Both the position numbers and the translations under genes were made by a program. This document shows, piece after piece, positions 1 to 64,000 of a stretch of DNA of 64,000 nucleotides; the first letter of the stretch is position 1, and each line of letters starts with the position of its first letter. Source of the stretch: Bacillota bacterium (GTDB lineage Bacteria > Bacillota > Desulfotomaculia > Desulfotomaculales > Ammonificaceae). Under the pieces are notes generated by a model. It ran no database searches. It worked only from the letters and a program-made list of their open reading frames with translations, and was not told where the DNA came from. The stretch spans positions 35,932 through 99,931 of the forward strand of contig JBFMBK010000007.1 in the NCBI GenBank assembly GCA_040755295.1, written 5' to 3'.

Positions 1-2
1 CC

Positions 3-1595
3 CTCGAATCACGCCGCCCGGTAAAGGATTTCGACATCCTCGCCTTCACGCTTCCATACGAGTTGACCTATACCAACGTCCTGAACATTATAGGACTGTC
101 CGGGATTGACCCTGTCGCGGAAGCCCGTAAGAATGATGACCCTTTGGTTATTGCGGGTGGTCCCTGCGTCTTCAACCCGGAACCGCTTGCTTCCTTTATC
201 GATCTCTTCGCCGTCGGCGAAGGGGAGGAAATAATCCAAGAGATCCTGGACGCCTATATCCTTTCCCGTAAAGCCGGGGAAGGACGCCGGGAATTCTTGC
301 GCAGAGCGGCGGGTGTGCCCGGGGTCTACGTGCCTTCCCTGTATCAAGTCGCCTACGTTCAGGGTGAAGTTGAGGGAGTCAGCCCGCTGTACCCGGACGT
401 TCCTGCACGCGTAGCTAAGAGGGTGATACGCGATTTTGATTCCGTTTCTTTCCCGGTTCATCCGGTGGTTCCTTTGATCGAGGCCGTTCATGACCGGGGG
501 ATGCTCGAGGTTTTTCGGGGGTGCACCCGGGGGTGTCGTTTTTGTCAGGCCGGTGTTATCTACCGCCCGGTGCGTGAAAAGAAAAAGGAAACCCTGATTA
601 ACCAGGGTCTTGAGTTAGCGCGGAATACCGGCTACGACGAGATTTCCTTAAGCTCCCTAAGCTCCGTTGACTACTCGAGCCTTTCGCCGTTGATTGACAG
701 GCTGCTGGAGGCTTTCAATACCGAGCAGGTCAGCATATCGCTTCCTTCCCTGAGGGCTGATGCTTTTTCCGTAGGGATTGCCCGGCGGCTTCAGGAGGTG
801 CGAAAAAGCGCGCTTACTTTTGCGCCCGAAGCCGGATCACAGCGACTGCGTGACGTAATCAATAAAAAGGTAACGCGCGAAGCTCTCTTGAGCGCTGCGG
901 AAGCGGCTTTTGCATCCGGTTGGCTGCGGCTGAAGCTTTATTTTATAATCGGTTTACCCACGGAAACGGAAGAAGACCTGGAAGGGATCGGTGTTCTGGC
1001 CAGCGACCTCCTGGCGGTCGGAGAAAAGTGCGGTGTTCCCAGGGGGCGGCTGCAGCTCACCGTAAGCGCGTCCTGCTTCGTCCCCAAGGCGCATACCCCG
1101 TTTCAGTGGGAACCAATGGCTTATACGGAAGCGTTGAACGGTAAAATAACGTTCCTGAAGAACAGACTGAAGGATCGCCGGATCGACTTTGACTGGCATG
1201 ATCCCAGGATGAGTTTTATGGAAGCCGTATTTTCCCGTGGCGACCGCCGGTTGGGCGGGGCGCTTCTGGAAGCCCACAGAAGCGGTTTCCACTTTGACGG
1301 CTGGCGAGAGTATTTTTCGTTGGAACGGTGGGAGGAATCATTTGCCAGAGCCGGGTTGGATCCGGCTTATTACGCTTACCACCGTTACAATTACAGCGAT
1401 GTGCTGCCCTGGGATCATATCGATAGCGGTGTCAGCCGGGATTTCCTAATGGAGGAACACCAGCGGGCCTACCGGATGGAACCCACAGCCGACTGCCGTG
1501 AGGGCGAGTGCGCCGGTTGCGGTGTTTGCACAGTTTTCGAAGTGGAACCGGTTATTTCGGAGGTCGGAGATCGGATGTCGGAAGTCGGACCCTGA
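3..1595 (+). CDS. B12-binding-like/radical SAM protein, TIGR03960-type (5' end lies outside the window)
   Basis: Frame 3 is open to the window edge (..DFDILAFTLPYELTYTNVLNII..), so the N-terminus is upstream. It carries the radical SAM CxxxCxxC motif (CTRGCRFC). It is followed by a TIGR03936-type gene and an Rne/Rng RNase, the usual neighbourhood of this family. The last ~12 codons (SEVGDRMSEVGP) run into an intergenic-type repeat. Confidence 0.85.
   Translation, partial: LESRRPVKDFDILAFTLPYELTYTNVLNIIGLSGIDPVAEARKNDDPLVIAGGPCVFNPEPLASFIDLFAVGEGEEIIQEILDAYILSRKAGEGRREFLRRAAGVPGVYVPSLYQVAYVQGEVEGVSPLYPDVPARVAKRVIRDFDSVSFPVHPVVPLIEAVHDRGMLEVFRGCTRGCRFCQAGVIYRPVREKKKETLINQGLELARNTGYDEISLSSLSSVDYSSLSPLIDRLLEAFNTEQVSISLPSLRADAFSVGIARRLQEVRKSALTFAPEAGSQRLRDVINKKVTREALLSAAEAAFASGWLRLKLYFIIGLPTETEEDLEGIGVLASDLLAVGEKCGVPRGRLQLTVSASCFVPKAHTPFQWEPMAYTEALNGKITFLKNRLKDRRIDFDWHDPRMSFMEAVFSRGDRRLGGALLEAHRSGFHFDGWREYFSLERWEESFARAGLDPAYYAYHRYNYSDVLPWDHIDSGVSRDFLMEEHQRAYRMEPTADCREGECAGCGVCTVFEVEPVISEVGDRMSEVGP
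1557..1592. repeat. GTCGGA-type short repeat run (ggaggtcggagatcggatgtcggaagtcgga) forming the 3' end of the radical SAM CDS
   Basis: GA[AGT]GTCGGA units read directly in the sequence. The same motif recurs at 5571-5579, 9167-9180, 19722-19750 and 37958-37966, and as its reverse complement at 9224-9252 and 19796-19803. Confidence 0.6.
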
Positions 1596-1764
1596 TATAA
1601 TCCGAAAAGTGCTGCTTAACAGTTCCGGCGGTAAGATGAAGCTTCTTAGCGACAAGTCCCGGAAAGGCACGGAGTTTTGAGATAACGGGCATGCACAGAA
1701 GTCAAAGGCGGTTTTGCTGGGGATCGGTCTCCCAAGATTGATTTTTTGCGACAGGGGGACGGTT

Positions 1765-2454
1765 GTGTTTCGTTACAGGGTAACCTTTAGAAAAGAAGGA
1801 CCGGTGCGCTGGATAGGACACCTGGACGTTGTGCGGGCTTTCGAAAGGGCGCTCCGCAGGGCGGCGTTGCCGTTGTGTTACTCGGAAGGTTTTAATCCTC
1901 GGCCGCGTATGGTTTTTGCATTACCGCTGCCCGTGGGTGTATTAGGTTGCCGGGAATTGATGGACCTGTATCTCAGGACGCCGGTCAGTCCTGAGGCGGT
2001 GAAGGCGCGTCTTTCCGATGCCTTCCCGGAAGGGCTGTACGCAGGGATGGTAAGAAGGATACCGCGGAACGCGCCGGCGCTGATGGCTGTGGTAAACCGC
2101 TCAACATACCGGATTGAAGGAGTGATTGACTGCGGGATTTCGCCGGAGGCGGTTGCGGCAGCGGTACAAGCGGTTTTGGATGCAGGGGAGATTAAAATTA
2201 CGCGTTATGGTAAAGGCAAGGTAAAGGAACACGACATCAGACCGGGGATTTTCAGTTTCGAAGCTAAATGTACCTCGGGGAGGGTCAGCGGGGTTATGAC
2301 GGTTAAAGCCGGCCAGCAGGGGAATGTCCGTCCGGAAGAGGTTATTGGGGCCTTCATCCGGTTTGGAGGTTTTTGCACGGACCCGCTTGATTTTATGTAT
2401 TACCGAACCGGCCTTTTTACCGTAACGGCTGATCGCATGATTAGTCTCGGGTAA
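1765..2454 (+). CDS. radical SAM-linked protein, TIGR03936/DUF2344 family
   Basis: The ORF track frame is 1714-2454. A GTG at 1765 sits ~6 nt after aggggga and gives the family-typical N-terminus VFRYRVTFRKEGPVRWIGHLDVVRAFERALRRAALP. The gene lies directly after the TIGR03960 gene. Confidence 0.75.
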   Translation: MFRYRVTFRKEGPVRWIGHLDVVRAFERALRRAALPLCYSEGFNPRPRMVFALPLPVGVLGCRELMDLYLRTPVSPEAVKARLSDAFPEGLYAGMVRRIPRNAPALMAVVNRSTYRIEGVIDCGISPEAVAAAVQAVLDAGEIKITRYGKGKVKEHDIRPGIFSFEAKCTSGRVSGVMTVKAGQQGNVRPEEVIGAFIRFGGFCTDPLDFMYYRTGLFTVTADRMISLG

Positions 2455-2484
2455 AAGTCACAAGGAAAAACGGGAGCGAGAACA

Positions 2485-3735
2485 GTGTTAAAAGAGATAA
2501 TAATTTCGAAAGCGGACGGGGGCAACCGCGTTGCGGTGCTGGAGGAGCACTCCCCGGTCGAGGTTTATTTCGAACCTCCCGGTGCGGAACTGGTGGGGAG
2601 TATTTTTAAGGGTAGAGTAGAAAACGTACTGCCGGGTATTGAAGCGGCATTTGTTGATATAGGGCTTGAAAAAAACTCCTTTCTGTACGTGCATGACGCG
2701 CGGGCTGTTGCCGAGAACCAGGGACGGCGTTTCAGAATAAAGGAATTACTCCGGACGGGACAAGAGGTAATCGTTCAGGTGGTGAAAGGACCCTTCGGGG
2801 CGAAGGGGCCTCGGGTAACCACGCAGATAACGCTTCCGGGGCGATACCTTGTACTGGCGCCTACGATGCAGCATACGGGCGTCTCCCGTCGCATCGCACC
2901 ACCTGCGGAACGCGAACGTCTGCGGCGGCTTGCGGTAAATCTTTGCCCCCCCGGAATGGGGCTTATTGTCCGGACGGCGGCCGAAGGCGTGGGTGAGGGG
3001 GAACTGCAGCACGACCTGGAAACCCTCTTAAAGGAATGGGAAGATATCCGCCGGAAGGGCCGCGAGCCCGGGCCAAGGGCGCTGTACAGGGATATTGAAC
3101 TTCTGCCGCGTATCCTGCGCGACTTTTTTACCCTTGATGTCACGCGTTTGATCGTCGACTCTACCGAGCTTGAGGCGCAGGTATTTGCCATCATGGATGA
3201 ACTTGGGCCGGGACTGAAGGACCGGGTTCAACTGGAAACCGGCCGGGATTTGATGGCCGCCTACGGTGTAGACCGTGAGGTTGAACGGGCGTTGAAACGC
3301 AGGGTATGGCTCAAATGCGGCGGTTATATCGTTTTCGACCAGACAGAAGCGCTTACTTCGATAGACGTTAATACAGGGAAATATGTGGGTTCGCAAAGCC
3401 TTGAGGAGACGGTGGTAAAGACAAACCTAGACGCGGCGCGTGAAATCGCGCGACAATTAAGGTTGAGGAACATCGGCGGCATAATTATCATTGATTTTAT
3501 CGATATGGTTGAAGAAAAACACCGGCAGGAAGTGTTGAACACTTTAGATGAGGCGCTTAAACGGGACCGCGTCCGCTCGCACATCCTCGGAATAACCAGA
3601 CTCGGTCTGGTGGAAATGACGAGGAAGAAGGCTCACCCCGGGCTTTCGGAGATGCTGCTGAAGCCGTGTCCGTATTGCGAGGGTACAGGTCGTCTTTCCA
3701 TTGATGAAGAAACAGATTCTTTGCCGTTAGGGTAA
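2485..3735 (+). CDS. rng: Rne/Rng-family ribonuclease (RNase G-like)
   Basis: 416-aa ORF with an N-terminal S1 domain (GSIFKGRVENVLPGIEAAFVDIG) and the catalytic core motif IDVNTGKYVG..NLDAAREIARQLRLRNIGGIIIIDFIDM. Confidence 0.85.
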   Translation: MLKEIIISKADGGNRVAVLEEHSPVEVYFEPPGAELVGSIFKGRVENVLPGIEAAFVDIGLEKNSFLYVHDARAVAENQGRRFRIKELLRTGQEVIVQVVKGPFGAKGPRVTTQITLPGRYLVLAPTMQHTGVSRRIAPPAERERLRRLAVNLCPPGMGLIVRTAAEGVGEGELQHDLETLLKEWEDIRRKGREPGPRALYRDIELLPRILRDFFTLDVTRLIVDSTELEAQVFAIMDELGPGLKDRVQLETGRDLMAAYGVDREVERALKRRVWLKCGGYIVFDQTEALTSIDVNTGKYVGSQSLEETVVKTNLDAAREIARQLRLRNIGGIIIIDFIDMVEEKHRQEVLNTLDEALKRDRVRSHILGITRLGLVEMTRKKAHPGLSEMLLKPCPYCEGTGRLSIDEETDSLPLG

Positions 3736-3934
3736 ATAGGCGGTTTATGCCGGCCTTATCCTCAGAACTGTTGACTTTCGTACCGGGCTCGCCGTAGTTA
3801 AAAACATTTACAGCCCGGCATCACGTGTTCGGTTTGGGCGGGTTCGGGTCTCTTGTCATTCTGTGACAACTTTGTGTCTGAGCCTAAGCATATCTTATGC
3901 TTTAAATGTTTGAAATGACCGGAGGTGTAACCAG

Positions 3935-5416
3935 TTGATTGCTGGCGTACGGGTTCGGTTTGCTCCGAGCCCTACAGGTAGCCTGCATATAGGGGGAGCG
4001 CGGACGGCCCTCTTTAACTATCTTTTTGCCCGCGCTAACGGTGGCAGGTTTGTGCTGCGTCTGGAAGACACCGATTTTGAGCGCCGTATTGCCGGGGCAG
4101 AAGAAGGGATTATTCACAGTTTACGCTGGTTGGGCTTGAACTGGGCTGAGGGGCCGGACGTCGGGGGTGAATATGGTCCTTACCGCCAATCCGAACGGCT
4201 TGACGTCTACCGCCGGGAGGCCGAGCGCCTCCTGACGGCGGGATTTGCTTATCGCTGTTACTGCACACCCGAAGAACTTGCCGCCGATCGGGATGAAGCC
4301 CGGCGCGCGGGGCGCGCGCCCCGTTATAACGGCCGCTGCCTTCGGATCACCGCGGATGAGGCGGCCGGGAAGGCTGCGGCCGGTATCAAACCGGTAATCC
4401 GCTTAAAAGTACCCGAAAGCGGCCGGACTACGGTTGAGGACCTTATACGGGGTTCGGTGGTCTTTGAGAACTCTACGCTGGATGATTTTATTATAATGAA
4501 ATCCAGCGGGGTTCCCACCTACAATTTCGCATGTGTGGTCGACGACGCCACGATGATAATCACCCACGTCATTCGTGCGGAGGAACACCTTTCAAACACA
4601 CCTAAGCAACTTCTGATTTACCAGGCGCTTGATTATCCCGCACCGGTTTTCGCGCATGTTCCTATGATTCTGGCGCCGGACCGGGCTAAGCTTTCCAAGC
4701 GCCACGGGGCAACCGGGGTGGAGGAGTTCCATTCGCAGGGCTACGTTCCGGAAGCGCTCTTTAACTACCTGGCTCTGCTGGGATGGTCACCGGGCGACGA
4801 ACGGGAAATACTCGGCAACGATGAGATCATACGGGAGTTTTCTTTGGCGGCGGTCTCCAAACATGCCGCCATCTATGATGTTCAGAAGCTCACCTGGCTT
4901 AACAGCCAATATATCAGCAGCATGGGGTTGGAGCAACTATACGAGCTTGCATTGCCTTTCTGCGTGGAAGCTGGTCTGGTCAGCGCTCAATCTGCGGTCA
5001 CGGAGCGGGAGTACCTTCTCAGGGTGCTTAAAGCGGTGCGCTCACGCTCACGGACCCTGCGGGAACTGGCCGATATGGCCTCTTACTTTTTCCGGGACGA
5101 CTTTGTTTACGACCCCAAGGGCGTTAAGAAGGTCTTCACTGCGCAGGGGGTGCCGGAACTGCTGCGCGAGGGTGGGAAGGCGCTTGCGCCGGTGGAGCCT
5201 TTCGAAGTCAGCAGCGCCGAAACCGCTTTCCGGGAGCTGATTGAAAAACGCGGGATAAGCGGCGGTACGCTGATTCATCCGACACGACTGGCCTTAACGG
5301 GGCGTACGGTCGGCCCGGGCCTCTTCGACGTTATCGCCCTCCTCGGGAAAAACCGGACTCTTGAAAGACTTCAACGAGCCGCTGCGTGGATCGAGCGAAA
5401 CGTGGCACCTAAGTAA
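3935..5416 (+). CDS. gltX: glutamate--tRNA ligase
   Basis: HIGH-type motif (PSPTGSLHIGGARTALFNYLFAR) and KMSKS-type motif (KLSKRHG). TTG start 9 nt after ggagg. 493 aa. Confidence 0.95.
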   Translation: MIAGVRVRFAPSPTGSLHIGGARTALFNYLFARANGGRFVLRLEDTDFERRIAGAEEGIIHSLRWLGLNWAEGPDVGGEYGPYRQSERLDVYRREAERLLTAGFAYRCYCTPEELAADRDEARRAGRAPRYNGRCLRITADEAAGKAAAGIKPVIRLKVPESGRTTVEDLIRGSVVFENSTLDDFIIMKSSGVPTYNFACVVDDATMIITHVIRAEEHLSNTPKQLLIYQALDYPAPVFAHVPMILAPDRAKLSKRHGATGVEEFHSQGYVPEALFNYLALLGWSPGDEREILGNDEIIREFSLAAVSKHAAIYDVQKLTWLNSQYISSMGLEQLYELALPFCVEAGLVSAQSAVTEREYLLRVLKAVRSRSRTLRELADMASYFFRDDFVYDPKGVKKVFTAQGVPELLREGGKALAPVEPFEVSSAETAFRELIEKRGISGGTLIHPTRLALTGRTVGPGLFDVIALLGKNRTLERLQRAAAWIERNVAPK

Positions 5417-5475
5417 CTCGGGGCAGTTTCTCTTGCCACGGATAACAGCTTTATTGTATAATAAATTTTGTGAAT

Positions 5476-5549
5476 TGCGGGATGGTGTAACGGTAGCACG
5501 CATGGCTCTGGACCATGTAGTCTAGGTTCGAATCCTGGTCCCGCAGCCA
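5476..5549 (+). tRNA. tRNA-Gln (anticodon CTG), CCA encoded
   Basis: Hand-folded cloverleaf: acceptor tgcggga/tcccgca with U1-A72, anticodon stem catgg/ccatg, loop ctCTGga, T-loop ggttcgaatcc, 3' gcca. Confidence 0.9.
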
Positions 5550-5554
5550 ATTGG

Positions 5555-5633
5555 GAAGTTAGAAGTGAGAGGTCGGAGGTTGGATTATAGAATTTAGAAT
5601 TCTATTCTAACCTTGAACGTTGAACCTTGAACG
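5555..5633. repeat. intergenic repeat element between the two tRNAs
   Basis: Purine-rich arm gaagttagaagtgagaggtcggaggttgg, a central 10-bp perfect palindrome tagaattcta (5597-5606), and a pyrimidine-richer arm ccttgaacgttgaaccttgaacgg. The ttgaacgtt motif recurs as the palindrome gttgaacgttcaac at 30085-30098. Confidence 0.55.
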
Positions 5634-5679
5634 GACCCCGAGATTCAATCCGTCTAAGCTTAACTTAACTCGGTTATAT

Positions 5680-5755
5680 GGCGCTATCGTCTAGGGGCCC
5701 AGGACACCGCCCTCTCAAGGCGGAGACACGGGTTCGAATCCCGTTAGCGCTACCA
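5680..5755 (+). tRNA. tRNA-Glu (anticodon CTC), CCA encoded
   Basis: D-arm, anticodon arm and T-arm are nearly colinear with classical bacterial tRNA-Glu (UC GUCU AGGGGCCC AGGA C). Anticodon loop ctCTCaa. The acceptor closes with a G1-U72 wobble. Confidence 0.88.
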
Positions 5756-5769
5756 TTTCGAAAGACACA

Positions 5770-5795
5770 CCCCGACTTGCCGGGGATATTTTTTT
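5770..5795 (+). terminator. probable rho-independent terminator after the tRNA pair
   Basis: Short hairpin ccccg-acttgc-cgggg followed by atattttttt. The 5-bp stem gives only moderate support. Confidence 0.45.
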
Positions 5796-6368
5796 ACAAA
5801 GGAATTATGCCGTCACCCTTTTGCGGACAACCTGTCCATTTATGACATGCTAGGAAAGGGTGTCCTGATATTCTGTGTTTATGCAGTGTGTGTCCGGACG
5901 GGGCCTGAATAGCTGTCCCGCCGGTTCCGGGGAGGTATCATCAAGCAGATCGACTTTTTCAAGGAGTATTACTCTGTATATTGGAATTAGGAGAGAAGGG
6001 AGTAGTGGTTTAATAGAACTGTATCACCTTCAGGAATTCTGTTATCATCAGCCCCGCCAACAACACCCAAAAGATCAGTTGAATCGAACTGCCCGGTTTG
6101 CAAAGCAAACCTGCTATCAGAAATATCATTCCGGATACGATTATAACAAAAGTAAAACTCTCTGATGGAATCAATCTTGTACACCTGCCACAATATGGTG
6201 ACATAGGATTAATTTATTGTATATTACCATAACCTGAACTAGTTGAGCTATTATAATATTTTTCAAGCTTGAGGTAATATCGTAAAGATACTGAGGATGT
6301 GCCTGTAGGAATAACAACGAAGGCATCTTATCCGACACCCGGCGGGTGGGTGCCTTGCGTGCCGGCAG

Positions 6369-8576
6369 CTAAACCATTCTCTCCGGGGCCTCAAACTTAA
6401 CGTAAAAGACGGTGCCTTTGCTGCTTGTATCGACCTTTATTCTTGCGTCGTGACGGTAAGCGATGCTGTAGCACACGGGCAGACCAAGACCGGTCCCTTC
6501 CTTCTTTGTGGTTAAAAACGGCGTGCCCAGTTTATCGAGAACCGCGTCTTCTATACCCGGACCCTGGTCTTCTACGGCCAGAACAACCGCTTTCCCTTCG
6601 ACATAAGTCCTGATGGTGAGCAGACCGCCCGGATTCATTGCCTCCAGGCCGTTGCGGGCCAGGTTAAGAATTATCTGACGCATGTCGTTTTCGTTAAGAA
6701 GCAGATCGGGAATTTCCCCCAGTTCCTTTTTAATGGCTTTACCGGCGGCCGCGGCGTCCGACTCTATTAAGGGATACAGCGTTTCCACCGAGGAATTGAG
6801 GTTATGGGCGGATTTATTTCCGGGATTATCCCTGGTAAGACACAGGAATTCCCGTATTATGGAATTAACCCTGTCAAGTTCCTCAATCATCAGGGCGGAG
6901 TAGTTCCGGTACCAGGTACACTGTCCTTCTTCCCGGATGCCGGCCAATTGAAGGAAACCTTTGACGCTGCTGAGCGGGTTCCTTATTTCGTGGGCCATAG
7001 CTGCCGCCATTTCCGCCGCAAGAATGAGACGGTCCAGACGCGCGATTTCTTTTTCGAACCGTTTCCGTTCAGTAACGTCAGCGATCATTCCCAACGCGCC
7101 CGAGTATTCCCCGTCCTTACTAAAGATAGGACTTACGGACGCGATTGTCCAAAGCTCATCACCGTTTTTCCGCCGGTACTTGAAATCGAGTTTTTCGCAT
7201 ATACCTTTCCCGCGCCTCCGTATGTTGGATTCCGCGATTTCTTCCCATTTGTCTTCCATGAACTCCAGTAAGGGACGCCCCAGCATTTCTTCAACGGTGT
7301 AACCAAGCATTTCAGCCATCTTTTTGTTGACAAAGACAGTTTTGTTGTCGGCGTCGATGATCCAGGTCCCTTCGTTTGCGGTTTCAAGGATCTGTCGGCA
7401 CCGCTCCTCACTCATCTTTAAGGAGTCTTTGGCCCATTTAAGTTCGGTGATATCAACCGTTACGCTGAGGATACATTTCTGGTTGTTTAAGGTAATTATT
7501 TCCGCGGAAATAAGCCCTTTATGTATTTCTTGTGATTCCGAACGAAACTCTACCTCAAGATTGCGAACCACCCCGTTTTGCGCTAAAGTCCTGGCTATTC
7601 TGCCGCGGTCACTCGCGCTCAACCAGATATTAAGTTCATCTGCCTTATGTCCGATCACCCTTTCAGGGCATGTGCCCATTGAATGGTAGAAGCTGTCGTT
7701 TACGCTAATGAAGCGCCAATCCTTACAGGTGGTAATGACCGTTAGATTGGGGTTGGCATCAAAAGTCTTTTTATAACGTTCTTCTGACAGCTTCAATTCC
7801 GAATATGGGTGTTTCGAAGAAAGGAAGATGATCCCCCTTAAGACAAAGACATGGCTTAACAGATTAAAATTGTGTCCCATTATTCCGTAAACGCCTGCAG
7901 GTTCCGCTGTAAATAGTGCCGTTCCTGCGGCGCAAAGGATGGCAAGGGCAAAAATATTTAAAACTTCACCCCTTCCGGTATTACATTTGAATAAAAGGAG
8001 TAGCAGATAGCCGCTGCAGTTGAGACACAGCCACCATGTTCCCAGGGGGGTGAGCCCGCCGCCTGTCGTATAGACCGGCGGGATGTTGCGCAAGGTGAGC
8101 AGTATGGTAATAACCGCAAAAGCTGTAACCAGGCTGAGAACCAGGAGTTGTGATTTAGGGCGCCCGGTTTTATAATCGGCTGCGGCAGCCAGGAAGGCCA
8201 GACCTTCGACGCTTTGACCTATATTCCGGAACCATGCCCACAGGTGGGGGTTCTTGTTGAAAAAGCAAGGGTACGAAATCATGTGCATAAACGGGAAAAT
8301 AACAACGAGAAGAAAAGCGAATCCAAAAAGCCTGCCCAGAGGGGTTTCTGCATCGTAATTAAGCCACGAAACTAAGAAAACGGTCACTGCAACGGTAATG
8401 CATACGGTTTCCACCGCGAAGTGCCATACTAATTCCTGATGAGCGGACAGAAAGGGGAATATGGCTTTACTGAGTAAATAATTCGATATGCATATCAGAA
8501 GGAAAAACCCCAGATTCTTAGTGCGGGGAATCTTGCCCCAGGTTTGCCGACCGACGGTTAGTTCCATGGTTTCCAT
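6369..8576 (-). CDS. membrane sensor histidine kinase with two PAS domains
   Basis: 735 aa. The first ~260 aa form a multi-pass hydrophobic domain, followed by two PAS-like segments. H-box MAHEIRNPLSSVKG, N-box ILNLARNGLEAM, G1 DQGPGI, G2 GTGLGLPV. Confidence 0.85.
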   Translation of the reverse strand: METMELTVGRQTWGKIPRTKNLGFFLLICISNYLLSKAIFPFLSAHQELVWHFAVETVCITVAVTVFLVSWLNYDAETPLGRLFGFAFLLVVIFPFMHMISYPCFFNKNPHLWAWFRNIGQSVEGLAFLAAAADYKTGRPKSQLLVLSLVTAFAVITILLTLRNIPPVYTTGGGLTPLGTWWLCLNCSGYLLLLLFKCNTGRGEVLNIFALAILCAAGTALFTAEPAGVYGIMGHNFNLLSHVFVLRGIIFLSSKHPYSELKLSEERYKKTFDANPNLTVITTCKDWRFISVNDSFYHSMGTCPERVIGHKADELNIWLSASDRGRIARTLAQNGVVRNLEVEFRSESQEIHKGLISAEIITLNNQKCILSVTVDITELKWAKDSLKMSEERCRQILETANEGTWIIDADNKTVFVNKKMAEMLGYTVEEMLGRPLLEFMEDKWEEIAESNIRRRGKGICEKLDFKYRRKNGDELWTIASVSPIFSKDGEYSGALGMIADVTERKRFEKEIARLDRLILAAEMAAAMAHEIRNPLSSVKGFLQLAGIREEGQCTWYRNYSALMIEELDRVNSIIREFLCLTRDNPGNKSAHNLNSSVETLYPLIESDAAAAGKAIKKELGEIPDLLLNENDMRQIILNLARNGLEAMNPGGLLTIRTYVEGKAVVLAVEDQGPGIEDAVLDKLGTPFLTTKKEGTGLGLPVCYSIAYRHDARIKVDTSSKGTVFYVKFEAPERMV

Positions 8577-9162
8577 TCCTCAATGGCTTCGCAAAGACGT
8601 ACACCAACATCATTCATGCGCAATAAATGAGGTGCAAATAACAATGTAATTAATGGGCGCTTGAAGAGACCGAGAAGCGGCATGAAGGCCCTGAAAATTA
8701 CATAATACTGTTTCTTAGTCAGTGTATTCAAGTCCTCAATTTGCTTTATCTTGCTATTATTTAATTTTAATGGAAAAGTATGTTATTGCAATAACCAAAT
8801 AATGTTGACGTATGCCGCTTCATGGAGAATTACGACTGACTTCGCGGTTATCGTACGCCATGAAACATGAAATATCGTTGCTATTCCTGCTTTTTGATAC
8901 AATCTGTCAGTTCATGAAGGAAATAACCCGGCAAGCACGAATTTATTGAATTATGAAGCAATTAACATAATGCAGAATCTTCGGTCTATAACTTGTGCAA
9001 AGGCGATATTGGAAAATTTACTCCTGATCCATTACGGAACGGTTTGGTTCCAACCCCTGAGATATTCGGACAGCCGCCTGCAGCCAGGTGCAATCCCGTT
9101 CCTGAGTGAACAATGAGACTACGGGCGGTTTTCACTGTTTTTACAACCTCAGTGGTTTTAGG

Positions 9163-9257
9163 CAGAAGTCAGATGTCAGATTTGACGTGGGAATTTCATA
9201 ACCGAGAATGCCATCAAAAACTCCGACTTCCGAAATCCTGCACCCGACTTCTGAAAC
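9163..9257. repeat. imperfect-palindromic intergenic element with CAGAAGTC termini
   Basis: The left arm is cagaagtcagatgtcagatttg. The reverse complement of the right arm is cagaagtcgggtgcaggatttc. The arms are separated by ~35 nt, and the element ends ..gacttctgaaac. Confidence 0.65.
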
Positions 9258-9434
9258 AGACAGGCTCCGTTTGGCAACAGCCTCCTAAAGAGCATTAAGC
9301 CCGTGTAATATATAATCGATAGATGTTGGATCTATTGAAGCGTGTGTTTCTTAATATGAAACGTAACCTTAAGGCTTTTTCTAATATTACCGGTACTCCG
9401 AAACTAATTTAGACTCCTCTGGAGGAACCCTAAT

Positions 9435-12400
9435 ATGACTCTTCGCAAAAAAACGCTTCTGATCGTCGGGGTAGTACTGGCTTGCATGGTGGCGGTATTA
9501 AGTATCGGATCCCAAAGACTGCTTATGGAGGGCATTTCCAATATCGAGGATCAGAAAATCGAAAAAAACCTTGGCATATCGTTAAACGCCTTGTCGGGAC
9601 TGTTGGAAGACCTGGATGTTAAACTGGCTGATTGGGCCGCGTGGGATGATACCTACGCTTTTATGGAGAATAAGAACAGTGAATACATCAAATCAAACCT
9701 TGTGGATTCGTCGTTCTTGAACCAGGATATCAACTTAGTTGCGTTTATCGATTCCTCAGGCCGGATTGTATTTGCTGGATGCTTTGATCTTGATACAAAA
9801 ACTGAAACGCCCGTACCTCAAAGCCTCAAGAAGTACCTTTCTCCGGGCAGTCCGGTTTTCCGTAAGGAAGAGAGCGTAAAGGGGATAATCAATCTGCCCG
9901 AAGGCCCCCTGCTTGTGGCGGCACGGCCGGTCTTGACCAGTCAGGGCAGCGGGCCCAGCCGCGGGACGGCAGTGATGGGAAGATACCTCGACGACTCGGT
10001 AGTTGCGCAACTCGCGGAAACCACCGGTTTGTCGCTTACGGGACATTATTGGGACGACCCCCGAATGCCGCCTGACTTCCAAGAAGCGCGGGGTTTGTTA
10101 ACCAACCGGACGTATCTTCTGTCACTACCTGCCGACGAGGCAAAAGCAACCGGATATGCGTTGGTAAAGGACCTTAACGGCCAGCCGGCTTTCATACTAG
10201 GGATGGAGACGCAGCGGGAGTTGTATTCGTTAGGCCGGGATAACATGCGCCGGTTTGTCTTATTCTTCGCAATGCTGGGGCTTGTACCCGGCTTTGTGGC
10301 CTTATTGTTTTTAGAAAGGGTTGTTTTGTCCCGTTTAGACCGTCTTGGCAAGGAAGTTCGCGGCATCGGCGCCAGCGGTGATCTGTCGGCACGCATACCG
10401 GTGACCGGCAAGGATGAACTATCGGGCCTCACAAGTACGATCAACGAGATGTTGGACGGTCAGGAGCAGTACCAACGGAAAATACAGGAGAGCGAGGAAT
10501 TGTTTAAAACCTTGTCGGAAAGCTCCCAGACCGGTATTTACATTGTTCAAGAGGGAAGGTTCAAATTTGTTAATCCCCGTTTCCCAACACTTACCGGTTA
10601 CAGCCCCGAAGAGTTGGTGGACATGGAATCATACCGACTGGTCTTTCCAGAGGATAGAAGCATGGCCAGGGAGAATGCGGTGGAAATGCTGAAGGGCAGG
10701 CGTCTTGTCCCATACGAATTCAGGATTCTGACCAAGGACGGTGAGATAAGGTGGATGATGGAAACGGTCAGCTCAATCCGATATCAGGGGAGACAGGCGA
10801 CCCTGGGAAACTCCGTGGATATAACAGAGTACAAAACGGTTGAAGAGGCGCTGCGCGAATCGGAGGCAAAATACCGGACTGTTTTCGAAAACACCGGGAC
10901 CGCTCTTGCTATTATCGAAGAAGATACAACACTGTCCCTAATAAATACGGAGTTTGAGAAACTCACGGGTTTTTCCAAAGGGGAAGTTCAGGGAAAGAAA
11001 AGTTGGACGGAGTTTGTATCGGACAGAGTGCTTTCTAAAATGCTTCAGTTTCATCGCCTGCGCCGGATTGACCCTGATGCCGCCCCGAGGGATTACGAGT
11101 TCGAGTTCGTTGACAGGAACGGTATGGTCTTGAATGTCCTGATTACCATCGCGATGATCCCGGGGACGAAAAAGAGCGTCGCTTCTCTCCTTGAAAACAC
11201 CGAGCGGAAGCGGGCCGAGGAGGCGTTAAAGGAAAACGAGGCGCGCTTGCGCCAGATTACGGACAACATGCTGGATATCATCAGCCAAACGGACGTTGAG
11301 GGAGAGCTTCAATATATAAGCCCGTCGCATAGATACGTCCTGGGGTACGAACCGCAAGACCTGCCGGGAAAGACCGTGTTCGACTACGTACATCCGGATG
11401 ATCGAAGCGGCGTGGTGGAAGCCTTTAGAAAGGTTATCGAAACCCGGTTGGGAACGCGGACGGAATATCGTTACCGGCATGCTGACGGGCATTATGTTTG
11501 GCTGGAAGCAAGCATAACGCACATGCTTAATGAGAATGACAGGGTAGCCGGGGCTGTTATCGGCGCCCGTGATGTTTCGGAACGGAAACAGATGGAGGAG
11601 CAGTTAGGGAACGCCAAGGCGCTTTTAGAGGGAGTGTTGGACGCCATACCGGACGCCGTCGGCATTCAGGATCCCGACCACCGGATCATTCGGCTGAACC
11701 AGGCCGGTTACCAGTTGCTGAACCTCACCCCCGAAGAAGCCCAGGGGAAAAGGTGTTATGAACTAATCGGCCGAGCTAACAGGTGCCGGCCGTGCGCCAC
11801 CGAGCGGGCGTGGAAAACGAAGCGGTTGGAGAGGGTGGAGAAGTTCGTTCCCGAGCTTGGCTTATATCTGGACTGCCGGAGCAATCCCATCCTTGACGAG
11901 AATGGCGAGATACAGATGGTAGTGGAACAGTTTTACGATGTCACTGAGCGCCGGCGCATGGAGGAGCAGTTGTGGCACCTGAGTCTGCACGACAACCTTA
12001 CCGGTCTATACAGCCGTACATACTTCGAAGAAGAGATGCGCCGGTTGGAGGGAAGCCGCCATGCCCCGATAGGTGTGATTGTCTGTGATGTGGACGGGCT
12101 TAAGCTTGCAAACGACACCCTGGGCCACAGTGCCGGAGACAGGCTGCTGATGGCCGCGGCTGAAGCAATCCGTAAATCTTTCCGCCCGGAAGACATGGTT
12201 GCAAGAATCGGCGGCGATGAGTTCGCCGTCCTTCTTCCCAACAGCGGAAGAACTATTGTGGAAGAAGCCTGTCGCAGGGTTCGTGATGCCGTCGCCGCGT
12301 ACAATACACAAAACCCCGAGGTTCCCCTTAGCATTTCTGTCGGATTTGCGGTAAGCGATGAAAAGGGCGCCAACATGGTCGACCTTTTTAAAGAAGCCGA

Positions 12401-13013
12401 CAACAATATGTACCGGGAAAAGCTGCACAGCAGCCAGAGCGCCCGCAGCGCCACCGTTCAAACCCTGATGAAGACACTTGAGGCAAAAGACTTTATCACC
12501 GAAGGACATGTTGATCGCCTGCAAAACCTGGTGGCTAGTCTGGCGGCTGCTGTAGGCGTTCCAGAGAGTAAGATAAACGATTTGCGTCTTTTGGCTTTAT
12601 TCCACGACATCGGCAAGGTGGGCGTATCGGACCGCATCCTGCTTAAGCCGGGGCCCCTGACACCTGAGGAACGAGTCGAAATGCAACGACACTGCGAGAT
12701 AGGGCACCGCATCGCCCAGTCCATTCCCGACTTGCCGCCGATTGCCAATTGGATTCTTAAGCACCATGAATGGTGGAACGGGGAAGGTTATCCTTTGGGG
12801 CTGGAGGAAGAAGAAATCCCGCTTGAGTGCCGGATCCTGGCCATTGCAGATGCCTATGACGCCATGACCAACGACCGTCCTTATCGCAAGGCGATGAACC
12901 GAAAGGAGGCTCTTGATGAACTGCAAAGGTGCGCCGGTACTCAATTCGATGAAGAGTTGGTTGAAGTATTCGTAAAAATGATCGAAGAAGAGTCAGTAAA
13001 CTCGGAAGAATAA
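9435..13013 (+). CDS. CHASE4-HAMP-multi-PAS-GGDEF-HD-GYP signalling protein (c-di-GMP synthesis plus hydrolysis domains)
   Basis: N-terminal TM segment, then a CHASE4-like signature LADWAAWDDTYAFM, a second TM plus HAMP, and about four PAS repeats. The GGDEF motif is intact (RIGGDEF) with an RxxD I-site (RPED) five residues upstream. The HD-GYP module has LFHDIGK and HHEWWNGEGYP. Confidence 0.9.
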   Translation: MTLRKKTLLIVGVVLACMVAVLSIGSQRLLMEGISNIEDQKIEKNLGISLNALSGLLEDLDVKLADWAAWDDTYAFMENKNSEYIKSNLVDSSFLNQDINLVAFIDSSGRIVFAGCFDLDTKTETPVPQSLKKYLSPGSPVFRKEESVKGIINLPEGPLLVAARPVLTSQGSGPSRGTAVMGRYLDDSVVAQLAETTGLSLTGHYWDDPRMPPDFQEARGLLTNRTYLLSLPADEAKATGYALVKDLNGQPAFILGMETQRELYSLGRDNMRRFVLFFAMLGLVPGFVALLFLERVVLSRLDRLGKEVRGIGASGDLSARIPVTGKDELSGLTSTINEMLDGQEQYQRKIQESEELFKTLSESSQTGIYIVQEGRFKFVNPRFPTLTGYSPEELVDMESYRLVFPEDRSMARENAVEMLKGRRLVPYEFRILTKDGEIRWMMETVSSIRYQGRQATLGNSVDITEYKTVEEALRESEAKYRTVFENTGTALAIIEEDTTLSLINTEFEKLTGFSKGEVQGKKSWTEFVSDRVLSKMLQFHRLRRIDPDAAPRDYEFEFVDRNGMVLNVLITIAMIPGTKKSVASLLENTERKRAEEALKENEARLRQITDNMLDIISQTDVEGELQYISPSHRYVLGYEPQDLPGKTVFDYVHPDDRSGVVEAFRKVIETRLGTRTEYRYRHADGHYVWLEASITHMLNENDRVAGAVIGARDVSERKQMEEQLGNAKALLEGVLDAIPDAVGIQDPDHRIIRLNQAGYQLLNLTPEEAQGKRCYELIGRANRCRPCATERAWKTKRLERVEKFVPELGLYLDCRSNPILDENGEIQMVVEQFYDVTERRRMEEQLWHLSLHDNLTGLYSRTYFEEEMRRLEGSRHAPIGVIVCDVDGLKLANDTLGHSAGDRLLMAAAEAIRKSFRPEDMVARIGGDEFAVLLPNSGRTIVEEACRRVRDAVAAYNTQNPEVPLSISVGFAVSDEKGANMVDLFKEADNNMYREKLHSSQSARSATVQTLMKTLEAKDFITEGHVDRLQNLVASLAAAVGVPESKINDLRLLALFHDIGKVGVSDRILLKPGPLTPEERVEMQRHCEIGHRIAQSIPDLPPIANWILKHHEWWNGEGYPLGLEEEEIPLECRILAIADAYDAMTNDRPYRKAMNRKEALDELQRCAGTQFDEELVEVFVKMIEEESVNSEE

Positions 13014-13020
13014 ATGCACT

Positions 13021-13056
13021 AAGGTCAATCCTCCTTGAGCAGGATTGACCTTTTCC
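13021..13056. terminator. bidirectional hairpin terminator between convergent genes
   Basis: 12-bp stem aaggtcaatcct / aggattgacctt with an 8-nt loop, T-rich on the + side. It lies between the stop at 13013 (+) and the stop at 13082 (-). Confidence 0.6.
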
Positions 13057-13081
13057 GTGTTGGGGTTTAGCAGGGCTGCTG

Positions 13082-13435
13082 TTAAGGTTCGACTTTCTCC
13101 GACCGGAGCAGGTATTGATGGAAAAAGTACTCTCCAAGCGCGATCAGTACTCCAAAAATAAGCAGTGAAAGAAGAGTGGTCCGAAAAGCCGGAACAAGAA
13201 GGTCAACCACATAGGCGGTTATTACGCCCATAAGACCGTCACCTATTGCCGCCACGATGTTGCCGAAAGCAGGAAGAACCAGCAGGTCGCCCACAAGATA
13301 ATTAAGGGCGGTTGCTATAATGGCGACAACAATTACCCATCCCCAGGTATTCCCTCTAATGAAGCCCAGTGTAGCAGACGCAAAAACGAAAGTCATGACC
13401 AATTTGACCAGAAGAGCTGATCCTGTCTTACTCAT
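13082..13435 (-). CDS. small 4-TM membrane protein, DUF2512/YndM-like
   Basis: 117 aa and almost entirely hydrophobic helices (..NYLVGDLLVLPAFGNIVAAIGDGLMGVITAYVVDL..). The family call is from memory of DUF2512-type sequences. Confidence 0.55.
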   Translation of the reverse strand: MSKTGSALLVKLVMTFVFASATLGFIRGNTWGWVIVVAIIATALNYLVGDLLVLPAFGNIVAAIGDGLMGVITAYVVDLLVPAFRTTLLSLLIFGVLIALGEYFFHQYLLRSEKVEP

Positions 13436-13766
13436 GCTTTCACCCCCAATGTATTTTTTCCACGGAGGTGTTTTTTTATCCGGCGGTTCTGTCTTCCCGC
13501 TCTCGCGGGAAGATGCGGCTTTGTTGCGGACTAAAAAGCGAGCTGTTTTTAACGGGCTGAACTTTTTTGACGTTAAAAGGCGAATGGCAGTGAATTATCG
13601 TGATAATTAAAATATAATAATGGGGCAAGAGACAGAGTGGCCATGTTTTACCCGCGTCGTTGTGTATACGAATTATAGGAAAGTCATAAAGGAAATTCCG
13701 GCAGCTGTTATTTCGGGAGGAAATGAATTGACAGGAAAGAGGCCGAAAAAGCGAAACGACCAGAGC

Positions 13767-14588
13767 ATGGGGAAAGACGAACGTATCGCAGACGGCGCCT
13801 GCGACGGCGGCCGCTCTTCCGGGCGGTCCCCCCGGCTGTTTATACCCCGGAAGGATTGGCGGGAAGATGTTGTTCCGGTGCGCGGGGAAGATGTGCGCTA
13901 CCTTACGCGTGTCTTGCGGCTGGGCACCGGTGATGCCGTAACCGTTCTCGACGGTCAGGGGAGAGAGTTTAGCGCGGTCATAAAGACCGTCAGCAAGGAG
14001 GCGGTATTACTCGCCCTTGTAAGGGAGATTACGCCGGATACCGAAACGGGGGTTAAGGTTACGCTTTTTCAAGCCGTTCCCAAAGGGGACAAGATGGATC
14101 TTGTGGTCCAAAAGACAACGGAACTCGGCGCGTTCCGCATTGTGCCGGTTATCACGGAAAGAGTGGTCGTGCGTCCTGATGAAACGCAGGCTGCAAGGCG
14201 GCGGGACAGGTGGCAGCGGATAGCGCGCGATGCGTCGAGGCAGTGCGGCCGGTCCGTGGTGCCGGCGGTGGAATCCTTTCTTTCCTTCCAGGCGGCGCTG
14301 GAACTGCATCATGACGCTTCTCTTACGGGGATAATGCCATGGGAGGGAGAAGCGGATCTCTCGTTACGCGGTTTCTTGACGGGCGTCCTCAACGTTCCGC
14401 CCGCGGAAAGAAGAGGCGGTATTTCCATCTTTATCGGACCGGAGGGCGGTTTCAGCCTGGCTGAGGTTGAAGCCGCGCGTATGCTCGGGGTGGTAACGGT
14501 CAGTTTAGGGAAACGAATCCTTCGTACCGAAACGGCGGGAATGGTCACACTCGCCTTGGTGCTTCATGCGTTCGGCGAATTAGGATGA
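13767..14588 (+). CDS. rsmE: 16S rRNA (uracil1498-N3)-methyltransferase
   Basis: C-terminal SPOUT motifs (FIGPEGGFSLAEVEAA..LGKRILRTETAGMVTLALV) and the N-terminal PUA-like PRLFIP..G. The ORF is open from 13620. The ATG at 13767 is the nearest start before the conserved N-terminus, but the start remains uncertain. Confidence 0.8.
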   Translation: MGKDERIADGACDGGRSSGRSPRLFIPRKDWREDVVPVRGEDVRYLTRVLRLGTGDAVTVLDGQGREFSAVIKTVSKEAVLLALVREITPDTETGVKVTLFQAVPKGDKMDLVVQKTTELGAFRIVPVITERVVVRPDETQAARRRDRWQRIARDASRQCGRSVVPAVESFLSFQAALELHHDASLTGIMPWEGEADLSLRGFLTGVLNVPPAERRGGISIFIGPEGGFSLAEVEAARMLGVVTVSLGKRILRTETAGMVTLALVLHAFGELG

Positions 14589-14600
14589 TAGGGGTGTCAC

Positions 14601-15899
14601 ATGCCGAGTGTTGCTTTTTATACCTTGGGGTGTAAGGTGAACCAGTACGAAAGCGCGGCCCTTGCCTCGCTTTTTGCCGGTCACGGCTATCATATCGTCG
14701 ACCCCGGGACGGGGGCGGATGTTTATGTAATCAATACCTGCACCGTCACCGGCACGGCGGATCAGAAGTCACGACAGGCCGTAAGGCGCGCCGTTCGACG
14801 GAATCCAAACGCTACGGTGGTGGTAACCGGCTGCTACGCCCAACTTTCGCCGGAAAAAGTAGCCGCTATTCCCGGTGTTGATATAGTGATCGGAACCAGT
14901 GGGCGCAAAGAAATGGTCAAAATGGTAGAGAAAGCGATGACGACCGGGTCCCGGATCGTGAGGGTTCACGATTTTACAGACGATTGCGCTTTTGAGGAAA
15001 TCCCCGCCCTTTTTGAGGCCAGGACGCGAGCCTATCTCAAGATACAGGAAGGCTGCCGGGATTTCTGTACCTATTGTCTTGTTCCATACGCCCGGGGGCC
15101 GCTGAGAAGCCGGTTCCCGGATGCGGTCCTTCAGGAGGCGGAGCGTTTAGTCGCCGCCGGATTCAAAGAGCTGGTCCTGACCGGTATCAACATCGGAAAC
15201 TACGGAATTGAACTCAGCCCGACGGTCGGACTGCATAGGCTGATTTCGCTAATCCTGGAGCTCCCCGGCGTCGCCCGGGTACGTCTGAGTTCGATCGAGC
15301 CGGGGAATGTCGTACCGGGTTTAGGTGATTTAATGGCGGATGAACCGCGGTTCTGCCCGCACCTTCACCTGCCGTTGCAGAGCGGTGACGATGACATACT
15401 TAGACTAATGGGCCGAAGGTACCGTACGGCGGATTACCGGGCTATGGTCGGTCGTCTGCGCGAACGTATGCCCGATGTTTCGGTTAGTACGGATGTGATG
15501 GTCGGCTTTCCGGGCGAAACCGAAGCAGCGTTTACAAATACGGTATCTTTTATCCATGAAACCGGTTTTTCCGGGCTTCACGTTTTTAAGTTCTCGCCCC
15601 GGCCGGGTACGCCTGCTCAGACCTTTTCGGGCCAGGTGCACGGGCGGGAAAAGGAAAGACGTTTGCGTCTGCTGCTTGAGGAAAGCGGGGATTTAACGGC
15701 CGCCTTTGCCGCCCGCTTTGTCGGCCGGGTGGTGCACGTGCTGGTGGAAAGGATGTGTCCCGAAGGGTTTTGCGAGGGGTTCAGCGAGCACTACCTTCCT
15801 GTTGCTTTTGAGGGGGCGGAAGAATCTGCGGGCCGTATCGTACCGGTAAAAATCTCTGCGTTCGATAAAGGAGTTCTTAACGGATTTTCCTCTTTTTAA
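14601..15899 (+). CDS. mtaB: tRNA methylthiotransferase, MtaB (YqeV)-type radical SAM enzyme
   Basis: UPF0004 N-domain (FYTLGCKVNQYES), radical SAM motif CRDFCTYC and a C-terminal TRAM-like region. It follows rsmE, as in the Bacillus yqeU-yqeV arrangement. Confidence 0.85.
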   Translation: MPSVAFYTLGCKVNQYESAALASLFAGHGYHIVDPGTGADVYVINTCTVTGTADQKSRQAVRRAVRRNPNATVVVTGCYAQLSPEKVAAIPGVDIVIGTSGRKEMVKMVEKAMTTGSRIVRVHDFTDDCAFEEIPALFEARTRAYLKIQEGCRDFCTYCLVPYARGPLRSRFPDAVLQEAERLVAAGFKELVLTGINIGNYGIELSPTVGLHRLISLILELPGVARVRLSSIEPGNVVPGLGDLMADEPRFCPHLHLPLQSGDDDILRLMGRRYRTADYRAMVGRLRERMPDVSVSTDVMVGFPGETEAAFTNTVSFIHETGFSGLHVFKFSPRPGTPAQTFSGQVHGREKERRLRLLLEESGDLTAAFAARFVGRVVHVLVERMCPEGFCEGFSEHYLPVAFEGAEESAGRIVPVKISAFDKGVLNGFSSF

Positions 15900-15978
15900 A
15901 ATAAAAGGGTCTATCTGTTGCAGTGCGGAAGGATTTTTTATAAACATGTGGAATATTCACATTTTGGAGGTGTAGTGC

Positions 15979-16323
15979 GTGGAAGAATGTCTCTTCTGCC
16001 GGATAATCAACAAAGAGATTCCGGCAACGGTGGTATATGAAGATGAAGACATCCTGGCCTTCAACGATATAAACCCCGTAGCGCCGATACACGTACTGCT
16101 TATTCCCAAGAAGCATATCAGCACTTTTTTCACCATGGAGCCGGGGGATGAAATCCTGGTGGGCAAGCTCCACCAGGTTGCCACGCGCGTAGCACAGAGC
16201 TTGGGCCTGACCGAAAAGGGATTCCGCTTGGTGTCCAATTGCCAGCGGGGTGGGGGGCAGTTGGTTTTCCACCTTCACTTCCACCTGATCGCCGGACGTC
16301 CTTTCGGATGGCCGCCCGGATAG
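15979..16323 (+). CDS. HIT-family nucleotide hydrolase/transferase
   Basis: Histidine triad HLHFHLIAG. GTG start 8 nt after ggagg. 114 aa. Confidence 0.85.
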   Translation: MEECLFCRIINKEIPATVVYEDEDILAFNDINPVAPIHVLLIPKKHISTFFTMEPGDEILVGKLHQVATRVAQSLGLTEKGFRLVSNCQRGGGQLVFHLHFHLIAGRPFGWPPG

Positions 16324-16352
16324 TTGACAGGACCAAGAATTTAGGCTAAAAT
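16324..16352 (+). promoter_or_regulatory. sigma-A-type promoter for rpsU
   Basis: TTGACA (16324-16329), a 17-nt spacer, then TAAAAT (16347-16352), ~120 nt upstream of the rpsU start. Confidence 0.55.
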
Positions 16353-16473
16353 TTTTATATTTATTACTACTGGCAATTGGTTTTTCTTAGAATCACGGAC
16401 AGTTCTGTTTTTAGTTCTAGTTTGGGGTTCAACCCCCGTGTTGTTAAGTTATTTGAGCGGGGGGAGGGGTGGT

Positions 16474-16659
16474 ATGGCAGAAGTTAAGGTTGGCAAAAAC
16501 GAAACCTTGGACAGCGCCCTTAAGCGGTTTAAGCGATCCTGCCAACGGGCCGGCATTTTAGCTGAAGCCCGCAGGCATGAGCATTACGAAAAACCGAGCG
16601 TGCGTCGGAAAAAGAAGTCCGAAGCGGCTCGGCGGCGGCGACGGTCGTTTAGCACTTAG
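16474..16659 (+). CDS. rpsU: 30S ribosomal protein S21
   Basis: [55 protein letters not shown]. The RBS ggggagggg lies 5 nt upstream of the ATG at 16474. Confidence 0.95.
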
Positions 16660-16677
16660 GGACTAATAACTCTGAAC

Positions 16678-16712
16678 AAAAAGTTGCCTTGTACATAAGG
16701 CAACTTTTTTAT
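16678..16712 (+). terminator. rho-independent terminator of rpsU
   Basis: Stem aagttgcctt / aaggcaactt with loop gtacat, followed by ttttttatttt. Confidence 0.8.
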
Positions 16713-16756
16713 TTTTAGCATTCAGGCATCTCCCTACAGGAGCGTAGATAAGCTTT

Positions 16757-16856
16757 CGGATGTCAGGTGTAGGCGGTAAGAAGTTGAATTTCTCGAAGAT
16801 TCGCTGTTGCGAATTACTCTGTTGGGTCTGACTCTGATCTTTGGCTTCCGTCATCT
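16757..16856. repeat. intergenic element with central attcgc-NNNN-gcgaat hairpin (paralogue of 19696-19808)
   Basis: Purine-rich arm cggatgtcaggtgtaggcggtaagaagt, centre gattcgc-tgtt-gcgaatt, then actctgttgggtctgactctgatct. The architecture and core match the 19.7-kb copy. Confidence 0.6.
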
Positions 16857-17080
16857 GAATTTGGTACGTTCAGCGCTGCCCAGGCCGCTTTCACGTTCTG
16901 CTTGCGTCGATAATTTTTTATTTTATCTCTCCCACGGGCATAGAGATCTATAGGAGCGCCGTAAATCTTTTAGTCGGCCTTAAATGTGTCCCGGAGCAGG
17001 GACTGCGGGCTGGAAGGAACTCTTGACTGTCCCCCTTACTTCGCAGTAATAAAACGGCCTTCTTGCGGAGGGATTTTTTT

Positions 17081-17362
17081 ATGCATTTTCGGGATATGCA
17101 GCAAAAAATTAAAAGGAAGGCTGTCAGCGTATTGGAGTTACCAAGTGACGTGGCCTTGGACCTCCCTAAAATCATCATTACGGGAAATGTCCATGTTTTA
17201 ATTGAAAATCACCGGGGTATTTTGGCTTACAGCCGGGAGACAATCAAGGTTCTGGTACAGGTAGGTGAAGTGATTGTGTCAGGCCGGAACCTGGTTATTC
17301 GCAGTATCGCCGCCGACGAGGTGGCGGTTGAGGGAGAAATTCAGGGGGTGACTTTCAGTTAA
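17081..17362 (+). CDS. yqfC: sporulation protein YqfC
   Basis: LELPSDVALDLPKIIITGNVHVLIENHRGILAYSRETIKV..VSGRNLVIRSIAADEVAVEGEIQGVTF. The ATG at 17081 lies 8 nt after ggaggg and gives 93 aa. The ORF track frame opens at 17063. Confidence 0.85.
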   Translation: MHFRDMQQKIKRKAVSVLELPSDVALDLPKIIITGNVHVLIENHRGILAYSRETIKVLVQVGEVIVSGRNLVIRSIAADEVAVEGEIQGVTFS

Positions 17363-17460
17363 GTTGCGAGTTGCGAGTGACGAGTTCCGGGTTTCGCGTT
17401 CCGGGTTTCTTGCTTCCAACTCGCAACTCGTACCCCGTAACTCGAGACTCGCGACTTCTG
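17363..17460. repeat. structured repeat element filling the yqfC-yqfD junction
   Basis: gttgcgagttgcgag (17363-17377) pairs with caactcgcaac (17417-17427). The loop contains the tandem gttccgggtttc x2 with a 14-nt period. The right end is cgcgacttctg. Confidence 0.65.
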
Positions 17461-17477
17461 TTTTAGGAGGGTTGATC

Positions 17478-18680
17478 TTGCGCTTCATTTCTTACCTGAG
17501 AGGTTATGTTTCTCTAGTAGTCGAAGGAAGGGCGCTTGAACGTTTCATAAACATGGCGGTGAGCCGTGGTATTAAGTTTTGGGACGTAGCCCGTTTGGAC
17601 AAAGAAAGGTTGATCCTCCGGGTCCGCCTCGGCGCCGTGGGTTCTTTGAGGCATATAGCCCGCCGCACGGCCTGCAGTTTTAAGGTAACGGAGAAGATGG
17701 GACTTCCTTTTATGATTTGGAGCATGCGTAAACGCAAGGCGTTGTATGGCGGGGCGCTCTTCTTTTTCGCTGTGTTGTACTTTTTGTCTTCATTCGTCTG
17801 GTCGGTCGAGGTTCACGGGGCGAAAAGGACGGATCCGGCGGTTGTCCGCCGGGTCGCGGCTGAAGCCGGTTTAAAGACCGGTACACTTAGATATCGTGTC
17901 CGGGAGACGGAAGTTGAACAGTTGATAATGGAGAAGTTGCCCGACATCGCCTGGGTCGGGGTTGATGTACAGGGCAGCAAGGCCAGGGTCACCATAGCGG
18001 AGAAAAAGCTGCCGGTGAGGTTCCCGACAACCCCGGCGCATGTCGTCGCCCGAAAGACGGGTCTGGTAAAAGAGCTTCTTGTGCTTGAAGGCCAGCCCCT
18101 GGTCAGCGAAGGGGACACGGTGATTGCGGGACAGGTATTGATATCGGGTGTGGTGGTTCCGGAAGAGGTTGGGGAATCCGGGACTGTTCCCGGCCCGCCC
18201 GTTTATGTACGGGCCAAGGGGCTCGTTCGGGCACGTGTTTGGTATCAGGGTTACGGGGAGGCGGCACTGTTGGAAAAAGGCAGCCGGGATGGAAAAGTTG
18301 CGCGGACCTTGTTTATAAAGACAGGAGAACGTGAAATCAGGCTGGTTGGTCCAAGACAACCGCCTTTTCGATCCTTCAAGGTCCGGAAGACGTCAAAAAG
18401 GCCTATGCAATGGAGGAATTTTGGCGTTCCCGTGGAACTGATAATAAAAGAATACGTTGAGCTTGTACCTTATGAAACCCGGCGCAGCCGGGCCCAGGCC
18501 CGAGAGCTTGCGGAAAAAAGGGCGCGGTCGGCCGTAAGCTCTTCCTTACCGGGACAAAGGCTTATACTTAGGCAAAACGTGGAGGAAATCCGTACGGCGC
18601 AGCCCGAAGGCCTGGTCCGGGTGAGGCTTAAGGCGGAAGTCCTCGAAGAAATAGGTGTGGTAAAAGACTTTAATCCTTGA
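17478..18680 (+). CDS. yqfD: sporulation protein YqfD
   Basis: The N-terminus LRFISYLRGYVSLVVEGRALERFINMAVSRGIKFWDV is typical of YqfD. TTG at 17478, 7 nt after aggagg. The 38 codons upstream in the track ORF (from 17364) are the repeat element read in frame. Confidence 0.85.
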   Translation: MRFISYLRGYVSLVVEGRALERFINMAVSRGIKFWDVARLDKERLILRVRLGAVGSLRHIARRTACSFKVTEKMGLPFMIWSMRKRKALYGGALFFFAVLYFLSSFVWSVEVHGAKRTDPAVVRRVAAEAGLKTGTLRYRVRETEVEQLIMEKLPDIAWVGVDVQGSKARVTIAEKKLPVRFPTTPAHVVARKTGLVKELLVLEGQPLVSEGDTVIAGQVLISGVVVPEEVGESGTVPGPPVYVRAKGLVRARVWYQGYGEAALLEKGSRDGKVARTLFIKTGEREIRLVGPRQPPFRSFKVRKTSKRPMQWRNFGVPVELIIKEYVELVPYETRRSRAQARELAEKRARSAVSSSLPGQRLILRQNVEEIRTAQPEGLVRVRLKAEVLEEIGVVKDFNP

Positions 18681-18698
18681 GGGGGTTAGTAATACAGT

Positions 18699-19664
18699 TT
18701 GACAGAGATTGAAATCAGGGTACCGATTGAGAACCAGACCGCAGCCGAGGAGATTCTCGGGCGTTTTGATGAAAACCTTAAGGTGATCGAAAAAGCCACA
18801 GGTGTTAAGATGGTTTTGCGTGACGGCGATTTTGTATGTATGGGGACGCCGTTTCAGGCCGAACAGGGGCAGGAGATATTGAACAGGTTAAAGGATTCCT
18901 TCCAAATGCGGGGAGAGATCACACCTCAGGATTTAAGCCGTGTTATTCAAGCGGTGAAGAGTGGTGAGGCTTCCGAGGAGAAGTCTTTGGGAGACGTGTT
19001 GCTTACGACGCCGCGCGGCAAGCAGGTGCGTCCGAAAACCGCGGGACAGCGCCGTTATGTGGAGGCGATGCGCCGGTATGATATTACGTTTTCAATCGGA
19101 CCGGCGGGAACCGGAAAGACGTATCTGGCGGTGGTAATGGCGGTGGTCTGGCTCCGCCAGAAAAAGATAAGCCGGATCATTCTTACGCGGCCGGCGGTGG
19201 AGGCGGGTGAGAGGCTCGGTTTTCTACCCGGAGGACTGGAGGAGAAGGTTGATCCATACCTTCGCCCCCTTTATGACAGTCTTTACGACGTATTGGGGCT
19301 AGAAAACACCGAGCGTTACCTTGACAGGCGGGTGATCGAAATAGCGCCTCTGGCGTTCATGCGCGGCCGCACCCTTGAGGATGCATTTATCATCCTCGAT
19401 GAGGCTCAGAATACCACGCCCGAGCAGATGAAAATGTTTCTTACGAGACTGGGGTTTGACTCCAAGGCCGTGATTACCGGCGATGTTACGCAGGTAGACC
19501 TCCCGCGGGGACAGGAGTCCGGGTTGATCGCGTCCCACCGGATACTAAGCGGGGTGGAAGGCATCTCCTTTCAGTTCCTGACAGGGGCGGATACCATAAG
19601 GCACCCGCTGGTGATGGAGATTATTCAAGCATACGAATCGGCAGGCGAAAAAGCCGATAAGTAA
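18699..19664 (+). CDS. phoH: PhoH-family ATPase
   Basis: Walker A GPAGTGKTYLAV, plus RIILTRPAVEAGERLGFLPG and FIILDEAQNTT. Confidence 0.9.
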   Translation: MTEIEIRVPIENQTAAEEILGRFDENLKVIEKATGVKMVLRDGDFVCMGTPFQAEQGQEILNRLKDSFQMRGEITPQDLSRVIQAVKSGEASEEKSLGDVLLTTPRGKQVRPKTAGQRRYVEAMRRYDITFSIGPAGTGKTYLAVVMAVVWLRQKKISRIILTRPAVEAGERLGFLPGGLEEKVDPYLRPLYDSLYDVLGLENTERYLDRRVIEIAPLAFMRGRTLEDAFIILDEAQNTTPEQMKMFLTRLGFDSKAVITGDVTQVDLPRGQESGLIASHRILSGVEGISFQFLTGADTIRHPLVMEIIQAYESAGEKADK

Positions 19665-19695
19665 CTATTCAGACCTGTATTACACTAGCGGAACG

Positions 19696-19808
19696 CGGTG
19701 AGATGCAAGCAGAGAAAAACAGATGTCGGATACAGGATGTTAGAGGTCGGAATCTTCGTAGAAATTCGCTAATGCGAATTTTCCCCGGATTACTCTGACT
19801 TCTGAAAC
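19696..19808. repeat. intergenic element with central aaattcgc-taat-gcgaattt hairpin and GACTTCTGAAAC terminus
   Basis: Purine-rich arm gcggtgagatgcaagcagagaaaaacagatgtcggatacaggatgttagaggtcgga, a perfect 8-bp central hairpin, and a pyrimidine-rich arm ccggattactctgacttctgaaac. Confidence 0.65.
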
Positions 19809-19870
19809 GGCTATGCGCAGCCTGTCGCCGCGCCCAACGAAGTGCCTGAATAGTTTCAAGCCGATAAGGA

Positions 19871-22000
19871 GTGAAGTTTGTGCTGAGTCGCTTGGCCGAA
19901 CGGGCGAGCGTTCTATCCGATAAATTTAAAACGACGTTTAAAGAACCGAGGTTGAAACGGGCGGGAGCGGCCCTGTTTTTATTTATTGCTCTTACACTGC
20001 TGATCGCGGTCAAATTCTATCCTGAAAGGGTAAGCCTGGAGGCCGGGCAGGTGGCTCCGCGTACCATCAAGGCCCCGCGCTCGGCGGTGTTTGAGGACAA
20101 GGCACGGACCGACGAACTCCGGCGGGAAGCTGCAAATAAGGTTCAGAAGATGTACGACGTCGACCCAAAGGTGGTCGAAACAGTTAAGAAGGATATAGCG
20201 GAGCTGATTCGCAAGGTTATCGTAGTCGGAAAACAACAGGAGAAAAACCAGGCGGATAAGGAGACGGCCCTCAAAGAAGCGCTTCCCTTCACATTGCCGG
20301 ACAAAACCCTGAAGCCGCTTCTTGAGATACCGGAAGCCCGTTTAAAGCGTCTTAACCAGGAATTGAACCGTATCGTCGACCAGGTGATGGCTCCTCCCGG
20401 GATTCGTCAGGAGGATCTGACGAGTGTTGAAAAAACCTTCAATGACAGGCTCGGCCTGCTCAGCCTGGAACCTGCGGAAGAGGTTTTTGCGCAGAATATA
20501 ATACTCTATACCGTCCGTCCGAACAGCTTCTACAACGCCGCCCGCACCGAAAAACTGCAGCAGGAAGCGATGGATGCGGTACAGCCTGTAGAAATTACCG
20601 TACGGACGGGGGAAAAGATAATCGGTGAGGGGGAAGTCGTTACACAGGAACATATTGCCAAGCTGAAGGCAGCAGGGCTTTACCAATCCACGTTCCGCGT
20701 GGGGGCGATATTAGGGGTTTCCTTTGTGGTCCTTTTGTTGGTCGGCGCTTTATTCTATTATCTTTTTCAGCAGCACCGTGAGGTTTACCTTGATCCGATG
20801 CACCTTTACCTGATCTCTCTGGTTATAGTGGGGGTGCTTCTGGTAGCTAAGATCGTCTTTGCCATCGATATAAGGCAGTGGACGGGGGTGACCTCACAAC
20901 TGGGATATGCCGTGCCGGTGGCCACGGCCGGGATGCTGATCGCCATTTTGGTTGATTCGCGGATCGCATTGATGGTGGTATTCATGACCGCTATTTTTGC
21001 CGGGTTAATGACGGACAACCAGCTTCGTTTTGTATTGGTGGGTTTCCTGACCGGTATTACAGGCGTGTACAGCGTTTCTCACCTGAGTCGCCGGGGTGAC
21101 TTAGTCCGGGCAAGCCTTTATGTGAGCGTTGCGGCCATTCTGGCGGCGCTGACGGTAGGACTTGCTTCGGGCACGCCGCTGTCGGTGCTTCTCCCGGTAG
21201 GCATCGGGCTTGGGCTCATAAACGGTCTACTTTCTTCAATCTTGACGAACGGCGCTTTACCGGTTCTTGAATATACGTTTGGAATAACCTCGCCGGTGAA
21301 ACTGCTGGAGTTGACCAACCCGGGGGAGCCGTTGCTGAAGCGTCTGCTTATGGAAGCGCCGGGTACTTACCACCACAGCATAATTGTAGGCAATCTGGGT
21401 GAAGCCGCCGCGGAGGCGATCGGTGCGGATGTGCTTACGGTACGGGCGGGCGCGTATTACCACGACATCGGCAAGCTCCGGCGGCCGTATTTCTTCATGG
21501 AAAACCAGATGGGACAGAATAACCCGCATGACAAACTTGCGCCCACGCTGTCAACGCTCATCATCACCTCCCACGTCAAGGACGGGATCGAGTTTGCGCG
21601 TGAGAACAAATTACCGGAAAAGATAATAGGGGTTATCGAACAACATCATGGTACGAGCATGGTGGGTTTCTTCCACCAGAAGGCGCTGGAGTCGGACCAG
21701 AAGGACCTGGTGAGTGAAACGGATTTCCGTTACCCCGGGCCGAAGCCCCAGACACGCGAGGCGGCGATCGTTATGCTGTCCGACGCGGTTGAAGCGTCTG
21801 TCCGATCACTGAACCAGCCGATGCCGGGACAGATTGAAGGCTTGATACACCGCATTGTTAAAGACAAGCTGCAGGACGGGCAGCTTGACGAGTGCGCGCT
21901 TACCTTCAGGGATCTCGAATTAATCGGCGGCGCGTTCGCCAGGGTGTTGAGCGGCATCTTCCATCACAGGGTGGAGTATCCGCGACAGGACGAGAAATAG
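19871..22000 (+). CDS. pgpH: 7TM-receptor HD-domain phosphohydrolase (YqfF/PgpH-type, c-di-AMP phosphodiesterase family)
   Basis: Extracellular N-domain, 7 TM helices and a C-terminal HD domain (HHSIIVGNL..YYHDIGK..EQHHGT). The start may instead be the GTG at 19880, 9 nt after aaggag. Confidence 0.85.
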   Translation: MKFVLSRLAERASVLSDKFKTTFKEPRLKRAGAALFLFIALTLLIAVKFYPERVSLEAGQVAPRTIKAPRSAVFEDKARTDELRREAANKVQKMYDVDPKVVETVKKDIAELIRKVIVVGKQQEKNQADKETALKEALPFTLPDKTLKPLLEIPEARLKRLNQELNRIVDQVMAPPGIRQEDLTSVEKTFNDRLGLLSLEPAEEVFAQNIILYTVRPNSFYNAARTEKLQQEAMDAVQPVEITVRTGEKIIGEGEVVTQEHIAKLKAAGLYQSTFRVGAILGVSFVVLLLVGALFYYLFQQHREVYLDPMHLYLISLVIVGVLLVAKIVFAIDIRQWTGVTSQLGYAVPVATAGMLIAILVDSRIALMVVFMTAIFAGLMTDNQLRFVLVGFLTGITGVYSVSHLSRRGDLVRASLYVSVAAILAALTVGLASGTPLSVLLPVGIGLGLINGLLSSILTNGALPVLEYTFGITSPVKLLELTNPGEPLLKRLLMEAPGTYHHSIIVGNLGEAAAEAIGADVLTVRAGAYYHDIGKLRRPYFFMENQMGQNNPHDKLAPTLSTLIITSHVKDGIEFARENKLPEKIIGVIEQHHGTSMVGFFHQKALESDQKDLVSETDFRYPGPKPQTREAAIVMLSDAVEASVRSLNQPMPGQIEGLIHRIVKDKLQDGQLDECALTFRDLELIGGAFARVLSGIFHHRVEYPRQDEK

Positions 22001-22367
22001 GTATTATCGGAGGGGATTCCCGGCGTCTTAACGAAAGCAAAAGTGAAAGATAAACGAACGCCGCGACAAGCAAAAGAAGTACTATTTTCAGTGGAGTTCG
22101 ACATGCCGCCGAGGGCGGTCCAAATGAAGAATGAAAATGGGGCGACCCGTAAGCTGGTTATCAGATGCAGAAGAGTAACATAAACGGAACGTGACGAAGA
22201 GCGAGCGGTACAGGAATCTAGCACTCAATTCAACTAGGAAAGTAGCAGTTTCATAAAACGCTAAATGTCGTCAAAACCGCTTGTTTTTTTGCCAGGATAA
22301 GTTTGAGTGATGGGAGACGGGCCGGAGCGTGAGGGAAATATGTGAGGACCCGGCCGGTGAGCCTGAC

Positions 22368-22426
22368 GAAGTAATGCGACGCTTATCGCCCACGATCTAA
22401 GGAAGAACGCTTATTGTATGGGGAGG
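22368..22426 (+). repeat. ~58-nt leader cassette, copy 1 (supplies the ybeY RBS)
   Basis: gaagtaatgcgacgcttatcgcccacgatctaaggaagaacgcttattgtatggggagg. It aligns with 22958-23015 at roughly three quarters identity by eye. Confidence 0.7.
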
Positions 22427-22894
22427 AAAATCCGGGTGACGGTAATAGTACAAAATCTGCAGGATACAATACCGGTGACGGAGGAGTTGATGGCGACCGC
22501 CCAACGTGCCGCTGAAACCGCTTTGACTTTGAACGCGGCTCCGAAAGAGGCGGAACTCGGCGTCACTTTTCTTGATGACGCCGAGGTTCATGAACTTAAC
22601 CGGAAGTATCGCGGGATGGACCAACCTACCGATGTCCTTTCCTTTTCTATGGGGGAGGAGGAGCCGCAGGAGGACGGTACGACAGTGCTGCTCCTCGGTG
22701 ACGTGGTGATTTCAATCGAGACCGCCTCGCGACAGGCGGCGGATTCGGGGCGCGATCTGGCGATGGAAGTGGCGCAGCTTGTCATTCACGGAACACTCCA
22801 TATCCTGGGTTACGACCACCAAACGGACGAAGAAGAGGCATTGATGAGAGCCCGGGAAGAAGAGATGCTGAGTAGAATAGGAAATCAAGCATGA
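22418..22894 (+). CDS. ybeY: rRNA maturation endoribonuclease YbeY
   Basis: QPTDVLSFSMGE and the zinc motif HGTLHILGYDH. The GTG at 22436 (8 nt after ggggagg) is an equally good or better start than the ATG at 22418. Confidence 0.9.
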   Translation: MGRKIRVTVIVQNLQDTIPVTEELMATAQRAAETALTLNAAPKEAELGVTFLDDAEVHELNRKYRGMDQPTDVLSFSMGEEEPQEDGTTVLLLGDVVISIETASRQAADSGRDLAMEVAQLVIHGTLHILGYDHQTDEEEALMRAREEEMLSRIGNQA

Positions 22895-22957
22895 AAAACT
22901 TTATTTTTAAAGGAGTCGCCCGGGCCGCGTTGCTGCATAAAGAAATCTGAAAATGGA

Positions 22958-23015
22958 GAAGTAATGCGAAACTCATCGACACGCCTCACGGAAGAACGCT
23001 TATTTTTGGGGGAGG
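22958..23015 (+). repeat. ~58-nt leader cassette, copy 2 (supplies the cdd RBS)
   Basis: gaagtaatgcgaaactcatcgacacgcctcacggaagaacgcttatttttgggggagg. Confidence 0.7.
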
Positions 23016-23021
23016 TACAAA

Positions 23022-23405
23022 ATGTCGGACGACTCTGAGCTGATTTTAATGGCTCTCGCGGCTCGCGAAGGCGCCTATGCCCCGTATTCAGGCATCCGCG
23101 TCGGGGCGGCGCTTCAAACAGGGGACGGCGCGATTTTTACCGGGGCAAACGTAGAAAACTCCTCGTACGGCGTGACGATCTGCGCTGAGCGGGTGGCTGT
23201 GGCGAAAGCGGTAACCGCCGGGCATCGGGGTTTCACAGTACTTGCCGTGACCTGGAACCGGGAAGGTTTTTGCCGTCCGTGCGGCGCCTGTCGCCAGGTT
23301 CTTCGTGAATTTGGTCCTTCGGTGCGGGTCTTGATGGCAAATGCGATGGGCGAATACGAGGAGGAAAGGCTGGAGTCGTTGTTGCCGAAGGCTTTCGGGA
23401 AATGA
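23022..23405 (+). CDS. cdd: cytidine deaminase (homotetrameric type)
   Basis: CAERVAV and CRPCGACRQVL zinc motifs. 127 aa. Confidence 0.9.
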   Translation: MSDDSELILMALAAREGAYAPYSGIRVGAALQTGDGAIFTGANVENSSYGVTICAERVAVAKAVTAGHRGFTVLAVTWNREGFCRPCGACRQVLREFGPSVRVLMANAMGEYEEERLESLLPKAFGK

Positions 23406-24451
23406 GCGAAAACGATCACCGTTCCGGGTTTGTGAGCATTATCGGCCGGCCGAATGTCGGGAAGTCCACGCTGCTAAACCGGCTGGTAGGTTCTAAGGTG
23501 GCTATTATCTCAGATAAGCCCCAGACCACCCGGCACAGGATCCAGGGGGTCTTGACCCTTCCTGACGCCCAGATTATTTTCCTCGATACGCCGGGTATTC
23601 ACAAGCCGCGGCACCAGTTGGGTCAATACATGGTGAAGGTAGCGCTGAACACCCTCCGGGAAGTGGGACTCGTGTTGTTTTTAGTGGAGGCGAACGCCGC
23701 CTTCGGACCGGGTGACGAGTATATCCTTGAACGTCTGATAAGTGCGAAAACCCCTGTCGTGCTTTGCATTAACAAGATCGACCTGATGCCCAGGGAATCA
23801 CTGCTTCCTCTCATCGCCGACCTGCAGCAGAAACATAATTTCGAAGCTATTGTGCCCTTATCCGCATTTTCGGGCGAAAACACGGACAGGCTTATGCAGG
23901 TTATTCTTTCCCACCTGCCTCCGGGACCCCGCTACTATCCACCCGACGAGGTCACCGACCAGCCCGAGAAAGTGGTGATCGCGGAGTTGATTCGTGAGAA
24001 AGTCCTGCACTTGGCCCGGGAAGAGGTCCCGCACGGGGTGACGGTCACGGTCGAAGAAATGGAACTGCGGGCAGGAGGCAAGGCAAGAAAAGACGGTTCA
24101 CCGGGGATGCCGGATGCCGGGGGGAAAAGGCCGGAAATCACCCGGGTTTCGGATGCACAAAGCTCAATAAACCCCGAATCTCTTGGCCGAAAGGCCGGGA
24201 ACGAAGCTCTGATGCGTCCTCCCGGTGAAGTATTGTTTATCCGGGCGGTGATATACACCGAGAGGGATTCACATAAAGCGATTATTGTGGGCCGCAAAGG
24301 GCAGATGCTTAAGAATATCGGTCAGCTTGCCAGGGAAGAGATTGAGGCTCTTTTCGGATCCCGGGTCTACCTGGACCTTTGGGTGAAGGTCAAGCCCAAC
24401 TGGCGCCGGAACGGAACATTTCTCGGCCATTTCGGCTACCAGCAGGATTAA
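23402..24451 (+). CDS. era: GTPase Era (with a ~45-55 aa insertion before the KH domain)
   Basis: G1 GRPNVGKST, G3 DTPG, G4 NKID, KH domain VIYTERDSHKAIIVGRKGQMLKNIG. ATGA overlap with cdd. Confidence 0.92.
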   Translation: MSENDHRSGFVSIIGRPNVGKSTLLNRLVGSKVAIISDKPQTTRHRIQGVLTLPDAQIIFLDTPGIHKPRHQLGQYMVKVALNTLREVGLVLFLVEANAAFGPGDEYILERLISAKTPVVLCINKIDLMPRESLLPLIADLQQKHNFEAIVPLSAFSGENTDRLMQVILSHLPPGPRYYPPDEVTDQPEKVVIAELIREKVLHLAREEVPHGVTVTVEEMELRAGGKARKDGSPGMPDAGGKRPEITRVSDAQSSINPESLGRKAGNEALMRPPGEVLFIRAVIYTERDSHKAIIVGRKGQMLKNIGQLAREEIEALFGSRVYLDLWVKVKPNWRRNGTFLGHFGYQQD

Positions 24452-24507
24452 CGGGCATGGGACCCGGCGCAGGGGTTTCTGCATGGTATTGCAGCGTATT
24501 TAGTAAG

Positions 24508-24536
24508 TTGACATACGGACTTCAGACTGCTAGAGT
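24508..24536 (+). promoter_or_regulatory. sigma-A-type promoter upstream of mgtE
   Basis: TTGACA (24508-24513), a 17-nt spacer, then TAGAGT (24531-24536). Confidence 0.5.
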
Positions 24537-24556
24537 GGAAATTGTTATATGAGTTG

Positions 24557-24596
24557 AAAAAGCCTTCCAAGTGCAGTAATCGAGGGCTTTTTTTTT
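24557..24596 (+). terminator. terminator-like hairpin in the mgtE leader (era terminator and/or attenuator)
   Basis: aaaaagccttc / gagggcttttt forms an 11-bp stem with one G-U pair and a 14-nt loop, followed by a T-run. It lies 12 nt before the mgtE ATG and downstream of the putative promoter. Confidence 0.55.
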
Positions 24597-24608
24597 GAGG
24601 CGAAAGAA

Positions 24609-25967
24609 ATGACCGTTGAGTCGAAAAACGTATTGGCTAAAATTCGAAACTTCCTGGCTGCCGGACCCAACGAAGGGTTAAGGAAACTCTTGCGTGAAGT
24701 GCATTATGCGGACCTTGCCGAGGCGCTTCCCGAACTTAATACGCCGCACCAAATAAAAATCATCCGCATGTGCGAGCCCGCCAAAGCGGCGGCTGTACTT
24801 TACGAGCTTGACCGTTCCGAGGTGGCGGCGCTGCTGGAGGGACTGGGCGAATGGCGGGTGGCGAGTATCCTCCGGGAGATGTCTCCCGATGACGCGGTTG
24901 ACCTGCTAGGGGGTATGCCGCGCGAGGAGCAGGAGCGTTTCTTGACCCTGATGGGATCGACGGAAGCCGAAGAAGTCCAAGGGCTGCTTGAATACGGCCC
25001 GGAGACCGCCGGCGGCATCATGACCACCGAGTATGTAGCCGTCCGTGACGACATCAACGCCCGCGAGGCGCTTGAAAGCCTTCGGGCTACCGCTCCCGAC
25101 GCCGAAACGATATATTACGTTTACGTGGTCAACAAGGGAAACCAACTGGTAGGCGTGGTTTCTTTGCGCGAGTTGATTCTTTCCTTGCCCGCCACACGGG
25201 TGGCCGATGTAATGCGCACCGAGGTTGTCAGTGTTGGCGTTCAGACGGACCAGGAAGAAGTCGCGCGGATTGTCGGGAAATATGACTTCCTGGCGGTTCC
25301 GGTGGTTGACGACCGGCGCGGATTACTCGGTATTATAACCTTCGACGACGTCCTCGACGTGGTGGAGGAAGAAGCGACGGAAGACATCCTCAGGCTGGCG
25401 AACGTCGAATACGAGGGGAGTTACTTTGAGACTGCCATCCTGAAAAGGGCCTGGAGCCGTCTCCCCTGGCTTATCGTATTGTTATTCGGCGAACTCCTTG
25501 CCGGCCGTGTTATTGAGAACTTCTCCTTTACTCTGCAGACAGCCACGGCACTGGCCTTTTTTATGACGGTGATGGCCGGCGGGCCGGGGAACCTCGCGAC
25601 CCAGACGCTGACCGTAATCGTGCGCGGTCTGGCCACCGGGGAGGTCCACCCGCGGGAGGTCCTGTCGGTGATACTTCAGGAAATCAGGGTCGCGGTGATT
25701 ATCGCTTTGGTTTCGGGGTTGGTCCTTACCGGAATTGCTTTCGTGTGGCAGGGACAGCTTATCATCGGTTTCATCGTTGGGGTGTCTCTGGCTTTGAGTA
25801 TGACGGCGGCGGCCGTTGTGGGGAGTTTCGTGCCGCTGGTGATTAACCGGCTGGGGGTGGACCCGGCCCTTGCTTCAGGACCTTTCATCGCCACGCTGAT
25901 GGATGTATGCAGCATGTTGATCTACTTGGGTTTTGCCACCTTCACGCTGCACCGCTTCGTGACCTGA
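24609..25967 (+). CDS. mgtE: magnesium transporter MgtE
   Basis: N-domain, CBS pair (..VYVVNKGNQLVGVVSLRELI.. / ..LAVPVVDDRRGLLGIITFDDVLDV..) and a 5-TM C-terminal domain ending GPFIATLMDV. Confidence 0.92.
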   Translation: MTVESKNVLAKIRNFLAAGPNEGLRKLLREVHYADLAEALPELNTPHQIKIIRMCEPAKAAAVLYELDRSEVAALLEGLGEWRVASILREMSPDDAVDLLGGMPREEQERFLTLMGSTEAEEVQGLLEYGPETAGGIMTTEYVAVRDDINAREALESLRATAPDAETIYYVYVVNKGNQLVGVVSLRELILSLPATRVADVMRTEVVSVGVQTDQEEVARIVGKYDFLAVPVVDDRRGLLGIITFDDVLDVVEEEATEDILRLANVEYEGSYFETAILKRAWSRLPWLIVLLFGELLAGRVIENFSFTLQTATALAFFMTVMAGGPGNLATQTLTVIVRGLATGEVHPREVLSVILQEIRVAVIIALVSGLVLTGIAFVWQGQLIIGFIVGVSLALSMTAAAVVGSFVPLVINRLGVDPALASGPFIATLMDVCSMLIYLGFATFTLHRFVT

Positions 25968-26135
25968 TCTTCTCACATTGTTTTTCAAGGGTTACGCGGG
26001 TCCGGCATCACCCTGTTCGTGATAATGTAGATAAAATGCCGGGTTGCCGAGCGGAGTCCTTCGAGCAATGCGCCGGAAAAACGACGTAACTACTATAAAT
26101 GACAATAAACAAGAAATACAATAAAGGATGAAAAC

Positions 26136-26771
26136 ATGCAGGGGTTTTTTCTGGGACTGGCCAACGGGACAACCTGTCTTGCTTACTGTGCGCCGGTATT
26201 GGTCCCTTACCTTCTCGGGGAAGGAAAAAACGTCCGGCGGAATATCGTCGCAATGGGGCAGTTCCTGGGGGGCAGGCTTTGCGGTTACCTTTTCTTCGGC
26301 GTGCTCGCCTGGGCCACAAACCAGGCAATCCTTCGGGAGGCGGGTTTACGCGACTTGCTTTTTGGTCTGATGTATACGGTACTGGCTGCCCTGCTATTCG
26401 TCTACGGCTTTTCAAACCCGCCGTCGGCCTGCACGGGAGGCCTCGCCGGTCGTCTTGCTCCTTCGCTGTTGTCCCGGCGGCAGTACCTGCTGCCGGCAGC
26501 TCTCGGACTCCTAACCGGGCTTAACCTCTGCCCGCCTTTTTTACTGGCGTTTACGGGGGCGGCGGGCGCGGGAAGCCTTTATAAAAGTCTGATGTTCTTT
26601 TTCAGCTTTTTTTTGGGAACCTCGGTTGTTATACTACCGGCGGCGTTCCTCGGCGCCTTAACAAACTTAAAGCCAATACGCACCGTCGGCAGACTGTCGG
26701 CGGCATGCGTAGCCCTATACTATCTATACCTGGGGATTGTAATCATCGGAGGAGGGATCGGTGGTCGATGA
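26136..26771 (+). CDS. polytopic membrane protein, DsbD_2/TauE-SafE-like
   Basis: 211 aa with about six hydrophobic helices and an N-terminal GLANGTTCLAYCAPV motif resembling DsbD_2-type proteins. The family call is tentative. Confidence 0.45.
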   Translation: MQGFFLGLANGTTCLAYCAPVLVPYLLGEGKNVRRNIVAMGQFLGGRLCGYLFFGVLAWATNQAILREAGLRDLLFGLMYTVLAALLFVYGFSNPPSACTGGLAGRLAPSLLSRRQYLLPAALGLLTGLNLCPPFLLAFTGAAGAGSLYKSLMFFFSFFLGTSVVILPAAFLGALTNLKPIRTVGRLSAACVALYYLYLGIVIIGGGIGGR

Positions 26772-27940
26772 GTGATGCTCCGGCAGAGGTTCAACCGCTC
26801 CTCCGGAAGGCCGGTCTTTTTAAAGACATATTATTGAACCTTCCCATGATGCTGTTGACGGCCATGATGCTGACCGGCGGGCAGGCGCCCGGGGATCTCC
26901 TGCACCGAACGACGCTGGCCGTAACCTTTATCTTCGTCAACCTGTTGTTCTTTTTAATGGTGCGAACCGGTAAGACCCATAAGTACCGTTCGTCTTTGTT
27001 TATCATCATCGCGGTTTGTTTCGTTATTTCTTTCGTTTCGAACTTGATCGAAGTGAGGGGGAGCATGGTCTTAACCGCGGAGGACATGTACAGCGGCGAA
27101 ACCCCTTTCTGCCACCTGGTTATCCCGATGATAATCATTCCCGCAGCGTTGACGCGAACCATTATTTTCCCCGGTTCTATGCTTGAAGGTTTTGCCTCCA
27201 TAGCCTCTATGATTGTTTTATGGACCGGTGCTTCCCTTGTGCTGGGCCGCGCCTGGTGCAGCTGGGTCTGTTTCTTCGGCGGGATGGACGAGGGGTTTTC
27301 CCGTTTGTGCCGCAGGCCTGTCATTAAGCGGATTGACCGCAAATGGACCTATTTGCCGTACGCGGTATTACTGGCGGTGGTCTTGACCTCGGCCCTCACC
27401 CTCAGTCCCACATACTGCGAGTGGCTCTGTCCCTTTAAGGCGGTCACTGAGTTTGTGGAGATCAACTCCTTCAAGGTCATGGTGCAGACCGTTATCTTCG
27501 TTTCTTTGTTCGTCGGGCTGGTTGTCGTTTTGCCGGCGTTGACCCGGCGCCGGATACAGTGCGGTCTGTTCTGTCCTTTTGCGGCCTTTCAGTCGCTGAC
27601 CAACAAAATAAACGTCTTTGACGTCCGCATCGACCGGGATAAGTGCAACCTCTGCAAACGGTGCATAAACGCCTGCCCGACTTTTTCCCTCGATGAACAA
27701 AGCGTCCGAAACGGCCGTACGTGCCTGTCGTGTACAAAATGCGGCCAATGCGTGGATAACTGTCCCCAGCAGGCGGCTTCCTTCCACATCAAGGGCACGC
27801 CTGTCGCCGTCGGCGGGAAGGCGCGCATGCTGTTCCTCTACCCGGCCTTCCTTTTCGCCGTGATTATCGGTGGGGGAATGATTTCAGACGCGCTGGCGCG
27901 TATAATCAAGCTGATTTCAACCGGAAGCATGATTCATTAG
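26768..27940 (+). CDS. membrane-bound 4Fe-4S ferredoxin-domain protein (NapH/MauN-like)
   Basis: CxxC-type motifs in membrane loops (CSWVCFFGG, CEWLCPFK, CGLFCPF) plus two ferredoxin motifs (CNLCKRCINACP, CTKCGQCVDNCP). The ATG at 26768 overlaps the preceding stop (ATGA). Confidence 0.7.
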   Translation: MSDAPAEVQPLLRKAGLFKDILLNLPMMLLTAMMLTGGQAPGDLLHRTTLAVTFIFVNLLFFLMVRTGKTHKYRSSLFIIIAVCFVISFVSNLIEVRGSMVLTAEDMYSGETPFCHLVIPMIIIPAALTRTIIFPGSMLEGFASIASMIVLWTGASLVLGRAWCSWVCFFGGMDEGFSRLCRRPVIKRIDRKWTYLPYAVLLAVVLTSALTLSPTYCEWLCPFKAVTEFVEINSFKVMVQTVIFVSLFVGLVVVLPALTRRRIQCGLFCPFAAFQSLTNKINVFDVRIDRDKCNLCKRCINACPTFSLDEQSVRNGRTCLSCTKCGQCVDNCPQQAASFHIKGTPVAVGGKARMLFLYPAFLFAVIIGGGMISDALARIIKLISTGSMIH

Positions 27941-27962
27941 CTGACAGGGGAAGGATGAGGAG

Positions 27963-28439
27963 ATGCTCCGTCTAAAAAAAGTTTTGGGATACGCCGTGGC
28001 AACCCTGGCCGTTCCTCTGATAATGGCGACCTTTATTGGAATGGATACCTGGACTCACGGGCTGGTATCCGTTACGGGAATCACCGTTTCGCCTTGGTTT
28101 ACCGGTGGCGAGGTGATCAGGACGATAGAGCATGGGAGGTACCGTACCACGCTGCACCGCCCGGTTTTCGACGGCTTGCTCGGAGAAAGAAAACAGGGGT
28201 TTGTACAGGTGGACTGGTCGCCGCCGGAGGCGCTGCCCGAGTATGTCTGCGAAGATGTCGATTACGACGGTGACGGCTTCAGGGATTTCTCCGTTAAAAT
28301 CAATACCAGAACCTGCGCCGCCACTTTAATGCCCTGCGGTCCTACTGTGATATCCCTGGAGGGAAGCTACCGGCTCAAAGACGCGTTGGCGGTCAGGGTG
28401 CTGCTCAGGGGGCGGGAATGGCCGCGTGAGGCGCGCTAA
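27963..28439 (+). CDS. hypothetical protein with N-terminal TM/signal segment
   Basis: 158-aa ORF, tightly spaced after the 4Fe-4S gene. No recognisable motif. Confidence 0.45.
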   Translation: MLRLKKVLGYAVATLAVPLIMATFIGMDTWTHGLVSVTGITVSPWFTGGEVIRTIEHGRYRTTLHRPVFDGLLGERKQGFVQVDWSPPEALPEYVCEDVDYDGDGFRDFSVKINTRTCAATLMPCGPTVISLEGSYRLKDALAVRVLLRGREWPREAR

Positions 28440-29002
28440 GGCTCTTTAGTTTCACCCCAACGGTAGGTCGGCCGGTTTTTCAAACCCAAGAGATCAAGCA
28501 GGCGGCCCACGGTGAAGTCGACAAGGTCGCTGACGGTTTCCGGCCGGTGGTAGAAAGCGGGCACGGGCGGGGCGATTACCACGCCCATTCGCGCAAGCTT
28601 GAGCATATTTTCGAGGTGAATGGCGCTCAAAGGCGACTCCCGCGGCAGGAGAATGAGGCGGCGGCCTTCCTTCACGGTTACATCCGCGGCGCGCTGGATG
28701 AGGTTTTCGGCGTAACCGGCGGCGATACCGGCGAGGGTCTTCATGCTGCATGGCGCGACGACCATCCCGTCGTGCAGGAAAGAACCGCTGGCCACGGGTG
28801 CGATGAACTCGTCTTCAGTATACGTGTGGGTGGCGAGCGCGCGGATGTCCGCCGGGGAGTGCGAGGTTTCCAACGCGGTTATGACTTCGGCCTGGCGGCT
28901 GATAATAAGGCGGGTTTCTACCCGGCAATCGTTCAGCGCCTTCAAGAGCGTTATCCCATAGATAACCCCCGAGGCGCCGGTGATACCGACAACGACTCTC
29001 AA
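28436..29002 (-). CDS. ubiX: UbiX-family flavin prenyltransferase
   Basis: MRVVVGITGASGVIYGITLLKAL..APCSMKTLAGIA..RRLILLPRESP. Confidence 0.9.
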   Translation of the reverse strand: MRVVVGITGASGVIYGITLLKALNDCRVETRLIISRQAEVITALETSHSPADIRALATHTYTEDEFIAPVASGSFLHDGMVVAPCSMKTLAGIAAGYAENLIQRAADVTVKEGRRLILLPRESPLSAIHLENMLKLARMGVVIAPPVPAFYHRPETVSDLVDFTVGRLLDLLGLKNRPTYRWGETKEP

Positions 29003-29352
29003 AGGTGACCTCCTGTCCTCACAACGTAACCATTCAGATCCCGAGTGGGCGCGGTAATAAGCGGCGCATGGCTGAACAGTTACCTAATAACAAGTTTTTC
29101 GGGCGAACTGTGGTTTGCTGACCGGCGCCCTTCGCTGCGTTTAATGGTTTCTCTAATGATTGTAGCCAAAACCGAGCCGATTTCCAAGGATTTTTACTGT
29201 AATGCCCTTTGAGTTTTTTCAAACGCCGCATTAGATTTAAGTATGGGGTTGGCGGGTCCTTGGCATATCGTCCGTCAATTGATAGAATTAAAATGCAGGC
29301 TTCCGGAAAATGATGCGGTTGAGTCCATGGAAGGAGAACGTTAAGGTCTATC

Positions 29353-29724
29353 ATGCATTGGTGTGACAAATTGAGGGTGTACCTGGACGAGTACCAGGAG
29401 TTCGAGCCTACTTCGATAGCGCCGCCGCGTTACTTTACTCCTTATAAGCATGTCTATCCCAGGTGGGATTTGGCGATAAAGGCAAGACTTCCGGAATTAG
29501 GTGATGTGGTCCTGGCAGTGATGCGGGACCAGCCTCCGGGAATGGGCTCGCTGGCCGTTCAGGATGACAGTTGGTTCCTTCTGAAAGGCAGGACGATCGT
29601 TTCCCTGGATTTATGCGACCTGACCGAGGTTTCGCCGCAGACCGTTCTTTGGACGGGGCTTGCGGCATGGAAGAAACACCGGATAAAAGACATCTCTGAT
29701 TTGCTCGACCAATTTTCACGGTAA
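29353..29724 (+). CDS. hypothetical protein
   Basis: 123-aa ORF with no recognisable motif and a weak RBS context. Confidence 0.35.
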   Translation: MHWCDKLRVYLDEYQEFEPTSIAPPRYFTPYKHVYPRWDLAIKARLPELGDVVLAVMRDQPPGMGSLAVQDDSWFLLKGRTIVSLDLCDLTEVSPQTVLWTGLAAWKKHRIKDISDLLDQFSR

Positions 29725-30089
29725 CTCGTTCTCCGATGTCACCCTTCAACATCTTGCGTTGTTTCCCCTTTTACTTTCCCTCCGGGGACCGTTAATCGCG
29801 CAACGCTGTATCTCCAACAATGCTTTTAGGGCGAATGCAGGTTCTTCCGCCCATTCCTGACGTTAAAACGGTACGGTTCCATTCATGCAAGTAAAATGCG
29901 AACCCCCCCGGCAGATGTTGCGTCATATATAGTATTGATGCGTCCTTATGGGATATTGGCCCAGCGGCGGGAGGCTTCGCTCACCCGGTCCAGACGCCGT
30001 ATCGTGCCTTGTAGCGTAACACGCACCTTATAACTGAGCCCTACGAAAGGACGCTTATTTGCTGTACTTCAGTTTTTTATAAACGTTGA

Positions 30090-30508
30090 ACGTTCAACCG
30101 ACCCCACCCAGCACTTAGAGCAGCTTTTAAGCTTCGGTGCGAAGACCTTCATCAGCCTAAAGGAAGTGATGGCTTTTCGAAGCGTAAAGATAATACTGAG
30201 TGCCGGGCTGTCGGTATACGGTTTAATGTCCTGGTAAGGATCCTGGAAGAGATACGGGCGGCGGCGGGACATAAACCGGTAATCGTTCACTCATGGAACC
30301 GATGTGCGAAGCAGAAAAAGACGGTAGAGGGGCAACCTGACAGCCAGCATTTATACGGCACAGCGGCGGATGTTTCCATCGACGGGGTACCGCCGGCGCA
30401 GCTCGCAAAACTTGCAGCAAACTGCGGTGCGGACGGCATCGGCACGTACCCGAAACGGGGGTTTGTACACGTTGATGTGCGAGGTTATCGGGCAAGGTGG
30501 GAGGGCTG
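30090..30508 (+). pseudogene. peptidase M15A (YcbK/DUF882, D-Ala-D-Ala carboxypeptidase-like) fragment without a start codon
   Basis: My own translation of the + strand gives ..LVRILEEIRAAAGHKPVIVHSWNRCAKQKKTVEGQPDSQHLYGTAADVSIDGVPPAQLAKLAANCGADGIGTYPKRGFVHVDVRGYRARWEG*. The zinc motifs H-x6-D and VHVD are intact. There is no in-frame ATG/GTG/TTG after the stop at 30087. The nearest ATG (30169) is in another frame that stops at 30235. Confidence 0.55.
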
Positions 30509-30635
30509 ATTAAAGACAAGAGATATTTATGAGGGACCTTGTAGAACCGGTGTCTGTAAACATATGCCATAAAAAATATTTTTCGGCAAATGTCGCAACA
30601 CGGGTAAATACTGACCCATGTCCGGTGCAACCGTT

Positions 30636-30661
30636 ACCGGGACTAGCCAGTCCCGGTTTTT
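30636..30661 (+). terminator. rho-independent terminator
   Basis: Stem ccgggact / agtcccgg with loop agcc, followed by ttttt. Confidence 0.7.
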
Positions 30662-30924
30662 GTTATAGTATAGCGATTAGTCAGCCATAATCCTAAGGCG
30701 GGTGCCGTTTCCCGGCACACCTTTGGAACAACCGGTTCAATACTTAAAGGATGGTCGAGAATTAATGTTTTAAAAACCTGGTTTGAGGTTGGAATGTGAT
30801 GACTGATAATGTCAAAAACCACATGCTCATACGGGAATTTGTATTCAAAAAAAAGAAGGGGTAAAAATTGAATTGTCTAATTTCGGGAATGAATGGTTTA
30901 TTTTTAGTTCGATAAAGGCCCGGT

Positions 30925-31251
30925 GTGAAAGAAATGGTCGACTATTATAAAGACCTAGCGGACAATATCTGGAGTAAAATGGTGAACCTTATTGGGGTTC
31001 ATACCGTAATGGTTTTGGTCCAGAGGGCGGTATGGATTACAGGCCAGAATTACGACGAAGCCAAGTCCATTCAATTCAACAAGGAGGGTATTACCTTTCA
31101 ATTCGAAGGGGTTGAACGCGGACGCGCCAAAGCTGTATTTGAGGAGTTTATTGCGTCGCTTGTTGAAATTCTGACCAGGCTTGTCGGCAGGGATATCGTT
31201 CAAAGAATCATCGAAATAGATGACACGATAAAAAGCAGGGGAATCCAATGA
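30925..31251 (+). CDS. hypothetical 108-aa protein translationally coupled to the KaiC-like gene
   Basis: The ORF ends in an ATGA overlap with the next start (31248). No recognisable motif. It is not KaiB-like by eye. Confidence 0.5.
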   Translation: MKEMVDYYKDLADNIWSKMVNLIGVHTVMVLVQRAVWITGQNYDEAKSIQFNKEGITFQFEGVERGRAKAVFEEFIASLVEILTRLVGRDIVQRIIEIDDTIKSRGIQ

Positions 31252-32677
31252 AGCGTTTAAGAACCGGGATACACGGCCTGGATAGGATTTTGTCGAGTGG
31301 AATCCCCGAATACTCATCGGTATTTATCGCCGGGGCGCCGGGTACGGGAAAGACCATTTTGACACAAAACATCCTGCACAACCTGGCTAAAGAGGCGAAG
31401 GTCCTGTACATCTCCACATTGTCGGAGCCGCAGATAAAGGTTATCCGCTACCAGCAAGAGTTAACGTTCTTCGATCCCGATGCGTTTATGAAGCGCGTTA
31501 TTTACCATGATATCGGCGGTATTATAAGGCAGGATGGCGCAAGGCGGGGGTTGGAGGAAATAGAAAGGCTGGTGAGGGAACACCGGCCTATAGCCGTCGC
31601 CGTTGACAGCATAAAGGCGATCGTCGATCTTATCGGTTCAAACCTCGAGTTCCGGGAATTCATTTCTGACCTGACGGTAAGACTTGCCGCCTGGGAGTGC
31701 ACCGCTCTTTTTGTCGGGGAGTACTCGGAAGATGAGCTTGCCTCACGTCCAGAGACCGCTATCGCCGACGGTATCTTCTTTATTTACGGGATGGAAGAAA
31801 AGAAACACCAGAAGCGTTACCTGAGGGTGCTGAAGATGCGGGGGGCTGACTACGCGTCCGGGGAACACCTTTTGAAAATAACAAAAGACGGTGTAAAAAT
31901 CTATCCGCGGCTCAACCCCGTCGTTGCCGACCAGAGTTATCTTGCTTTCGGCAATCGTCAGGCCACCGGGGTTTCCGGCCTCGACCGGATGCTGGGGGGC
32001 GGTATTCCCGCCGGTGCGACGACACTTATCGCGGGGAGCACAGGTACGGGGAAGACGCTGCTGGGTTTGAGTTGGCTTATACAGGGCGCAAGAGAAAACG
32101 AATCAGGGATGATCGCAAGCTTTGAAGAGAACCCGCTTAACTTAAAATGGTGCACCCGCACATTCGGCTGGGAGCTTGATTCTCTCGAAAAACAGAATCT
32201 CATTCGTTTCTTTCATTTTTCCCGATCGAATTGGACGTTGACGAGCACGTTTGTATCCTGAAGGAAATGGCGCGGGAAAGGAACGTGAAGCGGATAGTCG
32301 TCGACAGCATCTCTGCTTTTGAAACAGGGATGCCGGACAAACAAAAGTACACGGACTTTATCTGGGGCATGGCGGATTTTTTTAAGACACAGGGCATTTC
32401 GCTTTTGCTCACGCAAGAAAGTTGTAATCTGTTCGGTACGCCTAAGATATCGGATCACGGTATCTCCTACATCGCGGACAACATCCTGTTAATCCAGTAT
32501 ATAAGAAAGGAATTTGAACTTCACCGGTTCATTAACGTCCTGAAGATGCGCGGAAGCGGGCATGACAATCGTATGAAGGAATTGATAATCGGCGATAAAG
32601 GGCCGGTGGTACTCGACAGGCCGGGGTGGAACAACGGTTCCGATGCGTCCGGTTGCGCAAGCGCCGACGTTCAATAA
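31248..32677 (+). pseudogene. KaiC-family double RecA-like ATPase, interrupted by a -1 frameshift at 32216-32223
   Basis: Domain 1 has GIHGLDRIL..FIAGAPGTGKT. Domain 2 has GVSGLDRMLGGGIPAGATTLIAGSTGTGKT. The reading continues in the -1 frame (..FHFS / PIELDVDEHVCILKEMARERNVKRIVVDSIS..LKMRGSGHD) after a T5C3 homopolymer. The track shows two ORFs, 31248-32261 and 32231-32677. Confidence 0.75.
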
Positions 32678-32690
32678 CAGGAATTAGACA

Positions 32691-34706
32691 ATGACCGATT
32701 GGATCCTATCGCCCAAGTGGCGTGAATTTCAAGAGTCAATCGCGTGGACGTCCGGATTGACCATCGGGGTGATCGGCCGGAAGGGGGAGTTGGAAACCCT
32801 CTATAACCGGTTGCCGCCGTTTTCCGGCTTTGAGGATGATCCGGCGCTCGCCGCCGTTTACAAAGAATTTTTTCGGAATGTGCCACGGCTTTTACACGGG
32901 TCAAAGGGGAAAATATTCATACATGATCCGTTGAAACTCCCAAGCGCGTTTATTCCTCTGGGCAACGGTTCCTTTCTTTTCCTCAACGGTGGTTTCCACG
33001 AATCATATCAAGATCTTCGGTCTGCACCTGATGCACAGGACTCGGACGGTCTTTTCACTGAGAACGGCCGCCGGGATCGTATTTCAGCCGTCAAAATGAA
33101 CGACTTAAAGAACAAAACAAAACGTATAGAGGCGGTATACGAGCGGATAGGCCGTTCTGCAATTGAAACCACGGAATTCGGACAGCAAATGGTACTCCTT
33201 TCAGCGATAGAGGAGATTAACAAGCTTATGGTGAGCCTTTTTTCCCCGGACAGGTTTGACCTGCAGCGCGTTCAGGATCTGGCGGTGAATTCGCTTGTAA
33301 TCCTGCTGGATGCCGAGGGAGCATGTGTTTTTACCAACTACGGCAACGGTCAAATAACCACCGCATCCAAAGGACTGCACAAAGAACTCTTGGACGGGCT
33401 GAAAAAGGAATGGGCGGATACCGTTAGCCGTAGCGGGGAATCGGCGGGAGTCGTCCGGTGGCTCAGCGGGGGGAGGAATATTGATTCAAGATTCAGGATT
33501 GAAGCGGAATTCATGCGAAACAAGGGTTCCACAATTTTTCTGGGGGTTATTAATTCCGGGAATAAGTACGTGCGTATGGTTATTGAGGCTTTGGCCAGAC
33601 AGGTTACCATCGCCGTCGAGGTGGCCGTGCTTTACGCCATTATCCGGCAGCAGATGGGAACGGTTATAAACTCGGTGCGTCACGGAATAGTTTTGATAAA
33701 CTCCGAAGGTGAAGTAATCATGTTCAACCGCGCTGCTTCGGATACCCTGACGGTTTTGGGGATAAGCCTTGATTTCGGCTGTTCGATATTCGGGCTGGGG
33801 CTGAACCGGGGGATGGAAACCGCCATAAGAAAAGCGGTATCCACCGGCGACGCCTTTCTTCAGAAAAAGGGTGATTTCAGGAACGGGAAGGGCATGCTTC
33901 ATTTGAAATGGGATGTCACCCCTCTTTTGGACGATAACGGCGCTATCACCGGCGCAATTCTGATTTTTGAGGATGTAACCGAGGCGGTAACCCTGCGGCG
34001 AAGGATGGAGGACTGCGAGCGTCTTATCACTGCAGGGGAGGTAGCCGCGGGCCTGGCCCACGAAATCCGCAATCCCCTAGCGGCGGCGGCGGGCGCCATA
34101 CAGCTTTGCGAGATGATATCCGACCCGGCCAAGCAGCAGGAGGTACTAAGGAAACTGCGCGGCGAGTTGGACCGGATGAGCAAAGTGCTCACGGACTTCC
34201 TGCGTTTCGCCAAGCCCGGGGGAAAAGTGGACATCCAGCCGATAAACCTGGTCGCCCTGGTGAACGACCTGGAGTTCCTCATACGCAGCGAGGCTCTGCA
34301 GTATGAGGTTGCGTTAATCTTTAGTGAGGCTCCGGAGGTGTTTCCTATAGTGAGGGGCGATGAGAATAATCTCAAACAGGTATTTATTAATATTGCGAAG
34401 AACGCGATTGAAGCCATGCCGGAAGGCGGCCTGCTTAAAATCTCGTGGCTGCGCAATGACAACCGTGCGGGGGTACAGTTTGAGGATAACGGTCCGGGAA
34501 TTCCCAGGGAAAACCTGCCGATGATCTTCCGGCCTTTTTATACCACCAAGCTCGGGGGCACCGGATTGGGGTTGTCGATATCCTCAGCTCTCATCAAGGA
34601 TATGGGAGGGGAAATGAACCTGAAAAGCGTTCCGGGAAAGGGAACGACCATACAGGTGATGCTTCCGACCTGCACGGAATTAATAGGAGATGATTACAAA
34701 CACTAA
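32691..34706 (+). CDS. cytoplasmic sensor histidine kinase (unknown N-domain, PAS, HisKA, HATPase)
   Basis: H-box GLAHEIRNPLAAAAG, N-box FINIAKNAIEAM, G1 DNGPGI, G2 GGTGLGLSIS. No obvious TM helices. The start is 14 nt after the KaiC-like stop. Confidence 0.85.
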   Translation: MTDWILSPKWREFQESIAWTSGLTIGVIGRKGELETLYNRLPPFSGFEDDPALAAVYKEFFRNVPRLLHGSKGKIFIHDPLKLPSAFIPLGNGSFLFLNGGFHESYQDLRSAPDAQDSDGLFTENGRRDRISAVKMNDLKNKTKRIEAVYERIGRSAIETTEFGQQMVLLSAIEEINKLMVSLFSPDRFDLQRVQDLAVNSLVILLDAEGACVFTNYGNGQITTASKGLHKELLDGLKKEWADTVSRSGESAGVVRWLSGGRNIDSRFRIEAEFMRNKGSTIFLGVINSGNKYVRMVIEALARQVTIAVEVAVLYAIIRQQMGTVINSVRHGIVLINSEGEVIMFNRAASDTLTVLGISLDFGCSIFGLGLNRGMETAIRKAVSTGDAFLQKKGDFRNGKGMLHLKWDVTPLLDDNGAITGAILIFEDVTEAVTLRRRMEDCERLITAGEVAAGLAHEIRNPLAAAAGAIQLCEMISDPAKQQEVLRKLRGELDRMSKVLTDFLRFAKPGGKVDIQPINLVALVNDLEFLIRSEALQYEVALIFSEAPEVFPIVRGDENNLKQVFINIAKNAIEAMPEGGLLKISWLRNDNRAGVQFEDNGPGIPRENLPMIFRPFYTTKLGGTGLGLSISSALIKDMGGEMNLKSVPGKGTTIQVMLPTCTELIGDDYKH

Positions 34707-34732
34707 AATCCACGCATTTTTTACGGAGGGAG

Positions 34733-35110
34733 ATGGAGATTCAAATGAGCAAGGTTGACGTGGTTGTTGTTGATGATGATAAAAGCGTACGCTGGTTATT
34801 GGAGGAAATGCTTTCTTTCGGTGAGATCAGTCATCGTGTTGCTGCCTCCGGTCCCGAGGGAATTCGTCTTATTCAGGAACACAAGCCGCGGCTCGCCATC
34901 GTCGACGTACGGTTGGGGTCAATGAACGGCCTCGATGTGGCTAGGCGGACCACCAACGGCGGCACCAAGGTCATTTTTATGACCGGTTATGGAGACGTCA
35001 TCAAGGATAAGGTTGAAGATGATTTACCAGTGATCAGTATTATAGAGAAACCCTTCGATATTCAGGGTTTGCTGAGAATTGTCCGAAACGTTCTTGACGA
35101 AACAGCTTAA
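34733..35110 (+). CDS. single-domain (CheY-like) response regulator
   Basis: VVVVDDD..AIVDVRLGSMNG..KVIFMTGY receiver motifs with no output domain. The start may be the ATG at 34745. Confidence 0.8.
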   Translation: MEIQMSKVDVVVVDDDKSVRWLLEEMLSFGEISHRVAASGPEGIRLIQEHKPRLAIVDVRLGSMNGLDVARRTTNGGTKVIFMTGYGDVIKDKVEDDLPVISIIEKPFDIQGLLRIVRNVLDETA

Positions 35111-35214
35111 CCCCTTCAGGGGGTATGTTACCAAGAGGTTACAGGCCCTATGGCCGGAGATGAAGTGCATAAACGCACGGGCACGGTTGTCGGGATACGA
35201 GCTGTGTTCGGTCT

Positions 35215-36066
35215 TCACCGGCTTGCTTCTTTGTCTATGGCATCGACAAGAGGCGACAGTTCCGTCAAGCGGTTTTCGGCCAAAAGAGCCTGCATGATCT
35301 GAATATGGTTGATAAAATCATGGCGTTGTTTCCTTACTGTGTCAATTTGTTTCCGCATTTCCGCGGCGGGCGCCTCCTGGGCGATTACCGCCGCTTCTCG
35401 TTCGGACAACTGAAGAATCCGCCAGATGATAAACGGCGGGAACAGCAATGCCGCTATCAACACGATAAAGGTGACGGTTTCGGTCGCTCGGTTGGCTTCG
35501 TCAAAACTTGAGCTGAAAAAAAATTCATTAATAACGGCGCCTAAGAGAATTACTTGGATCACCAGAGGCAATACGGTTTTTACACGGAACCCTAAATTTG
35601 CTTGTATCCATAAAAATCCGCCATTTTCTCCGGTAGCTGATATAGGCAAGAATCGCGGTAGGAATATCTATTGAAGGAGGGAAAAGAATTCTTTTAATGG
35701 GTGAAGCGAGGTAGTCAGCGGTAGAAACGCCGAGGACATAGTGCCAGGCAAAGGAACCTCCTACCTGGGTTATCATAGTAATAAATTCAAATAGGAAAAC
35801 GACCAGGAAGACTTTAGGAAGGCGAAATAAAAACTTAATCATTAAGATATCAAGCATAATCGCTATAGCAACTCGTAATGATTGAGGACTGTAGAAAGCA
35901 ACGGTACCGCAAACTCCGGAGATTACGGCAAAAGCCAATATCTATATCTGCTTTCATACACGTTATGCCTGGTGAGAACAAGGGCAAAGGGTAAACACAC
36001 CAGAGGACTCAGAACTGATGTATAAAAAATTAATCCAAAATCAAGCATTGAAGGCGTGTTCACCAT
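35215..36066 (-). pseudogene. decayed AgrC/SpoOB-type sensor kinase: membrane domain plus H-box, at least 2 frameshifts, ATPase domain missing
   Basis: Three consecutive minus-strand frames. The first, 36066 down to ~35925, is my translation MVNTPSMLDFGLIFYTSVLSPLVCLPFALVL... The second, 35938 down to ~35640, is hydrophobic. The third, 35649-35215, ends ..RKQRHDFINHIQIMQALLAENRL..*. No N/G1/G2 boxes follow. Confidence 0.6.
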
Positions 36067-36310
36067 ATGATTCCTTTACCTATCATGAAAATCACCCAAC
36101 CTCTTTAATGTCCTTCCTTAATATCCCAAGTATGATGTATATTCAGAATAAAAAAGTATCTTACCTAAAAAATCTGAATGATTAATTTTTCTTTTTAATA
36201 TTAAAGTACTGGGAAAATACTAGAGCGAGATTTAAAAGCTCTATTTAAGTTCATTGTACTTTGGTGTATTATTTTATACAACAGTGTTTATGTTTTCCAA
36301 GGAGGTCATT

Positions 36311-37075
36311 ATGTCCGACAGAGCTTTTAAGGTTGTGGTCGCGGATGATGATGAACCGACCCGCAGTCTTTTAAAGACCATGCTGGAGACCTTTGAGAGG
36401 GTAACGGTTGTCGGTATGGCCGACAGCGGCAGGGGTTTGCTCAAGCTGGTGGAAGATACAGCCCCGGAAGTGATTTTTGTAGACGTTCAAATGCCTGATC
36501 TTGACGGGTTGAGTGCGGTCTTTCGTCTTCAAAAAGAACACCCGGATGTTTTTGCTGTTTTCATAAGCGCTCACGCTCACTATGCCGCCGAGGCGTTTGA
36601 CCTTGATGCCGTGGATTACGTGGTGAAGCCGCTGAACCGGGACCGAGTCGGGCGGGCACTGGCAAAAGCGAGACGATTCGTTGAGTTGCGATCTATAGTC
36701 GCCGCTGCAGATTTCACGTTGAACGGTCCGGACAATACAAAAAGACTTGTGCTGAAGTGCGGTCATGGCGCAACCGTGGTAAAAACGGATGATATATTTT
36801 TCATTGAAAAAATGGGGAAAAGGTGCATCATCCACACGGACGGCAGCCGGTACGATACTGTGGACAGGCTTTCTTCTATAGAACGACAGCTTGATGCAAG
36901 GTTCTTCCGCTGCCATAAAAGTTTTATCATTAACATCAACCGGGTGGAGAGGGTTATTCCTTACGCGGACCGGGCATACGAGATCTCATTCCGCGGTTAT
37001 CCTTATAAGGTCACGATGCGCCGTGACCGGTTTGAGGATTTCTGCCGGTTAGTCAAGAACGAAAAGAACGCGTAA
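36311..37075 (+). CDS. LytTR-family response regulator
   Basis: Receiver domain (VVVADDDEPT..FVDVQMPDLDG..) plus a LytTR domain (..IFFIEKMGKRCIIHTDGSRYDTVDRLSSIERQL..FFRCHKSFIININ). The ATG at 36311 follows aggagg. Confidence 0.88.
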   Translation: MSDRAFKVVVADDDEPTRSLLKTMLETFERVTVVGMADSGRGLLKLVEDTAPEVIFVDVQMPDLDGLSAVFRLQKEHPDVFAVFISAHAHYAAEAFDLDAVDYVVKPLNRDRVGRALAKARRFVELRSIVAAADFTLNGPDNTKRLVLKCGHGATVVKTDDIFFIEKMGKRCIIHTDGSRYDTVDRLSSIERQLDARFFRCHKSFIININRVERVIPYADRAYEISFRGYPYKVTMRRDRFEDFCRLVKNEKNA

Positions 37076-37107
37076 CAGGTGCCGTCACGAATTCGTGAAG
37101 GGGTCAG

Positions 37108-37953
37108 GTGGCAGTTATGTATTGGCGAATATCAGGCCGGAATGCGGTCTTTATTGTGGCTTTTTCCCAGTTGGTGCTGCTGTTTGTGGCTTATTACGTG
37201 CATTTCCAGGGAAAAGTCGTTTTCTCCCCAGGCCGGCTGGTTGTCCCGGTTGCCTTCGCGGCAAGCATACTGCTCGGTTTATACATCGCCAAGAGAATGG
37301 TTAACCTTTATGAAAAAGATGCTCTACTATCCACCAGAGCCGCTATGGCCGAGAGCTTCACCAGCCTGGCCCAATCGACGTATGCTCAGAACCGGGAGTT
37401 TACACGGCACATAGAGAGGATTTCATCCCTCTGCAGGGAAAACAGAGTTCAGGACCTGTCCGATTACCTCGCAGAAATGTCGGGGAACATCTCCGTGCTT
37501 AACAGCGTGTTGAAGGTGGACAATCCGATAATCGGCGCCCTTTTAAAAGCAAAAGCGACCGAGGCCGATATCAGGCGCATCAAGCTTGAGATCGATGTTT
37601 CAACCTCGCTTGATCATTTAGGGATAAGGGCTCTTGCGGTAGCGCGAATCATCGGCAACCTTATCGACAACGCATTTGATGCGGTTTCCGGTTTACAGGC
37701 GAACAGAAGGGTTGATGTGAGGCTCTACCGGGAAGGACCCCTGCTGCAGATTATGATCAGCAACCAGGGCCCGGCGATAAGTGCGGACGCCGCAAACCTT
37801 ATTTTCAACCCCGGTCACACCACAAAGGGAGAAGGCCACAGCGGCCTCGGACTGCATATAGTAAAGACCCTTACAGAAGAACTGCTCGGCAAAGTCGATG
37901 TTATTTCGGACGAAGCAAAGGGGACGTGTTTTACAGTGACCCTGCCGGCGTAG
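37108..37953 (+). CDS. GHKL sensor kinase (SpoOB/AgrC-type) with 2 TM helices and an atypical H-box
   Basis: N-box IGNLIDNAFDAV, G1 SNQGPAI, G2 GHSGLGLHIV. The H-box region reads AQNREFTRHIE, with Arg where RHDF-type kinases carry the phospho-His. Confidence 0.8.
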   Translation: MAVMYWRISGRNAVFIVAFSQLVLLFVAYYVHFQGKVVFSPGRLVVPVAFAASILLGLYIAKRMVNLYEKDALLSTRAAMAESFTSLAQSTYAQNREFTRHIERISSLCRENRVQDLSDYLAEMSGNISVLNSVLKVDNPIIGALLKAKATEADIRRIKLEIDVSTSLDHLGIRALAVARIIGNLIDNAFDAVSGLQANRRVDVRLYREGPLLQIMISNQGPAISADAANLIFNPGHTTKGEGHSGLGLHIVKTLTEELLGKVDVISDEAKGTCFTVTLPA

Positions 37954-37965
37954 TTTAGAGGTCGG

Positions 37966-37993
37966 GTGAGATGTGAGAGGTGAGATGTGAGAG
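37966..37993. repeat. perfect tandem 14-mer x2 (gtgagatgtgagag) within a GAGGTCGGG-type repeat
   Basis: Read directly: 37966-37979 is identical to 37980-37993, preceded by gaggtcggg. Confidence 0.8.
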
Positions 37994-38249
37994 GAAACCA
38001 AGAATAACCGCGGCATGTATTATATAACCTTACCGGGTTGAAAAACCAAATCCGTTCCACAAGGAAGTTTATTATTTTCCCCGTTGATGCTTTACGCTTC
38101 TACGCAGTATAATGCGGTTGGAGAAAGGCTGCGGCATAGACGACGAATCGCTGCCGATTGGCTTTCCAGCCGTCGTCTTCATAGATGCTCCTGCCGTTAA
38201 ACCGCTGGAGTAATTACTGTATGTTTTTGTTTTAGGAGGAAAATAGCGC

Positions 38250-39836
38250 ATGAGCATCAGGCATAAAATCCTAGCCGGTTATCTCAGCGTGTTTTTGATA
38301 TTTGTGGTTCTGGGTTTCATGGCGCTGTCAAGCATGCACCGGATGCAACGTTCCTATGACGACCTTATTGTTCACCGGGCCGGTACGGTAAGCAAAACAA
38401 AGAATCTTTTACTGGCGGTTGAATATGAGGCTTTGATGCTGCGAACATACCTCCTGACCGGCAGTCGGGAGTATCAAACCGAATTCCGGCGGCAGGCAGA
38501 CCAGGTGGACCGGCGGCTTGAAGAACTCGAGAAGGATCTGCGAACAAGCGATGAAAAAGCGCTTTTTAAGAATTTAAAACAAACGGTAGACGGTTTCACC
38601 GAGGTATACGCGCAGAGCATCGTTGCGGTGCGCGAGCGTCGGGACCTTACGGACCAGGAAAAGCTGACCGAGGTGGTTCGTCTTACGACGGCCCAGCGGG
38701 GTACGGTTCGCGGCGTAATCGCCCAGGGGCAGGCGTTCATCGACTACCAGCAGCAATTAATGGACGAGAAGGCGAAGAACAACGCCAGGCTGGTGAACAG
38801 AATTACCACCGTCGCCACCGTGCTCGGGCTCTTTTGTCTTCTCCTCGGAATCGCTGCGGCTCTTTATATTTCGAGGATGATCGCCGACCCTGTCCGGCGC
38901 ATTGAAGAGCAGGTGAAGCGTATTGCGGCGGGCGACCTGACGCCGCAGGAACTTGAGGTCGCTTCCAGGGACGAGATAGGGCGTTTAGCTCGATCATTCG
39001 GGGTTATGCTGATGAACCTGCGGCGTCTCACCGGAAGGCTTCAAGCCACAACGGAAGAGATGGGCAATTTTGCCGCCGATTTGCGGGAAAAGGCTCAGGA
39101 AGCAGCGGCAGCGTCCAGCCACACCACAGCCGTTCTCAACCGGGCTCTTTCCGCTATAGAGGATGTATGCAGCCGAGCGCAGAAACTGTCCGGGGTTTCA
39201 GAGCGCACCACGGAACAGTCCGAATACATCCAGGAAACGGCGACCCGCGTTTTAAACCAGATGGAATCGACGGTCCGAATCGCCGCCAGGGCCAGCAAGG
39301 GGGTTCGGGACCTCAGCGCGGCGCTGACGGATGTAAAGCAGATTATCGAGTTCATCTCGCAGTTTGCCGATCAGGCTGACCTCCTGGCCCGGAAGGCGAC
39401 AGACGAACTCACGGTGGAAGGAAACAGCGGTCAGACGCAAGGAGTCTTCGTGGATATGGCGCATGAAATCCGGACGCGCGCGCAGGAAGCCGCCCGCACC
39501 ACCCTTGATGTCGCAGGCCTGATCACGGCGGTACAGGAACATACGCGCGAGGTTATTTCCTCGGTTGACGAGGACTGCCGCCTGGTGGGCGAAGGGCGCA
39601 GCGCTACAAGGAAAGCGACGGAGGCCTTAAGCGGGCTCGTGAAGGAAGTGCGGGAGGTCACCGCGCAAATAAAGGAGACAGCGGAATCCAGCCGTGACTT
39701 CAGCGCCGCGCTTGAAGGTGTAACATCCGCTTCGAAGGCGCAGACGGCGCTGGTGGAAGGGGTCGCAAAGGCCTGCAGCATGCTGGACGACCTGGTCGTC
39801 GAACTGCAAGAGGCGCTGGCTGCGTTGAAGCTTTAG
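38250..39836 (+). CDS. MCP-like transmembrane protein (4HB-type sensor, HAMP, degenerate signalling domain)
   Basis: TM1, a helical periplasmic-type domain, TM2 and HAMP (ADPVRRIEEQVKRIAAGDL..DEIGRLARSFGVMLMNL), then a long coiled coil. The hairpin-tip consensus ([18 protein letters not shown]) is replaced by QADLLARKATDELTVEGNSGQ. Confidence 0.7.
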   Translation: MSIRHKILAGYLSVFLIFVVLGFMALSSMHRMQRSYDDLIVHRAGTVSKTKNLLLAVEYEALMLRTYLLTGSREYQTEFRRQADQVDRRLEELEKDLRTSDEKALFKNLKQTVDGFTEVYAQSIVAVRERRDLTDQEKLTEVVRLTTAQRGTVRGVIAQGQAFIDYQQQLMDEKAKNNARLVNRITTVATVLGLFCLLLGIAAALYISRMIADPVRRIEEQVKRIAAGDLTPQELEVASRDEIGRLARSFGVMLMNLRRLTGRLQATTEEMGNFAADLREKAQEAAAASSHTTAVLNRALSAIEDVCSRAQKLSGVSERTTEQSEYIQETATRVLNQMESTVRIAARASKGVRDLSAALTDVKQIIEFISQFADQADLLARKATDELTVEGNSGQTQGVFVDMAHEIRTRAQEAARTTLDVAGLITAVQEHTREVISSVDEDCRLVGEGRSATRKATEALSGLVKEVREVTAQIKETAESSRDFSAALEGVTSASKAQTALVEGVAKACSMLDDLVVELQEALAALKL

Positions 39837-40164
39837 ACACTTGTTTCTATAAATAAATAGGACCACAGGCTCATAATAAGACCCCTTTCCCGTTCTACTC
39901 TTATGGGCGGGAACCTATTGTTGTTCTGCTTTCCGCTTTACCTCACCCTGATTACAGGTCTTACCTCAGAGAACAGCATCGCCTTTCCATATTTGATTCA
40001 GTTCTGCTGCGGGATTTGTGTTCCGGTAGAAATTACCTTTAAAGACGTCACGTCAATTATCCGAATATTTATAAAGGACTATGTACCGGCGGAATTAGGC
40101 TTGTACCCTCCTTTTACACAATTATTAAAAAACAAGGCTGTAGTCCTGGAAGAAATGAGACCAT

Positions 40165-40199
40165 AGTCCCATGTGTGGGGTGAACGCGGCTGGTATAAT
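40165..40199 (+). promoter_or_regulatory. extended -10 promoter for the surface-protein operon
   Basis: TGgTATAAT at 40191-40199 with a weak -35. The RBS aaaggagg is 8 nt before the ATG at 40233. Confidence 0.5.
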
Positions 40200-40232
40200 A
40201 ATGTCGAAAAATAACGAAAGGAGGCGTTCTTA

Positions 40233-40748
40233 ATGAAGAAAGTAATTGCCATATTCAGCGTCCTGCTCCTTGTCTTAGGTATACCGGCAACAGCCCTTGC
40301 GGCTACGGATACAACCAATGTTACGGGAGACATCGCAGAAACGATTTCCATCAGCACGCCGGCAACGATCGCTCTGGGCGCCCTGACGGTAGCAGCGAAC
40401 AACACGAGCGCCGACCAGACGCTTACCGTTTACGCCAACAACTCGAGCAAGACGGTGTCTCTCACGGTGTGTGACAACAATCAGGTTGCCGACATCGGGA
40501 AAATGGCGTCAGGGGCAAATATTCTGACTGACCCGCTTAACGTAAAAGGCGGGGACGTGGCCGCTTACACCGCCCTGCCCGAAGTCGCAGCCAGTACGAT
40601 CACCTTGGAGAATGCGGGTGCGGTAAACGGCGCCACGGGACAGTACCAGGTTACTGATTTCAGCGTGAGGCAGTACGTGTACTGGAGCGATGAGCAGGCT
40701 GCCGGTTACGCCATCACCCTGCTCTTTACAACCGGTTACACCACTTAA
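40233..40748 (+). CDS. secreted 171-aa protein consisting only of the CTD shared with the three giant proteins
   Basis: Signal peptide MKKVIAIFSVLLLVLGIPATALA/AT. The mature part aligns by eye along its length with the last ~135 aa of the giants (ISISTPATIALGAL~ISIIAPDGVSGWSL; VRQYVYWSDEQAAGYAITLLFTTGYTT~FKQTVGWVDQPLSGGYSYKIVVTFTASVTV). Confidence 0.85.
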   Translation: MKKVIAIFSVLLLVLGIPATALAATDTTNVTGDIAETISISTPATIALGALTVAANNTSADQTLTVYANNSSKTVSLTVCDNNQVADIGKMASGANILTDPLNVKGGDVAAYTALPEVAASTITLENAGAVNGATGQYQVTDFSVRQYVYWSDEQAAGYAITLLFTTGYTT

Positions 40749-41299
40749 CGGTTTGGGGGCGGTTATCGCCCTTCAGGATACCGGGCGTGAGGGCTTGAAG
40801 ACTTAACGGTGCCGGGATGCGCAGAATGCTGACCGGCACCCTCCAATTGGCCTGTAAGGTTCCGTCGGCGGTGGAAACGTTGAGCGCCCCGGCAACATGG
40901 GAACCCCTGCCGTACTCAGGAACATTCACGCGAAGCAGGTGTCTAAGTGATGTGAGGGTTGTTTCGATTAAGCCGGTACAGATAAAGACAGGCGGAACTT
41001 AGAAGATAAAAAGGGAGGTCGTGTGGCAGGGGAGGTGTTTACAATTCCGAGGAAGCGCCCGGACGGTGGGTTCGGTTTCGTTCATTAACTTATGGCCTCT
41101 CCCGCTTTAAACCATTTGATTGTCGCGGAGGGGAATGCCGTGAACGGACAGCCGCCTGGTTATAAGACAAGTCCATGTGCGACAACTTCCGGATTCGAGC
41201 CGAATGCCGGCAGGGTTGTCTTTTGCTTTTTACGGGCGGGTTCTGCATGTCAGACGCAATTATTCTACCATTATCGGGCTTTGGCAAGGGGGTAAAAAG

Positions 41300-42688
41300 T
41301 TGAGAAAGACGTTATCAGGGATTGTCGCTGTTTTGACGTTTATGTTAATTGTCGCCGTCTTTGGGGTTGAACGGGCCGGCGCGGCCTTCAGCGTCGGCGG
41401 CGCCATGGTGGACATGGAGGCTTCTCCCGGAACATATAAACATGTAATGCAGGTAAGCCTGGGACCCGACGACGCCGCCACCGATGTCCAGGTGATACTG
41501 GGGGGCCTCGGCCAGCAGTCCGACGGGGTCGTGAAGGTCCTGTCGCCGGCTGAAGACACCAGCCCTTATTCGGCATGCGGCTTCATCAGTCTGGACCAAA
41601 GCCGGTTTCACGTCGGACCGGACCAAAGCGTTCAGTTCAACGCCTTTATTAACATTCCGGAGAGCGTGGGCGCGGGGGGCAGGTACGCCGCTATCCGGGT
41701 CTGCACCGTTCCCTCGGGCGGGGGTACGCTGCAGGTTGCATCCGGGGTGGACATCCCCGTCAAGCTCACCATTAAAGGAACGAGTCTGACGCATACCGGT
41801 GAGATTAACGGACTCGGCGCCGGACCCGTAACCGTAGGAAAACCGGTAGAGATATCTACAACATTCAGAAACACCGGAAACCACCATTTCAAAATTAAGG
41901 GCTTTGTCACGGTAAGCAACGCCGACGGGCAGACGATCGGCAGCGCATCCATCCCTCTTACGGCTGCCAACGTGATTCCGACCATGTCCCGGCTGCTGAG
42001 ATCGACCGTTACGCCCGTAAGCGTTCTCACTGCAGGTGAATACACGATACATGCCAAGATAATGGCTGAGGACGGCGCCGTGCTGGACGAGGCCGAGACC
42101 AAATTCACCGTGAACCCGGAGGAAGACTTCACAGATATCGCCGGGCACTGGGCTGAGAATGATATTAAAACAATGGCGCGACTGGGCATCGTCAGGGGCA
42201 TGGGGGATAAAAGGTTCAACCCCTCGGGTGCGGTAACACGGGCGCAGTTCGCCGGTTTTCTTATCCGTAGTTTAAACATCCAAGAAACCCGGCCTTCTGA
42301 GGGCTATTTCGAGGATGTACCCTCGGACGCCTGGTACTATGGGGCGGTGGAGACGGCCTACGCCAACGGACTTGCCTTCGGTTACGGAGACGGGACCTTT
42401 AAGCCCGATGCGAACATAACGAGGGAGGAACTTGCGGCGATGGTGGTGAGGGGCCTTAATAAAGGTGGAAAGACAGTGGCCCCGGCGGACCATAAGGTTC
42501 TGTCGCAGTTCGTAGATAAGTGGAAAATAAAACAGTGGGCGCGGGATTCGGCAGCTATCGCCGTCAGGGAAGGCCTCATAAAGGGTCAGGAAGGCAAGCG
42601 GTTTGCGCCGTCTAAAAACGCTACCAGGGCGGAAGCGGTTGTAATGCTGAAGCGGATGCTGGTCAGCCTTGGAAGACTGTCCGGATGA
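41300..42688 (+). CDS. S-layer-homology (3x SLH) anchored protein with two-beta-domain N-terminal region (DUF916/DUF3324-like), paralogue 1
   Basis: TTG at 41300 after aaggggg. Signal peptide LRKTLSGIVAVLTFMLIVAVFGVERAGA/AF. The C-terminal SLH repeats are FTDIAGHWAENDIKTMARLGIVRG.., FEDVPSDAWYYGAVETAYANGLAFGYGDGTFKP.. and ..WARDSAAIAVREGLIKG. It is a paralogue of 48240-49697. Confidence 0.85.
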   Translation: MRKTLSGIVAVLTFMLIVAVFGVERAGAAFSVGGAMVDMEASPGTYKHVMQVSLGPDDAATDVQVILGGLGQQSDGVVKVLSPAEDTSPYSACGFISLDQSRFHVGPDQSVQFNAFINIPESVGAGGRYAAIRVCTVPSGGGTLQVASGVDIPVKLTIKGTSLTHTGEINGLGAGPVTVGKPVEISTTFRNTGNHHFKIKGFVTVSNADGQTIGSASIPLTAANVIPTMSRLLRSTVTPVSVLTAGEYTIHAKIMAEDGAVLDEAETKFTVNPEEDFTDIAGHWAENDIKTMARLGIVRGMGDKRFNPSGAVTRAQFAGFLIRSLNIQETRPSEGYFEDVPSDAWYYGAVETAYANGLAFGYGDGTFKPDANITREELAAMVVRGLNKGGKTVAPADHKVLSQFVDKWKIKQWARDSAAIAVREGLIKGQEGKRFAPSKNATRAEAVVMLKRMLVSLGRLSG

Positions 42689-42827
42689 GTGAGGGGGAAC
42701 CTATAGCTTAAAACGTAGGCAAAGACTGAAGGTCGTGACAGGCGGCGTTGCGGAGCTTTATTACGAGCGAAGCGGCGACGGTCCGAAGGCGAATCGCTCT
42801 GCGAGGAAAAGGACGGAGAAATTACCC

Positions 42828-45800
42828 ATGGTACTCTTGATGCGGCAAAAACCGAAGCATAGAAACCGCTATTTGTTATTGCGGCAAAGTCTGATGACAG
42901 CCGTAATGGTTGCTTGCTGCTTTATCTGCACCGGCACCGCCGCCCTGGCCGCGGGCTGGAGGACCGAGACGGTGGACAGCGGCGGGGTTGTCGGAGAATA
43001 CACGGGCATAGCCGTAGATTCGTCCGCGTACGCGCACATCAGCTATTACGACGGCACCAACACCGACCTGAAGCACGCCTACCAGGACAGCAGCGGCTGG
43101 CACACCGAGTTCGCGCAGGCATCGGCCGCAAACGATATCGGACAATGGACGTCGATAGACCTGGATGGGTCCGATTACCCATACATAAGCCACTACGGCG
43201 CGAGCGGCAACAACCTGAAATATACCTACCAGAACGTTTCGGGCTGGAACAACGAGGGACCGGATTCGACGGGCGACGTGGGCAAGTACACCTCCACAAA
43301 AGTGGATGCGTCGAATTACCCACACGTCAGTTATTACGACGCTACCAACATCTACCTGAAGTACGCTTATAAGGATGCCGGCGGCTGGCACATAGAGACG
43401 GCGGACACCGGTGCGGGGACATGGACTTCCCTGGCGCTCGACTCGTCAGGCTACCCGCACATCAGCTACAAATATTCCGGGACCAGTGATCTGAGGTACG
43501 CCTATAAAGACGCCGGCGGTTGGCACATCGAGAGCGTGGATACCGCGGGCAACACCGGGGGCCACACCGCTATCGTCCTGGACGGCTCGAACTACCCGCA
43601 CATCAGCTATCGCGACATCACCAACGCCAAATTGAAATACGCCTACAAGGACGGTTCGGGCTGGCATATCGAAGACGTGACCGTGGCCGGCAACGATGCA
43701 TGGTATACCTCGATTGCGCTTGATTCGTCGGGTTATCCGCATATCAGTTACTATGACTACGTAAACTTTGACCTCGGTTACGCTTATAAGGACGGCTCGG
43801 GCTGGCACATCAGTACCGTGGACGGCACAGGGGACGTCGGGGCGTACACCGCGATAGCGCTGGTGTCCGATATCCCCCGGATAAGCTACTACGACGGTAC
43901 CAACGGCGACCTGAAGTACGCCTGGTGGGACCCCGATACCGTCGCGCCTACGGTACAGAGCACCGACCCGGTTGATAGCGCTACCGATGTGATCGTCGGG
44001 AAAACAATTACCGTAACCTTCTCTGAGAATATCCAGGCCGGCTCGGCTTACGCGAGCGTAAACATAAAGGACCAGACCGGTGCGGATGTGGCGTTTGCCA
44101 AGAGCATCGCCGGCGATGTCCTCACCATCGACCCGACGAGCAATTTGAGTTATAGCGTGAGTTATACCGTGTATGTGCCCGCGAATTCAATAAAGGACAT
44201 GGGGGACAACGGCCTGGCGGCCGACTGCACGTTCAGTTTTACGACCGAAGCCGACACAACGCCGCCGGCGGTGCAGAGTACGGACCCGGCCAACGGCGCT
44301 GCCGGCGTGGTCGTGGGCAAAACGATCACGGTCACATTCAGTGAAAACATCCAGGCGGGCGACAATTACGCTCAAATCACATTGAAGGATAATAACAACA
44401 ATAATGCCGCTTTCACCAAGAGCATCGCCGACGCGGTGTTGACCATCGATCCGACCGGCGACCTCAACAGCAATTTAACCTACACCGCATCGATTCCCGC
44501 GGGTGCCATCAAAGACTTACTCAACAACGCGACTACAAGCGAATACAGCTTTAGCTTTACCACCGAGAATACGGGTTCCACCGCGACGGTGGACAGCACG
44601 GGCAACGTCGGGCAGTACACATCCATCAAGGTGGACGGGTCAAACAATCCTCGTATCAGTTACTACGACGTCACCAACGCCGACCTGAAGTACGCTTACA
44701 AGGACGGCAGCGGCTGGCACACCGAGACTATAGATAGTACAGGCACTGTGGGTTTGCATACCTCACTTGCCATTGACGCTTCCGGTTACCCCAGGATCAG
44801 TTATTCCGACAATACGAACTATGACCTGAAGTACGCTTACAAAGACGCCGCCGGCTGGCACACGGAAACCGCCGATAGTGGCGGCAGTGTGGGGCAATAC
44901 TCTTCTATTGCTCTTGACGGTTCCGGCTACCCGCATATCAGCTATCATGACTGGATTTTCAACTACGACCTCAAGTACGCTTACAAAGACGCCGGCGGCT
45001 GGCATGCCGAAACGGTGGATGGTGCAGGGAGTACAGGTACATATACCTCCATCGCGCTTAGTGTTTTGAATTACCCTTATATAAGCTACTACGATTACAC
45101 CAACTATGACCTGAAGCTGGCTTACAAGGACGCCGGCGGGTGGCATACCGAGACCGTGGACGGCGCGACCTACATGGTGGGTTCTTATACCTCCATAGCG
45201 CTTAATGGTTCCGGTTATCCGTGCATCAGCTACTATGACGATTCCAACGACGATCTGATGTACGCCTATAAGGACGCCGGCGGCTGGCATACAGAGACCG
45301 TTGACAGCACGGGCAGCGTGGGATCGTATACATCATTGGCCCTCGATACTTCCGGTTACCCGCATATCAGCTATTATGACGGCAGCCCACTCGATTTGAA
45401 ATACGCTTATAAGGACGGCTCCGGGTGGCATCTTCAAACCCTGGACAGTAACGGCACCGTAGGGCAATATACGTCGATAGACATCGACTCATCCAATTAC
45501 GCGCACATCAGCTATTACGACACGACCAACGGTGACCTAAAGTATATCTGGACGGGCGACACCAGTGCGCCGACGGTGAGCAGCACGGGCCCGGCATCCG
45601 GCGCGACCGGCGTACTCGTCGGTCAGACAATTACCGTCAATTTCAGCGAAAACGTGCAGACCGGGGACAATTACGCAAGCATCAACCTGAAGGATGAATC
45701 CGGCAATGACGTGGCCTTTGTCAAAAGCATCAACGGTGCGGCGCTTACGATCGACCCGACCAGCAACCTTGATTACAGCGTAACCTACACGGTCTACGTC

Positions 45801-48227
45801 CCGGCCGGCTGCGTCGAAGACATGGTAGGCAGCGCCCTGGCCGCCGACAACAACTTCAGTTTCACCACGGAGGCGGACACTTACGGGCCCACGGTGAGCA
45901 GCACCAATCCCGGTAACGGTACGGGTTGCGTGCCGACAGGCCAAACCATTACCGTTACCTTCGGTGAAAACGTCCAGGCGGGAAGCAGCTATGCGAGCAT
46001 CAACCTGAAAGACCAGTACGGCAATAACACGGCTTTTGGCAAGAGCATCAACGGCCAGGTGTTGTCCATCGACCCTACCAGCAACCTTAAGTATTCGGTG
46101 ACCTACACGGTCTATGTTCCCGCGGACTCGATCGACGACCTGCTGGGGAACGGGACGGACAGCGACTATACCTTCAATTTCACCACCGGAACCGGCACCG
46201 GTGACATGACGATCGTTGACGGCACGGGCTCGGTGGGGCAATATGCGTCGATAGCACTTGACGGTTCCGGCTACCCGCACATCAGTTACTACGACAGCTT
46301 CGTGAACTACGACCTTAAGTATGCCTATAAGGACGCCGGCGGCTGGCACACCGAGACGTTGGACAGCGCTGGGAGCGTGGGTACGTATACTTCTTTGGCT
46401 CTCGACGCATCCAATTATCCGCACATCAGTTATTACGACGGCACGAACTACGACCTCAAGTACGCCTATAAGGACGCCGGCGGCTGGCACACCGAAACCG
46501 TGGACAGCGCGGGGAGCGTGGGACAGTATACGTCGATCGCCCTTGATAATTCAAATTACCCGTATATTAGCTATTACGACGCTACTAACTATGATCTCAA
46601 GTATGCGTATAAGGACGCCGGCGGCTGGCATGTAGAGACCGCGGAGGGCGCCAACAGCGTGGGAATGTTTACGTCCATATCCCTTGATGCGTCGAACTAC
46701 CCGCACATAAGCTACTACGACAACGTACCCAACTACGATCTGAGGTACACGTACAAGGACGCCGGCGGCTGGCACGCCGAAACCGTGGACAACAGCGCTA
46801 CCTATCCCGGCCAGTACACGTCGATAAAGCTGAACGCGTCCGGTTACCCCCACATCGGCCATTACGACGGTTCCAGCGCCGACCTCAAGTACGCCTATAA
46901 AGACGCCGGCGGCTGGCACTTGGAAACCGTCGACAGCGCGGGGAGCGTCGGATCTTATACATCATTGGATCTCGACGCGTCGGACTACCCGCACATCAGT
47001 TATTTTGACGGCGGTAACTGGGACCTGAAATACGCCTTTAAGGACGGCAGCGGGTGGCATACATACACGGTTGATTGCACGGGGATGGTCGGACAGTTCA
47101 CGTCGCTGGTCCTCGACACGAACGACGTGGCGCATATAAGCTACTACACGGTAACAAACGCCGACCTAAAGTACGTTAGTTGGTCGCCGGGAAGCAGCCC
47201 GGCGGTAGACAGCACCGACCCGGCGGGCGGGACCGTTGACGTGGTGGTCGAAAAAACCGTTACCGTTACCTTTGACGCGGACATTCAGGCCGGCGACAAC
47301 TACGCCCAGATAGACGTGAAGCACCAGAACGGCACAAGCATTCCCTTTACAAAGAGTATCGCGGGCGCGGTGCTGACGATCGACCCGACCGGCAACCTGG
47401 CCAACAGCGTCAGCTACACGGTGTACGTCCCGGAAAACGCGGTGAAAGACCTAAACAACAACGGACTGGCCGACGATTACACCTTCAGCTTCACCACCGA
47501 GGCGGACGCCGGCGCGCCGACGGTGCAGAGCACCGACCCGGCAAACGGCGCCACCAGCGTGGCGATAGACAAGACCATAACCGTCACCTTCAACGAGGAC
47601 ATCCAGGCGGGTGACAACTACGGACTTGTCAACCTGAAGGACCAGGGGGGCGTCGATGTGGCGTTTACCAAGAGCATCGCCGGCGCGGTGTTGACCATCG
47701 ACCCGGACAGCGACCTCAGCAACAGCGTTACGTATACCGTTTACGTTCCAGCGGGCTCGGTGAAAGACCTTACAAACAACGCCCTTGCTGCCGACTACAC
47801 CTTCAGTTTTACCACCATAAGCGGGTCGACCACCATCAGCATCATCGCGCCGGACGGCGTCAGCGGTTGGAGTCTGGACCCGTCCGCCGGCCAGCCCGAG
47901 ACAGAGTCCGGCACCCTTTCCGTTACCGTTGATCCTGCCGGCACACCCTGGGAGGTCACGGCGGCCGACAGCGACACCGTCAATACCAACGGGAGGATGA
48001 CCGCCTGGAACGGTTCCTACGACACCGACAGCAAACTGCAGAACGCGATGAAGATTGCGGGAGATTACGAGGTGACTTTGCCCAGCGGCGGTAAGATCGC
48101 CGACGGCGCCGGGGGAGGGTCCGTCCCGGTGACCTTCAAACAGACGGTGGGCTGGGTGGACCAGCCGCTATCGGGGGGCTACTCCTATAAGATTGTTGTC
48201 ACCTTTACCGCATCGGTCACGGTGTAG
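42828..48227 (+). CDS. giant secreted protein 1: [7-bladed propeller - Big_5 - Big_5] x3 - CTD
   Basis: The ORF is open from 42735. The ATG at 42828 gives the signal peptide MVLLMRQKPKHRNRYLLLRQSLMTAVMVACCFICTGTAALA. It has 21 copies of the ~47-aa repeat (G.YTSIALD.SGYPHISYYD..N.DLKYAYKDAGGWH.E.VD) and 6 Big_5-type Ig domains (P.V.STDPANGA.GV...TITVTFSENIQAG.NY..I.LKD....V.F.KSI.G.VLTIDP...L....YTVYVP....KD...N.LA.D..FSFTT). No SLH, LPXTG or TM anchor. Confidence 0.9.
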   Translation: MVLLMRQKPKHRNRYLLLRQSLMTAVMVACCFICTGTAALAAGWRTETVDSGGVVGEYTGIAVDSSAYAHISYYDGTNTDLKHAYQDSSGWHTEFAQASAANDIGQWTSIDLDGSDYPYISHYGASGNNLKYTYQNVSGWNNEGPDSTGDVGKYTSTKVDASNYPHVSYYDATNIYLKYAYKDAGGWHIETADTGAGTWTSLALDSSGYPHISYKYSGTSDLRYAYKDAGGWHIESVDTAGNTGGHTAIVLDGSNYPHISYRDITNAKLKYAYKDGSGWHIEDVTVAGNDAWYTSIALDSSGYPHISYYDYVNFDLGYAYKDGSGWHISTVDGTGDVGAYTAIALVSDIPRISYYDGTNGDLKYAWWDPDTVAPTVQSTDPVDSATDVIVGKTITVTFSENIQAGSAYASVNIKDQTGADVAFAKSIAGDVLTIDPTSNLSYSVSYTVYVPANSIKDMGDNGLAADCTFSFTTEADTTPPAVQSTDPANGAAGVVVGKTITVTFSENIQAGDNYAQITLKDNNNNNAAFTKSIADAVLTIDPTGDLNSNLTYTASIPAGAIKDLLNNATTSEYSFSFTTENTGSTATVDSTGNVGQYTSIKVDGSNNPRISYYDVTNADLKYAYKDGSGWHTETIDSTGTVGLHTSLAIDASGYPRISYSDNTNYDLKYAYKDAAGWHTETADSGGSVGQYSSIALDGSGYPHISYHDWIFNYDLKYAYKDAGGWHAETVDGAGSTGTYTSIALSVLNYPYISYYDYTNYDLKLAYKDAGGWHTETVDGATYMVGSYTSIALNGSGYPCISYYDDSNDDLMYAYKDAGGWHTETVDSTGSVGSYTSLALDTSGYPHISYYDGSPLDLKYAYKDGSGWHLQTLDSNGTVGQYTSIDIDSSNYAHISYYDTTNGDLKYIWTGDTSAPTVSSTGPASGATGVLVGQTITVNFSENVQTGDNYASINLKDESGNDVAFVKSINGAALTIDPTSNLDYSVTYTVYVPAGCVEDMVGSALAADNNFSFTTEADTYGPTVSSTNPGNGTGCVPTGQTITVTFGENVQAGSSYASINLKDQYGNNTAFGKSINGQVLSIDPTSNLKYSVTYTVYVPADSIDDLLGNGTDSDYTFNFTTGTGTGDMTIVDGTGSVGQYASIALDGSGYPHISYYDSFVNYDLKYAYKDAGGWHTETLDSAGSVGTYTSLALDASNYPHISYYDGTNYDLKYAYKDAGGWHTETVDSAGSVGQYTSIALDNSNYPYISYYDATNYDLKYAYKDAGGWHVETAEGANSVGMFTSISLDASNYPHISYYDNVPNYDLRYTYKDAGGWHAETVDNSATYPGQYTSIKLNASGYPHIGHYDGSSADLKYAYKDAGGWHLETVDSAGSVGSYTSLDLDASDYPHISYFDGGNWDLKYAFKDGSGWHTYTVDCTGMVGQFTSLVLDTNDVAHISYYTVTNADLKYVSWSPGSSPAVDSTDPAGGTVDVVVEKTVTVTFDADIQAGDNYAQIDVKHQNGTSIPFTKSIAGAVLTIDPTGNLANSVSYTVYVPENAVKDLNNNGLADDYTFSFTTEADAGAPTVQSTDPANGATSVAIDKTITVTFNEDIQAGDNYGLVNLKDQGGVDVAFTKSIAGAVLTIDPDSDLSNSVTYTVYVPAGSVKDLTNNALAADYTFSFTTISGSTTISIIAPDGVSGWSLDPSAGQPETESGTLSVTVDPAGTPWEVTAADSDTVNTNGRMTAWNGSYDTDSKLQNAMKIAGDYEVTLPSGGKIADGAGGGSVPVTFKQTVGWVDQPLSGGYSYKIVVTFTASVTV
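42954..43931 (+). repeat. propeller array 1 of giant 1 (7 blade repeats, velcro-type closure)
   Basis: It starts with an isolated GWRTETVD strand and ends after DLKYAWWD without one. Seven ~47-aa units were counted by eye. Confidence 0.75.
44577..45560 (+). repeat. propeller array 2 of giant 1 (7 blade repeats)
   Basis: TATVDSTGNVGQYTSIKVD... through ...DLKYIWTGD. Seven units counted by eye. Confidence 0.75.
46200..47185 (+). repeat. propeller array 3 of giant 1 (7 blade repeats; most uniform copies)
   Basis: MTIVDGTGSVGQYASIALD... through ...DLKYVSWSP. Adjacent units share long identical DNA stretches, for example tataaggacgccggcggctggcacaccga at 46325 and 46466. Confidence 0.75.
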
Positions 48228-48239
48228 GGGGAGCGTATC

Positions 48240-49697
48240 ATGTGTCTAAAGTCTTTTATAGCATGCCTGCTGGCATTTTCACTAAGCCTTGCGCCAGCAA
48301 ACACTTGTTTTGCGAATCCCGGTTTGGTGGTCGGTGGGGCCACCATCGACAGGGAGGTCGGTCCCGGTATTTACAGCCACGTAATCGCGGTCAGCCTGGG
48401 GCAGGGAGACCCGGCCACCGACGTCCAGGTTAATGTGAAGGGTTTCGGGCAGAAATCCGACGGCGTCCTGGAACCTGTTTCGCCTGCTCTTGACACCGGT
48501 CCGTACACGGCGCGCGGCTTTATCAACGTAGACAGCGCGTCGTTTCACCTTGATCCGGGAGAATCGAAGGACGTTAACGTCACTATCAACGTTCCCGGCG
48601 GCGTCGGTGACGGAGGAAGGTACGCGGTGATAAGCGTTTGTTTGTCTCCTCCCGCCGGGGGAGACGTCAATGTGGCGTCCGGCATAGTCGTCCCCGTCGT
48701 ATTGACCATTCAGGGGAGTGAGTTTGTTCACAGCGGGGAGATAAGCGGCCTGTCCGCCAATGTTGCAAACGAGGGACAGTATGTAGAAATAATGACCGGT
48801 TTTCGAAACACGGGGAACCATCACTTTAAAATTAAAGGAGAGGGTACGGTATACAGCGCCGGCGGACAGGCGCTCGCAACGATAAGCGAGCCGCTTGCCG
48901 CTTCTTCATTGATCCCCGCCATGTCCATGCTGCTTAAGGCAACTTACGCGCCGGCGGGAGGACTCAGCCCGGGTAATTACTCGGTCCTTTCTAGGGTGAT
49001 GCTTGAGGACGGCACCCTGCTGGACGAAGCCACCGGGCAGTTTACGGTGACTGTTAAGACGCCCGGACCCGCAGGCGGCGGTTACTCAGGTTTGCCGGGG
49101 AGAAACCCAAATGTCAATACGCCATTATCCCCGGCATTTAACGATATCGCCGGGCACTGGGCTGAAAGCGACTTAAAGGTAATGTCCGGGTTGAGAATCG
49201 TCCGCGGGGTCGGCGGCGGAAAGTTCTGTCCGGACAGGCCGGTTACCAGGGCGGAGTTTGCGGCCTTTTTGATCCGGAGCCTGGGTATCGAAGAAGTCCA
49301 ACCGAAGGGCGGTCATTTCAAGGATGTCCGGGACGGCGATTGGTATTACGGGGCGGTGGAAGCGGCTTTTAAGGCGGGACTGCTGCGGGGATACCCGGAT
49401 GGTTCCTTGCGGCCGAACGCCCGGATTACCAGGGAAGAGATCGCCGCAATCCTGGCACGGGTTTTGACCCAGAACCAGAAACAGGCAACAACCGATATCG
49501 AGACGGTGTTAGCGCGATTCACCGATCGGATAAGGATCGCCATTTGGGCCCGAAAGGCAGCCGCGCTGACCGCGCAGGAACGCATAATCGAGGGCCGGAG
49601 CGGTGGGCTGTTTGCGCCAAAAGAGAACGCGACCCGGGCGGAAGCGGTTGTCCTGCTGAAACGGATGCTGGTCAGCCTCGGGAGGCTGTCTTGTTGA
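48240..49697 (+). CDS. SLH-anchored (3x SLH) protein, paralogue 2
   Basis: ATG 12 nt after the giant-1 stop. Signal peptide MCLKSFIACLLAFSLSLAPANTCFA/NP. The domain order matches 41300-42688 (..GRYAVISV.., ..FRNTGNHHFKIKGEGTV.., SLH FNDIAGHWAESDLKVMSGLRIVRG..). Confidence 0.88.
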   Translation: MCLKSFIACLLAFSLSLAPANTCFANPGLVVGGATIDREVGPGIYSHVIAVSLGQGDPATDVQVNVKGFGQKSDGVLEPVSPALDTGPYTARGFINVDSASFHLDPGESKDVNVTINVPGGVGDGGRYAVISVCLSPPAGGDVNVASGIVVPVVLTIQGSEFVHSGEISGLSANVANEGQYVEIMTGFRNTGNHHFKIKGEGTVYSAGGQALATISEPLAASSLIPAMSMLLKATYAPAGGLSPGNYSVLSRVMLEDGTLLDEATGQFTVTVKTPGPAGGGYSGLPGRNPNVNTPLSPAFNDIAGHWAESDLKVMSGLRIVRGVGGGKFCPDRPVTRAEFAAFLIRSLGIEEVQPKGGHFKDVRDGDWYYGAVEAAFKAGLLRGYPDGSLRPNARITREEIAAILARVLTQNQKQATTDIETVLARFTDRIRIAIWARKAAALTAQERIIEGRSGGLFAPKENATRAEAVVLLKRMLVSLGRLSC

Positions 49698-49724
49698 TTA
49701 GTTAAGATAGCCGCAGGTTAAGAA

Positions 49725-49800
49725 GAGGCATGAAGAAACAGTGGGGGGCGGTTACTCCTACAGGATAGTGGTCACCTTTACCGCATAGGTTGTTGTTTAA
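49725..49800 (+). pseudogene. relic of the 3' end of a CTD-encoding gene (last ~15 codons only)
   Basis: ggcggttactcctacaggatagtggtcacctttaccgca (49748-49785) encodes GGYSYRIVVTFTA. This is nearly identical to the giant-2 end (ggcggttactcctacaggattattgttacctttaccgca). The sequence upstream has no further similarity to the giants. Confidence 0.75.
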
Positions 49801-49851
49801 CCATACTTTAAGACATGCGGATACTTTAACCGCTTCAGTTTTTTCACAAGT

Positions 49852-49886
49852 CCTGCTTTTAAATTAGTAAGCAGGTCTTTTTTTTA
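49852..49886 (+). terminator. rho-independent terminator after the relic
   Basis: Stem cctgctt / aagcagg with a 10-nt loop, then tctttttttt. Confidence 0.7.
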
Positions 49887-50049
49887 GTCCCAAAATGGTA
49901 TTATCCGTTGTATATTTAGATAAATCCAGGGTGAAAATTATAAATCCGATATGGAAACGGCGTCAGTTGTTGCCACGTGAAAAGACAATTATACGTGAAA
50001 AGTAAGGACAAAGCAGACGAGTAATTTTAATTAAAGGAGAGGATGCCGA

Positions 50050-51294
50050 TTGAAACCATCAAAACCCAAAGTCGAAGTAAACGGTTGGACAACCAGGCGG
50101 TTGACCTGGCGTGGTTCCCTGATCTCGGCCGTTGTGTTTGCGCTTGCGCTCGTTGCCGCGTTTACGGACGGCGTGGCCGCAGCCGGCGCCTGGAACATTG
50201 AAACGGTGGACAGCGGGGGAAGTGTCGGGAAGTGGACCTCTATGGCTATTGACCCGGCGGGATCCTCCCACATCAGTTACTACGACCGGACCAACGGGGA
50301 CCTGAAATACGCCCGCCAGGACGGAGGCGCGTGGGTCATTGAGTTTGCGAAACAAGCCGGCGCCAACGTGGGGAAGAGCACGTCGGTCGCGCTCGACGCG
50401 TCCGGTTACCCGCACATCAGTTACTGTACCGGCGGTACACCCACTAAATTAATGTACGCTTATAAAGACGCTTCCGGTTGGCATTCCGAGCTCGTCTGGG
50501 GAGGTACGGTAGACGTCGGCGAATACAACTCGATAGCGGTAGACGCGGACGGATACCCCCACATCAGCTTCTACAATTCCCAGGGCCGTTTGATATATGC
50601 GTACAAGGACGCCGGCGGCTGGCATTTCGAGGGGGTGGACGCATCGGTGAATGTCGGCGGCGCTTGGAATTCCCTGGTCCTCGACAGTGCCGGCAACCCG
50701 CATATCAGCTACAAGCGCATCACCTGTTGGTCAAAAAGAACCTACAATTGGACCCTAAAGCGCTGGATCTATAAGGAGTGGCTCGAACACAATCTGGCAT
50801 ACGCTTACAGGGACGGCGCCGGCTGGCACGTTGAAATCGTGGACAGCGGCAACAGAATGGGCCCGTATGACCACCTGATAGATACTACTTACGTGGAGGA
50901 AATGGAAAAGCCGAGAACGGGCAGCCACGGCTCGATATGCCTTGACGCCTCCGGTTTACCGCATATCAGCTACCGCGGCGGCGCGGCCTTGAAGTACGCT
51001 TATAAGGACGCCGGCGGCTGGCACGTCGAAAAGGCCGATGATGCAGCTACGGCCAATTTCACTTCAATAAAAGTGGGGGGTTCCGGCAGGCCGCAAATCA
51101 GCTATTACGACATTGTAAATTGCGATCTGAAGTATGCTACGAGGGATGCTTCCGGCTGGCTCATTGAAACGGTAGACTCCATCGGTGTTGTCGGCAAGTA
51201 TTCGGCCCTGGCGCTGGACGCCGGCGAGAATCCCCGCATCAGCTATTATGACGAGACAAACGCTGATCTGAAATACGCCTGGCAGGCCCCGTAA
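50050..51294 (+). CDS. secreted/membrane-tethered stand-alone 7-bladed propeller protein (same repeat family, no Ig, no CTD)
   Basis: TTG start after aaaggagagg, then a hydrophobic N-terminal segment SLISAVVFALALVAAFTDGVAA. There are seven blade repeats, one of them carrying a ~35-aa insertion (..KRITCWSKRTYNWTLKRWIYKEWLEHN..). Confidence 0.85.
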   Translation: MKPSKPKVEVNGWTTRRLTWRGSLISAVVFALALVAAFTDGVAAAGAWNIETVDSGGSVGKWTSMAIDPAGSSHISYYDRTNGDLKYARQDGGAWVIEFAKQAGANVGKSTSVALDASGYPHISYCTGGTPTKLMYAYKDASGWHSELVWGGTVDVGEYNSIAVDADGYPHISFYNSQGRLIYAYKDAGGWHFEGVDASVNVGGAWNSLVLDSAGNPHISYKRITCWSKRTYNWTLKRWIYKEWLEHNLAYAYRDGAGWHVEIVDSGNRMGPYDHLIDTTYVEEMEKPRTGSHGSICLDASGLPHISYRGGAALKYAYKDAGGWHVEKADDAATANFTSIKVGGSGRPQISYYDIVNCDLKYATRDASGWLIETVDSIGVVGKYSALALDAGENPRISYYDETNADLKYAWQAP

Positions 51295-51326
51295 ATGCGG
51301 GTGTAAACTAACAGACGTGAGTAAAA

Positions 51327-51358
51327 AGAGCACCGCGGGCGCGGTGCTCTTTATTTTG
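51327..51358 (+). terminator. rho-independent terminator
   Basis: agagcaccgc / gcggtgctct GC-rich stem followed by ttatttt. Confidence 0.75.
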
Positions 51359-51558
51359 CTTTAAGGTTTCCGGGTGGAAAAAGCGTAAAATAATTGGTTT
51401 AAACGCTTCAATGACTTTGCGCTGAATTTAAAATACTGCTGGAAAATTACCGGGCAAGAAGGAAAAATGCGAATAAAGGCGAAAAGGTGAATAATCGGCT
51501 ATCAGTACACAACATTTCGCGGGCCGTTACGGGTGGCTTCAGCCTAAACGAAAACTGA

Positions 51559-54500
51559 TTGAAAGCTGGTCGAACTATGGTTCTCGTAAGGTGGGTAACC
51601 CGTTTCGCTTTCAGGTGTTGTCTGCCCAGACGCAGAATGGTACTGGGGACGGCGCTTTTTTTCTTTATACTTGCGGTTGTTGGGACGTGTGACGTTGCCT
51701 TGGCGTTTCAGACTCCGGGATACTGGGCAACGGAGTACGTCGCCTACGAGGGGCACACCGTAGGAAGGTTTTCATCGCTTGTACTTGACGGGTCAGGAAA
51801 TCCCCACATCAGCCATTACGATGCGACTAGCGGCGACCTGCTCTATTCATACGAAGACGGCTCAGGCTGGCACACCGAAAACGTGGACGGCGCCGGGAGC
51901 GACGTGGGGAAGTACACGTCCATCGTCCTTGACGGCAGTGGTTACCCCCATATCAGCTACTACGACACCACCAACGGCAACCTGAAATACGCTTACAAGG
52001 ATGCCGGCGGCTGGCACGCGGAGACCGAGGACCAGGACACGGCCGGCAACGTCGGGCAATATACGTCGCTGGCCTTGAACGGGTCCGGGTATCCATGCAT
52101 CAGTTACTACGACGTTAGCAACACCAATCTCAAGTATACCTATAAAGACGCCGGCGGCTGGCATGCCGAGAACGCCCATGGTTCGGCCAACGATGTTGGG
52201 AAGTACTCGTCCATGAAGCTGAACGCGTCCGGGTACCCCTGTGTCGGCTACTACGATGCGACGGCCGGCGACCTGAATTACGTCTATAAAACCGCCGGCG
52301 GCTGGCAGGCGCCCGCCCAGGTGGACGGCGCCACGAACAACCAGGGGCAGTACTCGTCGCTGGCGTTTAACGCCTCCGGGTATCCGTGCATCAGCTACAT
52401 CGCCGTTGCCAACAACAATATCAGGTACGCCTGGTGGGACGGCGCAGCCTGGAACAAACAGGCCGCATCCGCCGGGATCTTTCAGGGCACGGATACGTCC
52501 CTCGCCTTTGACAACAGCGATCTGCCTGCGATCAGTTATTGCGATTTGTCCGGTGACCTGAGTTACGTGTACAAAGACGCCGGCGGCACCTGGTGGTCTC
52601 AACACCCGAACGTAGCTTGTGGATCAACTTATCAAACCTCTTTGAAATTCGACGCTGACGGCAACCCACGCATCAGCTGTTACTACTCGACCACAGGGAT
52701 ATTAGGTTATGCTCGGTGGGTCTACGATGCCGCTGCGCCGACGGTACAGAGCACCGACCCGGCAAACGGCGCCACCGGCGTGGCGCTTAATAAAACCATT
52801 ACCGCCACTTTCGACGAGAACATTCAGCAGGGCGCCAACTGGAGCAGCATCGCCCTAAAAGACCAGGCCGGCGCCGACGTTGCTTTTGCCAAGAACATCG
52901 CCAACAGCGTCCTTACCATTGACCCGTTTAGCAATTTCAACTACGGCGTGACCTACTGGGTGTACGCCGTGGCCGGTTCGGTAAAGGACATGGCCGAGAA
53001 CGGTTTGGCGGGCGACTACGTGTTCAGCTTTACCGCCGTGGCTGATACGACGGCCCCTACCGTCAGCAATACGAACCCTTCTAACGGCGCCATGTACGTT
53101 CCCCTGACCAAGACGATAACCGTCACTTTCAACGAGAACATCCAGGCCGGGGACAACTACGGCAGCATTACCTTGAAGGACAGTGCGGAAACAACCGTGG
53201 CTGTCACCAAAAGCATCAACGGTGCCATACTTACAATCGACCCCGACGGCAACCTCGACTATAGCGAAACCTATACGGTGCGGCTTCCGGCCGGTGCTAT
53301 CGAGGACGTGTGGGGGAACGGCCTTGCCGGTGACTACACCTTCAGCTTCACCACGTCAGGCTGGTGGACCGAGACCGTGGACGGCGCAAGTGCCAACGTG
53401 GGGCAATGGACTTCGATTAAGATCGATGCTTCCGGTTATCCGCATATCAGTTATTACGACACCACCAATACCGATCTTAAATACACTTACCAGGACGCCG
53501 GCGGCTGGCACACCGAGACGATCGACGGCGCAGGTGTCAGCGTGGGGCAGTATACGTCCTTGGCCCTTGATACTTCCGACTATCCGCGCGTAAGCTATTA
53601 CGACACGACCAACGGCGACCTAAAGTATGCATATAAAGACGGGTCTGGCTGGCACACTGAGCAGGCGTCCGGCGCCGGCGTCAACTCGGGTTTATACACC
53701 TCAATAATTCTTGATGCGTCCGGCTACCCCCATATCAGCTACCTTGAGTGGTACAACTCTGGTCCATACGGAGAACCTTTATATAATCTCAAGCATGCTT
53801 ATAAGGACGCCGGCGGCTGGCACACCGAGACGGCGGACGGCGGTGATTGTTTCGGCGACACTACTTCGATCGACCTGGACGCGTCCGGTTATCCCCACAT
53901 CAGCTATTGCAGCGCGATATACGATGTGTGGCAGGATACTTATGTCGCCAACCTCAAATATGCGTACAAGGACGGGTCGGGGTGGAACTTGAGTGCCCCT
54001 GATAGTGCGGGTGACATCAGCGGTCACTGGCCGTCTCTGACCCTGGATGATTCTGATTATCCTCATATAAGTTATCAAGATAGCGCCCACCTGGAGTACG
54101 CATATAAGGACGGTAGCGGCTGGCATTACACCACTGTCGATAACTCAGCGGGTTCATGTACGTCTATCAGCCTGGACGTTTCCGGGTATCCGTGTATAAG
54201 TTACAGCGGCGGGCTTAAATACGCCTATAAAAACGCGTCCGGCTGGCACACGGAAACCGCGGACAGCGCAGGCTACTATACGTCGTTTGCCTTCGACACG
54301 TCCGGCCTCCCTCATGCCAGCTACTGGGACAACGCCAACGGCGACCTGAAGTATGCTTACCGGCCGGCCGATGTCTACCTGCCGACGGTACATAGCACCA
54401 ACCCTGCCGATGCGGCCGTTAACATCCCGGTAACCAAGACCGTCACGGTCACCTTCAGCGAAAACGTGCTGGCAGGCGCCAACTACGGACTGATCACCCT

Positions 54501-56400
54501 GAAGGACGGGGACGGCGCCGACGTGGCGTTTTCCAAGAGTATCAACGCCGCGGTGCTGACCATCGATCCGAACGGCGACCTTGAACGTAGCGTCACCTTT
54601 GCGGTTTATCTTCCTCCCGGAGCGGTCAAGGACACCGCGGATAATGCACTGGCCGACAGCTGCAGTTTCAGCTTTACCACCACGGCCTGGCAAATAACTA
54701 CCGTGGACGGTTCAGGGGGAGGTTATACGTCAATAGCTCTCGACGTATATGGGTATCCCCACATAAGTTACACAGCCGGCAGTACGTTGAAATATGTCTA
54801 TCAAAATGCCTCAGGCTGGCATACGGAAAACGTGGCAAACGCCCGCGTGGACGCTATGTGGACTTCAATCGCCCTGGATGCGTCGGGGAAACCGCATATT
54901 AGTTTCTGTGACTATTATTGGGATGAATTCTGGAACTATGATGGAGACTTAATATACGCTTTCAAAAACGGAAACTGGCAGACATACAATGTGGATAGTG
55001 CCGGCGACGTTGGTTATTACAATTCAATAAAAGTAGACTCAGGGTACCCGCACATCAGCTACTTCGACGATACCAACAACGACCTGAAATACGCTTCCAA
55101 GGACGCCGGCGGCTGGCATACGGAAACCGCAGACAATACAGGCAACGTAGGTAAAAACACGTCAATAGCCATTGACGGTACCGGGTATCCGCACATCAGC
55201 TACTTCGACGATACCAACTACGACCTTAAATATGTATACAAGGACGGCGGCGGCTGGCACGCCGAGACCGTGGACAGCGCCGGCAACGTGGGTTCGTACA
55301 CTGCGATCGCTTTGGATGCTTCGAATTACCCCCATATCAGCTATTACGACTATACCAATACCAACCTTAAATACGTGTACCAGGACGGTTCCGGCTGGCA
55401 CGCCGAAACCGTGGACGGCGCAAGCGCAACCGTAGGTTGGTACACATCAATAGCTTTGGGCCCTTTTAATTACCCGCGCATCAGTTACTATGACAATACC
55501 AACGGCGACCTCAAGTACGCGTACAAAGACGGTTCGGGCTGGCACGCCATGCAGGCGGACGGAACGGAAAGCAGCGTAGGCACGTACACGTCGCTGGCTT
55601 TGGACGCCTCGTATAACCCGCATATAAGCTACTACGACGGCGCCAATTACGACCTGAAGTACGCTTATCGGGATTTCTCTGCGCCGACAATCCAGAGCAC
55701 CGACCCGGCAAACGGCGCCACCGGGGTGGCTGTAAACAAGACCATTACCGTCACCTTCAGCGAGGACGTCCGGGCGGGCGGCAACTATCCGCAAGTTAAT
55801 TTGAAGCATCAAGACGGCAGCAACGTCGCATTTACCAAGAGCATCGCCGGCGCGGTGCTCACCATCGATCCCACAAGTGACCTGAGCAACAGCGTCACCT
55901 ACACCGTTTACGTTCCGGCGGGTTCGATAGAGGACTTAACCGATAATGCACTCGCCGCCGACTACAACTTCAGCTTTATTACCACTTCCGGCGGCGGCGG
56001 ACCAACCATCTCCATTACCCCCCCCCCTGGTATCAGCGGCTGGAGCCTGAACCCGTCTGCAAGCCAGCCCCAGACACAGGCCGGGACTCTTATCGTCGGA
56101 GTGGATCCCGACGATGAGTCCTGGGAGGTTACGGCGGAGGACGCCGACACCGCGAACACCAACGGCAAGATGACAGCCTGGAACGGTTCTTACGACACCG
56201 GCAGCAAATTACAGAACGCGATGAAGGTAGCGGCGGAATACGAGGTGACGCTGCCCGTCGGCGGCAAGATCGCGGATAATACCGGCGACCAGTCTGCTGA
56301 TGTGACCTTCAAGCAGACCGTAAGTTGGGCGGACCCGCCGCTGTCCGGCGGTTACTCCTACAGGATTATTGTTACCTTTACCGCATCGTTAACGGTATGA
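51559..56400 (+). CDS. giant secreted protein 2: propeller - Big_5 x2 - propeller - Big_5 - propeller - Big_5 - CTD
   Basis: 1613-aa ORF with alternative starts at 51577 and 51637. Signal peptide ..MVLGTALFFFILAVVGTCDVALA/FQ. The propellers lie at about 51718-52728, 53356-54372 and 54683-55674, and the CTD at 55987-56397. Confidence 0.9.
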   Translation: MKAGRTMVLVRWVTRFAFRCCLPRRRMVLGTALFFFILAVVGTCDVALAFQTPGYWATEYVAYEGHTVGRFSSLVLDGSGNPHISHYDATSGDLLYSYEDGSGWHTENVDGAGSDVGKYTSIVLDGSGYPHISYYDTTNGNLKYAYKDAGGWHAETEDQDTAGNVGQYTSLALNGSGYPCISYYDVSNTNLKYTYKDAGGWHAENAHGSANDVGKYSSMKLNASGYPCVGYYDATAGDLNYVYKTAGGWQAPAQVDGATNNQGQYSSLAFNASGYPCISYIAVANNNIRYAWWDGAAWNKQAASAGIFQGTDTSLAFDNSDLPAISYCDLSGDLSYVYKDAGGTWWSQHPNVACGSTYQTSLKFDADGNPRISCYYSTTGILGYARWVYDAAAPTVQSTDPANGATGVALNKTITATFDENIQQGANWSSIALKDQAGADVAFAKNIANSVLTIDPFSNFNYGVTYWVYAVAGSVKDMAENGLAGDYVFSFTAVADTTAPTVSNTNPSNGAMYVPLTKTITVTFNENIQAGDNYGSITLKDSAETTVAVTKSINGAILTIDPDGNLDYSETYTVRLPAGAIEDVWGNGLAGDYTFSFTTSGWWTETVDGASANVGQWTSIKIDASGYPHISYYDTTNTDLKYTYQDAGGWHTETIDGAGVSVGQYTSLALDTSDYPRVSYYDTTNGDLKYAYKDGSGWHTEQASGAGVNSGLYTSIILDASGYPHISYLEWYNSGPYGEPLYNLKHAYKDAGGWHTETADGGDCFGDTTSIDLDASGYPHISYCSAIYDVWQDTYVANLKYAYKDGSGWNLSAPDSAGDISGHWPSLTLDDSDYPHISYQDSAHLEYAYKDGSGWHYTTVDNSAGSCTSISLDVSGYPCISYSGGLKYAYKNASGWHTETADSAGYYTSFAFDTSGLPHASYWDNANGDLKYAYRPADVYLPTVHSTNPADAAVNIPVTKTVTVTFSENVLAGANYGLITLKDGDGADVAFSKSINAAVLTIDPNGDLERSVTFAVYLPPGAVKDTADNALADSCSFSFTTTAWQITTVDGSGGGYTSIALDVYGYPHISYTAGSTLKYVYQNASGWHTENVANARVDAMWTSIALDASGKPHISFCDYYWDEFWNYDGDLIYAFKNGNWQTYNVDSAGDVGYYNSIKVDSGYPHISYFDDTNNDLKYASKDAGGWHTETADNTGNVGKNTSIAIDGTGYPHISYFDDTNYDLKYVYKDGGGWHAETVDSAGNVGSYTAIALDASNYPHISYYDYTNTNLKYVYQDGSGWHAETVDGASATVGWYTSIALGPFNYPRISYYDNTNGDLKYAYKDGSGWHAMQADGTESSVGTYTSLALDASYNPHISYYDGANYDLKYAYRDFSAPTIQSTDPANGATGVAVNKTITVTFSEDVRAGGNYPQVNLKHQDGSNVAFTKSIAGAVLTIDPTSDLSNSVTYTVYVPAGSIEDLTDNALAADYNFSFITTSGGGGPTISITPPPGISGWSLNPSASQPQTQAGTLIVGVDPDDESWEVTAEDADTANTNGKMTAWNGSYDTGSKLQNAMKVAAEYEVTLPVGGKIADNTGDQSADVTFKQTVSWADPPLSGGYSYRIIVTFTASLTV

Positions 56401-56450
56401 TTGCTGTATAACATAAGCTTGCAGAAAACCTTAAAGGTTCTTTGCGGAAT

Positions 56451-56484
56451 ACAAACCTGCAGTTAAATGCAGGTTTGTTTATTA
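56451..56484 (+). terminator. rho-independent terminator
   Basis: acaaacctgca / tgcaggtttgt 11-bp stem with loop gttaaa, followed by ttatta. Confidence 0.75.
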
Positions 56485-56879
56485 TAACAGTTGTTTGGCC
56501 CGCGGTTTGCCGAACCGGCAGACCGCCAAGCCACCGGGGTTCTATAATCAGTCGTACGACTCTGATGGATACCGAATGCGCCTGGCGACTTAAAATTGTC
56601 AAAAAATTCTGACAAATAAAACCAGAATTTTCTCTAAAGAAACACAACCGCAATAACGAAAATTATTATGTAAATAAGTATGGCCTCCTAACATATCACA
56701 ATTAAAACCGTAGCCTATTGTACCATATTGCGAAAAATAATTTCTAACGCTCGCAGCCTATTCAATATTACTAATCCAAAGACATTAAGGTGTTGCCTGA
56801 AGACTTTCTAAGGCTGAAAGGCTTTAGCGGGAGGGCGAGGCGAGTGGTTCCAAGAGAACCGGCCGGGCAAATAATCGGC

Positions 56880-59800
56880 ATGTATCGGAAATTCGCCAGT
56901 ATAAGTTTTGTCCTGGCATTGGCATTCTTTTTTCTTTTGCTGAGCGCCGGCCCCTGGAGTGTCCACACAACGGCTTTGGCCGCGCCCGCTGTTCTTAATA
57001 CCGACCCGGCCGACGGCGCTACCGGCGTAGTAACGACCAAGACGATCACAGTTACTTTTGACGTATACATACAGGCCGGTTCCGCCTACGACACCATCGC
57101 TCTGAAAGACCAGAGCGGCGCCGACGTGGCGTTTAGCAAGAGCATTACCGACAACGTGCTCACGATAGACCCGACCAGTCTTCTCGAATGTAGTGTGACT
57201 TACTGGGTTTATATACCGGCTCTATCTGTAGAGAACCTTTCCGGCGAGCCTTTGCAGAGTGACTACAACTTCAGCTTTACCACTGAAGCGGCGCCTGTGG
57301 TGAGCAGCACCGATCCCACCGACGGCGCCACCGATATCAGGGTAAACAAAACCGCAACGGTTACCTTCGGTAAAAACATCCAGGCAGGCGCTGCTTACGC
57401 TGCTATCGCTCTTAAGGATCAGAGCGGCGCCGACGTTCCTTTCGCAAAGACCATCGCCAGCAATGTGCTCAGCATCGACCCGACCAGCGACCTGAATTGC
57501 AGCGTCAGCTACTGGGTCTACGTTCCCGCCGGCGCTATCGCCGACACGTCAGGAAATCCTACGGCGGCCGACTGCAACTTCAGCTTTACTACCTCTCCGG
57601 GCAAATGGTATTGCGAAATTGCGGATGCGACGGCCGACATCGGTCACTGGACCTCCTTAGCTTTAGATGTATATGGTCAGCCGCACGTAAGTTACTACTA
57701 TGTTACCGGCGGTGACCTGATGTACGCGTACAAAGATACCGCCTGGAATACGGAGACTGTGGACAGCGGAGACAGCGTGGGGCAGTACACCTCGATGGCT
57801 CTGGATGACGCGAATTATCCCCATATCAGCTACTACGATGTTACAAATACCGCTCTTAAATATGTCTATAAGAACGTTTCAGGTTGGCAAGTGGAGACCG
57901 TCGACGGCGCCGGCGACGTAGGCACGTATAATTCCCTAAAACTGGACTCATCGGGGTACCCGCACATCGCTTATTGCGATACGACCAACGGCTACCTGAA
58001 GTACGCTTACAAAGACGCAACCGGCTGGCACATAGAAAGTGTTGTCCGAATCGGCGGCGCCAGCGCCTGGATTTCTCTCGCTATTGATGCTAATGGATAC
58101 CCGCATATGAGTTACCTTTACTCCGATAATTGGGACCTCAAGTACACGTACAAAGACGTTTCCGGCTGGCACACCGAGACCGTGGAAAGTTCCGGCTATC
58201 CCGGGTATTACTCATCACTGGCCATTGATGCGTCCGGCCGTCCACATATCAGTTACGTAAAAGGCGCTGAGGCCATAGGTGGTCCGACCAACGACCTGAA
58301 GTACGCCTACAAAGACATTGACGGCTGGCATATCACGGCGGTGAACACTCCCGGTTGGGACTACTACTCGTCTTTGGTTCTTGACAGGTCGGGGTATCCG
58401 CATATCGGCCACTGGGACGCATCTAATAAATATCCCAGATATTCGTATCAGGATGTTTCCGGCTGGCACAAAGAGACCGTGCCCGACGGTTTCTATTCCG
58501 GCGAGTTTGTTTCTCTCGCTCTTGACGCTTCCGATAATCCGCGGATGACTTACTACAGAAGCGTCGGCGACGACCTGAAGTACGCCTGGTGGCTGACCGA
58601 CGCGCCGACGGTGACCGGAACCGACCCCCGCCGCGGCGCCGCCGATATCGCAATCGGCAAGACGATCTGCCTGACCTTCACCGAGGATGTGCAGGAAGGT
58701 GACAACTACGGTTCGATCACCTTGAAAGACGGGGGCGGCAGCGACGTTTCATTCACCAAGACGTTAAGCGGGAAGACGCTGACCATCGATCCCGACAGCA
58801 ACCTGGCCAACAGCACGACCTTCACGGTGACGATTCCAGCCGGCGTGGTGAAGGACGTGACGAACAACGTACTGGTAAGCGACTTCAGCTTCAGCTTTAC
58901 CACAGAACCGGCCCCTGCAGTCAGCGCCACGAACCCGGAAAGCGGCGCCACCGACGTCCGGATCGACCAGACGATTACTGTAACGTTCAATAAAAACGTC
59001 CAGGCCGGCGACAACTATGGGCAGATAAACCTGAAGGACGGAGACGGCGGCGATGTGGCTTTCAGCAAGAGCATCGCCGGCAGCGTCCTTACCGTCGACC
59101 CGACCGGCGTTCTCGAATATACCGTTACTTATACCGTGTACATTCCGGCGGGATGTGTAAAAGATGCTTCCGGCACCGGGCTGCCGGGGGATAACGACTT
59201 CAGCTTCACCACCGAAGCGCTGCTTGCGGTGTGGGACACCGATCCCGCCAGCGGCGCCGTAAATGTCCCGTCGGCCCAGACGGTCACTGTTACCTTCAGC
59301 CAGGACATACAGGCACATACCAACTATGCCTCGATCAATCTGAAACACCAGGACGGCAGTGATGTCGCTTTCACCAAAGGCATCAACGGCGCCGTGCTTA
59401 CCGTCGATCCTAACACAGACCTCAGCTACGGCGTGACGTATACGGTCTACGTGCCCGCCGATTCGGTCGCCACACTGGGTGGCAGCGGGCTGCCGTCGGA
59501 CTATAATTTGAATTTTACCACAGAGGCCGGAGGCAGCTGGCAGTTGCAAATCGCGGACGAATGGGGCCTGACCGGCTTGTGGACGTCCATAACCCTGGAT
59601 GTCTATGGGTACCCTCGTATCAGTTATTATTACGATTCCAGCGACGACCTGAAGTATGCGTATAAGGACTCCTCCGGCTGGCACACGACGACCGTGGATT
59701 CCGGGGGCGGTGTGGGGACGAATACTTCCATAGAAATGAATTCCGCCGGCTATCCCTGCATAAGTTACCGTGACGACACCAATGCCAATGTCAAGTACGC

Positions 59801-61580
59801 TTACCAAGACGCAAGCGGCTGGCATATGGAGCTTGTGGATGCGGAATACAGCGCCGGTTCCAATCAAACCGGTCTGGGTTTTGATTCTACCGGCTACCCC
59901 CATATCAGTTATCTTAGAATGATAGATGCCGGCACTTATCGCCTGATGCACGCATGGAAGGAGGCTGACGGCTGGCATAACGAGATCCTGGACTCCGATC
60001 TCAGCAGACCGGGACAGTGGTCATCCCTCGCCATAGATTCTTCCGGCGGAATCCATATCAGTTACTATCTTATCGGCGGCAACGCAACGCTGAGATACGC
60101 CTATAAACCGTCGGGCGGCGCCTGGAGCATTACCGACGCTGACCCCAGCGCGTGGATAACAGGTGAGTACTCGTCAATAGCCCTGGACGAATCGGGTTAT
60201 CCTCATTTCAGTAGTTCCGACCGCACCAACTGGGACCTGAGGTATGTTTATAAGGACGGCGCCGGCTGGCACAGGGAGAACGAGAATATTGACAGCGCCG
60301 ACCAGGTCGGAACGTGGACATCGATAGGGGTGAAAAACGGCTATCCGCATATAAGTTATTATGACATCACCAATACAGCCTTGAAATACGCCTATAAAGA
60401 CGCTTCGGGCTGGCATGCGGAAACAGTGGACAACAGTGCAAGTGTCGGCCAGTATACCTCAATTGTCCTGGACGTTTCCGGAAGCCCGTATATCAGTTAC
60501 TACGACGCGACTAATTTTGACTTGCGGTGTGCTTATTGGCTGCCCGCCAAACCAATGGTCGCCGGCGTCGATCCCCTCCGGAACTCTGCAAGCGTTACAC
60601 TGGACAAGACCATCACCGTCGGTTTCACCGAGGATGTGGTTTCGGGCGACAACTACGCCGGTATCGCCTTGAAGGACCAGAGCGGCGCGGACGTCCCGTT
60701 CACCAAGACGCTAAGCGGCAGGATGCTGACCATCGATCCGAACGACGATCTTAGTTACAGCGTTACCTATACGGTCTACGTCCCGGCAGGTTCGGTTAAA
60801 GACTCAGGCGGCAACGCCCTGGCCGGAGACTTCGACTACAGCTTTACAGCAGAACCGGACATATACCCGCCGGCCGTAAGCGGCACCGATCCGGCGAACG
60901 GCGCTACCGGCGTGACACTCGACAGAACCATAACAGTCACTTTTGATGAAGACATTCAGGCAAGCGCCAACTATGCCTCAATCAACCTCAAGCACGAGGA
61001 CGGCAGCGATGTTGCGTTCGGCAAAAGCATCGCCGGCGCGGTACTCATCATTGATCCGGACGCCAACCTAAGCGGCAGCGTCACCTACACCGTTTATGTC
61101 CCGGCAGGCTCAGTAAAGGACCTTGCCGACAATGATCTGGCTGCCGACTTCAACTTCAGTTTCACCACGGAGGCGCCGTCAGCCACCATCACGATCACCG
61201 CGCCCGCCGCTATCTCAGGCTGGAGCCTCAGCCCGGCTTCAAACCAGCCCCTTACGCAGTCCGGAACGCTTTCGATTGACGTCGAACCCGGCACTGAATC
61301 CTGGGAGGTTACCGCCTCCGACGCGGATACCGTGAATACGAACGGAAAGATGACCGCTTACAACGGTTCATACGATCTTGCGAAGAAGCTGCAGAACGCG
61401 ATGAGCGTGGCGGCGGGTTTCGAGGTGACCCTGCCCGCCGGGGGGAATATCGCTGAAAACACCGGCGACCAATCGGTGGATGTAACCTTCAAGCAGACGG
61501 TGGGATGGACTGACGAAATACTGTCCGGGGGTTATACCTACCGGATCGTCGTCACCTTCATCGCGTCGATTACGGTTTGA
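56880..61580 (+). CDS. giant secreted protein 3: Big_5 x2 - propeller - Big_5 x3 - propeller - Big_5 x2 - CTD
   Basis: The ORF is open from 56790. The ATG at 56880 gives the signal peptide MYRKFASISFVLALAFFFLLLSAGPWSVHTTALA/AP. The propellers lie at about 57597-58596 and 59530-60546, and the CTD at 61170-61577. Confidence 0.9.
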   Translation: MYRKFASISFVLALAFFFLLLSAGPWSVHTTALAAPAVLNTDPADGATGVVTTKTITVTFDVYIQAGSAYDTIALKDQSGADVAFSKSITDNVLTIDPTSLLECSVTYWVYIPALSVENLSGEPLQSDYNFSFTTEAAPVVSSTDPTDGATDIRVNKTATVTFGKNIQAGAAYAAIALKDQSGADVPFAKTIASNVLSIDPTSDLNCSVSYWVYVPAGAIADTSGNPTAADCNFSFTTSPGKWYCEIADATADIGHWTSLALDVYGQPHVSYYYVTGGDLMYAYKDTAWNTETVDSGDSVGQYTSMALDDANYPHISYYDVTNTALKYVYKNVSGWQVETVDGAGDVGTYNSLKLDSSGYPHIAYCDTTNGYLKYAYKDATGWHIESVVRIGGASAWISLAIDANGYPHMSYLYSDNWDLKYTYKDVSGWHTETVESSGYPGYYSSLAIDASGRPHISYVKGAEAIGGPTNDLKYAYKDIDGWHITAVNTPGWDYYSSLVLDRSGYPHIGHWDASNKYPRYSYQDVSGWHKETVPDGFYSGEFVSLALDASDNPRMTYYRSVGDDLKYAWWLTDAPTVTGTDPRRGAADIAIGKTICLTFTEDVQEGDNYGSITLKDGGGSDVSFTKTLSGKTLTIDPDSNLANSTTFTVTIPAGVVKDVTNNVLVSDFSFSFTTEPAPAVSATNPESGATDVRIDQTITVTFNKNVQAGDNYGQINLKDGDGGDVAFSKSIAGSVLTVDPTGVLEYTVTYTVYIPAGCVKDASGTGLPGDNDFSFTTEALLAVWDTDPASGAVNVPSAQTVTVTFSQDIQAHTNYASINLKHQDGSDVAFTKGINGAVLTVDPNTDLSYGVTYTVYVPADSVATLGGSGLPSDYNLNFTTEAGGSWQLQIADEWGLTGLWTSITLDVYGYPRISYYYDSSDDLKYAYKDSSGWHTTTVDSGGGVGTNTSIEMNSAGYPCISYRDDTNANVKYAYQDASGWHMELVDAEYSAGSNQTGLGFDSTGYPHISYLRMIDAGTYRLMHAWKEADGWHNEILDSDLSRPGQWSSLAIDSSGGIHISYYLIGGNATLRYAYKPSGGAWSITDADPSAWITGEYSSIALDESGYPHFSSSDRTNWDLRYVYKDGAGWHRENENIDSADQVGTWTSIGVKNGYPHISYYDITNTALKYAYKDASGWHAETVDNSASVGQYTSIVLDVSGSPYISYYDATNFDLRCAYWLPAKPMVAGVDPLRNSASVTLDKTITVGFTEDVVSGDNYAGIALKDQSGADVPFTKTLSGRMLTIDPNDDLSYSVTYTVYVPAGSVKDSGGNALAGDFDYSFTAEPDIYPPAVSGTDPANGATGVTLDRTITVTFDEDIQASANYASINLKHEDGSDVAFGKSIAGAVLIIDPDANLSGSVTYTVYVPAGSVKDLADNDLAADFNFSFTTEAPSATITITAPAAISGWSLSPASNQPLTQSGTLSIDVEPGTESWEVTASDADTVNTNGKMTAYNGSYDLAKKLQNAMSVAAGFEVTLPAGGNIAENTGDQSVDVTFKQTVGWTDEILSGGYTYRIVVTFIASITV

Positions 61581-61754
61581 AGTTAAGGAAATACAGCGGG
61601 CATTAATTCAGATAAGTTGGGGTATCCGAGTTAATTAAAACCAGACATAGGGTAAGGCAATCAACCGAGCCGTTAAAAATACTTTTCTTTATTGTTTTAA
61701 CAACATGTTAAAATAAAGATTAAACAACAATTCATTATATAATTATCTACTAAA

Positions 61755-62246
61755 ATGATACAGGGCTATACTATAAGACCCTTTAAGCACGGCGATCTCG
61801 GGCAGGTTCTATACCTCCACGGCCTTGTTTACAGCAGTGAGCATGGTTTCGATCTGAGCTTCGAGGGGTATGTGGCGGCAGGGATCGCTGAGTTCGCCTG
61901 TTCGTTCAAGGAAGGAAAGGACCAGCTTTGGGTAGCGGAGGCGGACGGGCAGGTTGCCGCTTCCATCGCTGTCTTCGGCCGCTCGGAGTCCGAGGCGCAG
62001 CTTCGCTGGTTTATCGTTCACCCCGCTTACCGCGGTTTAGGCATGGGAAAGGCTCTCCTCAAAGAAGCGCTCGAATTTGCAAAAAGATGCGCCTACACGA
62101 CTGTATTCCTTTGGACGCTGGGCCACCTTGACGCGGCGCGCCACCTATACAAGTCGGCTGGTTTTGTCCTGGCCGAAAAGAAGACGCACGTTCTATGGGG
62201 GAAGCTGCTTACGGAGGAGCGTTACGATTTAAGCCCGAACCCTTAG
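61755..62246 (+). CDS. GNAT-family N-acetyltransferase
   Basis: Acetyl-CoA motif A, QLRWFIVHPAYRGLGMGKALLKEALEFAK. 163 aa. Confidence 0.8.
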   Translation: MIQGYTIRPFKHGDLGQVLYLHGLVYSSEHGFDLSFEGYVAAGIAEFACSFKEGKDQLWVAEADGQVAASIAVFGRSESEAQLRWFIVHPAYRGLGMGKALLKEALEFAKRCAYTTVFLWTLGHLDAARHLYKSAGFVLAEKKTHVLWGKLLTEERYDLSPNP

Positions 62247-62403
62247 TTCCCCTGCGGTTTTGGACTAGGTATCTACTTCGAACTTTTTAATAATAATGTT
62301 ATTGCCCTTCAATGGGTAGCCACGATGGATGCTGATGTATTGACAGGCAAAATTCCGACGAGTTAATATTTACCATAGCGGAATTTAAAGAGGAGGTGGC
62401 GCC

Positions 62404-62778
62404 GTGAAGAAGATCGCCTTAATAAGCTGCACCATGGTCAGAAAGAGGAACCTTTGTCCCGGCGACGTGAGATGCCTGGTGGCGATGAACCGGAGGGAAG
62501 GGGAGTTCGAGCGGTATAAGGATGAGGATGTGGCGGTGGTCGGTATTGTGGACTGCGGCGAATGCGAAGGGAACAAAAGCGGCAGGGTGGTGTTGAGCCT
62601 GGCTACGTTAAAGGGACCGCTTGCGATGCTTAACGAAACACTGGACGTCATCCATATCGGAACCTGTATCATGAGCTTCTGCCCGCGGAAAGACGATATC
62701 CTCAAAGCCGTCAGGGATAAGGTGGGGATAGACGTCGTCGAGGGAGGGCACAAGTATATGCCGCCGAAAATCTTTTAA
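62404..62778 (+). CDS. Cys-rich small protein, CGGC-domain-like
   Basis: Cysteine pattern ISCTMV..CPGDVRC..VDCGECEGN..IGTCIMSFCP. The family call is tentative. Confidence 0.5.
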   Translation: MKKIALISCTMVRKRNLCPGDVRCLVAMNRREGEFERYKDEDVAVVGIVDCGECEGNKSGRVVLSLATLKGPLAMLNETLDVIHIGTCIMSFCPRKDDILKAVRDKVGIDVVEGGHKYMPPKIF

Positions 62779-62909
62779 CTGACAGGCAGGCATTTGTTCT
62801 TAAGTTGCGTGTAGCGCAAGTAAAGTTATCGGTATGGAATCCTGTGCTTGCTGTTTGGGAACAGGTTTACGTCCTTGTGACGAACTTGTTTTGCAGCACT
62901 CTTATAAGA

Positions 62910-63605
62910 CTACTTGGCTATTTTACAGTTGGCGCCGAGCTTTTCGAGCGCTCTTTTTTCGATTCTGGACACATAACTGCGGGAGATGCCGAGCACGTTG
63001 GCGATCTGGTGCTGCGTAAAGCACTGTCCGTTTAGGAACCCGTAGCGCGCGATGATGATCTTTCGTTCCCGGGAGGAGAGGTGGGAGAGTTTTTCGCGCA
63101 GCGACTTTTGTTCAAGGTGCTGTGAAACCTGGTCTATAACGGAATCCGGCTCGCTTCCCAGGATGTCGATGAGAGCTACCTCGTTCCCTTCCTTGTCTAC
63201 GCCCACCGGTTCATTGAGCGAAACCTCGGCGCGATTCTTCTTGGCGGCACGGAAAAACATGAGGATTTCATTTTCTATGCACCGGGCGGCATAGGTAGCA
63301 AGACGTGTGCCCTTATTGGGGTTGTACGTTTTGATGGCTTTGACAAGACCCACCGAGCCTATGGAAATCAAGTCTTCTGCATCGTACCCGGACCCTTCAT
63401 ACTTCTTCACGATATGAGCCACCAGGCGCAGGTTGTGTTCTACGAGGATGTTCCGGGCGGATTCATCACCGCGGAGCATCTGCCGGATATGTTTCTTTTC
63501 CTCTTCTTCCGAAAGCGGGCGGGGAAAGGAGTTGTTCGTAACGTAGCCGAGAAGCGGAAAAAACCCACTCGCCAGGGATATGGCCGTGGCAAATGCTGCT
63601 ATCAT
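62910..63605 (-). CDS. sigK: sporulation sigma factor SigK (pro-sigma-K), uninterrupted
   Basis: ..GYVTNNSFPRPLSEEEEKKHIRQMLRGDESARNILVEHNLRLVAHIVKKY..TRLATYAARCIENEILM..ISRSYVSRIEKRAL is closest to the Bacillus sigma-K pattern. The ATG at 63605 follows aggagggg. The track ORF start at 63719 is rejected. Confidence 0.88.
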   Translation of the reverse strand: MIAAFATAISLASGFFPLLGYVTNNSFPRPLSEEEEKKHIRQMLRGDESARNILVEHNLRLVAHIVKKYEGSGYDAEDLISIGSVGLVKAIKTYNPNKGTRLATYAARCIENEILMFFRAAKKNRAEVSLNEPVGVDKEGNEVALIDILGSEPDSVIDQVSQHLEQKSLREKLSHLSSRERKIIIARYGFLNGQCFTQHQIANVLGISRSYVSRIEKRALEKLGANCKIAK

Positions 63606-63901
63606 TAAACCCCTCCTGAAGATGTCAATCTCCGGACGACGATGCATATCGTCGACATTTACTGCAGATTTGCGGCGGCCGGTTCGGCATCGGCCAAGGG
63701 ATTGTGATGCCCGCTCCAACCGGACGAAAGGGGCCGAGCCGGCGGCAATGTCATAAAGGAATGTATTTTAATGTTACGCTTCGTGAAAATTGATTGTGCC
63801 TGTCCGGTCGATTTTTGTCTTCAACCTCTGGCGATTCAGGCAGATTTGGGTTAAGCTAAAAAAATGGGAAACGCTGAGCGGCTGAATATTTGCAAATGGG
63901 G

Positions 63902-64000
63902 GTGGAGCTTGTAGAAGCGACTGCAGTAATCCTGGCCGGGGGCAGGAGCACCCGTATGGGAACGGACAAGGCCTTTCTGGAGGTTGAAGGGCGCAGGCTT
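63902..64000 (+). CDS. MobA-like nucleotidyltransferase (molybdenum cofactor guanylyltransferase family), 5' fragment
   Basis: My own translation from the GTG at 63902 gives VELVEATAVILAGGRSTRMGTDKAFLEVEGRRL, which contains the LAGGxSxRMGxDKA signature. The gene continues beyond the window. Confidence 0.55.
   Translation, partial: MELVEATAVILAGGRSTRMGTDKAFLEVEGRRL

Follow-up and report, generated by a model that had tools for sequence, protein, structure and literature searches.

Seven adjacent genes for secreted proteins, found in the window (the whole 64,000-nucleotide stretch of Bacillota DNA that was analysed), probably encode a non-covalent surface display complex of the WxL/WxLIP type adapted to an SLH-binding wall, in which giant proteins would dock through a common C-terminal domain (CTD) onto SLH-anchored partners. 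The N-terminal regions of the two SLH-anchored proteins are truly homologous to WxLIP (DUF916 plus DUF3324), the resemblance going beyond analogy. According to ORF calls and translations, the seven ORFs, A to G, occupy positions 40233-61580 of the + strand; the N-terminus of each, as read by eye from the translations, shows a basic n-region, then a hydrophobic core and a cleavage site of the AxA type, in agreement with the first-pass annotation, which had listed seven consecutive same-strand ORFs with signal peptides. The features are the following.

40233..40748, + strand: A, a free-standing secreted protein of 171 aa (signal peptide 1-23, the extension ATDTTNVTGDIAE, then a predicted pilin-like domain, 'S-type')
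41300..42688, + strand: B, a wall-anchored WxLIP-like protein (TTG start, GGGGG ribosome-binding site upstream)
41381..42124, + strand: N-terminal region of B, two predicted beta-sandwich domains, DUF916-like then DUF3324-like (AF2, Foldseek, hhalign)
42128..42685, + strand: C-terminal region of B, three SLH repeats with approximate limits (PF00395, E 1.8e-41, three stretches)
42828..48227, + strand: C, a giant of 1799 aa (ATG start) with three units of one seven-blade repeat array plus two Big_5 domains, then the CTD
47823..48224, + strand: CTD of C, predicted pilin-like, 'C-type', reaching the C-terminus of the protein (sequence and profile comparison)
48240..49697, + strand: D, a second wall-anchored WxLIP-like protein (N-terminal region about 48315-49070, three SLH repeats about 49137-49694, Pfam SLH E 4e-35)
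50050..51294, + strand: E, a secreted protein of 414 aa with a single seven-blade repeat array, without CTD or anchor
51325..51352, + strand: terminator-like hairpin 3' of E, with a T run after its 12-bp stem
51559..56400, + strand: F, a giant of 1613 aa with three repeat arrays, four Big_5 domains and a CTD (55996-56397)
56451..56478, + strand: terminator-like hairpin 3' of F, 11-bp stem
56880..61580, + strand: G, a giant of 1566 aa with seven Big_5 domains, two repeat arrays and a CTD (61176-61577)

Among the seven ORFs, only B (E 2e-41) and D (E 4e-35) carry three SLH repeats by Pfam PF00395, the same two that had been singled out from the sequence by eye; SLH anchoring implies a Gram-positive-type wall. 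The AF2 model of the B N-terminal region (pLDDT 95.1, pTM 0.87) has as its best three PDB matches in Foldseek the WxLIP of Enterococcus faecium (E 7.5e-11 to 1.9e-10, TM 0.58-0.65), among them 9i1y_A (E 7.5e-11) and 9i25_C, a WxLIP bound to a long WxL (E 1.4e-10). The next-best matches are the PapD-like chaperones FimC, CfaA, CsuC and Caf1M (E 2e-8 to 1e-6, TM 0.40-0.57), with which there is no sequence similarity, neither PF00345 nor PF02753 being among the families listed for anchor-family members. At the sequence level, the anchor-family profile aligns with E. faecium WxLIP in hhalign (probability 80.8%, E 1.3e-5, 177 columns), PF06030 is matched by 23 of 43 family members and PF11797 by five of the 43, both in colinear order in one of them (P0191), and a bridging member (P0196) reaches E 1.3e-7 against EfmWxLIP1. 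The window's own B and D score below every threshold of the Pfam WxLIP families; the N-terminal region of D is 52% identical to that of B and is recovered by the a7 HMM at E 6e-125. Homologues outside this clade mostly end in a Pro/Thr linker, a TM helix and a basic tail, in place of which this clade has SLH repeats. WxLIP is thus what a family search on the SLH-protein N-terminal halves, as proposed by the first-pass annotation, returns both by Foldseek (E about 1e-10) and by hhalign. The homology also makes incorrect the earlier statement that every part here is different, the more so as the window order A-B-C (small, anchor, large) is that of the E. faecium WxL locus A.

The CTDs of C, F and G share 65-72% pairwise identity, and A can be aligned to them end-to-end (blastp 28% over 140 aa, E 3e-7; hhalign E 2.4e-5, probability 76%), which bears out the proposal that the CTD also exists as a free-standing copy, the 171-aa protein A. 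A word-indexed search with A yielded only 6 close relatives, the wider family requiring an exhaustive profile search; among 1.8 billion proteins, the joint profile of A and the CTDs retrieves both kinds of protein, in 240 clusters, some being free-standing proteins of about 165 aa and the others large multidomain surface proteins that end in the domain. Of 155 relatives, 154 have the domain ending at most 5 residues from the C-terminus. A conserved extension of the form T-x-[IV]-x-[GAS]-x-h precedes it in 58 of 113 free-standing members as opposed to 5 of the 42 domains at the end of large proteins, and the passengers of distant lineages are entirely different (Ice_binding, CARDB, DUF2341, fn3).

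No Pfam model exists for this domain; on A, the CTD, the N-terminal regions of B and D, and E, Pfam and NCBIfam give nothing besides SLH, Big_5 and overlapping CopC matches. The CTD had been taken for a divergent WxL domain, an idea that finds no support and that I reject at the sequence level. PF13731 (WxL) matches neither A, the CTDs nor 47-49 relatives even at E<=5-10, and the A-family profile is blind to the genuine WxL proteins SwpA and LwpA (hhalign probability 0.3%, a comparison with single WxL sequences and hence of limited power). The A6 profile has no match among PDB chains, the long WxL of 9i25 included, nor did a made-up WxL-like peptide, used to retrieve the WxL chain of 9i25, match any PDB sequence. 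The motif contexts described for WxL (D-x-R-G-T-x-A-G-W-x-L and terminal T-W-x-L; PMC9772566) are absent from the CTD, and a 'GWSL' near its start differs in position and context from both WxL motifs. A sorting signal of the T9SS-CTD, PEP-CTERM or LPXTG type is likewise rejected, the CTD being a folded domain of 135 aa that also exists alone; no sortase or exosortase was seen among the examined genes.

By structure prediction, the fold of the CTD is pilin-like, of the chaperone-usher type. The AF2 model of A (pLDDT 97.5, pTM 0.88) has among its best 50 or so PDB matches in Foldseek almost exclusively chaperone-usher pilins, such as FimA, PapA, CsuA/B and CfaB, and the pilin domains of the tip adhesins CsuE and PapG, at E values that are marginal (about 1e-3) and TM-scores of 0.46-0.58; the TasA fibre comes at rank 41. 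Since the WxL chain of 9i25 is missing among the best 50 matches listed for A, the partner domain may have been replaced instead of diverging from WxL.

The giants C, F and G are paralogues with shuffled modules. Pfam finds 6, 4 and 7 Big_5 domains in them, respectively, the same total of 17 that had been counted by eye, and motif counting together with reading of the sequence likewise reproduces the nine seven-unit arrays (three in C, three in F, two in G and one in E), each of seven blades of about 47 aa. Their propeller fold is putative, the arrays matching nothing in Pfam, NCBIfam or the PDB sequences. None of the three giants has an SLH, LPXTG or TM segment, their chains stopping at one common CTD of about 135 aa, as first described and as borne out here by Pfam, blastp and the translations.

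A search of gene neighbourhoods for CTD homologues, another of the checks proposed at the outset, places a CTD-family gene next to an anchor-family gene in 30 of 35 loci, in Bacillota, Chloroflexota and four methanogen lineages; the genome scan for anchor loci used a narrower anchor alignment, the full one having no conserved stretch. In L008/L009, too, a CTD-family ORF neighbours an anchor homologue, there TM-anchored, and a minimal locus (L001) consists of exactly a small protein, an SLH anchor and one CTD protein. Methanothrix loci have three to four small paralogues per anchor. At one locus (L003) the small protein is kept with neither anchor nor giant within 10 kb, which I count against the display complex, as I do the presence in the window of two anchors (B and D) for four CTD-bearing proteins (A, C, F and G).

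Two candidate features of the surroundings did not hold. The A-B intergenic region was rejected as a conserved regulatory element, being 51% identical among four relatives with a short hairpin 3' of the A gene, common to the window and L004 only, as the sole shared piece. The block of signalling genes noticed immediately upstream (30925-39836) exists; a functional tie to it is unsupported and was rejected, because its synteny is limited to the closest relatives and is missing beside the minimal locus L001.

The analogy originally drawn with WxL/Csc loci (a small protein, a tethered protein with two beta domains, and large proteins with the same CTD) therefore holds, and is stronger than thought given the WxLIP homology and the gene order. 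The WxL/WxLIP systems of Lactobacillales and Bacillales, for instance SwpA-DufA(WxLIP)-LwpA of E. faecium locus A, have the same tandem DUF916-like and DUF3324-like holder, clustered genes, Sec export of all parts, and a partner domain that either makes up a small protein by itself or closes large adhesin-like proteins at their very C-terminus. They differ in that the WxLIP holder ends in a C-terminal TM helix, whereas B and D have three SLH repeats in that place; in that at least two PF13731 proteins with two Trp-x-Leu motifs are present there and none here; in the passengers, which in the window are seven-blade arrays and Big_5 in a locus without an LPXTG protein; and in the host range, which here extends to Chloroflexota, Patescibacteria and methanogens. 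B and D share the canonical C-terminal triple SLH module of S-layer-associated proteins of Bacillota, yet here SLH is joined to a WxLIP-like holder and not to an enzyme or S-layer lattice domain, and the displayed giants have no SLH.

SLH domains are established as modules of attachment to wall polymers. In the proposed complex, B and D would be exported via Sec and fixed to a wall polymer by their three SLH repeats, and their WxLIP-like pair of Ig-like domains would capture the pilin-like domain of C, F, G and A. Capture would proceed by insertion of a beta-strand into the sandwich of the partner domain, as AF2 predicts for WxLIP and WxL (PMC10599100); a complex of WxLIP with a long WxL has been solved (PDB 9i25). 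The strict C-terminal position of the domain suggests that its free carboxylate may take part in the contact, as it does in complexes of PapD with pilins, and the repeat arrays and Big_5 rods of the giants would point away from the cell to serve as binding surfaces. That the CTD docks onto the SLH proteins is presumed, and well motivated by tight gene adjacency across phyla and by the solved WxLIP-long WxL complex being the best structural match of the anchor. Most likely, the complex would be strand-complemented and tethered here by SLH in place of a membrane helix.

The same folds can be read as a pilus of the chaperone-usher kind without usher, formed by donor-strand exchange, which I regard as rather unlikely: A would polymerise, its extension filling the groove of the next subunit, B and D would act as anchored base or chaperone and cap the last subunit, and the giants, their pilin domain having no free N-terminal extension, would be tip adhesins. 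This agrees with the pilin matches of A, with the chaperones following directly after WxLIP among the matches of the anchor, with the extension being distributed between free-standing and large proteins as between pilins and tip adhesins, and with the small paralogues of Methanothrix, which resemble major and minor pilins. FimH, PapG and CsuE carry a C-terminal pilin domain, as do the giants by prediction, and chaperone-free donor-strand fibres are known in monoderms and archaea, namely TasA (PMC9674648), threads (PMC9715654) and tafi (PMC11821415). Conversely, the extension of A is confidently placed in the monomer model (pLDDT about 92) yet is not a DSSP strand, the TM-scores are only about 0.5, the window has a single small gene with no strong terminator or other mark of high differential expression seen after it, and its closest kin, the WxL systems, have been described as forming complexes, not fibres. 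Compared with the Fim, Pap, Csu, Caf1 and CFA/I pili, there is here no outer membrane and no usher, nothing usher-like being present in the seven ORFs and flanking genes; the 'chaperone' is permanently anchored to wall or membrane, structural similarity is modest (TM 0.4-0.58) without detectable sequence similarity, and polymerisation is putative. Donor-strand fibres (TasA, archaeal threads, bundling pili, tafi/DUF1102) also consist of Sec-exported beta-sandwich subunits in hosts without an outer membrane, but have no dedicated two-domain holder such as the window system possesses. Neither TasA (Peptidase_M73) nor DUF1102 is among the Pfam matches shown for family members, and the locus has no SipW-type signal peptidase, DUF5305 or DUF1102, nor any peptidase gene in 40-62 kb. 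A search of the accessible literature for work tying WxL to donor strands or to chaperone-usher systems, or describing 9i25, found nothing relevant.

It appears improbable that the CTD binds the wall or S-layer itself and so anchors the giants without a partner, next to SLH proteins that would be independent neighbours with a ligand-binding role of their own. Peptidoglycan binding has been reported for the WxL domain, for which this role was first proposed (PMC9772566, PMC10599100); the terminal position recalls other wall-binding modules, and at L003 the small protein does without an anchor. Such a function would leave unexplained the CTD-anchor adjacency in 30 of 35 loci across very different envelopes, and the pilin-like fold is unlike any known carbohydrate-binding module. 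The hosts include Bacillota, Chloroflexota and methanogens that lack pseudomurein and have sheaths or S-layers, and I know of no wall polymer common to them. That there is no functional unit at all, the genes being secreted paralogues from local duplication and the CTD a relic of common descent, is very improbable: the module shuffling of the paralogous giants and the terminator-like hairpins, which part the locus into at least three transcription units, would fit, but small protein, anchor and CTD protein recur in distant lineages with entirely different passengers, and the domain is terminal in all but one of the 155 relatives.

Along with the display complex, a broader view may be advanced tentatively, as a possibility against which the balance still leans: the WxLIP-like holders, together with the small protein and the CTDs, would correspond in monoderms and archaea to chaperone-usher pili and would form an ancient strand-complementation system of which the WxL clusters of lactic acid bacteria are one late branch. 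In Bacillota, Chloroflexota, Patescibacteria and methanogens, a tethered chaperone-like holder would hold, and possibly polymerise, pilin-like subunits tipped by giant adhesins.

In the literature consulted, WxL/WxLIP complexes are regarded as particular to Lactobacillales and Bacillales and are tied to gut colonisation and virulence (PMC9772566, PMC10599100). The present findings make their holder a member of a much wider family with varied tethers (SLH, TM helix or none), paired with a so far unannotated family of pilin-like domains and found in subsurface and anaerobic-digester organisms, Methanothrix and Dehalococcoidia among them. At least 240 protein clusters with a domain currently lacking a Pfam model thereby receive a testable annotation, and the resemblance of the holder to PapD-like chaperones and of its partner to pilins makes a monoderm and archaeal kinship with chaperone-usher pili directly testable. 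The proposed docking also offers a possible explanation of how giant surface proteins without a recognisable anchor are retained on the cell.

The seven plus-strand ORFs (A-G) that occupy 40.2-61.6 kb of the window are best explained as a non-covalent surface complex of the WxL/WxLIP type. According to this reading, the proteins B and D would be fixed to the wall by their SLH repeats, their WxLIP-like domains would hold, via strand complementation, the terminal pilin-like domain of the small secreted protein A and of the giants C, F and G, and the giants would expose repeat arrays and Big_5 rods.

The window derives from the MAG of an uncultured member of the Bacillota, and a MAG protein in NCBI shows 100% identity to A. 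The first-pass annotation had proposed that all seven products are secreted and that only two carry a wall anchor; the translations, read by eye, indeed begin with a basic stretch followed by a hydrophobic core and an AxA-like site in all seven cases, and Pfam places SLH repeats, three each, in B and D only. The Big_5 copies recovered by Pfam (6 in C, 4 in F and 7 in G) add up to the 17 counted earlier. Likewise, the claim that one domain is common to the three giants and to A is supported by blastp and hhalign: a C-terminal domain (CTD) of ~135 aa forms the direct chain end of C, F and G, with 65-72% identity among the three copies, and A aligns to it end to end (blastp E 3e-7; hhalign E 2.4e-5). 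The following features bear on gene starts and transcription:

41300, plus strand: start codon of B, TTG, with GGGGG just before it (read on the DNA)
42828, plus strand: start codon of C, ATG (read on the DNA)
3' of E and 3' of F: terminator-like hairpins, one after each gene

Due to the hairpins after E and F, the locus probably comprises at least three transcription units. Another hairpin, GGTGCCGG...CCGGCACC at 40806-40843, lies directly 3' of gene A and is found in the same place in the relative L004; it lacks a T run and was not scored as a terminator. Outside this hairpin the A-B spacer, of ~550 nt, is poorly conserved (51% among four relatives). Upstream of the locus are genes for a KaiC-like ATPase, a PAS histidine kinase, response regulators, a LytTR/GHKL pair and an MCP. 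The KaiC-like ATPase is spread over two ORFs that overlap, 31248-32261 (337 aa) and 32231-32677 (148 aa), both matching PF06745; the gene may be truly split, or its frame may be broken by a frameshift or by an error in the assembly.

The repeat arrays of the locus are built of a ~47-aa unit (consensus G.YTS[IL]ALD.SGYPHISYYD..N.DLKYAYKD..GWH.E.VD), present in 63 copies in E (50050-51294) and in the arrays of C, F and G. The unit has no sequence match in Pfam, NCBIfam or PDB, and thus appears to be an unmodelled blade family. Of the nine propellers proposed earlier, the count stands, for the P-H-I-S-Y blade motif delineates nine arrays of seven repeats (3 each in C and F, 2 in G, 1 in E), while the propeller fold itself is only a reasonable reading of these putative propellers.

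The N-region shared by B and D is a WxLIP homologue, as indicated by Pfam matches, by hhalign and by the matches of its AF2 model to WxLIP in the PDB. A profile of this region retrieved 41 relatives, most of which share its two domains and continue through a Pro/Thr linker into a TM helix and a basic tail; in a few the chain ends with the second domain. In the clade of B and D the membrane helix has been replaced by SLH. PF06030 (WxLIP_PGBD, formerly DUF916) matches 23 of 43 members of this holder family at E<=1 and PF11797 (WxLIP_HBD, formerly DUF3324) matches 5 of 43; the member P0196 passes the Pfam threshold for PF06030, and another, P0191, shows PF06030 on domain 1 and PF11797 on domain 2, which is the expected order. 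The solved Enterococcus faecium WxLIP is matched in sequence by P0196 (E 1.3e-7) and by the holder-family profile (hhalign probability 80.8%, E 1.3e-5, 177 columns). In the confident AF2 model of the B N-region (41381-42124; pLDDT 95.1, pTM 0.87), two beta-sandwich domains are fixed relative to each other, and a softer loop, residues 111-120, scores lowest. Its best three PDB matches, at E about 1e-10 and TM 0.58-0.65, are all to E. faecium WxLIP, as 9i1y or, in complex with long WxL, as 9i25; the next ~45 matches listed are mostly PapD-like chaperones (FimC, CfaA, DraB, CsuC, Caf1M, FaeE, SfaE).

The partner domain belongs to a large, unannotated family with a predicted pilin-like fold. A profile was seeded with the three CTDs, with A and with five close relatives of A. 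Among 1.84 billion representative proteins it recovered 83 clusters at E<=1e-10, and 240 when the cut-off was relaxed to E<=1e-3. Of 155 sampled members (the best 150 of the profile matches plus the same five relatives), 113 stand alone, at 150-200 aa, and 42 are larger, the domain being always last in the chain, which ends within 5 residues of the profile end in 154 of the 155. The passengers of the large members are mutually unrelated (DUF2341, CARDB, CBM96, Flg_new_2, fn3, cohesin, Ice_binding and disaggregatase repeats). Two types are distinguished: the S-type, like A, with 61 small and 1 large member, and the C-type, like the CTD of the giants, with 36 small and 38 large. Excised domains give scattered weak Pfam matches only, including the pilin families DUF4402, CssAB and SCPU. 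The predicted structure of mature A (47-sequence alignment; pLDDT 97.5, pTM 0.88) retrieves chaperone-usher pilins almost exclusively among the 50 PDB matches listed, including CsuA/B, FimG, FimA, PapA, PapE, PapK, CfaB and the pilin domains of CsuE and PapGII, the TasA fibre being at rank 41; the scores are modest yet very consistent (E about 1e-3, TM 0.46-0.58).

That the CTD is a divergent WxL domain, as first suggested, was not borne out by any of the sequence tests run. PF13731 (WxL) matches neither A, nor the CTDs, nor 47-49 of their relatives, whole or excised; the family profile finds no PDB chain at E<=10, though long WxL is in the PDB, and its comparison with the small WxL protein SwpA and the C-terminus of the large WxL protein LwpA stays at noise level in hmmsearch and hhalign. 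The CTD lacks both the context described for WxL motif 1 (hydrophobic-x-D-x-R-G-T-x-A-G-W-x-L) and the terminal T-W-x-L (PMC9772566), and the 50 structural matches listed for A do not include the WxL chain of 9i25. By eye, and only as a lead, the order of conserved elements is alike in the two domains: a first strand P..FG or LG, V-x-D, a G-rich turn, L..L, and a terminal G-x-Y/F-x-h-x-h-x-W/F. The CTD may be either a very diverged WxL or a replacement of it.

The order small protein, SLH holder and CTD giant is repeated in close relatives of the window; the minimal version (L001) combines a small protein and an SLH holder, one of each, with a single 624-aa protein composed of one repeat array, one Big_5 and the CTD. 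When the holder alignment was run against GTDB species, each represented by a single genome, it yielded 35 loci from Bacillota MAGs, Chloroflexia, Dehalococcoidia, Patescibacteria and methanogens (Methanothrix/Methanotrichaceae, Methanoregulaceae, Methanomicrobiales and Methanosarcinales). At least one CTD-family ORF is present in 30 of the 35, nearly always adjoining the holder gene on the same strand; the other five are one 1.9-kb contig and four Patescibacteria loci. Two Patescibacteria-like loci recovered separately, L012 and L014, apparently of the same kind as these four, have DUF916-positive holders (P0195, P0196) and two flanking secreted proteins:

7237-9840 of the Patescibacteria-like contig L012: DUF916-positive holder and two flanking secreted proteins

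The flanking proteins (230-258 aa) end in the same G-x-Y-x-A-T-x-T-L-T strand but are too diverged for the CTD-family profile; they appear to form a third type of partner, diverged further and intermediate between the CTD family and WxL.

Other arrangements occur. In a close relative, GCA_040757355.1 (L003), a small A-like protein at 1791-2300 has no SLH holder or CTD giant within 10 kb, its chromosomal neighbourhood being that of L001 (SspH ... LexA-like, DUF6504, DnaE), and holder and giant genes are on other contigs of the same MAG (L016, L017). In Methanothrix MAGs (L028, L030-L032, L035, L038) a single short holder (~270 aa), untethered and with neither TM helix nor SLH, is surrounded by small paralogues of the CTD family, three to four in number, and some contigs have several such units in tandem. 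In another lineage (L008/L009, 4888-8499) the same system would display an Ice_binding-domain protein with the CTD; next to it come a holder tethered by a TM helix and then an fn3/Pur_ac_phosph_N protein, also TM-anchored.

We infer the holder-partner contact from the homology of the holder to WxLIP, from the WxLIP-WxL precedent, in which strand insertion was predicted by AF2 (PMC10599100) and a complex with long WxL has been solved (9i25), and from gene pairing in two domains of life. The strict C-terminal position of the CTD, together with the chaperone-like and pilin-like folds, suggests that the C-terminal carboxylate of the partner may anchor this contact, as in PapD-pilin complexes; R101 of the GGRYA motif is a candidate for a conserved basic residue that would contact it. 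The principal alternative is a genuine donor-strand fibre, in which A would polymerise and the giants would serve as tip adhesins. It is favoured by the multiple small paralogues in methanogens and by a short, conserved N-terminal extension, T-x-[IV]-x-[GAS]-x-hydrophobic (TDTTNVTGDI in A), which precedes the domain more commonly in free-standing members (58/113) than in C-terminal domains (5/42). Direct wall binding by the CTD, or the absence of any functional unit among A-G, would fit poorly with the conserved pairing of holder and CTD.

As a WxL/WxLIP-type complex, the locus would work like WxL clusters, and it is partly homologous to them: the likeness first noted holds for the holder and for gene order, E. 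faecium WxL locus A, recovered for comparison, having the same succession of small WxL, WxLIP and large WxL. However, two defining features of those clusters, the WxL domains and the TM helix on WxLIP, are missing, and the locus lies far outside their described host range. Incidentally, in E. faecium locus A from Logan assemblies (L050, 2288-3443) the WxLIP gene is broken into two ORFs, of 143 and 256 aa, that overlap, a split that recurs in several public assemblies and suggests a frameshift or phase-variable site in those strains.

In the literature searched, no paper was found linking WxL/WxLIP to SLH, to archaea/Chloroflexota or to chaperone-usher folds; a paper on the January 2026 PDB entries 9i1y and 9i25 may already discuss the chaperone-like fold. 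It is possible, though less likely than not, that the locus is part of a broader monoderm and archaeal counterpart of chaperone-usher assembly.

What the first reader, a model, noticed from the sequence alone, without database searches (positions are those of the whole stretch)
41300..42688. Paralogous SLH-anchored proteins (second copy 48240-49697) whose N-terminal halves look like DUF916/DUF3324 partner proteins with the anchor swapped
Both proteins share one layout: a signal peptide, a ~150-aa beta-rich domain, a second ~110-aa beta domain, then three SLH repeats.

- The first domain contains ..ISLDQSRFHVGPDQSVQFNAFINIPESVGAGGRYAAIRV.. and, in the paralogue, ..INVDSASFHLDPGESKDVNVTINVPGGVGDGGRYAVISV..
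- The second domain contains ..FRNTGNHHFKIKG..V.....GQ......PL.A...IP.MS.LL......P...L..G.Y......M.EDG..LDEA...FTV.

This motif pattern recalls the WxL-interacting DUF916 and DUF3324 domains, which normally end in a TM or LPXTG anchor. Here the anchor is SLH.

One copy precedes giant 1 and the other follows it after a 12-nt gap. This suggests coupled synthesis of anchor and cargo.
Basis: partly seen in the sequence, partly recalled or inferred. Interest (0 to 1): 0.65.

Follow-up and report, generated by a model that had tools for sequence, protein, structure and literature searches.

The report
SLH-anchored WxLIP-like surface docking proteins
Two paralogous cell-wall-anchored proteins are very distant relatives of the "WxL-interacting proteins" of lactic acid bacteria, and with their neighbours they define a large, unannotated surface-display gene set that also occurs in Chloroflexota and methanogenic archaea.

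Summary
Two paralogues, A (41300-42688) and B (48240-49697), are 50% identical. Each has a signal peptide, two beta-sandwich domains and three SLH repeats. B starts 12 nt after giant 1.

- The AlphaFold2 model of the N-half (pLDDT 96) finds the solved Enterococcus faecium WxLIP structures (DUF916+DUF3324; 9i1y, 9i25) as its three best PDB matches, over both domains and ahead of PapD-like chaperones.
- Profile-profile comparison with 32 true WxLIPs gives E 8.7e-6 over 229 colinear columns; controls score less than half.
- Invariant residues of the two families align.

The module belongs to a large family (about 3,000 50%-identity clusters at E<=1e-10). Most members end in a transmembrane helix; only a small Bacillota clade carries SLH instead.

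In all 11 independent loci examined (Bacillota, Chloroflexota, methanogens), the module gene lies next to a gene for the giants' C-terminal domain (CTD). The CTD occurs alone in about 170-aa secreted proteins or at the end of large multidomain proteins. It is not a WxL domain by sequence, and its model resembles donor-strand pilins.

Most likely function: a wall-anchored docking protein that holds CTD-bearing surface proteins. Binding itself is inferred, not shown.

The parts
40233..40748 (+). Small secreted protein (171 aa). The mature part is a single CTD-family domain with a short N-terminal extension.
   Evidence: Aligns with the giants' C-terminal domains at 26-30% identity with shared motifs. 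The CTD HMM gives E 4e-40. The AF2 model has pLDDT 90.5, and its best PDB matches are donor-strand pilins.
41300..42688 (+). Paralogue A (462 aa). Signal peptide 41300-41386; D1 (WxLIP PGBD-like) about 41387-41776; D2 (WxLIP HBD-like) about 41798-42112; three SLH repeats 42128-42685.
42828..48227 (+). Giant 1. About 45-aa repeats plus six Big_5 domains, ending in the CTD at about 47784-48224. Start taken at ATG 42828.
   Evidence: Pfam Big_5 E 2.4e-137. CTD HMM E 3.2e-47 at the C-terminus. Start codon.
48228..48239 (+). 12-nt spacer ggggagcgtatc carrying the ribosome-binding site of paralogue B, directly after the giant 1 stop codon.
   Evidence: Sequence read directly.
48240..49697 (+). Paralogue B (485 aa). 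Signal peptide 48240-48314; D1 about 48315-48713; D2 about 48735-49049; Pro/Gly-rich linker 49050-49136; three SLH repeats 49137-49694.
51559..56400 (+). Giant 2, ending in the CTD at about 55975-56397.
   Evidence: Big_5 E 1.8e-94. CTD HMM E 8.9e-49.
56790..61580 (+). Giant 3, ending in the CTD at about 61140-61577.
   Evidence: Big_5 E 6.2e-145. CTD HMM E 4.7e-47.

Best explanation
A and B are cell-wall-anchored docking proteins of a WxLIP-like surface-display system.

**Proposed mechanism**
1. After Sec export, the three SLH repeats hold each protein non-covalently on the wall polymer.
2. The two-domain N-terminal module is a distant homologue of the WxL-interacting protein (DUF916+DUF3324) of Bacilli. 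It captures the conserved pilin-like C-terminal domain (CTD) carried by the small 171-aa protein and the three giants.
3. Capture probably works by beta-strand insertion or augmentation from domain 1, as in the WxLIP-WxL complex and in chaperone-pilin complexes. This tethers the giants' repeat and Big_5 regions to the cell surface.

**Shown:** the homology and fold of the module; the SLH repeats; the CTD shared by small and large proteins; the strict gene neighbourhood across phyla; the anchor replacement (TM helix in most relatives, SLH here).

**Inferred:** physical binding, the strand-insertion mode, SLH binding to pyruvylated polymer, and translational coupling of giant 1 with B.
For: **The module is homologous to WxLIP.**
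- Foldseek of a pLDDT-96 model ranks 9i1y_A, 9i25_C and 9i1y_B (EfmWxLIP1, confirmed) first: E 4.3e-11 to 2.5e-10, TM 0.60-0.65.
- hhalign of A2 against A3 gives 83% probability, E 8.7e-6 and 229 columns covering both domains in order. Controls score 29.5 or less.
- A module-only HMM scores WxLIPs up to 32.3 bits; reversed sequences score 2.0 or less.
- Invariant residues align with invariant or nearly invariant ones: P91/P132, G97/G138, N162/N207, P198/P243, G217/G261, Y219/Y263, F240/F282.
- 20 of 54 family members give sub-threshold PF06030 hits.

**The cluster architecture equals a WxL cluster**, that is, a small domain-only protein, large proteins with the same domain at the C-terminus, and one two-domain anchored protein (PMC10599100).

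**Co-occurrence is complete.** All 11 independent loci hold a CTD gene next to the module gene on the same strand, within about 170 nt in every locus except archaeal L004, whose nearest CTD gene lies about 1.8 kb upstream. They come from a Bacillota MAG, Chloroflexia, Dehalococcoidia, Methanocella and a methanogen-like contig.

**The cargo varies while the CTD is kept.** N-terminal regions include Big_5 with repeats, CARDB, DUF3344/FG-GAP/PKD and DUF4430.

**The CTD model resembles subunits completed by a donated strand**: FimG, PapA, FimA, CfaB, Csu, AbpA, cannulae, TasA.

**SLH and spacing.** SLH E 2.6e-41 and 4e-35. The 12-nt spacer contains an RBS.
Against: - No direct evidence of binding.
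- The window proteins do not reach any curated WxLIP profile. hmmsearch of the family profile against PDB sequences found nothing.
- The WxLIP N-terminal motif NQIDKxxxYFDLK is absent.
- The CTD shows no significant similarity to WxL: hhalign 3% probability and 0 of 32 Pfam hits. The WxL chain 9i25_A is not among the 50 best structural matches. The partner domain may therefore bind differently.
- Pilin matches are modest (E 4e-4 to 5e-2, TM 0.37-0.57).
- Generic Ig-like profiles (fn3_5, NPCBM_assoc, CopC) hit more family members than PF06030 does.
- There are two anchors for four CTD proteins, so stoichiometry is unknown.
- csaB and the wall polymer could not be examined.
Confidence: 0.6

Rival explanations
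1. Assembly chaperone or platform for a donor-strand fibre. The small protein polymerises through its conserved N-terminal extension, the giants (whose CTD lacks that extension) sit at the tip like FimH or PapG, and the anchored module acts as the chaperone, or as the basal subunit that caps and anchors the fibre. This would be a usher-less analogue of chaperone-usher pili.
For: - The module's second-best structural class is the PapD-like chaperones (FimC, Caf1M, DraB, CsuC; E 3e-8 to 5e-6).
- The CTD model's best matches are chaperone-usher pilins and archaeal or TasA donor-strand filaments.
- Small proteins share a conserved extension T-x-(I/V)-(T/S)-G-N before the first core strand. The CTDs of the large proteins lack it.
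- Residues 1-14 of the model are not part of a strand.
Against: - No usher, and no evidence of polymerisation.
- TM-scores to chaperones are low (0.39-0.47, rmsd about 10 A), well below those to WxLIP.
- A permanent SLH or TM anchor is unlike a recycling chaperone.
- There is only one small-protein gene here, and several loci have no small protein at all (L014-L016).
Confidence: 0.2
2. The module is itself the functional surface element, for example a wall- or glycan-binding or adhesive Ig-like pair as proposed for the WxLIP 'PGBD' and 'HBD' domains. On this view its neighbourhood with CTD genes reflects only co-regulation of surface proteins, not physical binding.
For: - The WxLIP domains were named peptidoglycan-binding and host-binding on in-silico grounds (PMC10599100).
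- D2 gives weak hits to carbohydrate-associated Ig-like families: NPCBM_assoc in 33 of 54 members, CopC, DUF4165.
- Archaeal members hit the NCBIfam FxLYD domain.
Against: - The family is abundant in Dehalococcoidia and methanogens with protein S-layers. From general knowledge these lack peptidoglycan, so peptidoglycan binding cannot be the conserved role.
- 11 of 11 loci keep the CTD partner adjacent while the rest of the cargo varies. This is what is expected of a protein-protein pair.
- The solved entry 9i25 is a WxLIP bound to a WxL protein.
Confidence: 0.12
3. Chance or generic similarity. A and B are ordinary SLH-anchored proteins with two unrelated Ig-like domains, and the WxLIP resemblance reflects only the common beta-sandwich fold.
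For: - No curated profile hit for the window proteins.
- 12-13% identity to WxLIP in the structural alignment.
- hhalign probability is only 83%.
Against: - Both domains align colinearly over 229 columns, with invariant residues matched.
- Controls score less than half.
- WxLIP outranks all other PDB folds across the whole two-domain unit.
- The cluster architecture is identical.
Confidence: 0.05

Closest known systems
WxL clusters of Lactobacillales and Bacillales: WxLIP (DUF916/PF06030 + DUF3324/PF11797 + TM helix) with small and large WxL proteins (Csc clusters; PMC10599100, PMC9772566; PDB 9i1y, 9i25)
   Same: - A signal peptide, then two tandem Ig-like domains of similar size in the same order, then a C-terminal anchor.
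- Detectable homology by profile and by structure.
- The gene cluster holds a small protein consisting of the partner domain alone, plus large proteins with that domain at the C-terminus behind variable adhesive domains.
   Different: - Below every curated threshold.
- The NQIDKxxxYFDLK motif is absent.
- The anchor is three SLH repeats here. In most relatives it is a TM helix, sometimes behind an extra domain of about 130 aa.
- The partner domain is a different sequence family (I-x-I..P..I-x-G-W-x-L ... Y-R-I-V-V-T-F-T) with no significant match to PF13731.
- No LPXTG protein in the cluster.
- Hosts are Clostridia-like Bacillota, Chloroflexota and methanogenic archaea, not gut Bacilli.
Chaperone-usher pili: PapD/FimC-like chaperones with pilin subunits completed by a donated strand
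   Same: A two-domain Ig-like protein paired with a small Ig-like subunit domain. An adhesin-like large protein carries that domain at its C-terminus. Structural matches exist on both sides.
   Different: - No usher and no outer membrane.
- No PapD Pfam hit.
- TM-scores are only 0.4-0.57.
- The 'chaperone' is permanently anchored.
- Polymerisation has not been shown.
SLH-anchored S-layer-associated proteins of Bacillota
   Same: Three C-terminal SLH repeats, well above the Pfam threshold, on a Sec-exported protein.
   Different: Here the SLH region replaces the TM anchor of an otherwise conserved docking module. The displayed function would be supplied in trans by separate CTD-bearing proteins.
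Archaeal and bacterial donor-strand filaments (AbpA bundling pili 7ueg, Pyrodictium cannulae 9h8b, TasA 8aur)
   Same: The CTD model matches these subunits weakly (E 4e-3 to 3e-2). The system also occurs in archaea.
   Different: Those filaments polymerise without an anchored two-domain partner. No sequence relation was found.

Membership tests
WxLIP (DUF916 + DUF3324) | Pfam PF06030 and PF11797 at or above the gathering score | tested here: not met
   No hit for A or B even at E<=10. Across the family, 20 of 54 members hit PF06030 (best E 0.0032) and 2 of 54 hit PF11797, all below threshold. True WxLIP controls score 146-177 bits.
WxLIP (DUF916 + DUF3324) | Two tandem Ig-like beta-sandwich domains (about 148 and 112 aa) forming one unit behind a signal peptide | tested here: met
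   The AF2 model (pLDDT 96.1) has domains of about 130 and 105 aa. Signal peptides are seen.
WxLIP (DUF916 + DUF3324) | Structural similarity to solved WxLIP over both domains, better than to other folds | tested here: met
   9i1y_A, 9i25_C and 9i1y_B rank 1-3 with TM 0.60-0.65. The next class reaches 0.47 or less.
WxLIP (DUF916 + DUF3324) | Sequence homology detectable by profile methods | tested here: met
   hhalign E 8.7e-6, 83% probability, 229 columns; controls. The HMM scores up to 32.3 bits against 2.0 or less for reversed sequences. It is remote: E is 0.006 when scaled to the 1.8-billion-protein library.
WxLIP (DUF916 + DUF3324) | Conserved N-terminal motif NQIDKxxxYFDLK | tested here: not met
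   The aligned region reads V-x-G-A-x-x-D-x-x-V-x-P-G. Only the following P-G is shared.
WxLIP (DUF916 + DUF3324) | C-terminal transmembrane helix | tested here: not met
   A and B end in SLH repeats. About 96 of the 120 closest homologues do end in a TM helix plus basic tail.
WxLIP (DUF916 + DUF3324) | Clustered with one small and one or more large WxL-domain (PF13731) proteins | tested here: not met
   The neighbours have the same small/large layout. Their shared domain is not PF13731: 0 of 32 members hit it, and hhalign gives 3% probability.
WxLIP (DUF916 + DUF3324) | Binds its partner domain by inserting a beta-strand | not testable with these tools
   Needs co-folding or experiment.
SLH-domain cell-wall-anchored proteins | Three SLH repeats (PF00395) | tested here: met
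   E 2.6e-41 (A) and 4e-35 (B), three stretches each.
SLH-domain cell-wall-anchored proteins | Pyruvylated secondary cell-wall polymer and CsaB in the genome | not testable with these tools
   Only 64 kb of the genome is available. The ORFs that were scanned include no CsaB, but not every ORF of the window was scanned.
WxL domain (for the giants' CTD and the small protein) | PF13731 match with two Trp-x-Leu motifs, the second near the C-terminus | tested here: not met
   No Pfam hit. Most members have one G-W-x-L near the N-terminus of the domain, but the C-terminal strand reads Y-R-I-V-V-T-F-T. Motif order looks similar by eye, but hhalign scores only 20.1, which is noise level.
Chaperone-usher system | PapD-like chaperone, usher and pilins with N-terminal donor strands | tested here: inconclusive
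   Fold-level matches exist on both sides, and small proteins have a conserved N-terminal extension. No PapD Pfam hit and no usher gene was seen in the loci.

The most novel reading that the evidence does not exclude
The WxL/WxLIP clusters of Bacilli are one late branch of an ancient surface-display system found in both Bacteria and Archaea. In this system an anchored, chaperone-like two-domain protein completes the incomplete Ig fold of a pilin-like domain on secreted cargo. The anchor (TM helix, SLH, archaeal C-terminal tails) and the cargo are freely exchanged. Because the system thrives in lineages without peptidoglycan, its core function would be protein-protein strand complementation rather than wall binding. 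It may include short donor-strand-linked stalks of the form anchor, small subunit, giant adhesin.
Probability: 0.3. Interest if true: 0.8.

Novelty: new variant of a known kind. Interest (0 to 1): 0.64.

Why it matters
- **Range of the family.** WxL/WxLIP clusters are described as almost confined to Lactobacillales and Bacillales and are discussed as peptidoglycan-binding virulence or colonisation factors (PMC10599100, PMC9772566). This locus links them to a much larger unannotated family: 8,939 cluster representatives at E<=1e-3 and 3,065 at E<=1e-10. The family lies in environmental Bacillota, Chloroflexota and methanogens.
- **Annotation.** It gives a testable role to thousands of 'hypothetical' surface proteins. 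It also explains how giant repeat proteins with no recognisable anchor could be held on the cell.
- **The proposed peptidoglycan role.** Many hosts lack peptidoglycan, which argues that the ancestral job of the WxLIP fold is partner capture.
- **Modularity.** The SLH-for-TM exchange is a clean natural example of anchor modularity.

Tried and rejected
- **Curated profiles on single sequences.** Pfam and NCBIfam scans of A, B, the CTDs and the small protein gave no WxLIP or WxL hit, only weak generic Ig-like hits.
- **Family profile against PDB sequences.** hmmsearch gave 0 hits at E<=10. Sequence search alone would have missed the relation.
- **tblastn of the N-half against plasmids.** One remote Deinococcus hypothetical protein, no WxLIP.
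- **hhalign of the family profile against a single WxLIP sequence.** Only 1.7% probability. A 32-sequence WxLIP alignment was needed.
- **CTD against WxL.** hhalign was run with two alignments and several modes. The score of 20.1 is within the range of shuffled controls. Homology is not claimed, although the motif order looks alike.
- **CTD profile against PDB sequences.** Nothing meaningful.
- **Fusion proteins joining module and CTD.** None among 142 representatives.
- **Known sorting signals in the TM-anchored homologues.** None convincing in NCBIfam.
- **The look-up of encoding contigs for the Dehalogenimonas homologue.** Not on record.
- **The search for related loci with the 54-sequence alignment.** A 12-sequence alignment was used instead, so only 8 genome loci were recovered and the co-occurrence sample is small.
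Full report
**1. The observation**

The region holds a + strand gene set:
- a 171-aa secreted protein (40233-40748);
- paralogue A (41300-42688);
- giant 1 (42828-48227);
- paralogue B (48240-49697);
- a 414-aa repeat protein (50050-51294), followed by a strong terminator-like hairpin at 51325-51352;
- giants 2 and 3 (51559-56400 and 56790-61580).

It is a TTG at 41300 behind aaggggg, giving a typical signal peptide. A and B share 50% identity over 478 residues (E 8e-161). The identity is spread evenly over D1, D2 and SLH at 52-55%. Three SLH repeats end each protein (E 2.6e-41 and 4e-35). Every quoted motif is in the translations. The 12-nt spacer between the giant 1 stop codon and the B start contains GGGGAG.

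**2. What the N-terminal halves are**

*Curated profiles see nothing specific.* Pfam and NCBIfam give only weak generic Ig-like hits (NPCBM_assoc, CopC, DUF4165, fn3_5).

*Homologues.* A search with the N-half found 192 relatives. Only the nine closest carry SLH; they come from Bacillota MAGs or this contig. About 96 of the best 120 end in a hydrophobic helix with a basic tail, often behind an extra domain of about 130 aa. Eleven are the bare module. Named sources include Dehalogenimonas formicexedens and Methanolinea. An exhaustive profile search counts 8,939 50%-identity clusters at E<=1e-3, 3,065 at 1e-10 and 403 at 1e-30.

*Structure.* An AlphaFold2 model built on 54 sequences is very confident (pLDDT 96.1, pTM 0.88) and shows two beta-sandwich domains. 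Foldseek against the PDB ranks three chains of the E. faecium WxL-interacting protein first:

| Chain | E-value | TM (query) | Columns |
|---|---|---|---|
| 9i1y_A | 4.3e-11 | 0.62 | 237 |
| 9i25_C | 6.9e-11 | 0.65 | 243 |
| 9i1y_B | 2.5e-10 | 0.60 | 245 |

PapD-like pilus chaperones follow at TM 0.39-0.47. A profile of true WxLIPs confirms that these chains are EfmWxLIP1.

*Sequence-level test.* I recovered genuine WxL clusters from plasmids of E. faecium, Bacillus tropicus, Listeria and E. gilvus. Pfam verified them; PF06030 is now named WxLIP_PGBD and PF11797 WxLIP_HBD. I then collected 120 WxLIP homologues.
- hhalign of the module family (A2) against 32 WxLIPs (A3) gives 83% probability, E 8.7e-6 and score 50.4 over 229 columns. 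Both domains are covered in order.
- Reversed profiles score at most 23.6, twenty column shuffles at most 21.3, and other beta-rich families at most 29.5 over at most 26 columns.
- A module-only HMM scores true WxLIPs up to 32.3 bits along hmm positions 9-245. Reversed sequences score at most 2.0 bits.
- Invariant residues of one family align with invariant or nearly invariant residues of the other: P91/P132, G97/G138, N162/N207, P198/P243, G217/G261, Y219/Y263, F240/F282.
- Twenty of 54 members give sub-threshold PF06030 hits.

I conclude that the N-halves are remote but genuine homologues of WxLIP. They lie outside the curated family boundaries and lack the NQIDKxxxYFDLK motif.

**3. The partner**

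*A shared domain.* The 171-aa protein aligns with the last 135 or so residues of all three giants (26-30% identity). A family alignment shows these conserved blocks: I-x-I-x-x-P-x-x-I-x-G-W-x-L, W-x-V-T-V-x-D-A, G-x-M, Q-x-V-x-W-x-D, and a terminal Y-R-I-V-V-T-F-T.

*Gene neighbourhood.* I ran HMMs of the module and of this CTD over six-frame ORFs of every fetched locus. All 11 independent loci have a CTD gene on the same strand as the module gene. In ten the two genes are directly adjacent, within about 170 nt; in L004 the nearest CTD gene ends about 1.8 kb upstream, with small ORFs between.

| Locus | Source | CTD neighbour |
|---|---|---|
| window | this contig | small protein upstream; three giants |
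| L001 | Bacillota MAG | small protein upstream; 624-aa protein ending in the CTD |
| L003 | metagenome contig, organism not given | small protein upstream |
| L004 | methanogen-like contig | small protein and a 331-aa CTD protein upstream, nearest about 1.8 kb away |
| L010, L011 | Chloroflexia | small protein upstream |
| L012, L013 | Dehalococcoidia | small protein upstream |
| L014 | Dehalococcoidia | 672-aa CARDB protein ending in the CTD |
| L015 | Dehalococcoidaceae | 614-aa protein ending in the CTD |
| L016 | Methanocella | 1231-aa DUF3344/FG-GAP/CARDB/PKD protein ending in the CTD |

Organism names are, and passenger domains. This layout is that of a WxL cluster: a small domain-only protein, a large protein with the same domain at its C-terminus, and one WxLIP (PMC10599100).

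*The CTD is not a WxL domain by sequence.* None of 32 members hits PF13731. hhalign gives 3% probability. The WxL chain 9i25_A (identified) is absent from the 50 best structural matches.

*Fold of the CTD.* The model of the small protein (pLDDT 90.5) matches subunits that are completed by a donated strand. These are FimG, PapA, FimA, CfaB and Csu pilins, plus AbpA, cannulae and TasA (E 4e-4 to 3e-2, TM 0.39-0.57).

**4. Mechanism**

The best-supported reading is a docking system.
- SLH fixes A and B to the wall.
- The WxLIP-like module captures the CTD of the small protein and the giants. By analogy with 9i25 and with the strand insertion predicted for WxLIP (PMC10599100), this probably involves a strand from D1. 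The D1 block that aligns with the WxLIP region T-N-Q-N-G-V-I-D-Y-S...D-S-S-L-K-Y is the most conserved part of D1 here (G-x-G-Q..D-G....D-T-S-P-Y-S-A-R).
- The family is common in Dehalococcoidia and in S-layer methanogens, which from general knowledge lack peptidoglycan. Partner capture is therefore more likely to be the conserved function than the peptidoglycan binding proposed for DUF916.

A rival deserves testing. Small proteins carry a conserved N-terminal extension (T-x-I/V-T/S-G-N) that the large proteins' CTDs lack. In chaperone-usher pili this pattern separates polymerising subunits from tip adhesins. A short donor-strand-linked stalk is therefore possible. Binding, strand exchange, the SLH ligand and translational coupling are all inferences.

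**5. Comparison, novelty and verdict**

The system works like a WxL/WxLIP cluster, and at fold level like a chaperone-pilin pair. It fails several membership criteria of WxLIP in the strict sense: the Pfam threshold, the N-terminal motif, the TM anchor and PF13731 partners. I therefore rate it a new variant of a known kind: a distant, much more widespread branch with a different partner domain and exchangeable anchors.

Its refutation criteria were tested and not met.

Limits:
- the co-occurrence sample is small (11 loci);
- similarity to WxLIP is remote;
- no interaction test was possible.

The window's flanks (YqfD and housekeeping genes) indicate the chromosome of a spore-forming Bacillota member.

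Noticed in passing
window 42828-48227, 50050-51294, 51559-56400, 56790-61580: The giants and the 414-aa ORF are built from about 45-aa repeats (G-x-Y-T-S-I/L-A-L-D-x-S-G-Y-P-H-I-S-Y-Y-D..N-x-D-L-K-Y-A-Y-K-D-x-G-G-W-H) that match no Pfam family. In the giants the repeats are interleaved with pairs of Big_5 domains. The 414-aa ORF has the repeats only, with no Big_5 and no CTD.
   Followed up: partly
window 51325-51352: A strong terminator-like hairpin (12-bp stem, 7 GC pairs, T-rich tail) follows the 414-aa ORF. This suggests that the small protein, A, giant 1, B and the 414-aa ORF form one transcription unit, with giants 2 and 3 in another.
   Followed up: no
P0024, P0046, P0050 and other TM-anchored homologues; L003 1492-4557: Many TM-anchored homologues carry an extra conserved domain of about 130 aa (..S-I-T-L-T-P...I-S-I-x-F-P-x-G...D-L-x-x-A-G-G-D-x-S-x-L-x-L-A-R-W-D..) between the module and the anchor. 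The same domain occurs in an unrelated 1021-aa protein of L003 (E 1.7e-5).
   Followed up: no
C-termini of P0028, P0029, P0042 (bacterial) and P0084, P0091, P0097, P0108 (archaeal): Conserved sequences precede the TM helix: N-W-P-L-I-G-G in bacterial members and P-G-P-H-P-A-V-L-F-G-A-L...K-R-R-K in archaeal ones. They look like unrecognised sorting signals. NCBIfam finds no known C-terminal sorting domain.
   Followed up: partly
P0111, P0097, P0108, P0095 (archaeal homologues), domain 2: Domain 2 of archaeal members hits the NCBIfam FxLYD domain (NF038353). P0111 scores 35 bits against a cut-off of 23. FxLYD domains and WxLIP_HBD may therefore be related.
   Followed up: no
L004 7215-8210: In a methanogen-like contig, a 331-aa protein carries the CTD-like domain at its N-terminus, followed by Ig-like repeats. 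This is an exception to the C-terminal rule.
   Followed up: no
L016 2781-3755 and 9989-10927: The Methanocella locus has two module genes flanking a 1231-aa DUF3344/FG-GAP/CARDB/PKD protein that ends in the CTD. This echoes the two-paralogue arrangement of the window.
   Followed up: partly
window 36254-39836: A LytTR-type response regulator, a histidine-kinase ATPase-domain protein and a methyl-accepting chemotaxis protein lie directly upstream of the surface-protein locus. They are possible regulators.
   Followed up: no
L003 5652-7964: A 770-aa secreted protein made almost entirely of G-Q-P-G-Q-P collagen-like repeats lies a few kb upstream of the module locus.
   Followed up: no
NZ_CP034185.1 14209-14802 (Deinococcus psychrotolerans plasmid): This was the only plasmid-collection match to the module: 26% identity, E 2e-4, annotated as a hypothetical protein. 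The family therefore reaches Deinococcota.
   Followed up: no

Follow-up and report, generated by a model that had tools for sequence, protein, structure and literature searches.

Introduction

Beta-propellers are common protein-interaction scaffolds. Some of them bind sugars between their blades, as do the six-bladed lectins of the RSL/AAL group (PropLec6A, IPR012475), in which RSL itself is a trimer of two-blade chains. In RSL, fucose is bound by Arg17, Glu28, Trp31/76, and Trp36/81 (PMC3466270). The Photorhabdus lectins of the PLL/PHL group (PropLec7A, IPR007132) have inter-blade fucose sites with two Trp residues each (PMC5584973). Propellers can also be enzymes: those of the BNR_4 group (PF15892; the GH145/PL42 proteins BT3686 and FoRham1 and the PL24/PL25 ulvan lyases) have unequal blades, which in PL24, PL25, and PL42 differ in length and are arranged around one deep cleft with a single catalytic set of His, Tyr, and Arg (PMC8377490, PMC13193363). 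Finally, among the predicted fibrillar adhesins of Monzon et al. (2022, PMC9210967), cluster 16 is an uncharacterized domain that sits N-terminally or as a head on stalks of repeats. In jackhmmer searches it overlaps BNR_4, and its model is similar to the propeller of integrin alpha-IIb, which has seven blades. It carries a fucose-lectin superfamily annotation in InterPro and has thousands of homologues; the authors left its function ambiguous (PMC9210967).

Here, we analyze a 64,000-nucleotide window from a Bacillota bacterium (contig JBFMBK010000007.1) that encodes three giant proteins and one smaller protein that contain beta-propellers. As far as its published description allows a comparison, cluster 16 resembles the family found here.

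Repeat arrays

Using the motif P[HR]ISY as an anchor and adding two divergent units by hand, we counted 63 repeat units in four open reading frames (21 in giant 1, 7 in the stand-alone protein S, 21 in giant 2, and 14 in giant 3). They form nine arrays of exactly seven units each (Table 1). This is the number that the initial annotation had counted by eye, and our coordinates lie within a few bases of those it gave. The unit is ~47 aa long, with a median spacing of 47 aa for blades 1 to 6 (range, 40 to 87). The consensus derived from the 46 regular units, xGxVGxYTSIALDxSGYPHISYYDxTNxDLKYAYKDAxGWHxETVDx, is the same as the one first proposed. With one single unit as the query, phmmer returned 63 domain matches in the four proteins and none when their residues were shuffled (50 shuffles). 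Regardless of array or position, all 63 blades share this consensus and are ~50% identical to each other. We considered a duplication of whole propellers with position-specific blades and rejected it, because blades at the same position are 50% identical and other pairs are 49 to 50% identical.

Table 1. Features of the propeller locus, in window coordinates
Feature	Position	Strand	Evidence or remark
Small secreted protein, 171 aa	40233-40748	+	Head of locus; homologous to the C-terminal domain of the giants
SLH-domain protein 1	41177-42688	+	~300-aa N-terminal region and 3 SLH repeats; Pfam SLH E 3e-41
Giant 1, 1830 aa	42735-48227	+	ORF; Pfam Big_5 E 2e-137; own HMM domain map
Propeller G1a	42951-43931	+	7 blades; array of the initial annotation; motif, own HMM map, AF2, Foldseek
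Big_5 spacers, giant 1 (a pair)	43944-44567	+	PF13205, own HMM map
Propeller G1b	44568-45557	+	7 blades; HMM score 523, profile positions 2-328
Big_5 spacers, giant 1	45567-46190	+	PF13205, own HMM map
Propeller G1c	46194-47186	+	7 blades; motif count, own HMM map
Big_5 spacers, giant 1	47196-47819	+	PF13205, own HMM map
C-terminal domain (~135 aa), giant 1	47820-48224	+	
SLH-domain protein 2	48240-49697	+	Paralogue of 41177-42688; Pfam SLH E 4e-35
Protein S, stand-alone secreted propeller, 414 aa	50050-51294	+	AB1500_07020; NCBI "hypothetical protein"
Propeller of S	50185-51288	+	7 blades; motif count, own HMM map
Giant 2, 1613 aa	51559-56400	+	Pfam Big_5, own HMM domain map
Propeller G2a	51721-52722	+	7 blades; blades 5-7 most divergent
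Big_5 spacers, giant 2	52735-53358	+	PF13205, own HMM map
Propeller G2b	53359-54366	+	7 blades; B-C loops of blades 3 and 4 with aromatic-rich insertions
Big_5 spacer, giant 2	54379-54684	+	PF13205, own HMM map
Propeller G2c	54676-55674	+	7 blades; motif count, own HMM map
Big_5 spacer, giant 2	55681-55986	+	PF13205, own HMM map
C-terminal domain (~135 aa), giant 2	55987-56397	+	
Giant 3, 1596 aa	56790-61580	+	Pfam Big_5, own HMM domain map
Big_5 spacers, giant 3	56982-57596	+	PF13205, own HMM map
Propeller G3a	57600-58595	+	7 blades; motif count, own HMM map
Big_5 spacers, giant 3	58602-59525	+	PF13205, own HMM map
Propeller G3b	59532-60542	+	7 blades; motif count, own HMM map
Big_5 spacers, giant 3	60549-61172	+	PF13205, own HMM map
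C-terminal domain (~135 aa), giant 3	61173-61577	+	

Fold and structural neighbors

A single-sequence AF2 model of the array was mediocre (pLDDT 64), and we replaced it with a model of G1a based on an alignment of 128 sequences (pLDDT 96.7, pTM 0.94). In this model, the seven units give 28 strands, 7 x 4, which agrees with the earlier proposal that one unit is one four-stranded blade. The strands are A (VG.YTSIALD), B (PHISYYD), C (DLKYAYKD), and D (GWH.E.VD). Among the 128 homologues, 57 arrays are runs of 7 units and 50 are runs of 13 to 14. Foldseek searches with the G1a model found seven-bladed propellers as all of the best neighbors (TM 0.66 to 0.79 over ~340 columns). Thus, the seven-bladed propeller suggested by the initial annotation is borne out: on the G1a model, each seven-unit run folds into a single closed propeller with seven blades of four strands.

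All arrays begin with a W..E.VD strand and end directly after DLKYA[WY], an arrangement that had been recognized from the start. In the model, the C and D strands are joined by a turn of only 2 residues and therefore share one sheet. Since the arrays begin with a D-type strand and end with a C-type strand, the propeller can close only if both termini share the last blade. The N-terminal D-type strand thus probably completes the last blade in a velcro closure, with a 3+1 split of that blade as the most likely arrangement.

The seven-bladed lectins PLL3, PLL2, and PHL (8q81, 6rgg, and 5mxe) led the Foldseek ranking (TM 0.74 to 0.79, E 1e-14 to 3e-16). CV39L came next (TM 0.71), then the GH145/PL42 enzymes (TM 0.65 to 0.68), and the six-bladed AAL-type lectins and sialidases scored lower (TM 0.52 to 0.60); for the RSL/AAL lectins as a group, the range was 0.52 to 0.64.

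The PLL/PHL lectins share with the arrays seven near-equivalent, four-stranded blades of ~47 aa in a short torus, and they too are secreted bacterial proteins. However, they are only 11 to 16% identical to the array in the Foldseek alignment, and they are single-domain soluble oligomers, whereas the propellers here are modules of multi-propeller giants. Neither phmmer nor three profiles retrieved PLL/PHL chains from the PDB sequences (E <= 1 to 10). Each unit has one conserved Trp, that of the GW motif; therefore, the two-Trp pocket of PLL/PHL cannot exist here.

The RSL/AAL lectins differ in blade number, six as opposed to the seven of all nine arrays, but they have the highest identity among the structural matches (17 to 21%), and their binding sites lie between blades, as the putative sites of the arrays may. 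One register aligns the blade motif P-x-I-x-x-Y...N-G-x-[LI]...D-G-x-G-W of the two groups, and hhalign with two other alignments gave the same RSL register. In hmmsearch, the family profile matched RSL constructs at E 3e-8 to 2e-6, in a search where designed TIM barrels reached 3e-5. The profile matches that link the blade to RSL/AAL and to GH145/BNR_4 are weak but consistently registered, and they suggest rather than establish a relationship. In the RSL register, the conserved Pro, Ser, Tyr, and Trp coincide with sugar-pocket positions of RSL. Of the RSL residues themselves, Pro14 and Trp36/81 alone are retained: Arg17 is replaced by Ser, Glu28 is replaced by Tyr, and Trp31/76 falls on a hypervariable position.

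The initial annotation had suggested a conserved, lectin-like ligand-facing surface marked by aromatic and His residues. The Pro, Ser, Tyr, and Trp at pocket positions fit that suggestion, which is plausible. The Arg, Glu, and Trp of the fucose site, which are not kept, and the His of GWH, only 36 to 54% conserved in the family, do not.

Family and conservation

Pfam and NCBIfam scans of the four window proteins found no match to the repeat at E <= 1, and only Big_5 and CopC for the spacers. The repeat had been described as lacking a named family, and this is essentially right, with the qualification that roughly one in two close homologues has a weak match to BNR_4. In PDB sequences, phmmer with the array and a profile of all nine arrays returned chance matches and designed TIM barrels only, all of which we dismissed as artefacts of repeat bias. 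E-values for repeat profiles must be read as inflated, because the same searches match designed TIM barrels at 1e-4 to 1e-5. A literature search on DUF7253 gave nothing.

The family comprises 30,095 clusters at 50% identity. MAGs of Chloroflexota, Bacillota, and methanogens supply most of them, and others come from Asgard archaea and candidate phyla. It is a very large, uncurated family that is most similar to sugar-binding propeller lectins. The partner domains of its members are a T9SS tail, PKD, fn3, CBM6/35, dockerin, cohesin, and SpaA; all are stalk, anchor, or carbohydrate-binding modules, and none is catalytic.

Across the 128 homologues, the conserved positions are identical in every blade, and we found no blade-specific conserved residue. 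This argues against a single active site. Equivalent blades are typical of multivalent propeller lectins and not of the propeller enzymes of PL24, PL25, and PL42. Insertions, several of them rich in Trp and Tyr, are confined to the B-C and D-A loops; the propeller of S has long ones in the B-C loop of blade 4 and in the connection from blade 4 to blade 5.

These observations bear on whether the propellers are polysaccharide lyases or glycosidases, like the PL24/PL25/PL42 (GH145) enzymes of BNR_4. The seven-bladed fold is common to both groups (TM 0.56 to 0.68 across BNR_4, with GH145/PL42 at the upper end as given above), as is an in-register blade motif, TS...D..G.P.I.., and the three best PDB sequence matches of the unit profile are all GH145/PL42 proteins, with the motif in register in up to five blades (E 0.07 to 0.19). 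Moreover, a precomputed, weak, summed BNR_4 match is recorded for ~53 of the 120 homologues listed. However, these matches cover only the last 50 to 90 of the 272 profile positions (about 177 to 270), no single stretch passes alone, and the window proteins have no BNR_4 match at E <= 1. Equivalent blades leave no single asymmetric pocket, and minimal 47-aa blades with short loops stand in contrast to the clefted lyases (PMC13193363). In the weak alignment, His110 of BT3686 aligns to Thr, and counting positions places His90 on Gly; both placements assume that the chain numbering is that of the paper. Therefore, we regard a catalytic role as unlikely.

A structural or protein-binding role, in which the propellers would be rigid beads of an S-layer-associated or sheath-like lattice or docking platforms with no glycan ligand, seems to us doubtful but deserves more weight. 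The D..G.PH and D.GGW motifs form part of tight hairpins and resemble structural Asp-box turns, so their conservation may reflect folding rather than binding. Propellers commonly serve as protein-interaction scaffolds, the residues with which RSL and PLL canonically bind sugar are missing, and the locus encodes SLH proteins and a small subunit that shares a domain with the giants. Against this role, lectins and carbohydrate-active enzymes are the closest structures by a clear margin, fusions of homologues to CBM6/35, dockerin, and cohesin point to polysaccharide contexts, and seven equivalent blades whose loops contain hypervariable positions agree with a multivalent mode of ligand binding.

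Binding of metal ions (e.g., Cu or Fe) or mineral surfaces by the repeated His, Tyr, and Asp in a subsurface organism is very improbable. The initial annotation had mentioned a mineral-binding face as an example, and the idea would draw on the seven His, Tyr, and Asp conserved per propeller, on the deep-mine MAG that holds the closest relative, and on the scores of the Big_5 spacers against CopC. These CopC matches overlap Big_5, however, and are explained by the common Ig-like fold. The Pfam and NCBIfam scans gave no metal-binding family or motif, the Foldseek neighbors include no metal-binding protein, and the His after GW is as variable across the family as noted above.

Because the propellers are closest to sugar-binding propeller lectins, they are probably multivalent binding heads. 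Taken in full, the explanation that we favor, somewhat above an even chance, is that they are multivalent, non-catalytic, lectin-type binding heads on surface adhesin-like proteins. Their putative ligand would be a polysaccharide or another repetitive surface ligand. If each propeller offered as many as seven equivalent sites, giants 1, 2, and 3 would carry up to 21, 21, and 14 of them and thus bind with high avidity.

With over 30,000 clusters at the 50% identity level, this family lacks both a curated model and a solved structure, and its members are currently unannotated or mislabeled as BNR_4. Its definition as a seven-bladed lectin-like propeller would provide a clean seed for Pfam/InterPro, and S is a natural minimal construct. 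The results also suggest, in a form that can be tested, how uncultured anaerobes may attach to polysaccharides or to one another. The near-perfect sevenfold symmetry is relevant to propeller evolution and to neolectin engineering. Current views are not overturned by the propeller findings.

Locus organization

The propellers appear to be extracellular modules, strung on Big_5 spacers in the three giants and free in S. Sequence inspection found hydrophobic, signal-like N-terminal segments in all four proteins, that of giant 1 ending in ALA|AGW. The giants contain 17 Big_5 domains (SbsA-type Ig-like, PF13205) in total by Pfam and our HMM map. After the signal peptide, giant 1 has three propellers, each followed by 2 Big_5 domains, and then the C-terminal domain. 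The order in giant 2 is signal peptide, propeller, 2 Big_5, propeller, Big_5, propeller, Big_5, and C-terminal domain, and that in giant 3 is signal peptide, 2 Big_5, propeller, 3 Big_5, propeller, 2 Big_5, and C-terminal domain. Fibrillar adhesin-like surface proteins combine a signal peptide, a stalk of repeated domains, a putative binding domain, and an anchor at the cell surface. The giants have signal-like N termini and Big_5 stalks; an anchor is absent from the giants themselves, and SLH genes are adjacent.

The C-terminal domain is conserved in six giants, and hhalign finds it homologous to the small 171-aa protein that opens the locus (probability 86%, E 5e-6); a homologue search with the domain returned two proteins only. 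At E <= 10, no convincing Pfam match was obtained for this domain, for the 171-aa protein, or for the N-terminal regions of either SLH protein, and PDB sequence searches with the small protein and the SLH N-terminal part were empty. A WxL or DUF916-like system was also suspected for the locus, and Pfam at E <= 10 gave no support for it.

The gene neighborhood suggests how the binding heads may be displayed. The common C-terminal domain probably keeps the giants on the cell surface; the homologous 171-aa protein and both SLH wall-binding proteins would join in the anchoring, and SLH-domain protein 1 is the probable wall anchor of the locus. We propose, as a tentative extension that is possible rather than likely, that the propellers form a new, very widespread, symmetric PropLec7 lectin class and that this class is displayed by a new SLH-tethered surface system. 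In such a class, the Arg/Glu/Trp fucose site would give way to an inter-blade pocket formed by Pro, Ser, Tyr, Trp, and a single hypervariable residue. For display, the small secreted subunit and the giants would share the C-terminal domain as an assembly domain, with the SLH proteins as the tether. If true, uncultured anaerobes (Chloroflexota, methanogens, and Asgard archaea) would have ligand specificities that are new and can diversify.

The order of small protein, SLH protein, and giants is kept in related Bacillota MAGs, and the small protein is syntenic in three loci (L001, L002, and L044). Within the window, a strong terminator-like hairpin lies downstream of S (51325-51352), and another terminator-like hairpin follows giant 2 (56451-56478).

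Nine seven-bladed propellers in four secreted proteins

Four plus-strand ORFs within 42.7 to 61.6 kb of the window carry the repeat: three giants (G1 to G3) and a stand-alone propeller protein (S), all with signal-peptide-like N-termini visible in the sequence. With P[HR]ISY as the anchor motif, we counted 63 units (median length, 47 aa) in nine arrays of exactly seven each. A phmmer search with one unit as the query returned 63 matches in the four proteins versus 0 in 50 shuffles. Blades are about 50% identical within the window, whatever their array or position, and the consensus of the 46 regular units is xGxVGxYTSIALDxSGYPHISYYDxTNxDLKYAYKDAxGWHxETVDx. The initial annotation was thus confirmed in full as to unit count, consensus, and arrays, whose coordinates differ by only a few bases, and also as to their ends: every array starts with a W..E.VD strand and stops after DLKYA[WY].

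Positions of features in the window
Feature	Position	Strand	Remarks
Small protein	40233-40748	+	secreted, 171 aa
SLH proteins, paralogous, flanking G1	41177-42688, 48240-49697	+	three C-terminal SLH repeats
G1	42735-48227	+	ORF, 1830 aa
S	50050-51294	+	ORF, 414 aa
G2	51559-56400	+	ORF, 1613 aa
G3	56790-61580	+	ORF, 1596 aa
C-terminal domains of giants	47820-48224, 55987-56397, 61173-61577	+	~135 aa
Long insertion, S blade 4	50698-50790		Trp/Tyr/Lys-rich
Long insertion, S blade 4/5 junction	50857-50931		Trp/Tyr/Lys-rich
Long insertions, G2 second array, blades 3-4	about 53750-54000		Trp/Tyr/Lys-rich
Long insertion, G2 third array, blade 2	about 54900-54950		Trp/Tyr/Lys-rich
Terminator-like hairpin after S	51325-51352	+	strong, 12-bp stem then T-run
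Terminator-like hairpin after G2	56451-56478	+	strong, 11-bp stem then T-run

The same annotation had proposed seven-bladed propellers with velcro closure. Single-sequence AlphaFold2 of the first G1 array gave a mediocre model (pLDDT 64). AlphaFold2 run on an alignment of the nine window arrays and 119 homologues gave a pLDDT of 96.7 and a pTM of 0.94; each unit has four strands in this model, which makes 28 in all. In Foldseek searches of the PDB, the top matches to this array were the seven-bladed Photorhabdus lectins PLL3, PLL2, and PHL (E 3e-16 to 1e-14, TM 0.74 to 0.79, identity 11 to 16%), followed by CV39L (TM 0.71), seven-bladed GH145/PL42 proteins (TM 0.65 to 0.68), and, lower, six-bladed AAL-type lectins, RSL, and sialidases (TM 0.52 to 0.64). 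Units in 128 family members run in 7 (57 arrays) or 13 to 14 (50 arrays); therefore, seven is the structural quantum. The model, its nearest structures, and these runs bear out the seven-bladed fold. In the model a two-residue turn joins the DLKYAYKD and GWH.E strands, which places them in one sheet. Since an array begins with a GWH.E-type strand and ends with a DLKYAYKD-type strand, it closes only if the termini share the last blade, and we infer that velcro closure would follow. In many relatives, from Chloroflexota among other phyla (homologues P0003 to P0066 and others), 14 units follow one another without a spacer, which makes two back-to-back propellers.

A large family outside named repeat families

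The initial annotation could place the repeat in no named family, and this held: in the window proteins, neither Pfam nor NCBIfam had a model that matched the repeat at E ≤ 1, the only matches being Big_5/CopC for the spacers. PDB sequence searches with the array and with a nine-array profile found nothing real. A word-indexed search found at least 3389 proteins at E ≤ 1e-3 among 8000 candidates, and a profile search run exhaustively on 1.84 billion representatives at 50% identity found 30,095 at E ≤ 1e-3, of which 10,822 reach E ≤ 1e-30. Many of these proteins have several propellers, and the longest has 6384 aa. A scan of species-representative genomes gave 178 relatives. The best 80 of these are nearly all MAGs, as is the Bacillota source of the window (locus tags AB1500_07000-07020), and come from Anaerolineae and other Chloroflexota, Bacillota, Methanospirillum, Methanoregulaceae, Methanobacterium, Hydrothermarchaeota, Promethearchaeota, Patescibacteria, Fermentibacteria, and others.

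Possible relation to lectins and to GH145/PL42 enzymes

About 53 of the 120 homologues listed have a precomputed match to BNR_4, which comprises seven-bladed PL25 and PL42/GH145 enzymes; on rescan these were summed weak matches to the last 50 to 90 of 272 profile positions. The three best PDB matches of a 47-position unit profile were all GH145/PL42 chains (E 0.07 to 0.19), in register in up to five blades, e.g., TSMSADASGNPYIATYW..YRIVWHDGQMWHNRQV. The 128-sequence profile matched the fucose lectin RSL at E 3e-8, a value of the kind that repeat profiles inflate, and hhalign from two other alignments gave an identical register (PhIsYyd.tN.dLkYayrD..GW versus PSI(R17)VYTANNGKITE(28)RCW(31)DGKGW(36) of RSL). 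Profiles of this repeat also matched AI-designed repeat TIM barrels (7mcc, 7smj, 8r8n) at E 1e-4 to 1e-5; thus, repeat bias inflates such E-values and overstates significance. With the structural matches behind them, we take the RSL and GH145/PL42 links for consistent leads that fall short of proof.

Variable positions −12, +7, and +10 (counted from the P of P[HR]ISY) and all insertions are confined to the loops between strands D (GWH.E.VD) and A (VG.YTSIALD) and between B (PHISYYD) and C (DLKYAYKD). In canonical propeller topology, the D-A and B-C loops lie on one face. By that topology, the opposite face would carry both termini and the conserved D..G.PH and D.GGW hairpins; in this assignment, it is the side on which PHL binds fucose (PMC5584973). 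Trp and Tyr are abundant in several insertions, and the long ones (e.g., KRITCWSKRTYNWTLKRWIYKEWLEHN, CDYYWDEFWNYDGD) may build out one face of individual propellers.

The RSL fucose pocket consists of Pro14, Arg17, Glu28, Trp76(31), and Trp81(36) (PMC3466270). In the shared register, the first three fall on P(0), S(+3), and Y(+14), all conserved in the family, and Trp81(36) falls on W(+22), which is 100% conserved; Trp76(31) falls on +17, where the commonest residue reaches only 21 to 26% family-wide. The canonical fucose site is therefore absent; a pocket lined by other residues is possible at the equivalent place. PHL and PLL pockets require two Trp per site (PMC5584973), whereas the window unit has one.

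Across the 128 sequences, the conserved positions are the same in all seven blades and none is conserved in one blade only. Such symmetry is in keeping with multivalent lectins and speaks against a single asymmetric active site as in PL24/25/42, and that the propellers are a catalytic lyase or hydrolase is improbable. Among the matches listed, partner domains of homologues in other phyla were T9SS tails, PKD, fn3, CBM6/35, dockerin, cohesin, and SpaA-like domains; none was catalytic.

The propeller fold and the general design of propeller head, Ig-like stalk, and surface protein are already known. By the tests applied, the sequence family differs from PropLec7A, 6A, 7C, and BNR_4, whose defining binding or catalytic residues it lacks. 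It is possibly identical to "cluster 16" of Monzon et al. 2022, of ambiguous function (PMC9210967).

Architecture and proposed surface display of the giants

Seventeen Big_5 Ig-like domains (B) alternate with the propellers (P) ahead of a C-terminal domain (C): P-BB-P-BB-P-BB-C in G1, P-BB-P-B-P-B-C in G2, and BB-P-BBB-P-BB-C in G3. All these spacers (e.g., 43944-44567) also match CopC (PF04234, E 1e-18 to 1e-24) and, weakly, NCBIfam copper_CopC, which probably reflects the common Ig-like fold. That the propellers themselves bind metal or mineral is the least likely of the readings we weighed. No Pfam family was found for the C-terminal domain. The small protein that opens the locus is its homologue by hhalign (probability 86%, E 5e-6), and both are limited to a few related Bacillota MAGs. 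This suggests a common domain for assembly or docking, like that between a pilin and the adhesin at its tip. The SLH proteins are candidates for anchoring the giants to the wall; their N-terminal region of ~300 aa (motifs GRYA.I.V and FRNTGNHHFKIKG) matched nothing in Pfam or among PDB sequences.

We lean toward a reading in which cell-surface giants, tethered through the SLH proteins of the locus, would display the propellers on Ig-like stalks as multivalent, non-catalytic, lectin-like binding modules. A structural or protein-binding role for the propellers is a lesser possibility, clearly above catalysis.

Gene order and neighbors

Related Bacillota MAGs show synteny with the locus (L001, 1-21406; L002, L014, L026, L037, L044, and L051). 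A JGI metagenome contig has the gene order methyl-accepting chemotaxis protein (MCP), small protein, SLH, giants, SLH, giant, GNAT, sigma factor (sigma-70), with a varying number of propellers per giant (2+3+2); other Bacillota MAGs retain parts of this order. L044 encodes a minimal P-B-C protein of 642 aa. Given the hairpins after S and G2, which are predicted from sequence, G2 and G3 may be separate transcription units.

Signaling genes lie on both sides of the locus. Those upstream (31248-39836, +) encode a KaiC-like ATPase, a PAS histidine kinase, a LytTR response regulator with a GHKL kinase, and an MCP. Downstream (61755-63719) come genes for a GNAT acetyltransferase and a sigma-70 family factor on the opposite strand; L001 is syntenic for the MCP, GNAT, and sigma factor genes. 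Two tRNA genes (5476-5546 and 5680-5752, +) follow a Glu/Gln-tRNA synthetase gene, and a YqfD stage IV sporulation gene (17364-18680, +) indicates a spore-forming lineage.
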